DNA from: Chara braunii | Lineage: Eukaryota; Plantae; Charophyceae | Length of the DNA stretch: 64,000 nucleotides | Direction of reading: 5' to 3' | NCBI GenBank assembly: GCA_003427395.1 | Contig: BFEA01000007.1 | Location: 4,050,601-4,114,600 of the forward strand | In this document: positions 1 through 64,000 of the stretch, in pieces | Layout of the letters: every line of letters starts with the position of its first letter | Numbering within the stretch: position 1 is the stretch's first letter | The notes under the pieces: generated by a model | The model's database searches: none | Told to the model about the DNA's origin: nothing | Seen by the model: only the letters and a program-made list of their open reading frames with translations | Translations under genes and position numbers: made by a program

Positions 1-703
1 GTGCCCCGCCGCTAGAGAACGCGGGCCGCAGGACGCAGTAGGTGGTAAGGAATACACCAGTGGGGGCGACGCGTTCGGCGAGCTGAGGAGCACAGGAGCA
101 TAAAGATGAGTGGTCTCAACTGGTGAAGGAAGAGAGCGGGCACGATAAGCGCCACCAAGCAACAAAGTGGCGCCGTTGCCGGGGAAGAGTTATCTCCGAC
201 GGCCGCGGCCGGCTCGAGAACTGCGGGTGAAGGAGAACCGGCGTGACAGGTAGTGGTGGGGTTTTCTCCGGAGTTTTTGGCACCAAGGTTTCGGCTTTCG
301 GCATCGAGTTTTTTTCGGTATCGACACTTCCTTTTTTTCGGCTTCGTTTTCTACGGGTCTTTTCTTCGGCCACGACCTCCTTCGGGCCTACGCAGCAATT
401 CGAGACGACTTTTCCCTTGGCGGCATTTGGTCTTTTGATTGATATCGGGGTGAGGATTCTTTTGGGAGTCTTCTTTCGACATGGGGAAAGGGGTGCAGGG
501 CTTGTTTGGGGTGCAAGGGACTTGGGGTGTCGGGAACTCTCGGTTTTGCAGGTCTGCTCCGGCCCCGCTTGCGACTTCGGCCCTTGCTGCTCCAAATGAT
601 TCAGGTCAGTCTTTGCTGGGGAAAGTGACGTTTTTTTTTTAGTGTGTTTATTTCTAAAATCCACCAACTAAGAGGGAGGAACAGTTTGCTTGTGGGGGTT
701 TGG

Positions 704-1279
704 ATGAGGGTGAAGAACAACCAAAGGGGGGGGAGAAGGGCCATGAGGGAAAATAGGGTGATAGGGTCCGCACACGGGGGCGAGAGGGTGGACGCAAGGG
801 GGAGAGAGGAAAGGGGAGCTCAGGAGGGTCCGAGAGCGTTGTCAAGTTGGGATCCTAGGGGGTCGCCAAGTATCCTCGACCCACACGGGTTGTGGACGGC
901 ACCCGCGCGGGGTATATCTTCTGCGTTGGAAAGGGCTTCGCGAGAGGGGTCTGGGTTCTCGGGTTTCGGGCCACGCGAGTTGAGGACGGAGCCCTCTCGA
1001 GACACGCCTCCCTCAAGGGGGCGGAGTTCTCAAGCGGGGGCCGTTCGGGATTTGGGGGTGACGAGAGTGGTGCTTCGGGATCAGGGACAAGGGGGCGTAG
1101 AGACCTCAACCACCATTGTGAGCGAGGGGGATAGGGAGTTGCCTCGGGGAAGAGAAGCGAGCGATACATGGGGCGCCTTGGACGAGGGATCGGAGGACGA
1201 GTCTTGGGTGGACCGGTGCCTTGCCGATTTCTCGAACTCGGACCTCGGGGATTATTGGGACTATGAAAACGAATTTTGA
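704..1279 (+). CDS. Possible low-complexity G/R/S-rich protein with an acidic-aromatic C-terminus, upstream of the ORF cassette
   Basis: Open frame 644-1279 with first ATG at 704. It ends in ...EDESWVDRCLADFSNSDLGDYWDYENEF*. Same strand as the downstream cassette and followed by a splice-donor-like AAG|GTACGT at 1299. No recognisable homology. Confidence 0.3.
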   Translation: MRVKNNQRGGRRAMRENRVIGSAHGGERVDARGREERGAQEGPRALSSWDPRGSPSILDPHGLWTAPARGISSALERASREGSGFSGFGPRELRTEPSRDTPPSRGRSSQAGAVRDLGVTRVVLRDQGQGGVETSTTIVSEGDRELPRGREASDTWGALDEGSEDESWVDRCLADFSNSDLGDYWDYENEF

Positions 1280-1885
1280 AGGAATCAAGGACCTCAAGGT
1301 ACGTATATGTAACTGCTTAACCTGAGAGACCCTTCCGAAAGCTCCGCTTCCCCACCGCTTTCCTTTGAATACCCCGATTTAATCTTTTGATTCCAAGAGA
1401 GAAAACAGTCAGCCGGTGGCGAAAAGGGAAGAAGGGAACGAAGTGAGAAGGGTTCACGATGCGGATGGGAGGGAGTAGACAGGCTAGTGATCTCGGATCG
1501 ATAGGCGGATAAAGTCCTGGGACCCGGGTAATTCCACGCTCGAGGTGGGACGAGTAGGGGCGTGGTTCCGGATAGGCTAACTAGGACTAGGGGTCGGTTC
1601 GGTGGGAGACATAGGGCACGGGTGTATGACTTCGGTTCGATTCCGGAGGAGGGGTTGCCACCCTTCTTCGGGGATAACCTGTGTTCGTGGCTAGTCCTTA
1701 TACCTGAAAGTGGGAGGACCTTTCAGCGGGGGAGGGCAGGAAGGTAGCCAAGTGGGGCGGCGTTCCTTCTCTGGTCCATTTGATCCTGCTGGGCTCACAG
1801 ACACCTTCTTCTTGCAGGGTAGGGGTGGTCTCTCGAGTGGCCAAATAGTAAAAGTGACAAAAATATATTTCTTTGATTAGGGTGA

Positions 1886-2239
1886 ATGAACCTAGAAGCG
1901 GTCCCGGAAGGGATTAGCGTAAATAGTTATGGTGGGGTCGACGTGTGGTGTTATACCTTCTGCCTGTGGACGGGAGACTTCGACGTCGCCATCTATGTAG
2001 AAGAGGGGCGAGATCGGGGGGAGGATTTCCTCCGCGGATGGGAGGAGGCAGTAGGCAACTCTCGCGCGGAAAGAGGGGAGCTGCGAGGGTACGGGTTTAG
2101 ATACTTCTACTCACTAGGGTACCGGATTTATCCTAGGGGAGGACAAACCGCGCCGGTGATTCCGGACGCTTACCTCGACGGATCGGACGGGTGGAGAATA
2201 TTGGTCGCAATCATAGCGGAGGTAGTGGGGCGCCTATGA
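1886..2239 (+). CDS. Family-1 small protein, copy A (117 aa, unknown function)
   Basis: Intact ATG..TGA ORF. Clear paralogue of the next two ORFs (GGVDVWC, LWTGDFDVAIYVEEG, WEEAVG, YFYSLG, PVIPDAYLDGSDGW). Acceptor-like TTTCTTTGATTAG ends at 1880. Confidence 0.7.
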   Translation: MNLEAVPEGISVNSYGGVDVWCYTFCLWTGDFDVAIYVEEGRDRGEDFLRGWEEAVGNSRAERGELRGYGFRYFYSLGYRIYPRGGQTAPVIPDAYLDGSDGWRILVAIIAEVVGRL

Positions 2240-2593
2240 GCTTAGGGGTTTTGGAGTTTGAGCCGACAGGCATTAGCGTGGGAAGCCATGGGGGTGTAGA
2301 GGTATGGTGCTACAACTTTTACCTATGGACCGGGGACTTCGATATAGCACTTTACATAGAAGAAGGGACTGACCGAGAGGAAGCCTTCCTAAATAGTTGG
2401 GAAGAAGCGGTTGGCCATGCTCGGCTGGAGAGGGAGCTTTTAGGGGGCTATGAGATCAAATATTTCTATTCGCTAGGGTGCCGTACTTTCCGCCGAGGGG
2501 AACGCCCCGGTGATTCCGGAGGCGTATCTGGATGGGTCAGACGGGTGGAGAGTGTTGGTGGCGATCATAGAGGAGATAGTAGACAATATATGA
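2236..2593 (+). pseudogene. Family-1 copy B, frameshifted near 2500
   Basis: ATG 2236 overlaps the copy A stop (ATGA). MSLGVLEFEPTGIS...YFYSLGCRTFRRGE, after which the conserved PVIPEAYLDGSDGWRVLVAIIEEIVDNI* continues in another frame. The 215-aa ORF 2191-2838 in the track is an artefactual B+C fusion. Confidence 0.7.
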
Positions 2594-2955
2594 GCCTAGG
2601 GGTTTTAGAGTTTGAGCCGGGAGGCATCATCGTAGGTGACTGTGGGGGAGTAGATGTATGGTGCTTCTTGTGGTCCGGTGATTGGGACATCGCCCTCTAT
2701 GTAGAAGAGGGGACAAATTTAGGAGAAGGTTTTCTTAGTAGTTGGGAGGAGGTTGTTGGCCTGACGCAGCTAGAGAAGGAACTTTTGGGGGCTTACGAGA
2801 CCCGATATTTCTATACGCTAGGTTACCGTACCTTCTGACAAGGAGAGCGGCCCGCCCCGGTCATACCAGAGGCCTATCTCGACGGGTCCGACGGGTGGAA
2901 GGTATTGGTGGGAGTCATTAAGAAGATAGTGCAGAGCCAGGGAGGGCCTGGTTAG
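2590..2955 (+). pseudogene. Family-1 copy C, internal stop at 2836
   Basis: ATG 2590 overlaps the copy B stop (ATGA). After the TGA at 2836 (Arg in copy B), the frame continues QGERPAPVIPEAYLDGSDGWKVLVGVIKKIVQSQGGPG*. Confidence 0.7.
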
Positions 2956-3691
2956 GATTGTGGAAGCGGGAGTAGACGGCAGAGTGAAAATCGAGAAGGC
3001 TGACCTTCTCAAAGAACGAGAATGCTTTAGTGTTCCCTTGAATCATCGTACGGAGAGATACCTGGCGGGGCGTGAGAGAGGGGTGAAACTTGAGAAGGGA
3101 GTCTTTCTCTGGGCATGGTTCGCCGTAGGCATTTGGGAAGGAGATCAGTGGACCAGGAATAGACCTAGGAACGGGGGGAAGGCCCAACGAGTGGCATTTC
3201 GTGCCGAGGGCACGGTCTATCTAAGTCGGGAGGCGTGGGTTGAGTACGTCACCCACTGGGCCTTAGGGTGGTATCGGACGGACCACTAAGAGTTACGCGC
3301 GGGGCCTATCCTGAGGCGGATCTTCGAGGAGGTGCCCCTTCAACATAGCCTGCCTTTCCGCTTGAGGGTGACTTGCGTCAGGGACGAGGAATATCCTCGA
3401 GCTGCGGGTTGCGTCCAAGCTATATTCCCTTCTCATGTCTCTAGGAGTGTGTGTGGAGAGGGGACCGCGTACGAGAAAGTCGTGAGGTCTATAAGGCGGG
3501 AGAGAAGGAGAGGCCATTCCTTTCGTTCACTCCATTGGTTTTATTCCTATTGTGTGGACAACCCGGTCCCGTATGGAGTTAGAGCGGATCGGATCTGGGA
3601 GAGGATCTCTCTGGAGTCAGAAAGAGACGGTGAAGGTGGGCGAGACTACCGTTACCAAAGGGTGTTTGGAGTACGCCAGAAGGTAGGATAG
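2939..3691 (+). pseudogene. Family-2 protein copy D (~250 aa), internal stop at 3287
   Basis: Track ORFs 2960-3289 and 3332-3691 share one frame separated by a single TAA. Motifs GVFLWA, EGTVYLSREAW and LHWFYSYCVDNPVP are shared with E, F and G. Start codon uncertain (AGG at 2939). Confidence 0.6.
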
Positions 3692-3696
3692 AGTGA

Positions 3697-4380
3697 ATGG
3701 TTCTATTTGACCGGAGCATTGGTAGGTTTGTTGAGTCCTCTCTAGACGAGCGAGGAGTGTGTAGCTTAGTTCCAAGCAACGGGAGAATCCCCGATTGGAG
3801 AAGGTTAGAAGGAGGGGAGATTACAGTTGGAGGAAATTTCGTGTGGGTAGAGTCGGAGGCGGAAGAGAGAACGGTTGAGGTGCGTCTTAAAGTCACCTCG
3901 ATAATCTTCGTCAAGCCGGAGGCCTGGTCGAAGGTTATTGTACCCTTGGTCTTGGGCCAAGGGGGTGGGCTGGACTTACTAATCGGAGAGGCTAGAGAAG
4001 TCAGAAGGAGGTGGATAGATAGGGTCTGGGAGAAGTTTGAGTTTGTGGCGGCAGAGGCGGAGAGGTTCGCTAGGGCAGGCAAACTCTTGAGGGCGAGTTA
4101 CCCCGTGACTGTGTGGATCCCGGACTTTGTGTTCTCAAGTAAGAGCGAGGGAAGAGTGGTGAGACTCCTGAAAAGAGGAAGGAGTTTGGGATTACCACTT
4201 GGGGCCCTGTGGACACTGTGCACGCATTGTATCAATCCGGGAATCCCGCCACGCAGGAAACTTTGAGGTATTTTTTGGAGATTGGGGTCCCTGGAAAAAC
4301 CCTTTACCGTCTCACCGGAAAGATACCGCCAGTGGGTTTTCAAAACGGTGTCGGTAGATGGTAAGATTTGTGCTCAGTGA
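3697..4380 (+). pseudogene. Family-2 copy E, probable internal stop at 4264
   Basis: Motifs GNFVWV, TSIIFVKPEAW, LWTLCTHCINPGIPP. The frame continues past the TGA at 4264 (GIFWRL..., aligning with SIFERL in F and RIWERI in D) to the TGA ending at 4380. Confidence 0.6.
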
Positions 4381-5086
4381 GAACAGGGCGGTAGAGGCGA
4401 TAGAGGCCAGTAACGCGGGTAAAGTCTTGATCCCAGGAGACCCTCGCGTGACGCCCTACTGGATGAGCGTTAAGAAATTCGGAGTCATCCGGGAAGGCGC
4501 CTACATGTGAGTTCGAGCTTGCAGACTCACCTGGAAAGAAGGAGTGCAAAGAGGAGGTCCGCCTGACCTTGGTCGGTTCCTGGAGATTCGGGCTACGATT
4601 TTTCTCAACGAGGAGACGTGGACATAAATTTGGAGGGGTTTGGTAATTGGCCGAGAGACCCATACGGAGTACCGTGAGTCCGCGAGGCTGGTAGCAAACA
4701 ATCTGGTACTGGTTGATAACGAAGAGGGGACCTTCGAGTCGTGGACGCAGGTGTCCTTCGTCGAACCAGGCGAGGTCCCTCGCGTGTCCGGAGTCCTCCA
4801 CGCGGACCTGCCCCATTTCCTGACACGCTCATTCTTAAGAGACCCGGAGGAAAGAGTAGTGGCAGTACTTAGAGCCGCTCGGGAGTCCGGAGTGCGGACG
4901 AGAGGATTGTTCTGGCTCTATACGCGGTGTGTGGACGCTGGGGTTCCCCCAAGGGGAGAGCTAGCCTCTATATTCGAGAGACTGAGGGAGTTTGAGGGGA
5001 TCCGAGCTCACGTCGCGAATGTCCCACACGCCCGCCTCTTCGGGGAAGAGCAGGTGGCTAACAGGCGGGGGTACGAAGCTCGATGA
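4358..5086 (+). pseudogene. Family-2 copy F, internal stops at 4508 and 4625
   Basis: ATG 4358 is in frame with track ORF 4640-5086. Motifs GAYM*V, RATIFLNEETW, LFWLYTRCVDAGVPP. Confidence 0.6.
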
Positions 5087-5828
5087 TAAGAGGGATTCTA
5101 GGAACTCTTTGGGCCTCAATAGAGTCCGTGAGTGGGGAAGGAGAGGTTGTCCAAGTCTCATTACCCAAGGAAAGTCAAAGGGATCCGACAAGGGTCATTC
5201 GAAGGGAAGTAACCGACATCCGCCAAGGGAGAGCATTTGTTCGGTCGACGGTGAGCAGCGGAGAGGGGTTGGTGATCGGAGAGGCCACAGTGTTCCTTTC
5301 TAAGGATGGCTTTCTAGAGGTAGTCCACAACTTGAAATTGTGAGAGGACCCGCTTGTAGACGCACAGGCGATTCAAGAGCGTCTAGAGAGGCTTGTGGAG
5401 GAGGCAAGTCCTCGAGAAGAGTACCTTAGGATCTATCGAGTGACCTACGCGGGTTGGGAAGAAGTACCTCGGTTTTTTGACAGTGACCCCGTAGGACTCC
5501 CTCGTTTCATCCTTGAGCGAGTTTACCCCTCATAAACGACCAGGAAGGCAGTGGAACGTAGGATCTCGATCCTGAGCCAATTTCGATTCACAAGGTCGGA
5601 CATGCATTCCCTATTGACTTGGTGCCTTCAGAGTCCATATGAAGACAATTGGTCGTCTCTAGAGGGTCTGGCTATGCCTTTGAGGGCTAGGGACAACATG
5701 TGAAGGTGTCAACCATCACCTGGAGGTACTTAGGAAAGATCTATGAGGCGGGGTTAGAAGGATTAGACCCCTCGGATCTCATACGGGAAGCTATAGCGTG
5801 CCGTCGGAGAAGTTTGAGGCATGAGTGA
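5083..5828 (+). pseudogene. Divergent family-2 copy G, several stops and a probable frameshift near 5700
   Basis: ATG 5083 overlaps the copy F stop (ATGA). Motifs GRAFVR, EATVFLSKDGF, MHSLLTWCLQSP in one frame across stops at 5341 and 5533. Confidence 0.5.
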
Positions 5829-6021
5829 GCCCGACATCGATGAATTGGTGGGTCTAGAAAGGGTTAGGGCGGAGTTATACCGAATATTGACTCTTTGCTG
5901 GGAAGAGGAAAGGAGGGCGAGGCCAGGAGCCTTACGAAGGATCAAGTTGTTAGAGACTACCGCAATAAAAGTACTAGATGATTTAAAAGGGGAACTACTC
6001 TCTAAGAGAGCAGAGGCATGA
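5821..6021 (+). CDS. Small helical protein H (66 aa)
   Basis: Intact ORF overlapping the end of G. Its stop again overlaps an ATG (ATGA 6018-6021) just before the sequence switches abruptly to AT-rich DNA. Confidence 0.5.
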   Translation: MSEPDIDELVGLERVRAELYRILTLCWEEERRARPGALRRIKLLETTAIKVLDDLKGELLSKRAEA

Positions 6022-6589
6022 GCCTGAATGTTTTTTTTTTTTAAATGCTCAAATAGAAAGCACGTGCTCTATTCGGGGTAAACTCTAATGCATGCGCTTT
6101 TAAAAGAAATGATTTATGATTCGATTAGAAAATATACATATATATATTGAATTTTAATTTTAAATTTTAAGCATTTTTTAAAATTTTTAAGGATTAATAA
6201 GAATTAATTAATCAAAATTTTAAGTTGTTTTACACCTTTCAATTTCTGGCACGAGCATCGTATGCCAGTTCAGTGTAGGGAAGGTCTCAATATTTTGGAA
6301 TTTTTATTCCGATAAATTTCACTCTCTTCGCACACCATGAAAAACCACTCGAAGTTTTTGAAAACAAATTTAATAGTATTTCAATTTTTTTCCTTTTAAT
6401 TTATAATAAAAAACAATTAATTACTATAAAGCCATTTTCCTCCGCCGGTTTCACCGGCGTAGAGTCTCAAAAGTTTCTAACAAGCGAACCACCCAACTTT
6501 GGTTTCGTTATATATCGACCAAATTTGCTCGATTCGGAAGTTAAAATTGAAAAAAAAAAAAAAAATTGAACTTGGAATAATATACCCTA

Positions 6590-7625
6590 CTAGGGTTTCA
6601 CTCCATTAAGGTTTCCGCTTTGAGATCGCCCGCACGTGCACCGTTAACCCTTCTTGCCAGAGAAAATTTTGCATACTTATACATAGGTATATATTAAATA
6701 TTTCCAACGGGCTAGATGTTTTTATTGATCCTGTTTGGATATAAAAAAATAATTTTTTTAATAACTTAATTACCCTTAAAGTTGGTTGATCCTTTCTGTA
6801 CCTGCCGCACCCGATGTCTGTTTTTCCCGAAACTTGTCTTAAAATTTGGGGAAAATTCTCCCTTTCAACTTGCCTCTGGCGAGTAGTCACAATTTCCCTC
6901 TAACTTTGTTTATAAATTAAAACGATAAATAATTTTTCTTAAACTATTTTTTTGTATCAATCAAATCTGTATCTCGTGCCCCGATGCTCAGCTCCGAGCA
7001 CCGACGGTCTCAAAATAATAAGACAAACATACCTGCCAACATATGTTGGCCAAAGTCGCCCGCTATAAGAGTTAGAACCAAAAGAAGCCCAAATTTCCAA
7101 TTCAAATTAATTTTATCAAGTAGGGTTTTAAGTCATTAGGGTTTTGTTTTTGCGCTCGCTTACACGCGGACTATCGAACCTTTTTGACTAAGGAAACCAT
7201 GCACCCTTACTCTCAGCAGAACAACTGAATTTTTTGTCGGATTACAATTTTTTATTTATTCTTTTTTGATATTTTAAAAATTAGTAAAGAAAATCTGAAT
7301 TCGACAATTTAATTTCAATAGAGCTTATTGGACGGTATACCAGTCGCATAGGACGTCGGTTTTCCCGAGTCACATCTTAAAATGTCAGGAAAATTTAACC
7401 AAACAACTTCGCTCTCCGTATGCGGTTTCTATTTCTGCCCCAATTTTCAACAATATAATTTATTTTTTTTAAATAAAATTATTAATAAAGATGAAAAAAA
7501 TCAATAAATTTAGTATCTCCAGTTTCGGTGGTTAGTAGTTACTTCCAAAGGTCTCAAAAAGTTTTGAACAACGACAGGGTCATCTTTGATTAAGGTGTCG
7601 TTCGCTAAAAAGTGTCTGGATCTTG
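6590..7625. repeat. Degenerate ~530-bp direct duplication in an AT-rich block, probably the body of a non-autonomous DNA element
   Basis: Colinear shared words at ~530-bp offset: TAGGGTTT..CATTA.GGTTT (6591/7122), TTTTCCCGA...TCTTAAAAT...GGAAAATT (6822/7360), GGTCTCAAAA (7006/7550). Confidence 0.45.
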
Positions 7626-9479
7626 AGTTATGCAAAAAAAAGTTATTTAAAATAAAGATTAATGAGTAATCAAATAATCAATCAATAAGTTAATTAGTCT
7701 GTGTACCCCCGTTTGGTGGGAAAAGGCCGAGGCCTTGGGGGTGCAATCCCCTCCCCGGCAACAACACCAAAGTTGTGAGGGAAACATGAGGAGAGACTTC
7801 TATTGTTCGTTGAACCCAATGGCTATTGCGTCTGTCACTTGCTGCGCCCGCTTCTGGGGTTCTCAACTGCCGGTAGGGTGTTGTTTGTTACACACCCATT
7901 TCGAAGGTTAGGTTTGGAAACTTGAAAGGTACAACCGGAAAAGATGGAAAATAAATAAAATGATTTAGACTATTCGAGCGAGTAATTATGAAATCAGGGC
8001 TCAGAGCCTGCACAAACGTTTCTCTGTTGAATCTCGTATTAAAGAGATTAAAGTTTTTATTTATTTTAGTATAAGGATCAAGCAGAAAATAGTACGGTAG
8101 GAAAAGACAGAGCAGCAACAACCACTCACACCACAAAAAGGGTACGGAAAATGCACTCAGCAAGCGATATAAAACCGCTGATTTTGCACTATTGAGCGAG
8201 CTTGTTAACTATGCGCTTGTTCAAGGAGAGTCGGGTGCTAATGACTTTGCAAGATCTCGTCGGATGGGTGGTCGTCAGTCCTTTTTATTTCAACATCACG
8301 ATATTCTTTGGCCTCGCCCTACGCAATGCCGTCCTCCATTGGTTAGTTACCAGGGGGGAAAAAAAAAAAAAAAAAAAAAAATAAACCCTTAGTTTATTCT
8401 CGAGCGGATACTCAATTTTCACTGGTATCATCCGATTGGCTTATCTGTTTGAGGAAATGTTCAGTAAGCCCACGACCTAGGGAATAAGGTTTTTCAAGCA
8501 AGTTATCCCCTCAAGCTAGCCTGATTGACTGTTTGGATTGCTACATTCCTCAGTCGAGCTGGACACAGGTACCTGCTCGGTTCAGGGAAATTTGACTATG
8601 CCCTTCCCATTGAAAACAAAAGTAGGATGAGTAGTTGTGTCATGAGCTAGAACGTAGGAGGATTCACCGTCGTTTTCTCTCCTTTTATGCTTCACGGACC
8701 GAACTGTGGTTTCACCAATACAATAAAGGGAAAGGATCATCAAACGAAACATGGGATGGTGCACTTGCATGCTTGGTTTCTCTCCTTGACCCGCCAGAGA
8801 GGGGAAATGTCATGTACATGTCGCTGTCCTCTCTTATTCACCAAAGACTCTTGATACGCAAACTAATTTTGGTCAGCCCGTTAGTTTGTTAGTCAAGCTT
8901 GAATGTACCTGATCGTGATCAGGGCTGTTTATGTGTTCTAGAAAATAAGATTAAAATACAATAATAATAAAAGAAAAACCTTCTCTCGTCTTCACGAGGA
9001 GTTTCACTCTTTGTTGGTCGAACTAGAATGTACCTGTTCGTGATCAGGGTTGTTTATATGTGGATGAAAAATCAGATTAATAATGAATTAATTAAAAAAA
9101 AACTTCTTTTTTTACTCTCTGCCTGAAAAGTCTTCCCTCTCCTCCTAGTCCCGATTGTCTTATACATTTTTTTCTCGCTCTCTATTGTCCCTCTCGTTAG
9201 CCCCCCCCCCCATGCTCTTCTTTAATCCAGTGCATTGCCTCACGCCCTCCCTCAGCTCTTAATCATTCACAATCGTTCGGATACATACTTACCAAGCCAT
9301 CCTTAGATTAGAAGGTCCTACTTGGGAAGGGGATTTCTGATTTCCGTATTTTACACCCATGTTTTCATCCAGAGAAACGACCGATCCGCCTGCTGTCAGT
9401 TCACATGCGTGAAGCCGGTCTCAAGTCCTCACTCGTGTTTACTCTGCGCGTTCGACACAAATGTTCTTTTTTTCCCCCT

Positions 9480-9915
9480 GAAGTAGTTGTTTTCATTAAC
9501 ACCAAGAATGACAGTTCATCTTTTTACCGAAAATAGTTGTTCTCATTATCAGCGAAAGTAGTTGTGTTCATCATCAGCGGGATGACTATTCCCATCACCA
9601 GAGGGAATAGTTGTTCACATCTTCAAAAGTTGTTCTTATTTTCAGTGAAAGCGGTTTTGTTCATGATCAGCGAGATGGTTATTCTCATCACTAGCGGCAG
9701 TGGTTGTTCACATCTTCACCGTAGACAGTTGTTCTCATTTCCAACGAAAGTGGTTGTGTTCATGATCAGCCAGATGGCTATTCCCATCACTAGTAGCAAT
9801 GGTTGTTCACATCTTCACCGCAAACAGTTGTTCTCATTTCCAACGAAAGTGGTTGTGTTCATGGCTACGGGGATGGTTTTTACCATCACTGGCAGTAGTG
9901 GTTGCGCTCATCATC
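9480..9915. repeat. Degenerate ~90-99-bp tandem repeat, about 4 units
   Basis: Recurrent AGTTGTTCTCATTT..AACGAAAGTGGTTGTGTTCATG...CCCATCACTAG...GGTTGTTCACATCTTCA. Confidence 0.8.
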
Positions 9916-10449
9916 ATCGAGATGGCTGCATTAGATCACTCCCGCCTGTGTCTACCCTGTGCTCCTCGATCCGCACTCCTCTATGCTCGCATGAGGAAGC
10001 AGCCCTAGCCAGTAGTCCATTGCTGGGTACGCCTGTTGTACTCCTGCGCACCACCAGCTGCAAGTCTGCATTATCAGGACCTATGAATGAAGTATAGTGT
10101 CCATGTCCCTTCGCCCCTTACATCAGCTCGACCTCCATGGCTAGTTGCTCGTTGACAGCGCTACCGTCTTCCCCCGAACATAATGCATATGTGTTGTATT
10201 CGAGTTTTCCAAAACAACGGGTCTTTGGAAAGTTAAACTTTTTTCTTCAAACACAAGGGCACTTTGAACATAACGCATATGTGTTATATTTGAAGAATAT
10301 GCATATGCATTATATTTGAATTTCACGAAGAGAAAATGATTGTATTCGAATATAACCTTTTTTTCCCCCGAAGGTCAACGCCTGCTCCGTCTTTGCCCTG
10401 GTGAATGGGACAGGCCCATGCAGGCCCGTAATCACAAATCACTGCCCGT

Positions 10450-10450
<1 letters not shown>

Positions 10451-10513
<63 letters not shown>

Positions 10514-10658
10514 NNNNNNNNNNNNNNNNNNNNNNNNNNNNNNNNNNNNNNNNNNNNNNNNNNNNNNNNNNNNNNNNNNNNNNNNNNNNNNNNNNNNNNN
10601 NNNNNNNNNNNNNNNNNNNNNNNNNNNNNNNNNNNNNNNNNNNNNNNNNNNNNNNNNN
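10451..10658. repeat. (CT)n microsatellite running into an assembly gap (N 10514-10658)
   Basis: Seen directly. Confidence 0.95.
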
Positions 10659-11281
10659 TTTTTTTGCCCCCTATGCTCTTCTTCTGGCAAGAAACTGCCC
10701 TCCAGGTCACACGCTGTCGGAGGGGGCGGTGTCCCGGCCCTCCGCTGCGTACCAAGCACTTGCTCAATCACCTCTGCGTACGGGATGCCTCTCCGTATAC
10801 CTTCGTTGCAAGCTCGGTATCAGTTCGCTGGGTCATGCAGAATTAACAAGCCCTGGTATTGGGCTCCCAGTGGTACTGCACAAGCTCGATGCCCTGCCCT
10901 ACAACGGACCAACCTATAGCTGAAGTGATAATCGGGTTTTACCAACGCGATAGAAAAGGGGGCAGCACGCCCTACTCTGCCGCGCGCCGGGCCCCGATGG
11001 TCCAGATTTAGGCTAAGTGTAGGGACGGGATAGCAATAGTTGACTCGGTTTTCCCAACCGCGCGCTGGGCCCCTATATTCGTGTTGTAGGGTAGGTGCAG
11101 TGGCGACGGTCACCGCAAAAAAAAGAGAAAATGCAAAAAAAGAAAAAAAAGAAAAAAAAGAAAAAGAGAAGGAGAAAAGGTTGAGTGCTGGCCTTTCGAT
11201 CCATGCTTAGATTTGGATCGTTGTCCTAGCGCCTCGGTGTCAAGTGGTCTTTAGTGAGGTCGCGGCGGAAGAGAACTTTGA

Positions 11282-11305
11282 AGCATCATTTTTCCTTTTC
11301 TACTG

Positions 11306-11336
<31 letters not shown>

Positions 11337-12113
11337 AATTAGGGTCACCAGCCCGTACGTACGAAGGTCCCCGGGCAGACCTCCGTACGTACGGGCGTTC
11401 GGGGTCCCGTACGGGGTCCGAACCCGACGGCATTCGGCCCCCGCCAAAAAATATTTCGGGGCCTAAAAATAATAAGTTTTTTTTTAATGTTCTTTTGTGA
11501 GTTTTCTATGACGTGATGTACATGCCTGTAAATTTTCAAGTCATTTGGATGAGCCAAATAAGAATTAAAAATCGCCAAAGATGGCCGTGTCAAAAGGTGC
11601 TCGCCCACGTATTTTTTTACTTTTTACTTTTTGTTTTCACTTTAGTTCGGGGTCTAAACAATTTTATTCTTTTTTTAAACTTTTTTAGTGGGTTTTGTAT
11701 TATGTGAAGTACAATTCTGTAAATTTTCAGCGCATTTGGCTATGCCAAAAAAAAATGAAAAATCGCCGAAGATGGCGGTGTCGAAAACATACTCGCGCAC
11801 TCACTAAATTTAATTCTCTTTTTATTTTTATTTATTTTTATTTATTTTTATTATTAGTATTTTTTTTCCGTATTTTATTTTTATTTCAAATTTGGTACGG
11901 AATTCGGATGTAATGCTCAGGTAAATCTTGTTTAGTTTATGTTTCTCCATAACATATCTTTTTTCAGATTTTTTTGATAACTTTGTTTTTTTTTGTTTTG
12001 TTTTTTTTTTGGTCCGCATTCGGCCGCCGAACGCATCCCCAAGGGGTCCCATACGTTCGGGTGTTCGGGTTCGGGCGTTCGGCCCATCCCGAACGCCGGT
12101 AACCCTGATTATA

Positions 12114-12164
<51 letters not shown>

Positions 12165-12645
12165 TATTATCAACTCTCTTATTTTGATTTCCTCCTTCTG
12201 TCATTTCGTGAGGAATCAACGATTCGTTTACGAATCTTGAGTGGAAACTGGTGGCCTAGACTGAATCGACCTCTCGCTTATCACCTTGTGTCTGAACTGT
12301 TCGACCGGGCGTCGCGCAGCAGGACCCCAAAACAGGGGCAACCCGCGGCCGTATCGGTAGGAGACTCATCACCTCCTGTGAGGGGACATGAATCATCTCC
12401 TTGCGATCGGACATGAGTACCCTTCAATTTTTGGAGTTCAACATATTAGTAACCTGGGGTATTGGTCCCTTGCTCCTTTTACATTAATTATTTTTATTCT
12501 ATTTTATTTTATTGCATTCTATTGATTTTAGAACTACAGGTTACTAATATGCTGAACTCCATAAATCACCCCATTAAGAACACAGGGGTCACGATATGTA
12601 ATGATCCTATAAAGAATGAGAGAAGGTGAGCCAGACCTCGTTGTC
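11282..12645 (+). repeat. Repeat C, copy 1 (interrupted by the hAT-like element)
   Basis: Direct repeat of 55025-55685 (AGCATCATTTTTCCTTTTC...TATCAACTCTCTTATTTTGAT...CAACCCGCGGCCG...GAGAGAAGG..CTCGTT). Confidence 0.85.
11340..12107. mobile_element. Non-autonomous hAT-like DNA transposon (768 bp)
   Basis: Imperfect TIRs TAGGGTCACC / GGTAACCCTG. 8-bp TSD ATTATAAT (11332-11339, 12108-12115). GC-rich subterminal repeats and an AT-rich core. The homologous site near 55050-55080 is empty. Confidence 0.85.
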
Positions 12646-12662
12646 GCTCCGACCGTGCGCGC

Positions 12663-12822
12663 GTGCTATACCTCTCACGGCGCCCTGTGACAAGTCGGGA
12701 CGTCGCGAGGTACAACTTACCTTTACCCAAGGGGGTGTCACCACCCTTAGGTAGGCGTATCCTTGCTGAGCTACCGGTCCACATGCGAAGGTTTTTACCG
12801 GCCTTTGTAGAGGTAGGTCGGC
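12663..12822. other. Conserved multi-stem motif, copy 1
   Basis: Shares CTTACCT..., AAGGGG.TGTCACCACCCT.AGG, GGCGTATCC and TTG.AGAGGTAGGTC with 23078-23220 and 29481-29640. Nested complementary segments. Confidence 0.65.
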
Positions 12823-14913
12823 CGACGGCGTTTTTTCGATCGCTGTAGCACAATACGGGGTACGCGTGGTAAGACGTTTAGAACTTATTCGTTAGATATC
12901 CAGGTCGAACTTTTAGAAGGCCGTCTATTTCCTCTTCTGCTTCCAAAACATTTTATTTTTTTTGTAATCACTGTGATCAAAGTACCAATCAAACCATTTC
13001 ACTACCACGGACATTCTATTCTACTTGACATATGACTGAACATCAGATTGTATAAAACTTATATAAGACTTATAATGAATATGAAGGTATTACCGCTGAG
13101 AACCCTTAACACTTTCACAAGTGTTATGTGTCCAAGACTCTTCAATATATCAAGTCCAGTTCAATCCCAAAATCACGCACAAAACATGCAAGGATAGTTC
13201 ACATGCCGTGCACTAACGGTGTCAACCATCAATCCACACCTCAGACATTGTCCCTCACTTCCCAAACCATGTATGACAGCTCTATCTTTCCTGAGATGTA
13301 AGCCCAGCCTCCTCAGATTTTTTCAAAGGACCCTTGAGAGTGACTAGGACCATTTAGGCAATGACCACATGTGACAGTTTTATTGACCACAGGGTTTGAC
13401 TTTAGACGTGGGTATGAAGTCAAGGGGAAAAAGTTGAATCGGCAATGACCGACATGTTATCGAGAGATAACGGAAAATTTGAGTCCTCTTTGTAAGACTT
13501 CTCCTTCAATTACAGTAGATCAAAACAAGGACCTGCACACACAGAGGTCAACAAAGACTCAACACCCCCACTCGATTTCTCACATGTAGATATCGAAGGG
13601 TCAAACCCTTAGATCTGGTCTGTGTGCTTTTGGGATCAACATCCCAAAGTCTATCCCTTTAGCTTCTACCTACCCTAAGTTGTCTGTCACTCTTGCCCTT
13701 TTTGTTCAAGGAGTCTCTTGCCTATGTCCTAAGTTGTCTTAGGGAACTCATATTTCTCCTTACTCTCAGTACTTGTATTTTCTCTCCTGCGGATAAACAC
13801 ACCCTTTGTTGCTTATGCGGTAGTCTAGCTAAGATTAATTCACGTCATTTCGCGGTTTCTCCTTGAGGAGGTTATTAATGAACTGAGTCTACGCGGAACT
13901 TTTTCTTTTCTACTTTTTTTTCCCCGCGGTACTTATCTTTTATTTTGCTTCTTTTAAGACTTTTAAAGTTCCTCCCGCTGGAGCACTCCATTCTTCATTT
14001 CTCTTCTTCTTGTCCTGACATACACAAGTAGTGGGTTGACTCACCCGGGAATTTTCCACTACTTGCTCAATTCCAGACAAAACGGTTAGTCAGATAAGTA
14101 GTCGAGTAGTTCCACGAGAGCACTCAACCACTAGCCTGTAAGGTAATAAGGAAACCGCACGACAGTTTCCCGTAACCAGCGTTGGAGTCAAACAGACGTT
14201 TCATCAATTTGTTACTTTAGTCAGATGAATGGCAAGGTAACTTCGCACGTTGAGTATGCCATCATCCACCTTAGTTAGCCCATGCAAGCAGTGTGACGAC
14301 CCCACGGGAGCCTCCATTACACAACTTTGTCTCTCAATCCCAAGCAAACAAGGTCCCTTCTCGGTTCTCCTAGGTTCCTTCCTTTCATCAGGCAGGATTA
14401 TTACTTCAATCGTATACCCTTTTTCATTTCGATACACTTCAGTCATGAAGAAAGTACAAACAGTATCTCACACACCCATACAGGCAGTCCAGTACAAAGT
14501 TGTAGCTTCTATGGGTATACGAGAACGGAATAGGTGACGCGTACCTCATGGTTCCCTGCCTCCAGAGTTCCTCCTGAACTCCGGCAATGCTCCCGCAATC
14601 GCCCTGTTGTACCTGCCTATTGGGTCATCCTTTTCCACAGAGCAGACATTTTTAATTTAGAGAGGTCATACTATTTCTAACAGATGTCAATCAACAAAGA
14701 ACGGTAATCATAATAATATTTTCGGACAGATAAGGATAAAAGGTGAACGAAGGGATTGGATCAAGGGAGAATGAAGGGGGATGGAGGAGGCAGGCTCCGT
14801 CACACGGTGACGATGTTCCTCTTCTCTCCAATGCCCCGCACTCTCCTCCTCTCTTACGCTTGTTTATCTCATGATGTTTCAATAGTGAAACAACAACCAA
14901 TAATAATAATAAC

Positions 14914-14962
<49 letters not shown>

Positions 14963-15589
14963 TTGTCGGTAACACTCTGTCAAGTATCTTGAATAACTTT
15001 TCAATGAGCAAGCAATCAATGGAAAGGGGAAAAACGTCTTATCGATGTACCACTTGTCATAAGTCTTCCCTCCATTTCCACTTCCTTTTACCCTTTTGCT
15101 TTCCCCTCACGGTCCTGGGTACAGACTCCCTCTCACTGCTCAGCACGCCTGCTCTTTAGAACCATGTGTGTGTATGCTTGTTACTCAACTTGCTTGCAAG
15201 GCCGTACGGGCACATGCTTGCTGCCCTGCATTTCCAGCCATTGTCCACCAGTGCCCCGTTGTTCGGCTGCAGCACACGTCATCCTGCTCCTGCGCGCGAG
15301 TGTGGTGTCAAGGCTGCTTTCTCTGCGGTCCGCAGCCATTCTGTGACATGTCAGCCTCAAGCAGCGCTTGCCCAAGGTGCAGCGACCCATGTCCTTGGTT
15401 TAGCCGCCCGGTGCAGCTACTTCCTCTGAGAAAACCTAGGGTGAGGCCCATGCTGCACTTCAACTAACTAGCCTGTAGCAACTGTCTGAGAACCACTTTG
15501 GAAATCGCTTAGGTAGGGGTTTTTCGTAGACACTTAGGTCGTCCCTCACTTATGGCGGCACGAGGCTGGTTGTGGTATCCGCATGTTAT

Positions 15590-15619
15590 TCAATAATAAT
15601 AATAAAAATACAAATCACG

Positions 15620-15670
<51 letters not shown>

Positions 15671-15696
15671 GTAATAATAATAATAATAATAATACA

Positions 15697-15727
<31 letters not shown>

Positions 15728-15741
15728 TAGTATAAATAACG

Positions 15742-15820
<79 letters not shown>
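15590..15820. repeat. Long interrupted (TAA)n tract (mirror copy 52615-52800)
   Basis: Seen directly. Other tracts lie near 11310, 12110, 14900, 16890 and 18255 (TTC), with mirrors in A'. Confidence 0.95.
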
Positions 15821-15824
<4 letters not shown>

Positions 15825-16886
15825 TATTAATATTAGTAGTTACCGACTTCAATCCACAAAACCACTTTAAAAGTTAGGAAGTTTGGCATCATCCGGAAAG
15901 CGAAACTTCATTGATACTAAATTAGCAGGGGACCAGAGCATTGTTTCCGAATGCTAGTGAGCATATTATCCCTTCCACTGGCATACGATTCCAGAGTCTT
16001 TTTTTCCTTTTGGAGCTTTGCGCCCAGACTACCATCACTCAGCTATTACCAGACCACGAATCAATAGCGCAAATGTTGAAGTCAGCAGCAGGGCTAAATT
16101 ATGTGAATAATAATGATTTTGTAGACCATCGCCAAGACCAGGTATGTGTTATCACATCATCAACCTCCCCTTTCTCTCTTCTTGTGTCATGTCTGTGTTT
16201 TGTTTGTTCTGTGTTTGTCTGTCTGCTTGATATTCTTTATTTTGTCCACATGTGTCTCGATGATTTGTGTGGTTGTTCGTCTGTTTATTTCTACTTGTAT
16301 GCTCATGTAAGTTTGTTTGTCTGTTCGTCCATTTGTCTGTGTTGGTTTTGTATGTCTGACGCTGCCTGTTGGCCTGAAGCTGTCAGTCTATACCTGTCTG
16401 TTACCGCATGGGACTGTGTGCACTACGGAGATGGAAAAGGGTCAGACCTTCGGCCGCACAAGCAGAAATCAAGAGGCAACGCCCAGTCATTCATTCATTC
16501 CTGCGTCAGCCATGCGGAAGTGTTGTTACAATGACTCGTGCGAGGTGGTCTGCAGTGAGCTCGAAGACGAAGTGGGCGAGAAAGAAGAGCTTAGCCATAG
16601 CGATAGGTTAGAAGCGGCCATGGCCGCCATAGTCGTAGTTAGAGTTTAGCGTGTGTGTGTGTGTATGTTCAGAATACCTCGTGTGGGATATTCAGGGTGA
16701 TCTTGTGTATGGGAACAAAGAGAGTTGTGTGGGCGCTGAGTCGCCATAGCCATCAAAGTGAACTTGAATCTGAAATGTGTTCTCGGTTACCGTATCTCTG
16801 AGATGTAAGTGGGCGCTTGTCGCCAGTCTGCTGCGCACATGTTTGCACGCATAAGAAGTGTGAATGAAAGCGAGTCTGACTTTCAC

Positions 16887-16947
<61 letters not shown>

Positions 16948-18985
16948 CAATCAATGCTAATGCAAGGAAGATGAGCAATAGTGAACTTCAACAATCAAAC
17001 AACATCATATACACAAGACCAGATAGTCGTGACCTCGAACCAACAACAAATTTGCCTCAGGAGTTTCACCAAATAAGAAGACACCAAGAGCTCATAATTG
17101 ACAATGCTGGTAAAGTCTCATTATCATCATTAATGAAGAACCAATGTTGATATCCTATCTGGTGCTCGTCGCCCAGACTACAGATGACAGATCCTATCTA
17201 GACTAGACTACAATGCCGAATGATGACGACAACAATGTTTCCGAAGTACAAGCATACAACGACCAATGTCGCATACTTCCAGCACCAGGTGTGTCTCTTG
17301 CCTCACTCACAACCTCGATCCCCCAAACACAAATGCCACATAGACCCAAAAGACCATCTGCGCCTCATCCTGCATAGCGCAGGGCTGCTTGGTTTAACCA
17401 TATATATACATATATATACATATATATTCCTAACATGCGAGGTTGGTTCCATACACACACACACACACTCTCGCACACGTACACGTATACATACACACAC
17501 AAGTGAGTACACACTCACACACACACACTCACAAATAGCAATGCTTGTTTCCCAGTTATAGTGCTAGATTCATTCGATTATTTTCATCCTATCTGTTCAA
17601 TTATAGTGAGTCGATCGTGAGACTCACATGCACACACACACACACACACACATATACTTGTATATTAGCGCACTTTCCTTTAGTGTAGCGGTAGATTTAT
17701 TCCATTTTGTTATGCTATCGATTGAAGTAGCGTGAGTATGGTCGCGCGGTTGGAGACTTACCTGTTCTAATTCGTCATGATGTGCGGCATACCGAGACCA
17801 CGGCACGGGGATACGACCGGCATCAACGTGCGTTCCAATCATGTCGGGCGGATGACGAGCCCAACCTTATGTTGCCATCATCATCCGCAAGGCCAGGTAC
17901 GTTGCTCTTTCCCCTTCTCTATCCCTCTACTTTTTTTTTTTTTTCTTCTTCTTCTTCTTCTTCTTATTATTATTATTATTATTATTATTGCGCCCTAATT
18001 CCACGCATGTTTCCTCCTTCACTCCCGATATGCCGCACGCCAATTTTAACCCCTGCTTTGTCGCTAACCCCATATCCGTTATTGCGCGCATGTTTCTCTC
18101 TCGTCGCGCTGCACCTGAGCTCTCCTTCCTCCTAGTTCGCGCTATGTCTCCTTCCTCCGCCCGATTTTCTCCCTTCCGTTCACTACCCCTGCCGTGTAGT
18201 CGACCTCCTTCCATTTGTGTTTACTTTCCTCCCTCGCACTAGTCCCTTCCCCCTTCTTCTTCTTCTTCTTCTTCTTCTTCTTCTTCTTCTTCTTCTTCTT
18301 CTTCTTCTTCTCTTTCTTTCTTCTTCCTCTCCCTCTTCTCCTCCTTCCTTCTTCTTCTTCTTCTTCTTCTCCTTCCTACGTGCTTCATTTCTCTCTCCTT
18401 CAAGCCGCGCCCCTCTTCTTCTCCTTCTTCTTCCTCCTCTTCTTCTGCGAGCCTCGTTTCTCTCTCCTCCAGGTCGCGCTACTCTCCTTCTCCTTCGCGT
18501 GTCGTCCTTGTCTTCTCCCTCGCGCGCTCCACGTCTTCTCCATCACGCGCTCCTCTTTTGCTATCCCTTGCGCACGACTTCCTCCTTCGCCTAGCTCTTG
18601 CGCGCGCCACGCTCTTACTCACGAACTCCGCGCTGTTACGGAGCTAGGTACGGCCTTGACAAGGCTCGCCCGAAACATTGTCGCCGCGGCGGGGTATCGA
18701 ACATTTTTCTCGGGAACAAATTTGCCCAAGATTCGAGGCAAATCCATTAAGGTAAGTTCAAGTAGAATCGTACAAGAGCAAAAGAAAGATAAAAAATAAA
18801 GAAAAAGAAACGAAAAAGACTTAACGAGAAATGCAAGAGAAAAAACAGGAATTTCAAAAAGAAAAAGAAAAAAAACAACTCTAACAGAATCAAACCTCTA
18901 ACTACCCTAGCTTGCAGCTTGCTAAGTGGTGGGCCCCCGTTATAGCAGGGGCTCATGTCTCAACTAACTTACTAACTGTAACTAA

Positions 18986-19026
18986 ATCCTAATACGGAGG
19001 TCGTGGGTTCAAGTCCCGGTCGCCCG
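18986..19026 (+). promoter_or_regulatory. tRNA-like 3' half / B box convergent with the hairpin RNA gene (mirror copy near 49652-49692, minus strand)
   Basis: GGAGGTCGTGGGTTCAAGTCCC resembles a tRNA variable loop plus T arm. No D arm or acceptor stem is recognisable. Confidence 0.5.
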
Positions 19027-19058
19027 GAGTCGGGTTAAAAACTCAGCTCCCTTATAGC

Positions 19059-19147
19059 AAAAAGGGAGTTAGCTTAAGGGCCGGGGCAGATTCGATCCCT
19101 ACGTCTCGAGCTTAACAATCTGCCCCAAATCCTACTGAGCTAGCTCC
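19059..19147 (-). ncRNA. Putative Pol III hairpin small RNA (~89 nt), in repeat A
   Basis: TATATA at 19179-19184. A-box-like TAGCTCAGTAGG, B box GATCGAATC, terminal stem GGAGCTAGCT/AGCTAACTCC, inner stem GGGGCAGATT/AATCTGCCCC, T5 terminator. Confidence 0.6.
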
Positions 19148-22100
19148 TACTTCAATTAGAAGAGGAGCTACTCAGTTCTATATAGAGCAGCGGGGCTTGG
19201 TCCAACTAGCGGTCCGATCCATTTACTTGTTTGTCCGCATGCCTGTCTGAGTGTTTGTCGGCTCGAGCGTGTGTGTGACCCGCAGGGGTACTTGATTCAT
19301 CTGTTGGCCCAAAGGGCCAGTACTTTGCCTGCGGCCGTGACATTGAGGGTTGCCGCGGGGAAAACATTCAAGTGGCGGAGAAAATGCCCGCGATACTGAA
19401 AAACACACTCAAGTAGCAGGCAGGCCGGCACCACACCAAGTAGAGGTGGGTGTGCCTGGTACTCGAGGCTGAGCAGAAGAAGACAAAAGTTGGCATTTTA
19501 GAGGCCCAGTACAAGTAGAGAGGCGGATACTAGGTCAAGTAGCTTGAGTCAGGACCCTGTGCAGACGATATCTGAGTCTACAATAGTGTCCTCCTTCTGC
19601 AAAGGGACGGAGGCACCAGTTGTTTCAGTGCTACGTGGTCCGGGAGTCGCCACCCAAGAGGCAACTTCCTCTCTACATACGGGAGGCTGAGCGGTAGCCT
19701 CCACCTCACTCACGACATACGAGTAAGAACATATGTATCGATTGCCGTTACATATTATGGTTGGCAGTGTGTTTCTTTTGGTTGTCATGTCCTCATGACC
19801 GGGGTTATATTAATTTTTTAGTCGACTTTAAATTTTTTCGGCGGTGCGACCTGCCGACTTTCCCATACATGCCGGTCCGACGCCCCGTCATTCATTCTAA
19901 TTCATTCTCGCCTTACCGCCTTACCTTTTAACGGTTTTTAGATTGTGGTCGCCTCATCCCGTGCGACATTTCTTATTCTTCTTCCAACTCTCCGGCCCTC
20001 GCGGCCGAAGACTTTTAATTTTTAATAACCCTTACCTGTTGTCGCATGCGTCGTATCACCGCGTATGATCACCTAGCAGCCTCGTATTGAATGGTCGAAA
20101 AAATTGCTTCACGGCATCATGGTAAAAATTCTTACTTTTCACTTCAGGTTGTTTCCGGTATGGTATCCGTCCATCCTGCATCGAATGAAAAATTATGAGC
20201 AAATACCTTTGTAAGGGTGTTTGCTCCGATAGTCTTTCCGGACCCCATTCAGCGACGTCCCTGTCGCTGGGGAATCTAAATGCAAACAAAGGTCTTCTGA
20301 CGTGACAAGTTGTTAAAATCCGATTTCCTGGATGGAGTTGCGGTTTGAAGACTCTCAATGTACCCCTTGGTGCGTCCATACTGCCAGAATTTTAACCTGC
20401 GTCTACCACATACTCAAAAAAATTATAATATGAAAGAAAGATTATTCCACATGACTCAAAGTGGGGATAGTCGATCTGTACTACAGTTACAGAGGTCACC
20501 AAGGAAGAAAATTATAGCCTCTCCCCCCAACTTTACACTTTATTTGCTAGGATCTCGTTAGGTGTCCAAAGAGTTAGAAATCATAATTGAATCCTACCCT
20601 TTGGACGCGGGCTTTAACCTAAGTCAAATTATACCGTCCCACCTGAAGTCTAATGCGAGGGGATCGACTCCCTTGGTCTCAACCCACCACAGTCGATTAA
20701 TGAGGTTGGATCTGCGGCCCACCGTGTTGTTATTTTAACGGTGATACCTGTATTAGTTACGCAATACAGGATAATGTCATCCTATCAAAGTATCTAGACC
20801 TGACTCTTGATCCCTCGAATATCTACCTGAACCGATACTATCATTAGGGTGTCCCTCCCCTCAAGTATTAGCTCTAGGTCGTAATCGGAAGGCCCGCTTC
20901 CTAGTTGTACTTGGCCAGCAGCCCACGCTGGAGTTACGTCCCAACGATGTCAATTTTTCACCATAGGCTTGGTAGTTTTAAGTCCCTCAGACTGACCTCC
21001 ATACGTGGATGAGCGATGATCATTTAAAAATATACATATGAAAACCAATTTGACCAAATAATTTTTCTCCGCTCGTCAGCTGTCTTTGAATAGGTGAACA
21101 ACCCCATTGAATGTATATATGAAAGAAAACAATTTCAACAATAAGAAATGATTTAACATGATTGTCATATTTGTCTCTGATCGAGGGGCATCGTCAGAGC
21201 CACTTAGGGGTCGTTCCTCCCAGACCTCCATCACAGGCTGGATAACACGTCTCGGGGATCTTTTGTCAACAGAAAAAGCCAAACAACATATCCATAAAGA
21301 AAGTATAAAAAATATTTGTTTGAACCTTTGTCTTGTCAGAATGCAGAAAAAAAATTCATTTCATTCATAACATACATTTCCCTGACTTGCAAGGTTTCTC
21401 AAATGCATCAGAAATTTTAACTTTTTCACACCGCCTTTTCAGGGTCTCTTTCAAAAATATTTATATAGAACATGGAAAAAACCGACCAACAATGCAAGAC
21501 ATTCTCAGACTGCATAAGTCACTTTTCATCCTATCATTCTTTAATATTGAGGCATTTTTCTGAGTATCATAGTTCAAGACTTGATAACACAGACTGTACA
21601 AGATACTCATTTCATCAATCAAAACCAAACACTAGACCAATCTCAATTGTGAAAGTGAGAAGTGTCCCTCGTCGGCATACCTCATATATAGAAATCATAT
21701 ATGACTTAGGAGAAAATTTAGTTGAATCCATAATGTCGAGTCAAAAACAGTTTTGAAACTCGAGTTACACGTCTCTCTTATCCTCTATTGTTATCGTACA
21801 CCTGCTGAGTCAGAAAAATATAAAGGAGATAATGAAATTTCATGACACCTCATATATCGGAGTACATACTCTATGACACCTCGTTTATCTTATTCACTAA
21901 GGTACAACATTGTCTCTAAGGGAAATAAATAGTAACTACGTCATGTACCTTACCTCATTATGGACTACTAGAGTACAATATCTTGGCTGAAGAAAAGAAA
22001 ATGTGAGAGTTCTATTTTAGAACTCAAAAGAAGAAAGAGACTAAAGTGTCCCTCACCCATCAGTTAGGCGCAATCCTTACTTAAATTTCCTATAATTAAG

Positions 22101-23077
22101 CTTCAATTACTTAAATAACTGGAATCTGATCCTTTCTTTGATCTTCTTCAGCCGCCCCTAGGCCCAGCTTACACAGACAAACGTCTAGCAACATTCCCTA
22201 CCAATATATATAGAACCTTTTCTTTTTTACAATATTCTTTCTGAAAGTTAATCTTCAAATCATATCTCACTAACATCGTTCATTTCCGACGTCTAAGACC
22301 ATTCAAAAGCAGATGATAATATACTGCGATAATGATGCATTTGCGATTTTTAAATATTGAATGTCATAAATTATCATAATAACTGTTACTTATAGTATGA
22401 ATATAATGTCATAGCGACAACAATATTTATAATAGTTGAGTAGGTAAATAGTATTAGCGAGTGAAAAATCAAATTCAATTGGTATACGCGTGCATAGTGA
22501 TGATGAGAAAGTTATGCTAACCGTTATGATGGACACCGGTCATGCTGTGGTTAATAAACTCTCTAGTGATAAATGTTTTTTTATGCAAAAATAATGAGAG
22601 TACTACATTCTATTGCCTGGGCTTTGACAAGAGTATATTGTGTCAAGGGGCAGTATAATCCCTTAAAAGGGTTAACATCTTCGACTCCCAAGCCCCGCTC
22701 AAGGACCAAGCCTCACTTCTTTACCCTCCGATTTCAATATTCGTTCTTTGCAGATCATTGCCAATGAGTAGACAACCCCACCGTACAAGTTTCAGGATGC
22801 CCTATCCCATCTCGTATTGATGAACCCACTTGACACAAAGATAGTTGGGGAATCACCCCCTGCTTCCTTGCGACAGGTAGTAGTCGTCTCCGTTGTCGAG
22901 CGCATTGTCCCTCGCGCGAGCGAGGGCCCTCCCGACTATGTCACGCAGGAGTTAAAACAAAACAAAATCAAGAGACGACTTAGGACGATGCATAAATAAT
23001 CCCGCGAACCGTCGAGACGGACGCGGTTGCATTGTCCCTTCGTCGCTCTAGCCGGGTGCGCCAGCTGTACATTTCAC

Positions 23078-23220
23078 GGTCCCCTACGACAGGATAGGTT
23101 TTCGTGGGGCACATCTTACCTTCCCTAAGGGGCTGTCACCACCCTCAGGGGCGTATCCCTACCGAGCTACTGACCCACGTGCAAAAGTTCTTACATGCAA
23201 TTGCAGAGGTAGGTCAGTCG
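23078..23220. other. Conserved multi-stem motif, copy 2 (most divergent)
   Basis: Same core words. The upstream stem differs in sequence but still pairs (CCCCTACGA...TCGTGGGG). Confidence 0.6.
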
Positions 23221-25384
23221 AGGGCGTTTGCTCGCTCGCTGGAGTATAGGTACGCTTGGTTAACGCCAAGTGGACCCGAACGTTGTCCGTCCCCCAGGGC
23301 GCTGATCTCCTCGGTATGAACGAACGTCAGTCGACTCGGACGGTCTCAACCAAACGTGAAACCCACAATATAATCCTAGTCCCTTTATAATTACAGGATC
23401 ACAGAATAAATCATTACACTCTTATCAAATCGCACAACATAGGATTTTGACTTGAAGAGATGGCATGCCAAAGTTATTCTCCTTGACCTATATGACTGAA
23501 GAAATTATTATTCCATCGTTTTCAAGGCGGAGGCTCAATATTGACGAAAGATTAGGAAGGACAACCTAACCTTTAACTTACGGTTGGGTCTGTTGACACC
23601 TATTAACCCATGACTTCTGCAAGTAAATCTCATTGCTACCATGTAGATCAACAAGTAATCTGGTTCCTGGCCGAAGTTTAAACTCTCGGTTTGACCACAC
23701 CTCTGTACCATATGCTACTTGCTTGGAGGAAAGTATTACGTAGCGAATAAATTTTTTGTTGGTCGCTTGTCCTCCTGGGCGATAATTTTTTTTTTTTTTC
23801 CACGAATGATGAAGTATCCATTCCGAATCTTCATCATCAAGTTACTTAAAACAAATTCGCAGTCGTTATCACTGCGCAAATAGAACCATCACCTTCATTT
23901 CCTACTTCTTCTTACGAACAAGAACTTCTTATGTCTCCAACACGCACCTATCCCTCTAGGAAGTGGTCTTGTGGATACTCCTTCCCCTCGCCCGAGCCCG
24001 AAGACTCGGATCTCAGAGGTTGGGTCGTCACCACCGAGTCGGCAGAATACTACCCCCGACGAATCGGGTCCATTCCAAGTCGTTAACAGGGCCGACTCCG
24101 AAAGCATACGAACCCCCGCCTTGGATGCTTCCTAGAGAGAAAGACGGTGTTCACCATGAGTAGGTTTCTTTTATTCTCATTATTAATAAGTTTTGGGTAA
24201 CTTATATGAAATAGAAACTGAAGAAGATAGACAACGATAATCATTTGGATAGGTATAGGTAGAAAAGGTCGTTCGGGATAGAAAAAGTCAATCATGAGAA
24301 GAAAGCTAAATTCGTTTGACCTTGTCTGCTTTATTACAATTGAACTCATTTTGTGGTGCACACATAATTAAAGTTTCTCAAAACATCCAATTATTTTTGG
24401 CATGCAGACGGGTGAGAAGTAAAGAAAAGACAATCATTTTCTTTTTTCTCCAACAGGCATAATCAATCTCCGTTTCAAGCATCCTTCTACCTATCTGCAC
24501 AATCAAGAAAAGAAACAATCCAAGAGATTCATCCATCCCCCAAACAAAGTCACCCCATTTTCCCACATGCATGACGTCACACACTTACTCTACCTTTTCC
24601 CCTGAATTCAAACCAAGGTCATGCAAGGTGTGGATTCACGCAGGTGTGCAAAGGAAACTGAGTCACACAACTCACTTTGTGGTGCTCACAAAGATAACCA
24701 CACTTTCCTTCAGGCGTCACCACTGACCCAGACGCCGTTCATCAAGACAAAAGCGAGCTCGCTGTTTGAGGAGAGTGTTCCCCCTCTTAGTCCCACACAG
24801 TCTCACTATAGTCTGAGCGACACGCCTCTCACCAAGAACAATGTCACCCCAATTTGCAATCCAATCCCCCACCAATTACCAAGCTTGATCACCACACGCC
24901 TGCCACCGCAATTATTCCCAGCCTTACTTTTCACTCAGTTGGTCCCAGAATGGTCCCAGATGGCTCCACACCACCGCCGGAATATCCGGTGGTCCTTGAC
25001 TCAACCCAACTTGCTCAACGTGCCGTAAAAAAAACAACGGCCTTGACAAAATCCCGCAGGTGCCGCATGCCAAAACGCCCCCAAACAAGAAGACCGTCAC
25101 ACCAAGTCAATCGCAAGGCAATCCACACCACTTCCCTGTGATGGCCGCCTGCCACGTCACTCTCTTTCATCCCCAATAACAGGGCAACACCTCGATGCCG
25201 CCGTTACTTGCGTCCAACCACGGCGCCACGTTCCCACTACTCCAAAATACACCACCATCTCAGCGGCACTTCCCCTGCGACAATGTCCAGCCACAGTTTT
25301 ACCAATTCAGTACCAATAATACTGTCGCTTCCACCTGTGAAAACCCCGCCAGCCCACGCATTACCGCCAAGATCCCGACGCAAT

Positions 25385-25525
25385 CGCTGCAAAATTTCGA
25401 CAGCGTTTTTGCAGTACCGCCGTAAACCAGCGATGTTGCCGCAAAATTTCGGCAGCGCTCCCGCCGTACCGCCAAGAAAACCAGCGATGCTGCCGCAAAA
25501 TTTCGGCAGCACTTCCGCCGTACGT
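25385..25525. repeat. Short ~58-bp tandem repeat
   Basis: AAACCAGCGATG.TGCCGCAAAATTTCGGCAGC..T.CCGCCGTAC twice plus a partial unit. Confidence 0.75.
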
Positions 25526-26586
25526 CAACAAAACCCGGTGTTGCCGACGTCGTTTGAACTGAGCAGCAGACTGTTGAGTTCAACAGTCTGCAGTCTCATC
25601 AAAGCCCAGATGCTTCAAACACTGCATTTGGGTCTGCGTCCTGGCCAAATTCGCGACGTTCCCGTCTCCCAACTTTCCTTTCTCCTTCTTCTTCATATCC
25701 CTGTATCCAATCTACCCCTGCGGCCACTTACGTAGCCGCCACCTTTTTTTTTTTTTTTTCTCTCTTTTTCCCCCCCTCTAACTCAACTTTTCAAAACGCG
25801 CCCGCACCTGGGTACCAATAGTGCGAGGTTCGGGCGACGACAGACAGCTGCTGCCCGTTCTCAATCATGAACGGGCGCAGTTGTCCATGCTTGCGTTGCT
25901 GAGGGGGAGGGGAACTAATAAAAAAAAAAAAAAAAAAAAAATCTCAACAAAAAAACAAAAACAAAAAAAGGAAAAACTTACCAGGGCAAGGGAAGCGACT
26001 TACTTCAGGCGAGTCTCCAGGCGTTACCATGTAAGGTCCACGTTCCACCTCCCCTTCTCTCTCTCTCTCTCTCTTTGAAACCCCCGAATGTGGCCGCTCT
26101 GGGCGGCAGATTAATTCGCCCATCCGCAGATGGGCTGTCGGGGCACAGCCCCCTAATGAGTCCGTGGAAGTCCGACTAAACAGTCTGGCGCAGCTAGACT
26201 TTGTTCGTTCGAAGGGAACGGGCACTTACTAAAAAAGAAAAAAAAAGGAAAAAAAATAATAATCTAAACAAAATCTAAGCCGTGAATTAAAAAAAAAAAA
26301 ATCTAAGCAATATCTAAAAAAAATAAAAAACAAAAAGGGACTACCTTAAGAAAAAACGGTCGCCCGTGAAACTGTTTGGTGTACTGGGGTTGAAAAGCCC
26401 CAGTCACTTCACGATGCGCCACATGACGCTGTATTTCTTAGTTTTTAGTTTTTAGTTTTAGTTTTTTTTTCTAATTCCCGTTGCCTTAAGCCAACGGTCT
26501 CGTCACATCGTGGGGTCACCCACAAATTGTTGAATACAGACCTGCGTTCGATCCCTGATGGGAAAAAAAAAAAGAAAAAAAAAAAA

Positions 26587-26638
26587 GACCATTTCTCGAT
26601 TTATGCGTGTCATCCTTGCGCATGGGCCATGCTAATCT
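26587..26638 (-). pseudogene. U6: U6 snRNA 3' half (52 nt) followed by a T tract
   Basis: Minus strand AGATTAGCATGGCCCATGCGCAAGGATGACACGCATAAATCGAGAAATGGTC matches the plant U6 sequence as I recall it, with one substitution. The 5' stem-loop and ACAGAGA box are absent. Confidence 0.92.
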
Positions 26639-26722
26639 CGACGCGGATGATTTCAGGCGCGCGATCTCGAAGATTGCACGGTCGAATATCGGTCGCGCCC
26701 TTCCTCACTTCGTGGCTGCTCC

Positions 26723-26814
26723 AAAAGGAGCTAGCCCAGTAGTGCGGTTAGTCAGATTCGATCCCTGTGCCTGCAGGGTAATAGTTAGGCAGCGGTATCT
26801 ACTGGGCTAGCTCC
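26723..26814 (-). ncRNA. Putative Pol III hairpin small RNA (~92 nt), divergent family member
   Basis: ATATAGAA upstream. Perfect 16-bp terminal stem GGAGCTAGCCCAGTAG/CTACTGGGCTAGCTCC. AGGGATCGAATCTG identical to the 19-kb copy. T4 run. The central sequence is unrelated to the other copies. Confidence 0.65.
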
Positions 26815-29480
26815 TCATATCAAGAGAGGAGCCGCCCTTCTATATGAAGGGTTGCCAATGCCCAGCAGACCCCCGTCCAACGCCTAACCGGCGGCGCCTG
26901 CCAAACCCGCTTGCTACCGTGGCTGGCAGGCGGGAACAACTGCCGACAGCCTTAGCAGCTGCCCTACCCAGCCGGCCCCAACACCTTCGCCCCCGGTCCT
27001 CGGCACAAAGGTCCCGTGGACCCCAAAACTATTCCTTCACGTTGCGGTCCAACCTTACTGCTGCGACCCCTTTTTAGCCCGTTTAGGCTCCGAATCGCGC
27101 GACTTAACAGTCGCGCGACCTTATTATAGGTATGATAGGTTTAACTTTAATGTTCTCATTTCCGCGCGCCTCTGCGCGCACGCCAAGCGAAACGTTGCCT
27201 TTCACATGCGCTTCTTATGGACGCAACATGCGTCCAAGCCAGAATTCGAAACTTTTAATCTTTCAGTCATAGGTCAGGATTGAATAAACTTTTTGCAGAT
27301 AACCCATCTCATAAAGTTATGAAGCCCGAATAACCATTTTCTAAGTCGGACATCGTCCGCCATTTAAAATACCGGGCAGATACCCTTGTCAGGGTTTCTG
27401 CCCTGACACCGTCATTGACCATGGTCTAAAAAGGCCCAAATACTTTCCTCCTTCTTAGTAGTAATGTAGTCACCATTCCTCAAAGGGGTAGGTGACAACA
27501 CGCCACTATGGACCAGGAACATAGTTCCGGCGCGGGTCTCACTACTACTTTAGAAGATGATTTTATAGCTCCTTCAAGCCATATTTAAGGGAAAGGATAA
27601 CTTAGGATTGCAACTCCCTTAACAGCAGATTCTGCACATTGACATCCTCTTCAGAGAATCTCTCCTCCCAAGAGGACGGTCACTCCATTCATCTTCGACT
27701 CCTCGTCGAACGTGGATTCTGCGTAACATTTCTATTCTTTATATGGAGAGCAATCCAGTCATATAGATTATAGTGAATAGACATAAACGGACAGTCATAT
27801 GTGATTACCTCATAAGGATGGATCAAGACGCACAATCTTAAAAGCTCGGATGGGTAACTTAGGCGAGTAATCCTGAATAAAAATGCGTCCGGTAAATAGA
27901 CTCATATGAATAGTATTAAATAGACTCGACTGACGCGGATGGATAAATTTTCATAGATAACTCAACTGAATGGCCTTAAACGGAAGAACTTTAAGCGCTT
28001 AGATTCAAATGGATATGTTCAGGTCGATGGTGTCGAACTAGCTGAGTTCCAACAGATAGCCTTTTACCTGAATTTTGTCACCAAGTAAAGCATAAATGTG
28101 ATGATTTAACATCATTGCCAAACTCCTTACTGCCTTACTGACCGTACTTAAGATCAAGAGTCTTAGGCTGTCCCTTTATAGACGAAACCAACCTCTAAAT
28201 GTTTCTCAAAGATGGACTCAGCCCTATATCGACTTTTTCCTAAAACATGACTTTTATTAAGAACCCATAGCAAATGAAGGTCCTCAATGAAACTATTCAC
28301 TTTCGGTCCTCCTTGTATCCCTGGATATGTTTCTGACTTATTACTAAGTACTAAAATCACCATAGTCCATCTATCGGTACCTATGTCACGACCGGAGGAA
28401 AAAATACGCCTGCTCAGGATACAAATTCACAAAGTTTACCCTACGCTTATTCAGATAGGTCATTCCTGATAAGGTGCCAATAACTTCTACCACCCTTTTT
28501 CTATCTTTCCAGATGGATGTCCCCTCCATTATGAGAACTGTTATTGACAAAGGGAGAAGTACACAAGTCATCGAGATCTACTCCCCCGCGAGGGTGTTTT
28601 TGTCTGATGACCTAGACAAGTAAATCATATTCCCAGGAGATTGCGTTCGCTCGCATAGATCTACCAGATGTCGGCGCAATCTTAATCTCTTTCACTTCTC
28701 CTCTTCCTCCTCTTCTCCCTTTCGCTCATTTTTCCCTTGTCAAATCAATAGGTTTTTCAACTGCCTTTCCTTGCCGACCGCCTCTTCCCCTTTCAGTTTT
28801 TGCCTTACGTGGCATGGCCGAAGGGATGAGACACCTACAGTAGTTTTGAACTTTCTAATGCTTTATGTATAAGGACGTGTATCTCTACAAAAGAATGAAG
28901 GCTTCAGAAGTATGCGAGATTGTCGTAGGGGCGGAAAAGCATTACAAGCAGAGAAGAATACCGTAATAGAAACACCTTCCAGACAGACTTCATGAACCTT
29001 CTTGCTACCCTTACTGACTTGTTTTTAAAAGACTTCGCAATCTTTGATCGCTACTCTCTATATTACTTTTCTAACCTGATATGGGATTAACTATGACCTC
29101 GGGCAAGCCATAGAAGGACAGACTAATATTCATAAAGTACGGTAGGCTATATACTTTAAATTGTACTCGCCCCATCTCATGAAATCCACCCTAGATAAAA
29201 ACTCACAATAGACTGACAATTAACCTTAGTAGTCCCTTTATCATCTAAATAGAGGTTGTACACTACCCTATCTTTCGTTTGTCGTTTTGTTAGGGCTTCA
29301 TTTAACCAGACCCAGGTCCGTTCACATAGGACCCCGGCAGGCAACTGAAGGTCCTCGGCAACAGCGCCACCTGTCGTGTGCGGCGGTCCGACGCCCTGAT
29401 GGAGAGCGCTGAACCTGACGGTCGTGTCACGCAGGACGTTTCGCCTGAAAAGAACCATTCACCACTCCGCCCGTGCGCCC

Positions 29481-29640
29481 GTGCTATACCTCTCACGACG
29501 CCCTGCGATATGTCAGGACGTCGCGAGGTACAACTTACCTCTACCCAAGGGGCTGTCACCACCCTTAGGTAGGCGTATCCCTGCTGACCTACCGGCCCAC
29601 ATGCGAAGGCTTTTACATGCCTTTGTAGAGGTAGGTCGGT
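29481..29640. other. Conserved multi-stem motif, copy 3
   Basis: TACCTC..CGACGCCCTG/CAGGACGTCG..GAGGTA stem. TTACCTCTAC/GTAGAGGTAG closes three inner stems. Confidence 0.65.
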
Positions 29641-32183
29641 CGAGGTCGTTTCGACGACGCACTCAATCACTTCCATTGTAACTTTTGCAGCGAAGTTCTC
29701 ACTGTAGTTTTGCGCTAGATAACTTCTCACGCACCCACAGCGCACACCTCTTTCTTTTTTCTTCCCTTGCAGCGTGCGGCAATTCTGTATGACCCGTGTA
29801 TCCGTTCTCCTCTGTCTTCTCTAGTAGTCCGATCTTCTTGTTCTCAAACCTTCTTCTGATTTCCATCTTGCCACGCCGTACCTTCTGTCCTTCTTGCACC
29901 ATGCCTGCGGCACACAAAGGACAGGGAAGAGGAAGAGGTGGAAGAGTGGGGAAGACTCGTGAAGAGCCGCCACCTCGCGCAAGGTGTGAGTACAACACAA
30001 AGGAGGAAGGGAGGAGGTCCGAGGGTATGGCTATACAAAACCATACTCGCGCTACTCACTTGCTAGTTGGCACGGAAGAACTCTATCGCCGACAAAGATG
30101 GAGTATTTTCAGAAAAAGTTTTAGGTGCGTTATGGCGCCCCAAGCCTCTCCTCTCCTTCGTACTCCCAAAAACCCCACTACTCCCACGCCAACCAGGGCC
30201 CAAGTGACTGTACCGTCACCTTCTATCCCATGTGCCGTTTCTCCCTCTTCTCATCTTAATAATTATAATCTTTTTTGCATCTTCCTTCTTCTTTCTTTAC
30301 TTTAGATTGAGTTCATGACTTTCTTCTATATTCTGTATAAGCACGACTTTCTCTCGAATTTGTGAATCTTTTCCTTTCAAGTCTCCAGTTCATGTTACAC
30401 TTTATAACGTCCCTGGCTTGAGAGTTTGAATATCTTAAAGTTGGGGATGCAAGTTCCTTGTGAACCAAACCGCTTGTTGACCACCAAATAAATTTAGGAA
30501 GGATTTCTTATCCGCTGCTGTCTTGACTTGCAGCTGAACTTTTTCAGCGAAGAAGTTACCTTGTTCCTTGTCTTGACAATGATGCCAGTGATATTGTCCA
30601 AATGATATTAACATTGAGGACACTTATTATATCTGCCATGTTGGGGATAGAGTATACCAAACCCATTTTTTTGCTCTCTGGCCTGAGTGAGACGTCTTCT
30701 CAGCCTCTCAAGCATCCGAAGGGGATACCGAACCCCGTTCTCTTTCTCTGGTTGGAAACTTTAGATAAATCTGTTTAATCCTGCAAAACAACAATTATCA
30801 CAAACCACCAAACGTGATCCCAACATGCAAGTACCCTGACAAACAATCATCATGCAATAACTAAATAAAGATAAATAAAATGAAAACCCACAATAAAATA
30901 ATAAATAAAGTAACATAAACAGTTCCTCTCACCCAAGAGTTATCGATTGCCTTGGTTTTGACCTACTGCTGGCCAGGGTAACGGACCTTCCGTCAGCCTG
31001 ACGACCCTTGTTCGGCCCACCTCAGGCCGTGACTAATTAGACCATTTGTCTTGACAAACCCTTTAACATGCCTCCAGGTCAGGACCGCCATACCCACTAC
31101 TCGAGTAAAGTGACCCTTTCGCACACCTCACGCCAGGACACCCAGACTATAGTGGGTCTAGTCACCCTGTGACAGTAGACCTCCCGTTAGTCTAACTGTC
31201 TCGTACCCGGATTTGACCACTGCGGTCGGGGACCGACTCACCCACCAATTTTTGGCCTAGGGGGCTGACTGCCCCGCCCGGATTTCTGAACATGGGACCC
31301 GGTCTAACCACGGTTCCATGCTTTGGCAAACCTCACTAGATTGCATCCTTTGACCGCGGTGGGGTTCCAACTGACCCCTATTGCAACCTACTGCGGTCAG
31401 GCTCTGGTCAGCCTCGACAATCAATGCGTCTTTAGGTTAAAGAAGAAAATCTCAGGCACGAACAGTCAAACAAACATCTCAAGCCCATAGTCGGACAACC
31501 CATGCCCCAGATAACAGAACACACATTTCTTATGAGATGTCCCTTCAGTCTTAAGAGGCACTGAACAGCAACAGGCGACAACCGACAATGCACTTCCTAG
31601 ATACCTCACTTCAGTCTCGAGAAATGCAAAGTGCTGATAGAGAGGTTCCCTCCCTCATCTGAGAATACTCCCAAGAGACCTCCCGTCAGCCTCAAGGAAG
31701 TATAAAGATACTGGCCCTAGAGGTGTCTCTTCCCTCATCTGGGACAGACGATAAACAACTTAGTCAAGAAACGCGAAGTCCCCATGTTGACAACTCTCTG
31801 GTCAAGCAAGGTTGAACTTCTTTATGCCCATCTTCTTGATAGTTCTCTTAGACAGACAACCCAGTCAGAAGACACAAAGTCCTTCTACTTACAACTCTCT
31901 GGTAAGATAAAGTTGAACTTTATGCCCTTCAAATTTTCTCTTCATCATGAGATAAATACTGGTTATTCTTTGATTTGCCACAATCACGAATTCTTTGAAC
32001 CTAACATCACTGCAACTACTCCTTACAGTTGTCCCCTACTCAGGGATCTGATGCTCGTGGATCGACTGCGGGCCAGTATTCATGGCACTTTGATCTCATC
32101 GCCTCTTTCACTTATAGAACTAATGAAATTAGTTCAAAAGCAGAAACTAGTACAAATCATTTGAAAAATATTTCTCATATCTC

Positions 32184-33945
32184 TTATGTCAGAATTTGAC
32201 AAGCTACAAATTGACATACTGGATTGACAATGCAAGAGTAGTCAGTGTCTGGTGAAGTTTTTGTCTCTGCAGTGTCTCTTTGTCTTACTGTATTTCTCCC
32301 AGTTTTCTGAAGCATCTCTCTTACCAGATGGTTGACCTTTTTTTTTCTTTTCTTTGTGATCATAGTAGGGACCAAGTAAGGGTCTCTGAAGATAAACTTA
32401 CAAAATCTTGACCCTGACACCATATCATGAACTCTTGAACCATCCATCTCTGGTATCTCATAGACTTTGCCCTCTGCTTCACCTGTAATTTTGTAGGGAC
32501 CGAGCCATCTAGACTCCAATCGTTTATTTAGGTCACCGAGTCTCAAAAGAATTGTCAAAAAGGAGGACAACGTCACCAATCTTCAGTTTTTCTTTCCTTT
32601 CCATCTCTCTTGATCTGACAATCTGTTGGTTGTCATCCTTTCTACAACATCCATTATTGTCTGGTCAACTTTCGATAGCTGTCTCATTCTGATATGGAGA
32701 AGTTATAAAATAGAGTATTCTATGTCACTCTCTTGACTTGACCATGTTTTGATTATACTCTCAATAGACAGAGTCGCATACCGTCCATACCATAAAGTGA
32801 ATGGAGCATGGCCTGTGGTTCTCTTGATAATAATGTTGTCAGCATAGATTGCAACTCTCAATATTTTTTCCCAATTACTAAGGTTCCCTTCACACCATTT
32901 TGCCAATGAATATTTCAGAGTTCTCACAAGCGGTTAACGGGTAGCTGAAAATTCATGAATGAAAATTCTGAAGTGATAGTTTTGGGCAGCCTGAAAATCC
33001 CGAATGGTCCTGAAGTGGTGAAAGGTTCGAAGACCCTGAAAACCATCTGTTTAGAAAGGATGCATCCTGAAGTTGTGAAGTGATAGTTTAAGGCAGTCTG
33101 GAAATCCTGAATGGTCCTGAAGTGGTAAAAAGTCCGAAGACCCTAAAAACCACCTGTTTAGGTAGGTTGCATCCTGAAGTGGTGAAGGGTGTCCTAAAGT
33201 GGTGAGACGTCCAAAGACCCTGAAAACCACCTGTTTAGGCAGGCTGCATCTTGAAGTGATGAAGAGTGTCTTGAAGTGGTGATCAAAAATACAACTGTTG
33301 TCAACCTTCTCTCAGCGTTGTGTAACCTCTCTCGACTGGTGCATTTGTTTGAGGATGATAAGTAGTCACATGCCGAACTCTGACACCCAGTCTGAGAGTG
33401 GTCCTTCTTACAATCTCATTTCTGAGTTCAAAACCTCTGTCTTAGACAAACTCTTCGATAAAGGGATACCTGAGATATTCCTCCATCCAGTCAACCACTT
33501 GTTCGACTGTCTTCCTTTTCAGAGTCTTTGCCTCGACATATCCAAAGACATTATCTCTCATATTCAATATGTATCTCATACCACGTTTGTCTAGGGGCAT
33601 GGTAATGAGGTCCAAATGAACTTGGCTGCCTGACTCTACCAAGATAGTAAGAAATAAATGTTCAATCATCCTCGTTGTAGACCTCTTCTGACATAACACA
33701 CATGACTTACAAAATCTGTGAATCATGTCCCTTATGCCAGATCAGAAATATAGTTTAACTGTCTTGAGGTAGGTTGCTTCAACAACCCTATGACCACCAA
33801 TAACTTCTTCATGTAGAGCAACAATTATTTCTAGCTGTTTTTTTTTTCCCCGCAAACAACTCTCAGTGGAGGTAAACCTCCTTTGCCATCCATGAAGAGG
33901 TGACCTCTCTTTAGTCTGAACTTCTTTCTTGCATTTTTGCAATAA
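32184..33945 (-). pseudogene. Ty3/Gypsy integrase, decayed
   Basis: HHCC zinc finger (LHEEVIGGH...CKSCVLCQ), VHLDLITMP, YHPQTNAPVERG, TTGHAPFTLWYG, and GPY/F motif RWLGPYKI. Multiple stops and frameshifts. Confidence 0.9.
32925..33313. mobile_element. Small non-autonomous DNA element inside the integrase
   Basis: Ends CACAAGCGGTTA...CAACCTTCTCTC. Degenerate 8-bp TSD AGAGTTCT/AGCGTTGT. Internal TCCTGAAGTGGTGAA repeats. Removing it restores the integrase frame. Confidence 0.8.
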
Positions 33946-34329
33946 TATTCCTTTAGCCGTCCTCTCTCCATCTTCTTTCCTATTTTTTGGTAACTCCCAT
34001 CATATTCTTCAAATATGAATGATATCTTTTCCTCTTTCTTTTCAGCTTTTTCCTCATCCTTTGACCCATAACTTTCTTCTGTCTCATGGACATCTATAAC
34101 TGCTGCACTGACTTTAGCATACCAATCGTTTCGTTTTTCCTCTTCTTCTTTTTCAAGAATTAATTCATAGACGTAAGCATCAGGGATTTCTCCCCAGTTG
34201 TCTCTCTCTTCAGGCCATAAGCTCCGTTTATAGGAACTTGGAGTCTTATAATCTTCATCATCGTCTTTATTGAGGAAGTTATCAACATAGGCAGATTCTT
34301 CTATTGTCTCATTCATATCTTCATTTTCA

Positions 34330-34730
34330 TCCTTCCTCCATTCAATTCAGTTTAGGCCATCTGCCCGATTCTTTTTAGTGAGAATATTTTACAGTTTAAA
34401 ATTAAAAGTTCAAATGAAAGCAATTTATCTGCTTACTGTTGGATTTACTTGTTGATGTTTTTTAATAGCACCAATCACAGCGGATGCATAAGTCATCATG
34501 AAGAATTTTCTTTCAAGTACATAGTGTTTGAAGCATCTGAGACATTAGATGATTGTCAGTAGTTCTTTCATGAACTGGGTGTAACCTCCTTTTGTTGAGT
34601 TAAGAGTTCTACTCTAAAACCTCAGAGGTCTCTCTTTCCCATTCCCGTCCTTTTGAATGAGTACACCACCGAGAGCTACTGGTCCTCCATCTGCCTTAAT
34701 GATGAAGGGACTTCCCTATTCATCATCGTA
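34330..34730 (-). pseudogene. Ty3/Gypsy RNase H, decayed
   Basis: Manual translation FIIKADGGPVALGGVLIQKDGNGKERPLRF*SRTLN...KELLTII*CLRCFKHYV. Confidence 0.85.
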
Positions 34731-34779
34731 GAAAGACACTCTCAGTACTACACCCCCATCTTTTAATTTTTCTTGTAAG

Positions 34780-35950
34780 GTTTCCACAACAATCTGCCTT
34801 TTCTCAGTCCATGATAAATCTGCCCCTTGTCTTATCATCTCTCTTAGAGGCTCTGCAAGGGTAGCAAAGTAAGGAATAAAAATCATTCAGAATCCACAGA
34901 CACCCAAAAAACTCCTGATGTCTGTCACTCGTTTGAGGGGCAGAGACCAGTTCAAAATCTTGTTTATTCTCTTGGGTTCAGGACTCCTACCTTTGGAGAA
35001 ACATTTAAAACCTAAGATGATTACCTATGCTTAAAAGAAAAGGAACTTTGACCCACTAACAATCAGATTGTATTTCTGAAGTCTCTCTGGGACCAACTTT
35101 ACTCCTTCGGTATGCTCCCAGATAAGCCTTTTGACTCTATCAACGACCAAAACCTCATCTCTTACTATGGGTCCTTTCACGGCATTATCGTCAATACAGG
35201 GGCTGATTATTTCAGGATAAATATTCTGCATGACTTGGATCATGTCCCTTTGAACTATTGCCACACTATCGGTCCAACCTTGAGGCACCATGCACATCTG
35301 AATGAACCCTTTTCGCATGTGCATGACAGTCATCGGTCGACTAGTGGGATCAATGAAAAACTGATCATAGCCAGAATATAAATCGATTAAGGAATAAATG
35401 CATCGACCAACAAAAAAATCAAAAAATAGATCAGTATTAGAGAGACTACCTGCATGACGTACCGTCACCGAATTGAGTTTCTGAAGATTCTATATCCCTC
35501 CCAGTCCACCTCCTGGTTTCCAAAAACAAAATCAGTGGTTAGCATACGGTCCATCAGCAGGTTCAAGAACATTGAAGACAATCTGCTTATCTAGATACTT
35601 TACTACCTCTGCCTCCTCCTTCACGGTATACTTGGTTGGTCTGTCGTTCCATGAGATGTGATAAACTGTCCAAATTTTTGTCATCTTAATCATATTCACA
35701 TCCAACCGCCCTCTCTCTTTATCATTAAAGGAGAATGCACCAGAGAACTTTTGACACACTTTGAAGATATATTCTTTCTCTTTAGGCAAAATAAATTGAT
35801 ATGACCATATCTTCATTATGTCAAATTTTTCCCTTGTGACTCTTTTCCCCAATTTTGCAAACTCCCTTAATGCTTTCATGATTCTCTTTTCCCTCGTCAA
35901 TACCTCATCATAATTTTTTTTTATCAAGATTCTCACCGGGTTCTTTTTCA
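34780..35950 (-). pseudogene. Ty3/Gypsy reverse transcriptase, decayed
   Basis: IDLYSGYDQF, MVPQGW, PCIDD (YxDD decayed), IRSFLGVCGF. The domain order PR-RT-RH-INT is that of Ty3/Gypsy. Confidence 0.92.
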
Positions 35951-36280
35951 CCCCCTTGGGCTTATACTTTCTTTTTGACCCAGTGACTATTTTTCTAAAA
36001 AGAGATGAGTTGAAGCAAACTTTAATTTCATTTTCTCGCCCTTAGCAGTCTCAATAGCATTCGTAAAGGGTTCAATTTGTCCATTCTCATCTTTGATCTT
36101 GCCAAGAACTTTCATCATCTTTGAAATCTTATTAATATCAACTTAGACTTCCTCCTGGACATCTTGGGTGTCTTTTCTTTTTATCTTCCTTATCTTTTTA
36201 ACAGATTCATCCCTTCTGATTGAGTTAGTTGATACCTTATGCGTATAATGATCGGAAGTGCAGACCATAGAGGCCTGTTC

Positions 36281-37130
36281 CTATGCAGTCTCCGAATCTT
36301 GCAAGCCAATCCAAGACGACCCTTCATGACTAAAGAACTGAACAACTTTGATCACGTGCGAGGACATAGTGTCCATAATATATTCATGGTATAGGTTTGG
36401 CACCACGAATCCTAATAGTTCGACTGACATCATTCCAACCTTGATAGGCAAGTTGTCAATGGACCCTGCCACGAAGAGCTCTCCCGCAATATTACTTAGT
36501 ATTCGCTTTGAGGACCTATCAATGGTCAGGTCGCAGACTTCCATAGTCCTATCACAAGCGGTTATCGGGTAGGTGAAAATTCAGGAATGAAAATTCTGAA
36601 GTGAGAGTTTTGGGCAGTCTGAAAATCTTGAATGGTCCTGAAGTGGTGAAAGGTCCGAAGACCCTGAAAACCACCTGTTTAGGCAGACTGCATCCTAAAG
36701 TGGTGAAGGGTGTCCTGAAGTGGTCAAGTGATAGTTTTGGGCAATGTGAAAATCTTGAATGGTCCTGAAGTGGTGAAAGCTCCGAAGACCATGAAAACCA
36801 CCCTTCACCACTTGAGGATGCAGCCTGCCTAAACAGGTGGTATTCAGGGTCTTCGGAGTTTTCACCACTTCAGAAACATTCAGGATTTTCAAACTTGAAT
36901 GGTCCTGAAGTGGTGAAAGGTCCGAAGACCCTGAAAACCACCTTTCTAGGCAGGCTGCATCCTGAACCTTTTTAGGCAGGCTGCATCCCGAAGTGGTGAA
37001 GGGTGTCCTGAAGTGGTGATGAAAAATACGACTGTTATTAACCTTCTCTCAATCCTATGAGAGATGAGTATTATTTCTGCCCAGAGTTCACTAAGGCTCG
37101 GATTTTCACCTGATTAATATAGATAGTTAA
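36281..37130 (-). pseudogene. Aspartic protease, split by an insertion
   Basis: VKIRALVNSGAEII (decayed DSG motif) near 37070-37110, continuing as track ORF 36281-36544. Confidence 0.8.
36553..37050. mobile_element. Second copy of the same element, inside the protease
   Basis: Same ends. TSD AGTCCTAT/AATCCTAT. One internal unit is inverted (~36800-36890). Confidence 0.85.
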
Positions 37131-51489: not shown

Positions 51490-51550
<61 letters not shown>

Positions 51551-52612
51551 TAGTGAAAGTCAGACTCGCTTTCATTCACACTTCTAATGCATGCAAACAT
51601 TTGCGCAGCAGACTGGCGACAAGCGCCCACTTAGATCTCAGAGATATGGCAACCGAGAACACAATTTAGATTCAAGTTCACTTCGATGGCTATGGCGACT
51701 CAACGCCCTCACAACTCTCTCTGTTCCCATAAACAAGATCACCCTGGATATCCCACATGAGGTACTCTGAACATACACATACACCACGCTAAACTCTAAC
51801 TACGGCTATGGCGGCTATGGCCGCTACTAACCTATCGCTATGGCTAAACTCTTCTTTCTCACCCACTTCGTCTTCGAGCTCACTGCAGACCACCTCTCAC
51901 GAGTCGCTGTAACAACACTTCCACATGGCTCACGTAGTAATGAATAAATGACTGGGCTCTGCCTTTGATTTCTGCTTTTGCAGCCGATGGTCTGACCCTT
52001 TCCCATGCCCGTAGTGCACACAGTCCCATGCGGTAACAGACAAGTACAGACTTACAGCTGCAGGCCAACAGGCAGCGTCAGACATACAAAACCAACACCG
52101 ACAAACGGACGAACAGTCAGATAGACATACATGAGCATACAAGTAGAAATAAACAGACGGACGACCACACAAATAATCGAGACACATGCGGACAAAATAA
52201 GGAATATCAAGCAGATAGACAAACAAAGAACAAACAAAACACAGACATGACACAAGGAGAGAGAAAGGTGACGTTGATGATGTGAGAACACATACCTGGT
52301 CTTCGCGATGGTCTACATAATCATTATTATTCACATACTTTGACCCTGCTGCTGACGTCAACATTTGCGTTATCGATTCGTGGTCTGGTAATAGTTGTGT
52401 GATGGTAATCTGGGCGCAAAGCTCCAGGAGGAGGCAAGGACTCTGGATTCGTATGCCAGTGGAAGGGAGAATATGCTCACTAGCATTCAGAAACAATGCT
52501 CTGGTCCCCTGTTAATTTAGTATCAATGAAGTTTCGCTTTTCGGATGATATCAAACTTCCTAGCTTCTAAAGTGGTTTTGCAGACTGAAGTCGGTAACTA
52601 CTAATATGAATA

Positions 52613-52680
<68 letters not shown>

Positions 52681-52719
52681 CGTTATTTATATTATTTATA
52701 TTATTATTATTATTATTAC

Positions 52720-52777
<58 letters not shown>

Positions 52778-53451
52778 TGTATTATTATTATTATTATTGA
52801 ATAACATTGTGGATACCAAAACCAGTCTCGTGCCGCCATTAGTGAGGGACGGCCTAAGTGTCTACGAAAAGCCCCTACCTCAGCGATTTCCAAAGTGGTT
52901 CTCAGACAGTTGCTACAGGCTAGTTAGTTGAAGTGCAGCATGGGTCTCACCCTGGGTCTTCTCAGAGGAAGTAGCTGCACCGGGGGGCTAAACCCAGGAC
53001 ATGGGTCGTTGCACCTTGGGCAAGCGCTGCNTGAGGCTGACATGTCACAGAATGGCTGCGGACCGCAGAGAAAGCAGCCTTGACACCACACTCGCGCGCA
53101 GGAGCAGGGTAACGTGTGTTGCAGCCGAACATCGGGGCACTGGTGGGCAATGGCTGGGTATGCAGGGCAGCAAGCATGTGCCCGCACAGCCTTGCAAGCA
53201 AGCTGGGTAACAAGCATACACTCACATGGTTCTAGAGAGTAGGCGTGCTGAGCAGCAAGAGGGAGACTGTACCCAGGACCGTGAGGGGAAAGCAAAAGGG
53301 TAGAAGGAAGTGGAAATGGAGGGAAGACTTCAGACAAGTGGTACATCGATAAGACGTTTTTCCCCTTTCCATTGATTGCTTGCTAATTGAAAAGTTATTC
53401 AAGATACTTGACAGAGTGTTACCGACAATATTATTATTATTATTGTTATTA

Positions 53452-53492
<41 letters not shown>

Positions 53493-54422
53493 TATATTAT
53501 TATTATTATTATTGGTTGTTGTTTCACTATTGAAATATTATGAGATAAGCAAGGGTAAGAGAGGAGGAGAGTGCGGGGCATTGGAGAGAAGAGGGACATC
53601 GTCACCGTGTGACGGAGCCTGCCTCCTCCATCCTCCTTCATTCTCCCTTGATCTAATCCCTTCGTTCACCTTTTCTCCACATTTATCCGAAAATATTATT
53701 ATGATTACCGTTCTTTGTTGATTGAAAACAAAGGTAGCTGGGGCGGTCAGATAGTAAGAGGTGTGAGGCATTGAAGAGGAGAAAGGACATCATCACCGTG
53801 TGTCGGAGCCTGCCTCCTCCATCCTTCTCCATTCTCCCATGATCTGATCCCCTCAATTCCCTATGTTTTCACAAGCTATTCGAAATAGTATGACCTCTCT
53901 GAATTGAAAAAGTCTGCTCTGTGGAAAAGGATGACCAAATAGGCAGGTACAACAGGGCAATTGCGGGAGCTTTGCTGGAGTTCAGGAGGAACTCTGGAGG
54001 CAGGGAACCATGAGGTACACGTCACCTATTCCGTTCCCGTATACCCATAGAAGCTACAACTTTCTACTGGACTGCCTGTATGGGTGTGTGAGATACTGTT
54101 TGTACTTTCTTCATGACTGAAGTGTATCGAAATGAAAAAGGGTATACGATTGAAGTAAGAATCCTGCCTGATGAAAGGAAGGAACCTAGGAGAACCGAGA
54201 AAGAACCTAGTTTGCTTGGGATTGGGAGACAAAGCTGTGTGATGGAGGCTCCCGTGGGGTCGTCACACTACTTGCATGAGCTAACTAAGGTGGATGATGG
54301 CATACTCGACGTGCGAAGTTACCTTGCCATTCATCTGACTAAAGTAACAAATTGATGAAACGTCTGTTTGACTCCAACGCTGGTTACGGAAAGTTGTCGT
54401 GCGGTTTCCTTATTACCTTACA
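48430..54422 (+). mobile_element. Repeat A', ~6.0 kb, LTR-like (TG...CA)
   Basis: Starts TGTCGGAGC and ends CCTTACA. Homologous track ORFs occur on opposite strands, e.g. 14204-14446 vs 54113-54355 and 15941-16534 vs 51930-52496. Confidence 0.7.
49539..49627 (+). ncRNA. Putative Pol III hairpin small RNA (~89 nt), in repeat A'
   Basis: TATATA at 49502-49507. Perfect 12-bp terminal stem GGAGCTAGCTCA/TGAGCTAGCTCC. B box GATCGAATT (one mismatch to consensus). TTTTT at 49623-49627. Confidence 0.6.
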
Positions 54423-55024
54423 GGCTATGTCTAAGAAATAATCTGGTACTCGCGTGGGGTACATGTCTCCAACAACTAATAAAAGCAAAGGAAGTAGGAG
54501 ACTCCCGTGTGGCTCTCCTATTGATGATCTGACCAGACTTGGAAAAGTACTCACTGTGTGAGTACACGAACTCCTAAGTCTGGGACTGTCTGTCCGACTT
54601 CCCGTAGGAGTCGGCATACCTTTTTCTCATTTCGACGCATTGTCATGGTAGATGAACGGTCAGGACAACTTAACTAAGAGTTGTTTTGACTGATCTTCTA
54701 CGCATCAAACTGGTAGTGGCTGACTCCCAGGAGGGTTATCCTAATACTTGTTTGATCTGGGGGTCAACTAACGGGGGGAAGAAAATGAGGTGATTGTGTT
54801 TGGATAGTAGAGGGATACTTCCGGGTGAGTAACCCTACTACTTGTTTGGATATGACTGATGGATGATATGAATAAATGTTAACGATCTATCTATTTAACA
54901 TTAAGTCAAGATATGGGAGACTCCTGTGTGTTCATCCCATTATTTGCTTGGCCTCACCTTAACAAGTCAGGTAAAGATACTCCAGCTAAAGGAGGACCTC
55001 GTGTTTGCTTCAGTTCGCTGACGT

Positions 55025-55685
55025 AGCATCATTTTTCCTTTTCCACTGTTGTTATTATCATTATTATTATTATTATTATTATCTTTATTATCAACTCTCT
55101 TATTTTGATCTCCTCCTTCTGTCGTTTCGTGAGGAGTCAACGATTCGTTTATGAACCTTGAGTGCAAACTGGTGGCCTAGACTGGCCCGGCCTCTCGCTT
55201 ATCAACTTGTCTCTGAACTGTTCGGCTGGGCGCCACACAGTGGGACACCAAAAATGGGGCAACCCGCGGCCGCACCAGTAGGAGACTCATCACCTCCTGT
55301 GAGGGGTCATGAATCCACTCCTTGCCATTGGACACGGATACCCTTCAATAGTAGCCCGGCGGCGGGTTTTGAAAGGGGGAGGACGACCATCGATATCCCG
55401 TTATGGGACCACTGTGTCGAAAATGTCATCGTCGTACGCAAAAAGAAAATGAAAGGACTGTTGGCTGACTATAAAAAGCCTGCATGTGCTACGACCGTTG
55501 GGGTTCAGTTTCTTACTCCTTTTACATTAATTTATTATATTTTATTTCGTTTTAGTGCATTCTATTAATTTTAGAACTATAGGTTACTAACATGCTGAAC
55601 TCCAGAAATTTCCCCATTCATAACACAGGGTTCACGATATGTAACGATCCTATAAAGGATGAGAGAAGGCGAGTCAGGTCTCGTT
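55025..55685 (+). repeat. Repeat C, copy 2, truncated by repeat B'
   Basis: Colinear with 11282-12645 apart from indels. Confidence 0.85.
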
Positions 55686-58600
55686 ACGCCGAATACTGTG
55701 AACTGAGGGGGGAGCATTGAGCGGTAGCGTGAGAGAGAGGGAGTCCGTCTGTGCGCTTGTGCCGAGTGTTAGAACCGAGCTATTTTGGAACCGACAGATA
55801 AGTACCGTATACGTATATTTGGAAACGGGGCAGCTATGGTGCGCAACAGCGGGCTATATGGATATAGGCCAAGATACCTCCAATTCCTTTGGAGGTGGGA
55901 GTGAAGGTCAGGGGAAGGGCCAATAATGACTGTTATTCTGGGCTACAGCCGTTGAATCAGGAGGTCGGGCTGAAAGTGAATTTGGAAGGGGGGAAAGAGG
56001 CGGAAATCATAGCACATCAGGGTTACAAGCGGCCATTACTGAAGCCAAGGACCGGGCAGAGAGAAGGTGCAGACGAGACGGGGTCACGGAAGAAATGAGG
56101 TGACTGTCTTATACTTGGAGGGAGAGACCTCGACTGACACTACAAAGAGGGAACAACTGCACCTGGACTGAGACACGGAAGCTGAGAGTGAGGAGAGTGA
56201 CCGGGAGGTCCGGACCCGGTCCTGGTATGGACTGGACCATTGGCGGCGGGACCACCCACCCGCCGAACCTGTGGAAAGTGGCCCAGAGGCCAACTCGAGA
56301 CGACGAAGGGACCGGAGCTGCTAGACTGAGGAACACGGGTCAACTAGCGAGAACGGTTACGAGAGAGGGAGGGAGATGCGGGCAGGTGCAAGATCAAAGG
56401 GGGGACGTGAGAGAGAGAGCAGCGCCTGCGGGGAAAGAAGTGGGAGTGGAGACGATCGGTGCTTGGAAAAAAAAGGAATATCTTCAGCATTTTCTCCGAT
56501 CAGGAAACATATGCGTATCAACCTGACCTCTATCAAGGAACGCTCCAGCGCATACATACTGACGAAGTGTATACGAGGAAAGCCAACTCGATGGTGACAT
56601 GAGTCAAAAGGGGCTTCGCAAGATCGGGTGAGGCCGTGTCAGGCGGTGGTGGCCAAAGATAGGACCGTTGTGACGGACATAATGTGCGTGACTAGTAGTG
56701 GTTGACGTATATCGTCGACGCAAGGGCCTGCATCGTTTGCGGAGGAGAGAAAGTCACCAACGAGGGTGCGGCAAGTGTGGTTGATCCTCTCCCGCCTCGC
56801 CCACGTCATAGCCTGAACGTCACACTCGCACGAGAAGTACTGCAGCAATCATCGTGTCTTCCTCTTTTCCTAATTTGGATGGGGACCAGATAAAAGGAAG
56901 TGGGTCTTAGACTCTTAGCAAGGGTCTTAGCACGGAGCGCTGTTGGTGACTCTGCTTTGGTTCCTTTATGGAGCCGCCAGGAGAGTTGACAAAGTTTTGC
57001 TAAAAAGGCTATGAACCGTGGGCGCCAATTTGACTGCGAAATGAGAGGGAACGGACGCACCCCTTCTTGTTGACGTCACCTGTTTTTATTAGATGACTTC
57101 GCCTGGCCAAGCTATAGGGGAATCTAGTTATGTGTGCGCTGTGCTGCATATGTATAATTAGCGTGACACTGCATTGGTCATCGTCGACGCAAAATTGATA
57201 AGGAGGTGTGCATGTCGGAGGAGGTCATTACTTCAAGAAAGTGGGATCAAAACAATGCCTGCAAGGGGGGCGTTCAGAAGCAGTAAAGCTAGTGACGATG
57301 AAGATTAAGGGGCAAGCCACGCTACGGCCGTCGGTGAGTATGAGCGAGAAGTGAGAAGGGGATGACCATCTATTTAGGCGACGATGACGTACGCTGATCA
57401 AAGCAGTGTGATCACGTAAGATGGGAGTTTATTTTGGCAGTTGGTGACCTTCGGGGGACGAGCGATTAGAGAGAGAGAGAGGGGCAGTGTTTTTGTTGTT
57501 GACGTTGGCCCTCGACGGTCATATCAAAAGAGAAGGGGCCATAATCAAGAGAGGGAGTACATGAGAAGAGAAGACGAAGTCGTTTTGGGAGTCGTTGAGG
57601 TCAGCTATTAATCATTGCGTCGGTAGCTTATCTGGATGCTGGCTCAGAGTGTCAGGTGCCGGCTAGAGTAAGATCTTGTCGTGCGACTTGGACCGTGGTC
57701 ATGTCCTCTCAGATACGCAGGCAAGAAGAAGGGCTCCGTATTCTCACATGAGATTTTCATGCTTGGCCAGTGTGACGACGACTGCACATATTTTGCGCCC
57801 TGTATTGGCAACCGTCCTGCATCACACCTTCACTAGGACCAAAGCGTGCTGAATTTACAGGGATGTGTATTGGCAGACATCCCCTTTGCCTCCATACTCT
57901 GGTTGTAAAACACCTTTTTGCGCTATTAGGTGATATCAGCTTGTGGTCTGTACACACGCTCGAGGGTTTTTACTTTTTACTAGCCAATGCGCGATTTCTA
58001 ACAAACGGAATTGGGGAGATAATGATTGTAGGTTAGCTGGTTTAATAGTCGAAGTTAGACAAGGGAACAAAGCATGCAAGGTGGACTATGAGCGTTAGTT
58101 GAGGTTCTACGTGGTTTAATCTACACTCGAAGAGGTGCCTTTGCCGCTAATTACAGTCTGAAAAGCAGGTGTGGAGGTCGAGTACCAGCTACGTATACTC
58201 GGGACATGAATTGTTGTAACGGTGTTGGGAGTTAAGGGGATCATTTAGTTGACTATCCTTCCGAATGACTTTAATTGGGCCAGAGAAGCTATCTCATTAT
58301 CCCATTCAGCCCAAGTCTTCCCTTGAAGATTTACTATTAGGGTAAAGGAAACGCTGAGATGAGAATGATTAGTGACTATTAATAATGATGTATTGATGAT
58401 GCATTGAATGACCGTGAATTTCGACAGGGGGAACCTTGTCTCGAGTGGACTCTTCTTCCTGCACGTGGGTTTCGACTGATGCCCTCTCACCTGTTGCAGT
58501 GGGAACTGAACGAACCTGATTGTAAGCTTGCATCATCGCCTCCTAATCAGGGGGTAGGGGGGGCTTAATAAAAATTCCGTTTTGATTATTGGTTTGGAAT

Positions 58601-61106
58601 AAGCAGGCTCCTTATTAAGATAAATCACTTAAGTTTACAACAAGCTTTCACCCCTTAACTGATGAGTAGGCGAAAGTCGGTTTTGGGAAAGATAGCATAC
58701 CTTCTGGCCAAATACTTGTTTGATGGGGATTAGTGAGCCCTTTGTCACAATATGACCATGATCGAAAGAGGGATGAAGAGGTGTGATCGAGAATAATTTT
58801 ACTCAGATACTAACCAAAGAGTGATAGTTGAAGGTGTATGGATCTGATGAATTTTTACGTTGATCATGCTTTGACAGTTGAAACTCTGTCGGGGTTAAAA
58901 CCTATCTCTATGGGGTCAATCCCTTTTTGCGCCAGCCTGTCAGCTTCAACAGTGAGACATGGAAACTTAAAGCAACACTTGCACGAACGTATACGTGTGT
59001 ATTTATTTATACAAAAATGTACAAACTCTCAATCACCGCCTACTGATGGTATATACTCACTAGACCATGAAAATATACTCGCGCATCTATGTAATGCGTG
59101 AGCAGGGCGTAAAGTGAGTAAAGTTCCCCACAAAGTTTGAGTGAGTGATGATGAGGTAGCCTCATCGCGGGCAGCAACTCGTGTTGTGTTAAACGAGGCA
59201 GCACTATGTACTACTTCAGTCAACCAATGAGACTTTCAGTGCTTTGGAGTCATGCCGCCCTCCTCGGCATCTGTTAACGATCTGTGTAGACTTTTTTTTC
59301 TCCGCTACTCAAATAGGCTCCTCTATCATCAATAGTACACCCTGTACGCTATCCTGGTAAGGCCTCCAAATTAAACTGGTGACCGAGTCCGGAAAGCTAC
59401 TAGCTGCCTCAGATACTCGAGGGCCATACGAAGGGCGGGTCATGGCAAGTACAGTGGCTTAGCCTTGTAGCCCGAGTACATCACAAATACACATCGCCGA
59501 TTGGGACAGACTTCATAATAATTCCTAATTATTTGTAGATTCTAAATATATCTAGTCGTTTGAAAATTTTGTCTCATAGCGATTCCCACCGCCTGAAAAC
59601 AGATCATGGTCCGGATTAACTAGGTCAGAACCCGTCGCGACATTTTGGTGAAATCTTGAAATATAGACTTCATGCTTAAGCATCCGAGGTACTGAGTCAA
59701 ATCTGTAGAGTTGAGTAAGGGTTTGTCCCTTACTTGGTTTTGTCACTCCGGGGCTAAATAGTTTTCTCACAAAGAGTGACCTTCCCCATATAGGACTGGT
59801 CGACCGCTTTCGGGTCTGCACTGAGCACATAATACTCAGCTAGCTTCTAGGGGTCTAGGGCCTCTGGGAACCACAAATAGTCCTTGTACTGGAGTCCAAA
59901 CTAGAGCACGTGCTGGATTATGAGCTTAGAGTTTGTCATGCCGAATTGGATCGTGCACTGGTGATGGGTCTGTTTGATCTCTCTACGGACTGAAACATAA
60001 CGAGCCCCGATAATGAATAATCATTGACGAGCCTAGAGAAAATAAGAAAACTCTCACCCGAGCTCGATTCTTATCATTCTATAACGCCTCCAGGGAAAAA
60101 TTATCTCCTATGTTTGTGCAAGTCGACTGTTGGAGACAATTATCCTACTGCTTCCATCGCTTCGTTTGCAGGAGAGCCTAGTTGTTTTACTCAGTTTTGA
60201 TGTAATCTCAAAATCAAATCGGTGCGTGGATACGATTCAGTCGTCTTCAGCCCTTGAAACAATAATGAACACCTCACCAAATCGTCGTCTGGTGGGGTTT
60301 AGCCTGCAGAACAGACCCCATCTTAATGTCTGAACAACCTCAACACTAGAGTTAAGAATACTCAGCAGTTAGCAGATGCTCAAACCAACTTCGACAACCC
60401 CGAGTTAAGAAAATTCCCCTACTTCGTCTGTGAAGCTCACTAAGCATATCGACAGTCTATCCTATCCGCGGGCTAGCTGATTGGAGGCACGACAAAATCA
60501 TGAAGAGGAAAGGGATTCTCGTAATAAAATACAATTTGAGCAGAGACAAGAAGGAGGGATGGAAAAAATGAGCATGTCGGGACATGGTCTTGCATAAATA
60601 GATTCAGAGGGAGCAGCCAGTCCAAATAGTCAAGAAGGAGAAACATATCGAGTATGTATCCTACTTCTATGGCCACAATGACAAGCTGCATAACACTGAT
60701 TCATTTCTAAAGGCGGTGGAGCAGGCAAGGGCAATGCTAAGGTGAACGCAAGCATACTTGGTTTCCTCTCTTGAGATACCCAGCAACGCTTCAAATATTA
60801 AACACCAACCAACAAACAAATAGCTCTTTCGACGTTCCGCAGTTAATTGACCAGTGTTCAGTGACTTATTATCCTAACGTCACCCAATCATTTGAGTCGC
60901 TATAAAGCCTCAATCAGCAGTCAATCAACTTTCAATCAGCAATCAGTCAACAGTCAATCAGTACTCGATTGACATTCATCCGAGATACTCAAAGCTCCCT
61001 GTCATAATCAAGCAGCGATTGGTTGCTCTTTTTTGCCTCATCAAATTTCCAAGCATTACTCTCATAGAAGAGTGGAGAGATCGGTTTCAACAACTAGCAT
61101 CAGCAC

Positions 61107-61796
61107 ATGAGCGCAATCCTGTCATTTTCAATGCAAGAGACTGTCCTAGCCAGTCTCAACAGGATAGCCTCCAACGATGTTTTTCAACATTGGTACGTCA
61201 GTGCAACTGGCTTCAAGCAAGGAGAACTATCTATCTTTGTAGTTTATACTGAGTTCGCAAAAAGTGTTATTCATGATTTAAGGATCTACCTTATGAAAGG
61301 CAAGGGGACTCGTGAGCACTTTGATTCAGTTTGGATCTCAACAGTCAGGTACCTCGAGGAGAAAGAGAGAGAGTTTGACGAGAATGGTACCAAGCTGATC
61401 CGTAGCTTTGGACCCAAACTCTACACTGATTATCCCAGACATCCGGTTCCCTTCCTCCTCACAGACGGCTCATGCTGGAGCGATTTGGTGGATATGACCA
61501 AGAGGTATATTTCTCCTGCAGAGATTGACTATGAGGCAGTGACCGAACCATCCGAGTTCCGGCATCTCAGACGAGGGATCTTCTCTCGGCCATATATTCC
61601 TACTCTATGGAAGAAATTATGTGTTATTATCAACTTTCGTATTATGGGATTAGGATGGGAGTGCTCAGAACTTGCAGACTTCAGGCGGCTCTACATCCAG
61701 ATACCACGGCCTCAAAGGGTACGGAGACTTGGCTCGAAGCACAAGAAACGCACAACAAACTTAGAGATTGAATGTGTGATTCATGTGGATGAGTGA
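61107..61796 (+). CDS. Family-1 copy a' (229 aa, intact): family-1 domain plus C-terminal extension
   Basis: Longest clean ORF in the window. HDLRIYLMKGKGTREHFDSVWISTV...EREFDENG...SFGPKLY...PVPFLLTDGSCWSDLV aligns end to end with copy A at 1886. Confidence 0.75.
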   Translation: MSAILSFSMQETVLASLNRIASNDVFQHWYVSATGFKQGELSIFVVYTEFAKSVIHDLRIYLMKGKGTREHFDSVWISTVRYLEEKEREFDENGTKLIRSFGPKLYTDYPRHPVPFLLTDGSCWSDLVDMTKRYISPAEIDYEAVTEPSEFRHLRRGIFSRPYIPTLWKKLCVIINFRIMGLGWECSELADFRRLYIQIPRPQRVRRLGSKHKKRTTNLEIECVIHVDE

Positions 61797-62599
61797 GGAC
61801 TCTTGACAAGTGTTGGGCATGCTCTCTTTATATGTACTCTCTGAGATTATTATGAGTTCTCATTTTTTCCTAATTTATTTTTGTCATTGTTCAAGTCAGT
61901 TAGCCTTGCGTCGTTAACTCTACCTTTTGCTTGATGTTTATGCTCTTTTATGATTCTGCCATAGTTCTCAAAACTAGAAAAATTGATAAATTTGATGCAT
62001 GTATGACATACCAGAATTTTATGATCATTATTTGCATGATTCTTTGTTGTTCCGAATCAAAATGAAAGATTCATAAGACCAGGGATCGGCGAAGACCGTA
62101 ATTGAAGGGTCTCGCTCGAAGCCGGACGCACACAACAGGAAGGGATTTGCTTTAATTTATATGTTTTATTTATTGCAAACATCATTCAAAATCCTGCGTG
62201 CCAGCCTGTTGGCTTTCTGGTCGCCTGAAGATGCCCGACTAGAAAAAGTGCGACAAAAATGACGCCGTTGCTGGGGACATTAAAAATTTTCGTGTTCGGA
62301 ATGAGCCAGGGTCAGCATCTATTTTGAACTTTGCTTAGGACTTGAGAACTGTTGACAATGTGTGAATTTTCATATTAACTCTGATATCTTGAGTAAGTCA
62401 TTATTTTTATTGGAAGTTCTTAGTTGCTAACTGGGTCTTATTTCTGCATGTGTGAGATACTGCACTGGACTGGAGAATGAGATTGATATTATTCATTGGG
62501 GAGGATCAGGCTTCATCATAAGTATGCCTTAAGCTCTTTACGTCCTTGTAAAACTGAGAAAGAATGGAATGAGTCAAAATTCGGGAGACTCCATCAAGA

Positions 62600-62990
62600 A
62601 TGCTAACTACTGATCCATTGAAAGAGCTCTCAAAGTTAACAATTAAAGGGATATTCCCCTATCAGAATGAGCAATATTCGGTTTATTACTCTGGTAATTC
62701 GATCATCTGTGTAGTGCTAGCTCGCTTCTTTGAGGGAGATATCTATGATATTCGTCCTTATGTCAAGAAGGGAGACTACAACAATGGTGAGGTCTTTAAC
62801 CGGCTATGAGAAATCATTTTTTCATCTATCTATAACAAGAAGACAAAATTGATCAAGCAAAGGAAGAAACTAGAATGGGGGCTAATGTCAGTAACCTATG
62901 AGACAGTTTCAATTCCTTCGATCCCTAACAGTTACTGTGAAGGAAGTAAGCGGCCAATAATCAAACATGGTATTAAAGTGGAAGGAATAA
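62600..62990 (+). pseudogene. Family-1 copy b' (TGG>TGA at 62807)
   Basis: Homologue of 41512-41904. Confidence 0.65.
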
Positions 62991-63256
62991 GTGGGTTGTC
63001 ATAAGAACAAAAGGAATTTCAACAGAGGAAATCGAACAGCGACGATGAGGATTTGGTAGAGGTTCGGGTCCAAGTAAATAGAAAGTTGAGTGTCTCCTAA
63101 GGTTATTGAATGTTTTAAGTAAGAGAGAAGTGTTTTCATATGAAGTTGTCAAATATAAAATGGTCGAGAGTTGATGGGAACAAGAACGATTCCATGTTAT
63201 GACATTCTACTTCATCGAGTTGTACACATATGATATGAGGATCTATATTCCTAAGG
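62991..63256 (+). pseudogene. Family-1 copy c', truncated
   Basis: MTFYFIELYTYDMRIYIPK, then unrelated sequence. Confidence 0.5.
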
Positions 63257-63280
63257 CAGGCATAGTTGGTCTCGTTCACT

Positions 63281-63352
63281 CGAATATAACGCATATGCGT
63301 TGTAAACGAATACAATGCACAGTATGCGTTGTATTCGTTTACAACGCATATC
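63281..63352. repeat. Nested palindrome, related to 10177-10355
   Basis: ATATGCGTTGTAAACGAATACAATGCA / TGCGTTGTATTCGTTTACAACGCATAT arms. The unit AAYATAACGCATATGYGTT recurs at ~10177 and ~10267. Confidence 0.7.
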
Positions 63353-64000
63353 CCTCATGTTCGGGTTTAAACGGTAGCAGCGGGGCACGACGTACACTGG
63401 GTATGCATCCCCCAGTGTCCCCGGTCCGAATCCCCCTTTGTAGGTTTTGCGTTCTGACGCTATGTACACTGGGTACACAGTTCATTCATAGTCTCAGTTT
63501 GAATGTCTTCCTACTCCCCTCAGGCATGAAAGAGGTTGTCCATGACGCACGAGCGTGCAACGTACACCAGACGCTTAGCCGTTGTCCGCCCTCCAAACGG
63601 GAAAGCCTGAAACGATCCACCAGTGGGGCACGCCGTGCACCTCTCCCCCTCTCGCAGAGACTGAATCCTTCGTTATCCCCCAGTAACAGAGGTTGTTGGC
63701 CTCAAGGGAACGCTGACATTGCCACAGTACCAGTATTGTAGAATCCCCGTAGGGGTAGCCGTACCGATTATCGAGTTATCAGACCCAGTAAGCCCAATTT
63801 CAGTAGACTCGGTATTGCCACAACAGATATAGTGGCACCGATGTTTTCGGCACAAGTCCCAATAATGCCACAACAGGTACCGTGGTACCGGTTTTGGGGC
63901 CAACAGACCCAATAAGGTCACAACTATAAACAAAGGAAAACATTATTTCGATAGACTGGAATGGCCTCGATACCCGAAGCTCAAGTCTTCGAATCAACTA

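Follow-up and report, generated by a model that had tools for sequence, protein, structure and literature searches.

The block of open reading frames (ORFs) at 1886-6021 probably belongs, as the 5' accessory region, to a large Ty3/gypsy LTR retrotransposon of the stonewort alga Chara braunii that is decayed and cut before gag in this copy. A single RNA driven by the LTR probably served for translation of the nine ORFs, with leaky scanning as the main mechanism. Positions refer to the window, the 64,000 nt stretch of contig BFEA01000007.1 that was analysed. The analysis shows a primer-binding site (PBS), a multicopy family and purifying selection on two orphan protein families that have expanded in tandem, together with homologues of ORFs A and E linked to gag or pol in Chara gene models, a scarcity of methionine and weak start contexts. 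The features are as follows.

1-164 (+): presumed 5' LTR, 3' end; ends in ...CAACA immediately upstream of the PBS; multicopy in DNA runs
168-185 (+): PBS TGGCGCCGTTGCC(GGGGA), tRNA-Asp/Asn type, 3 nt past the LTR end; sole copy in the window
186-1885 (+): leader of 1.7 kb with 10 AUGs; 1336-1869 has the deepest coverage in the DNA runs
1299-1817 (+): candidate intron from a motif scan; donor AAG/GTACGT, pyrimidine tract-CAG acceptor 68 nt upstream of ORF A
1886-2239 (+): ORF A, intact frame of 117 aa, family 1; shares 77% identity across 70 aa with the N-terminus of C. braunii CBR_g19376
2236-2593 (+): ORF B, family 1, 358 nt, with a frame break near 2503
2590-2955 (+): ORF C, family 1, single internal stop (2836)
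2948-3691 (+): ORF D, family 2, without an AUG in this copy; presumed start CTG at 2948; single internal stop (3287)
3697-4380 (+): ORF E, family 2, single internal stop (4264); 59-61% identical to parts of GBG85253.1, GBG66890.1 and GBG85750.1
4358-5086 (+): ORF F, family 2, internal stops 4508 and 4625; 71% identical to P0012, which reads through both
5083-5703 (+): ORF G, the most divergent member of family 2, internal stops 5341 and 5533
5700-5828 (+): ORF H, 42 codons, the weakest of the nine; presumed GTG start (GTGA overlap with G)
5821-6021 (+): ORF I, 66 aa, intact
6018-6026 (+): presumed start of the next ORF (J) and cut point of this copy, from another copy and a spanning contig

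The PBS motif is named as the Asn/Asp type in an excerpt of bioRxiv 10.64898/2026.03.20.713144. It adjoins the presumed LTR end and lies 1.7 kb upstream of the ORF block. The rest of the 5' LTR is beyond the window edge, the second LTR is absent from the window and the 3' part of the element is missing. Searches against Rfam (1-9000) and with ARAGORN gave no match. As in a dispersed Ty3/gypsy family, sequence from all of 1-6020 occurs in many copies in the organism's DNA runs. In run X1, 3570 contigs mapped to 1-8000, most of them <95% alike, and summed depth was 96-3397 in the bins from 1 to 6141 vs 14-34 in those from 6142 to 7476, a contrast that is a rough sign of many copies and not a copy number. 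The copy tables covered the best-supported 40 of 960 rows for the comparison of 1-8000 and the best-supported 40 of 77 rows for a second comparison with other copies.

Another copy in run X1 matches through 6022 and continues with 290 dissimilar letters. The GC content falls sharply near 6025, from 52-57% to 32%, and this abrupt step could suggest an assembly chimera or prokaryotic or phage contamination. However, a 1821-nt contig from run X1, identical to the window at 5932-7752, bridges the step, although X1 could itself come from the sample that was sequenced for the window. The same runs also contain many copies of the family, and scans of phages, prokaryote genomes and metagenomes returned no locus. 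The chimera or contamination reading, which the sequence-only reading had kept in view, is therefore highly improbable and is refuted as far as the data go.

Nine frames were found rather than the eight initially counted: H and I are separate, and no majority indel merges them in the other copies among the rows listed. Three are paralogues of family 1 (A-C), four are paralogues of family 2 (D-G), and H and I are small ORFs. The four ATGA overlaps reported earlier lie at 2236-2239, 2590-2593, 5083-5086 and 6018-6021, and the coding density of near 100% also held, with frames taking up 4131 of 4136 nt. At the remaining junctions there are overlaps of 8 nt (C/D), 23 nt (E/F), 4 nt (G/H, GTGA) and 8 nt (H/I) and a 5-nt gap (D/E). 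Of the 69 TGA in the block, 12 (17%) lie in ATGA, vs 4/9 junctions with this motif. One tandem duplication produced both A/B and B/C, so these two junctions are not independent, and the ATGA at 6018 opens just 8 codons because the element is cut there. The co-oriented block is real and beyond chance by the paralogy and selection tests, but D and H have no AUG here and B is frame-broken. As a result of the break near 2503, B and C read as a single 200-aa ORF in this copy.

The block contains seven internal stops. The view of these as decay was borne out for the five that could be compared, all of which are sense codons in another copy or paralogue; the stop at 5533 is missing in most other copies among the rows listed. 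A single transition accounts for just two of the five, whereas three need a transversion, so the proposal that all stops are one transition away and methylation-driven was not right. C>T/G>A ageing prevails overall (23 of 40 listed sites, with 7 of these 23 in CpG).

Paralogy among D, E, F and G scored 20-62 bits, and none of 1000 shuffles reached any of these scores. The membership of G in family 2 gave 20 bits with a leave-one-out HMM vs 4.6 for the best of 1000 shuffles. Relatedness between family 1 and family 2 was undetectable (probability 0.3%). Comparison of A, B and C gave pN of 0.15-0.24 vs pS of 0.53-0.94. Among the listed differences to other copies, 29 of 61 were synonymous vs 17.6 expected, a value reached in 3 of 2000 simulations. 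For ORF I the count was 10 of 13 listed differences; for ORF H it was 4 of 9, with 4 of 9 also in one shifted frame. These patterns show purifying selection on the frames. The copies, selection and paralogy support the original idea that these co-oriented genes once functioned and were organised to be read polycistronically, and that they form a multicopy family native to the genome.

A profile search of 1.84 billion proteins gave eight matches: four C. braunii gene models, one unnamed F homologue and three unrelated repeat proteins. GBG85253.1 contains an E homologue, a gag-like region and an aspartyl protease, and GBG66890.1 contains an E homologue with a gag-like region 89% identical to that of GBG85253.1. 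GBG73359.1 has three distant family-2 domains and RNase H/integrase, and GBG85750.1 fuses an E homologue to an unrelated DUF659 protein. The family-1 search found two matches, both C. braunii models with RT; one of the models, CBR_g19376, has an ORF A-like N-terminus followed by RT-RNaseH-IN. All named homologues are in Chara models, and 5/6 also carry gag or pol. Family 1 is also present in an unrelated repeat within the window. Gag-PR-RT-RH-IN is absent from this cut copy, and A and E homologues are joined to such regions in C. braunii models, which are ab initio joins and may merge neighbouring elements, as the DUF659 fusion in GBG85750.1 illustrates. No whole element was seen at the DNA level; the linkage to gag and pol is known from gene models.

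The sequence-only reading had also suggested an endogenous virus and advised a check upstream for LTRs or viral hallmark genes. The PBS and the presumed LTR end were found, but no viral hallmark was detected in Pfam, PHROGs, BFVD or IMG/VR. A remnant of an unknown virus, integrated into or captured by a retrotransposon, would account for the virus-like density and overlaps, the orphan proteins and the occurrence of family 1 in an unrelated repeat. The block is, however, assembled from tandem duplicates of two genes, lies downstream of an LTR-retrotransposon PBS and has homologues spliced to gypsy gag/pol in Chara models. Viral scans returned no locus, even though one stretch passed tblastn for A. 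We regard this explanation as very doubtful, while a viral origin of the founding genes is possible. Caulimoviridae are marked by a tRNA-Met PBS, a movement protein and no integrase. An endogenous pararetrovirus of this family does not fit, given the Asp/Asn PBS, the lack of a movement protein match in Pfam and the linked pol with an integrase-type region.

No family matched in Pfam, at the cut-off for A, C-I and the family-2 members, or in PHROGs. When A and E were each compared with proteins of near length, no homologue emerged among 12 and 776 candidates, and the ESM Atlas gave no usable match for these two queries. The AlphaFold models of both families, which were of low confidence (pLDDT 55 for family 2 and 49 for family 1), had a three-stranded meander followed by helices. 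A fold search of 48,161 chains found nothing above background; the best Z scores were 6.0 (rmsd 3.8, 85 aligned) and 5.6 (rmsd 4.3, 63 aligned), with none >=8. BFVD also gave nothing above background (best E 0.011). Cap-binding domains of arena/bunyavirus L proteins appeared at Z 4.7-5.6 amid unrelated rows and were not taken as evidence. The ORFs do not resemble env-like accessory ORFs, since the highest 19-residue hydropathy was 1.39 (no transmembrane segment) and they lie 5' of gag, not between pol and the 3' LTR. Tentatively, the products may be soluble helper proteins of small size, produced at low and graded levels, that act for the element against host control. ORF duplication with fast divergence would fit element-host conflict.

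Methionine is scarce within the frames. Internal Met accounted for 5 of 1347 codons in the block, whereas the gag-protease part of GBG85253.1 has 16 in 564 (P=1e-5), and each homologous accessory stretch contains 0-1 Met. No such scarcity is seen in the distant family-2 domains of GBG73359.1 (23/599). One Met of ORF F is common to P0012. Within 5430-5996, six of seven non-start ATGs read differently in most other copies (1.5 expected, P=0.0007, listed differences), compared with controls in the same stretch of 0/9 GTG, 0/4 CTG and 2/12 TTG. Out-of-frame ATGs numbered 6 in D-F vs 16.7 under synonymous shuffling (0/1000). They were not depleted in this copy in A-C (12 vs 11.1 expected), where some are common to paralogues, or in G-I (6 vs 5.0 expected), where most are private decay. 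The starts of A, B, C, E, F and G have a pyrimidine at -3, a bias that is weak across all eight AUG starts (6/8, P=0.06).

These features bear on how the ORFs would be reached. Leaky scanning of the type used by rice tungro bacilliform virus (RTBV), perhaps aided by reinitiation, appears more likely than pure termination-reinitiation because Met is scarce, six of seven non-start AUGs in 5430-5996 are missing from most other copies, pyrimidines occupy -3 at the first six AUG starts and the TURBS motif is not enriched. That motif, UGGGA 40-90 nt upstream of the stop, was present at 1/9 junctions (~1.3 expected) in this decayed copy, and no common hairpin upstream of the junctions was seen by eye. 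The calicivirus-type mechanism first proposed is therefore not favoured, and its other parallels, influenza B BM2 and SART1, use UAAUG at the stop/start rather than AUGA (PMC3542737, PMC5902531). It is unlikely that each ORF of the same element was reached by termination-reinitiation, promoted either by a sequence in cis or by a transactivator that the element encodes, comparable to TAV of CaMV. Overlap at 8/9 junctions with a 5-nt gap at the ninth, the calicivirus patterns AUGA and AUGnnUGA, the undepleted out-of-frame AUGs of A-C and the similar abutting of caulimovirus ORFs agree with it. On the other hand, it would not by itself require Met-poor proteins or internal AUG loss, and no TAV-like family was detected in the Pfam search.

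Another possible explanation is that the ORFs of the same element were expressed from nested spliced or internally initiated RNAs and that the overlaps reflect only compaction and tandem duplication of whole ORFs. The good donor and acceptor at the edges of 1299-1817, the splicing of Ogre and Bagy2 elements and the duplicate nature of the A/B and B/C junctions fit this. Acceptor-like motifs are present just upstream of A (1817, 1880) but not of the other starts, out-of-frame CAG is depleted (28 vs 42.7, P=0.004) and AUG avoidance is left without explanation, which makes this reading improbable. RNA run X6 had 291 reads from diverged copies, and over 2938-6141 the orientation expected of sense RNA prevailed by ~4:1. 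No spliced read across 1299-1817 was seen among the RNA reads compared, nor any read bridging two ORFs of a single transcript. On the part compared, X5 contributed 5 reads and X7 contributed 0.

Under the preferred leaky-scanning mechanism, ribosomes would pass the leader, which has 6 of its 10 AUGs outside the candidate intron, via splicing of 1299-1817 or shunting. A fraction would initiate at each weak AUG or near-cognate codon and the remainder would scan onward through ORFs that are nearly AUG-free, as in RTBV. Stop/start overlaps without a spacer may add some reinitiation, and Gag would be last in the queue in whole elements. Counting against serial scanning, nine starts over 4 kb would exceed the tested cases, which reach ~900 nt with three ORFs in RTBV and three or four proteins from a transcript.

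The array resembles the RTBV/badnavirus ORF I-II-III system (PMC5902531, PMC3542737) in its accessory ORFs upstream of the main polyprotein (capsid/RT in RTBV), its weak or non-AUG starts (pyrimidine -3 for A, B, C, E, F and G; CTG/GTG for D and H in this copy), its AUG-poor coding and its long uORF-bearing leader. It differs in belonging to an LTR retrotransposon with integrase rather than a pararetrovirus, and in spanning ~4 kb and nine ORFs vs ~0.9 kb and two ORFs. Compared with the internal-AUG clearance of RTBV, in-frame Met is scarce and D-I appear cleared, but the out-of-frame AUGs in A-C are at the expected level. The AUGA and AUGnnUGA geometry, with stops and starts that overlap or abut, is like calicivirus TURBS termination-reinitiation (PMC3542737, PMC5902531), whereas the lack of upstream UGGGA enrichment and the serial array, rather than one junction, are not.

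Sense extra ORFs at the 5' side are a recognised class in Ogre/Tat/Athila-type elements (Neumann et al. 2019, PMC6317226; Vicient and Casacuberta 2020, PMC7264820). The element is like these non-chromovirus Ty3/gypsy elements in its Athila-type tRNA-Asp/Asn PBS, large internal region and family-wide extra ORFs of obscure origin. Ogre has 1-2 extra ORFs in the portion of PMC6431247 consulted, and the surveyed eORFs have >=250 codons (PMC6317226; PMC7264820). In contrast, there are at least nine overlapping ORFs here, of 42-247 codons and mostly from two tandemly expanded families, and the PMD, Transposase_28 and Athila ORF-1 domains were all missing at the Pfam cut-off (A, C-I and family-2 members).

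No description of such an array was found in the literature searched, a scope outside which lay most subscription papers and the C. braunii genome paper with its supplement, the latter of which may bear on novelty. If read from one RNA, as is likely, the array would put many more genes on a message than known plant retrotransposons do. A more speculative reading, which we put forward as a possibility, is a true eukaryotic operon in Chara gypsy retrotransposons. Ribosomes on a single RNA would then make at least nine accessory proteins as well as Gag, scanning leakily and reinitiating in series across >4 kb, which goes further than any viral case tested so far. The members of both orphan families would be retrotransposon-borne factors that counter the host or activate translation and that move between element families. 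Plant LTR retrotransposons have been described with just one or two extra ORFs of obscure role. A nine-ORF array with signs of selection for polycistronic reading would be a natural test of the range of eukaryotic ribosome scanning and reinitiation. It explains chimeric C. braunii gene models that hide such ORFs, and it would supply a new set of candidates for proteins in element-host conflict from an alga closely related to land plants.

When stops were read as X, nine co-oriented frames were found in the block at 1886-6021, together spanning 4131 of its 4136 nt:

1886-2239, + strand, ORF A (family 1)
2236-2593, + strand, ORF B (family 1), frame break near 2503
2590-2955, + strand, ORF C (family 1)
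2948-3691, + strand, ORF D (family 2), without AUG
3697-4380, + strand, ORF E (family 2)
4358-5086, + strand, ORF F (family 2)
5083-5703, + strand, ORF G (family 2)
5700-5828, + strand, ORF H (small), without AUG
5821-6021, + strand, ORF I (small)

The sequence-only reading had described eight ORFs with ATGA overlaps. The four ATGA junctions were found, but nine frames were counted and the final ATGA opens only 8 codons. The other junctions are one GTGA, two 8-nt overlaps, one 23-nt overlap and a 5-nt gap. The + strand of the block is G-rich, and GC content is 52-57% across 1-6000 and then 32%.

The block is very probably the accessory region of an LTR retrotransposon. TGGCGCCGTTGCC lies at 168, 3 bases past the presumed LTR end (...CAACA), and part of the ATHILAfinder preprint (bioRxiv 10.64898/2026.03.20.713144) gives this motif as the tRNA-Asn/Asp PBS at the LTR-internal junction. 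In the organism's DNA runs, thousands of short contigs, mostly less than 95% alike, cover 1-6020, where summed depth is far above that of 6142-7476. One contig, identical to 5932-7752, crosses the right junction, in a run that may be the window's own source sample, and another copy matches the window up to 6022 and then continues with different sequence. Therefore, this copy is cut at about 6025, and the chimera considered earlier was not borne out. To its right, 6027-7722 is AT-rich and low-copy; a second, decayed PBS with the same tRNA type (7753-7770, - strand) faces the cut element, followed by a highly multicopy, LTR-like stretch. Elsewhere, the window holds another two large repeats that are related to each other (12127-20229 / 48432-55685, ~85-91% identity, mostly inverted) and a 93-99-nt unit repeated four times within a 171-aa ORF (9486-9916).

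The D-G profile, searched against 1.84 billion proteins, gave 8 matches. Four are C. braunii gene models and one is an unnamed F homologue; the other three are unrelated repeat proteins. In two of the models, an E homologue is joined to a gag-like region that both share, and one of these (GBG85253.1) runs on to an aspartyl protease. The third carries three distant family-2 domains, then gag-like, RNase H and integrase sequence, and the fourth is chimeric, fused to a DUF659 protein. Of 7995 candidates, the family-1 profile matched 2 proteins. Each is a C. braunii model that includes RT, and one opens with a 77%-identical A homologue, followed by RT, RNase H and integrase. We infer, from predicted proteins rather than at the DNA level since the gene models are ab initio, that accessory ORFs and gag/pol would belong to one element. 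Every named homologue of the block ORFs is from C. braunii, and viral, phage, prokaryote and metagenome scans found no locus for the block. These scans, the PBS and the homologues joined to gag/pol argue against the endogenous virus first suggested, and against a contaminant. Residues ~176-380 of GBG85253.1, between the E homologue and gag, are Met-poor and have no match in the window; they probably represent an additional accessory ORF that this copy no longer has. A decayed gypsy pol with RT, RNase H and integrase regions lies at 32484-36041 (- strand), sharing 38-42% identity with the pol linked to A and family-2 domains in the Chara models.

ORFs A, B and C arose by tandem duplication (DNA identity 63-73%; pN 0.15-0.24 vs pS 0.53-0.94). 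The paralogues D, E, F and G have diverged further, each scoring 20-62 bits against a profile of the other three, which 0/1000 shuffles reached. The two families have no detectable relationship to each other. No Pfam, PHROG family, Atlas cluster or fold stood out for the block ORFs, the fold comparison using low-confidence structure models of the family 1 and 2 proteins, and none has a membrane-length hydrophobic stretch. Among 61 ORF differences (the best 40 of 77, plus 21 in-ORF ones from the best 40 of 960), 29 were synonymous vs 17.6 expected, a value reached in 3/2000 simulations. The synonymous share of those listed was 10/13 in I, 8/20 in G and 4/9 in H, and H is the least certain of the nine.

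Seven internal stops interrupt the ORFs, of which all except 3287 and 5341 had a copy or paralogue for comparison. Stops 4264, 4508, 4625 and 5533 are read through in other copies, and the site of 2836 is sense in paralogues A and B. Methylation-driven transitions had been proposed as their origin. All five compared stops are indeed sense elsewhere, and C>T or G>A changes in the window copy make up 23 of 40 differences (the best 40 of 77) against a background of 16-24%, but a single transition explains only two of the five stops and just 7 of the 23 changes lie in CpG. The excess is general ageing with little CpG preference.

AUG is scarce in the block. Internal Met occupies 5/1347 codons, compared with 16/564 for gag-protease sequence from a related element (P=1e-5), and ATG occurs 35 times vs 49.6 in dinucleotide shuffles. 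Of the seven non-start ATGs within 5430-5996, six are absent from the majority of other copies (1.5 expected, P=0.0007); the changes listed there seldom hit GTG, CTG or TTG, and none creates an ATG. The start of ORF I is unchanged among the best 40 of 77 differences. Out-of-frame ATG is depleted in D-F (6 vs 16.7 expected); no depletion was seen in this copy in G-I (6 vs 5.0) or in A-C (12 vs 11.1), where decay or design could alike be responsible. Position -3 is a pyrimidine at each of the first six AUG starts, a tendency that is weak over all eight (P=0.06). Sections of PMC3542737 and PMC5902531 describe leaky scanning in rice tungro bacilliform virus (RTBV), with weak or non-AUG starts and AUG-free ORFs over ~900 nt, and calicivirus reinitiation, which depends on the TURBS motif (UGGGA). 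UGGGA was found 40-90 nt upstream of only 1/9 stops, which is chance level. Together with the AUG scarcity and weak starts, this disfavors the calicivirus-type stop/start reinitiation of the sequence-only reading, and the block resembles RTBV more, at four times the length. On balance, we lean toward a single RNA carrying all the ORFs, which ribosomes would reach by scanning.

The leader (186-1885, between the PBS and ORF A) contains 10 AUGs. A candidate intron at 1299-1817 would take out four of them; no spliced read was found for it. One RNA run gave 291 reads, from diverged copies, with a direction of ~4:1 as expected for sense RNA if the library is of the usual stranded type; the others gave 5 reads and, on the stretch compared, 0. 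No single transcript across the ORFs was seen in these three runs. Summed depth within the element peaks (up to 3397) over non-coding leader sequence at 1336-1869, where RNA reads run both ways; this stretch is a candidate packaging or splicing signal common to more families. The leader also holds a putative 191-aa sense ORF (704-1279, + strand) with no Pfam match and a 183-codon antisense open frame (119-667, - strand).

A 6.9-kb repeat, present as two inverted copies (41249-48099 / 56399-63256, 88.5%), contains two distant family-1 domains (61107-61793 and 62618-62956, + strand), with inverted copies at 42716-43391 and 41515-41904 (- strand). Its 229-aa ORF reaches 11 bits against the A/B/C profile (0/1000 shuffles) and shares 50% identity with the N-terminus of C. 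braunii CBR_g4049. Since this repeat is unrelated to the element, family 1 moves between elements.

Extra 5' sense ORFs are a recognised class in plant gypsy elements according to a passage of PMC6317226, and Ogre has one or two in the account excerpted from PMC6431247. Literature searches, with the C. braunii genome paper outside their scope, found no nine-ORF array or Chara accessory ORFs described. The array is a variant on this known class. Because complex retroelements carry accessory genes (part of PMC7264820) and these ORFs have duplicated and diverged fast, their products might, tentatively, be soluble helpers acting for the element against host control.

Follow-up and report, generated by a model that had tools for sequence, protein, structure and literature searches.

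Tandem arrays in the window

The window, a 64-kb stretch of Chara braunii DNA, holds 11 copies of a domain of about 120 amino acids (Table 1), distributed over an array of three GC-type copies (A-C, 1886-2955, plus strand), one of five AT-type copies (a-e, 43391-40265, minus strand) and another of three (a'-c', 61107-63256, plus strand). This agrees with the original prediction, which had counted about 11 copies or fragments (3+5+3), now with profile support, and the peptides it quoted from A, a' and b are found where it had placed them. Three of the 11 are intact ORFs, namely A, b and a'. The GC cassette has a repeat period of about 354 nt on the plus strand, and the a type consists of the domain followed by a tail of about 85 aa. 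A profile made without c, d and e recovers these three in colinear order, copy c being matched in three colinear pieces (E 2.5e-3, 2.9e-6 and 1.2e-5).

Stop and start codons of consecutive ORFs in the GC block (1886-6021), which is followed by AT-rich non-coding DNA and not by gag, overlap as ATGA at 2236, 2590 and 5083 and as ATGAGTGA at 5821. In L005 the next ORF begins 1 nt past the stop, and in L006 the overlap amounts to 50 nt. From the ATGA overlaps and the spacers of 1-90 nt we infer a polycistronic RNA that would be read by termination-reinitiation or leaky scanning, and the tight packing of the ORFs suggests polycistronic expression. AUGA-type ORF1/ORF2 overlaps occur in some non-LTR retrotransposons, caulimoviruses carry strings of ORFs and polycistronic nuclear genes have been reported from green algae. 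The Chara arrays are like these sets in having same-strand ORFs that overlap as ATGA or stand a few nucleotides apart, but the hallmark proteins of those sets are not linked to the arrays. The possibility that the D2 family of the GC block is a diverged version of the domain was rejected (hhalign 0.1%).

Table 1. Features of the window, with their positions, strands and state
Feature	Position	Strand	Remarks
Copy A, GC type	1886-2239	+	Intact ATG-to-TGA ORF, 117 aa; stop and the start of B overlap in ATGA
Copy B, GC type	2236-2593	+	5-nt deletion compared to A and C; C-terminal third frame-shifted; ATG overlaps the stop of A
Copy C, GC type	2590-2955	+	In-frame TGA at 2836-2838; ATG overlaps the stop of B
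D2, second, unrelated tandem paralogue family	3290-5700	+	Follows A-C directly within the GC-rich block
Decayed Ty3/Gypsy gag-pol	32187-38873	-	Many stops; short interspersed repeat inserted twice
Gypsy integrase zinc motif	near 33700	-	H2C2 match weak, E 0.002
Gypsy RNase H	34928-34350	-	tblastn E 2e-17
Gypsy RT	35621-35034	-	RVT_1, 32.2 bits (cutoff 29.6)
Gypsy gag zinc knuckle	near 37900	-	Degenerate
Assembly gap	38874-39424		Between the array (copy e) and gag; within an insert that has a 55-nt direct repeat on either side
Copy e	40265-40591	-	Partial, N-terminal two thirds recognisable; marginal, profile E 0.016
Copy d	40567-41030	-	Frameshifted; profile E 0.04 and 3e-9; 42% identity to P0006
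Copy c, c type	41034-41426	-	Full length in a single frame, two in-frame stops; 48% identity to P0006
Repeat X	41249-48429	-	X-start ORF remnant (48331-48035), followed after about 4.6 kb by a, b and some of c
Copy b, b type	41512-41904	-	Intact ORF, 130 aa; orthologue P0003, 38% identity
Copy a, a type	42710-43391	-	8-nt deletion near 43140; ATG lost
Repeat X'	55681-63256	+	Inverted second copy of X, 88.6% identity, even along its length
Copy a', a type	61107-61796	+	Intact ORF, 229 aa
Copy b'	62600-63004	+	Stop at 62807-62809; indels at 62949-62963
Copy c'	63082-63256	+	N-terminal part only; cut off

Protein family, selection and predicted fold

By BLASTP, a' and b are related with an E value of 4e-8, and a profile of these two, run against the six-frame set of the window, ranks the GC copies next (E 6e-5 and 2e-4). 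Aligning the GC profile to the AT profile with hhalign gave 94.4% and E 8.8e-8 over 76 columns, while no DNA similarity was found between the GC and AT cassettes; the proposed kinship at the protein level only thus held in a significant profile-profile alignment. Among A, B and C, substitutions by codon position were 25/25/70, 34/35/61 and 17/23/52 for the three pairs, with pS 0.66-0.84 compared to pN 0.16-0.26, and the off-frames gave omega 0.9-2.1. Such strong purifying selection indicates that the domain is a real protein. The comparison of a' with the a-type ORF of a second locus (L002) points the same way (63/52/129; pN 0.25, pS 0.76), so that the dN/dS analysis proposed with the original prediction yielded purifying selection in both lineages. 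The paralogue types are about 20% identical to one another and each has an orthologue elsewhere at 38-67%; the order b to c with a spacing of about 80-90 nt is seen again in contig L004. The picture of a gene family that is old, under selection and diversified is supported. That the domain is a chance motif, or a non-coding repeat only resembling a protein domain, is effectively refuted: single pairwise comparisons between GC and AT copies are weak (E 0.001-0.016), but against this reading stand the profile-profile E value, an excess of third-position substitutions that is restricted to the reading frame, relatives in the protein search with orthologous ORFs intact elsewhere, and a confident structure model (pLDDT 82.6).

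Among 1.84e9 representative proteins the search found six relatives, namely two chimeric C. braunii gene models of 679 aa and 759 aa, both fused with RT, and four intact ORFs on short metagenome contigs of ENA assembly ERZ27272674; the named relatives are from C. braunii only, and the streptophyte origin assumed in the original prediction is correct. A length-windowed homologue search with A and a' had come back empty, the window of lengths hiding the two long models. P0001 and P0002 are spliced models from the database and were used partly, by reference. Nothing in the window corresponds to the ORFs next to the P0004/P0005-type copies on their downstream side.

When all 22 family members were compared with Pfam, two isolated weak matches were the only ones at E <= 0.1, and there was no homology to PMD or Transposase_28, the domains of Tat/Ogre eORFs. 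PHROGs, NCBIfam and the PDB sequence profile likewise matched no family, and no relatives were found in IMG/VR, JGI metagenomes and GTDB genomes, the full alignment being too divergent for the scan tool. With Foldseek, the structure model had nothing significant in PDB (best E 0.12) or among the viral folds of BFVD (best E 0.033, TM <= 0.38), and neither search revealed homology or fold likeness to a known silencing suppressor. The predicted fold is thus one with no recognisable relative, and the expectation that the family would match no described TE or viral family was upheld throughout Pfam, PHROGs, NCBIfam, PDB, BFVD and IMG/VR. The core order alpha-beta-beta-beta-alpha recalls small nucleic-acid-binding folds; no such fold was matched, and we draw no conclusion from it. 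Judged by these comparisons, this is a previously undescribed family of small proteins, found so far only in Chara.

Repeats, the neighbouring Gypsy element and other Chara loci

As X and X' represent a single repeat of about 7 kb in opposite orientations, the 41-kb and 61-kb arrays count as one, and of the three separate cassettes originally described all exist but only two are independent. The homology of X and X' stops inside copy c at 41249 and inside c' at 63256, with a palindrome (63278-63366) just past the end of X'. Between X and X' the ORFs show no extra conservation and have a dN/dS like that of non-coding controls; the array copies in X and X' decayed neutrally. A lack of selection signal between X and X' is what is expected for dead copies. 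Units of the a type occur at at least three dispersed places. The 6-kb repeat Y (14132-20229 and 54427-48432) was considered as a giant element's LTR and rejected, its copies being inverted and not direct, its ends not TG..CA and the Y|X junction devoid of a PBS; the X-start ORF was likewise rejected as the chromodomain tail of an upstream pol.

The array a-e (43391-40265) is directly adjacent to the pre-gag region and gag-pol (39791-32187), all on the minus strand, and the distance from the stop of e to the first pre-gag ORF is about 480 nt, with no LTR found there outside the gap. This common strand and spacing are the expected look of a 5' accessory module and count against reading the array as a separate unit. 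The claim that one cassette sits directly upstream of a Gypsy gag-pol accordingly stands as to strand and adjacency, but an assembly gap (38874-39424) lies between e and gag; the two copies of the 55-nt direct repeat around it are at 38819-38873 and 39655-39709, and a 400-aa ORF at 38579-39781 is spurious as it spans the N gap. Neither a gag Pfam match nor LTRs were found for this Gypsy, whose relatives amount to one match, a 901-nt contig without context. A family of Gypsy elements of about 17 kb or larger carrying the array 5' of gag, as first proposed, was not borne out: the window contains no LTR pair enclosing the array and gag-pol, with the proviso that the gap could hide an LTR, no direct repeat pair flanking 48.4-32.2 kb, no partner for the first 300 nt of X and no tRNA-iMet-type PBS, and two further C. 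braunii loci are contrary to it.

At one of these (L001), an LTR pair (13404-14052 and 24704-25360) bounds a Gypsy and excludes the a-type copies, which lie as tandem a-units upstream of its 5' LTR. At the other (L002), an intact a-type ORF (14701-15375, 57-63% identical to a') abuts a 5'-truncated Gypsy of another lineage, with the junction inside the protease. Together with the break of X' inside c', these loci speak against a consistent position of the arrays 5' of gag in full-length elements. The comparison comprises three loci and about 200 kb of Chara DNA in total; all three have a Gypsy pol downstream in the same orientation, which counts against a separate unit.

Origin of the arrays and their significance

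We favour, with a probability of roughly 0.4, the reading that the arrays are genes carried by long repeated units which form a family of their own, and not a constant 5' part of the Gypsy beside them. The arrays encode Chara-restricted small proteins of about 120-230 aa as separately terminated ORFs placed head to tail on one strand. The AT-lineage unit would run from the X-start ORF over about 4.6 kb to a and, after about 0.8 kb, to b-c-d-e; the GC-lineage unit would consist of A-B-C followed by the second paralogue family. The Gypsy gag-pol beside copy e would most simply be an adjacent or nested insertion. The ORFs would be translated from the one polycistronic RNA proposed above, and every diverged paralogue may have a binding partner of its own, among host factors or in the nucleic acid of the element itself. 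The window copies are dead, selection having acted in the active lineage before they were deposited. No RT, integrase or transposase belonging to the repeated unit was seen. Since neither terminal repeats nor a gene for replication can be seen in the proposed unit, its mobility is deduced from the dispersed copies only, and some of these are local duplications (X and X' 7 kb apart, the L001 a-units in tandem), which counts against a mobile unit.

Possible, but somewhat less probable, is that the array belongs to a giant Ty3/Gypsy as its 5' accessory module, placed between 5' LTR and gag, comparable to the upstream ORF of Tat/Ogre and maybe exchanged between lineages. The immediate same-strand neighbourhood of array and gag-pol fits this, the 55-nt repeat flanking the gap suggests that both sides are locally continuous, and the L002 a-type ORF lies 350 nt upstream of PR-RT-RH-IN, where an internal deletion may have occurred. 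There are also precedents, in the extra ORFs upstream of gag in Tat elements (PMC4408406) and, as outlined in PMC5408684, in the accessory ORFs shared across diverse retroelements of bdelloid rotifers. Against it speak the searches above, which found no LTR pair, no PBS and nothing to pair with the 5' end of X, the L001 copies outside an LTR-bounded Gypsy, and the different lineages of the neighbouring Gypsies, with adjacent RTs 24-31% identical compared to 57-63% for the a-type ORFs. Moreover, no gag follows the GC cassette, and CpG depletion differs between gag-pol (0.43), array (0.59) and X (0.71-0.77).

We consider it unlikely that the arrays are a host gene family, that is, fast-evolving clusters of small genes, possibly polycistronic, duplicated locally and decaying in TE-rich DNA. 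The purifying selection, the local duplication rather than clear transposition (X/X' inverted, L001 in tandem), the failure to find transposition genes or termini and the polycistronic nuclear genes of green algae would suit such a family, but most copies are pseudogenes in repeat-dense DNA scattered over at least three scaffolds, the C. braunii proteome has only the two RT-chimeric gene models, and nuclear host genes do not usually have stop/start overlaps or 1-nt spacers. Still less likely is an endogenised virus-like element, neither Gypsy nor caulimovirid, with compact same-strand ORF sets including multigene families. The GC block has this appearance, being filled wall-to-wall with same-strand ORFs of two tandem families with stop/start overlaps and having a CpG value of 0.9, not depleted, unlike the rest of the window; yet IMG/VR, BFVD and PHROGs gave no match, the block comes without a linked capsid, polymerase or integrase, and B and C are already broken.

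To our knowledge, accessory genes are common in plant retroelements, usually as single ORFs, and almost none has a known function. VANC anti-silencing proteins are single genes of VANDAL DNA transposons. By analogy with VANC and viral suppressors, fast-diversifying accessory proteins borne by TEs would fit the diversification of the Chara paralogues, but the Chara domain has no sequence or fold likeness to the viral proteins of BFVD. A wider proposal, of undescribed long mobile elements in Chara (giant Gypsy derivatives or virus-like) with an operon-like cargo of diversifying small-protein genes from at least two unrelated families, translated from one RNA by reinitiation and countering host defences, silencing among them, appears improbable as a whole.

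Tat/Ogre Ty3/Gypsy elements carry an extra ORF (eORF/aORF) upstream of gag (PMC4408406, PMC7264820). The Chara family resembles these plant ORFs in being non-gag, non-pol, lineage-restricted and conserved at the protein level and, at one place, in lying 5' of gag in the sense of gag-pol. In contrast, Tat/Ogre eORFs are single and carry PMD or Transposase_28, neither of which the Chara domain matches, and at least five diverged tandem paralogues make up the Chara arrays; a place inside an LTR-bounded element is contradicted by the a copies of L001, and the host here is a charophyte alga. In bdelloid rotifers, additional ORFs are, by the outline in PMC5408684, common to diverse types of retroelements; the likeness is a module beside different retroelement lineages with discordant module and RT divergence, but that case concerns animals and other protein families, and membership in the elements is established there and not for the Chara arrays.

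What sets the Chara case apart is clear purifying selection together with a fold that is predicted with confidence and has no relative, a fixed order of five or more ancient paralogues, and stop/start overlaps unusual for a eukaryotic nuclear locus. If borne by elements, the arrays would offer a tractable example of a streptophyte mobile element with a multigene accessory family and a test bed for polycistronic translation in the lineage sister to land plants; if host genes, they would be a Chara-specific orphan family. Either way, the family profile permits annotation of these genes, now merged into chimeric gene models, in Chara genomes.

A domain family in two independent cassettes

In this window of Chara braunii, the original prediction had described a tandemly amplified domain (~115 aa) in three separate cassettes, one GC-type (A-C) and two AT-type (a-e and a'-c'), and all its quoted peptides were located at the positions it gave. 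The 41-kb and 61-kb AT-type sets are inverted copies of one repeat, called X and X' (41249-48429 against 63256-55681, 88.6% identity over ~7.2 kb), and the independent cassettes in the window thus number two. Identity between X and X' is even (85-94% along the repeat, without a rise over the ORFs) and their dN/dS of 0.46-1.8 is like that of non-coding control windows (median 0.61); both copies have thus decayed neutrally after duplication.

As had been noted, the GC cassette shows no DNA similarity to the AT ones, and pairwise BLASTP similarity between their proteins is weak. With a profile of a' and b run against 1656 six-frame segments, the GC copies rank next after the profile's own kin (E 6e-5 and 2e-4), and a significant profile-profile alignment upheld the predicted relatedness of the two types (hhalign probability 94.4%, E 8.8e-8, 76 columns). 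Copies c, d and e were recovered colinearly by a profile built without them (E 3e-9 to 0.04). The a-type protein comprises the domain and a conserved tail of ~85 aa.

Judged from its substitutions, the domain is a real protein. Between A, B and C, these number 25/25/70, 34/35/61 and 17/23/52 by codon position, with saturated synonymous sites (pS 0.66-0.84; pN 0.16-0.26), and the dN/dS comparison of paralogues that had been proposed gave an omega of ~0.11 for B versus C in frame, compared to 0.9-2.1 in the off-frames. Between a' and an intact a-type ORF at another C. braunii locus (L002), 63/52/129 differences were counted by codon position. When 1.84 billion representative proteins were searched with a profile, six relatives were recovered, two being C. 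braunii gene models (GBG69355.1 and GBG80537.1; tens of kb each and fused by prediction to RT fragments) and four being intact ORFs of 121-161 aa on 556-667-nt contigs of ENA assembly ERZ27272674. The window repeats share 75-86% DNA identity with the C. braunii loci, which places the window in Chara. The paralogue types are ~20% identical to each other and each has an orthologue elsewhere at 38-67%, making this an old array of distinct paralogues; the metagenome contig L004 repeats the b-to-c order with a spacer of ~80-90 nt.

No match to the domain was found in Pfam, PHROGs, NCBIfam or, by sequence, the PDB. AlphaFold2 (22-row alignment) returned a confident model (pLDDT 82.6, pTM 0.75) with the predicted order helix, three long strands, long helix, two short strands, helix, for which the best Foldseek hits reached only E 0.12 in the PDB and E 0.033 in BFVD (TM-scores at most 0.38). 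The structure prediction and fold search suggested earlier therefore left the domain without a known-fold relative in these databases, and the view that it matches no described family stood.

Features of the window
Feature	Position (nt)	Strand	Remarks
GC-rich block	1-6021		54% GC, G-skew +0.25; upstream part beyond window
GC cassette (A, B, C)	1886-2955	+	3 units, period ~354 nt; A intact, B 5-nt deletion, C in-frame TGA
D2 copies (second tandem family, 3290-5700)	3290-3688, 3697-4263, 4628-5083	+	directly after A-C
D2 copy, probable	5083-5700	+	two in-frame stops
Units a to e	43391-40265	-	a 8-nt deletion, ATG lost; b intact; c two in-frame stops; d frameshifted; e partial, end at 40265
Units a' to c'	61107-63256	+	a' intact, 229 aa; b' broken; c' cut off
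Repeat Y	14132-20229; 48432-54427	+; -	6 kb, microsatellite-rich, two inverted copies, ~91% identity
X-start ORF	48331-48035; 55851-56297	-; +	conserved, ~100-170 nt from X 5' end
Palindrome	63278-63366		74 nt, 86%; past 63256, where the X'/X match stops inside c'; may be a foldback insertion
Short interspersed repeat	32924-33314; 36552-37051		inserted twice in gag-pol remnant; SINE- or MITE-like, with internal sub-repeats
U6 snRNA match	26578-26639	-	52.7 bits, 62 nt only; probably fragment or retropseudogene
Small dispersed repeat	12127-12642; 55049-55685		87-90% identity (this and next set)
Small dispersed repeat	12647-12833; 29465-29651; 23102-23241
N runs	10514-10658; 38874-39424; 53031		first touches no domain copy

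Gene packing and the GC-rich block

Each unit carries one separate ORF. The stop of A and the start of B overlap as ATGA, as do those of B and C, and further stop/start overlaps occur in the GC block at 5083 (ATGA) and 5821 (ATGAGTGA), 1886-6021 being nearly all ORF on the + strand. On the metagenome contigs, the next ORF begins 1 nt past the stop (L005) or overlaps with it (L006), and the b-type stop of L004 lies inside TTATGAGTGA. This tight packing suggests that the ORFs may be expressed polycistronically, by reinitiation. Another short ORF type trails the P0004/P0005-type domain copies on two of these contigs (L005 492-584, starting MSTGVYIPDAGESFHFELY; L006 508-642, starting MPDEAHVPAEGETFHIELY); no counterpart was found within the window.

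With hhalign at 0.1%, the D2 family is not related to the domain; it also lacks a Pfam match. The GC block gives way sharply at 6021 to T13 and 25%-GC DNA and, unlike the remaining window, is not depleted in CpG: observed/expected is 0.9, compared to 0.43 for gag-pol, 0.59 for the array and 0.71-0.77 for X.

Relation to Ty3/Gypsy elements

The array had been predicted to be a 5' accessory module of a giant Ty3/Gypsy element, lying directly upstream of gag-pol. In the assembly this position holds: units a-e are adjacent to, and in the same sense as, a decayed Gypsy (38.9-32.2 kb, - strand) in which RVT_1 passes the Pfam cutoff, tblastn detects RNase H, the integrase zinc motif is weak and the zinc knuckle has degenerated. 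An assembly gap falls exactly between copy e, the last domain copy, and the gag-like sequence; a 400-aa 'ORF' at 38579-39781 spans it and was discarded as an artefact. The gap is flanked by a 55-nt repeat (38819-38873 and 39655-39709, 91% identity), whose direct orientation argues that the scaffold orientation is correct. The stretch between the repeats is GC-rich, with an A-rich tract at ~39575-39630; most likely the gap is internal to a short insertion or to a locally duplicated stretch, and the bracketed pre-gag segment resembles a short retroposed insert or such a duplication.

We found no LTR pair enclosing array and gag-pol and no partner for the 5' end of X, and saw no PBS. At the C. 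braunii locus L001, a Gypsy has 650-nt LTRs (at 13404 and 24704), and two a-type units, 7018-7693 and 9992-10624, are situated upstream of these and outside the element; at L002 a Gypsy starting inside protease lies downstream of the intact a-type ORF (14701-15375), at ~15700. The RTs of the three neighbouring Gypsies are 24-31% identical, compared to 57-63% for the a-type ORFs, and no gag follows the GC cassette after its end at 6021. Together with the CpG values, these observations leave a fixed Gypsy 5' module as a possible reading but not the preferred one, and we lean towards a separate repeated unit; a retroelement framing of the arrays is plausible but unproven.

Repeat Y adjoins the X head and was considered as an LTR; this was rejected, since the two Y copies are in opposite orientation and the ends do not resemble those of an LTR. 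Both Y copies finish at the same ...TTTGCTCCGA, with X beginning 1-2 nt after one, and fragments resembling Y are also found close to the a-type units of both L001 and L002. The X-start ORF is intact in L002 (9995-10525, 176 aa), has no Pfam match and is not chromodomain-like. Upstream of the X-like unit of L002 (scaffold BFEA01000349.1), 101-4532 is occupied by an almost intact chromovirus comprising gag with CCHC, PR, RT, RNase H, integrase and a chromodomain, with a related copy at L001 68944-72873.

Comparison with known extra ORFs

Plant Gypsy elements can carry extra ORFs on either side of gag-pol, the majority between pol and the 3' LTR (PMC7264820), and in Tat elements the ones located before gag are similar to PMD or Transposase_28 (PMC4408406), in contrast to the Chara domain, which resembles neither. 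Neither a tandem set of at least five old paralogues nor the presence in one block of two unrelated tandem families is covered by these descriptions; no Chara-specific literature on this was found. The family is new, real and lineage-restricted, and is organised in operon-like arrays on repeated DNA.
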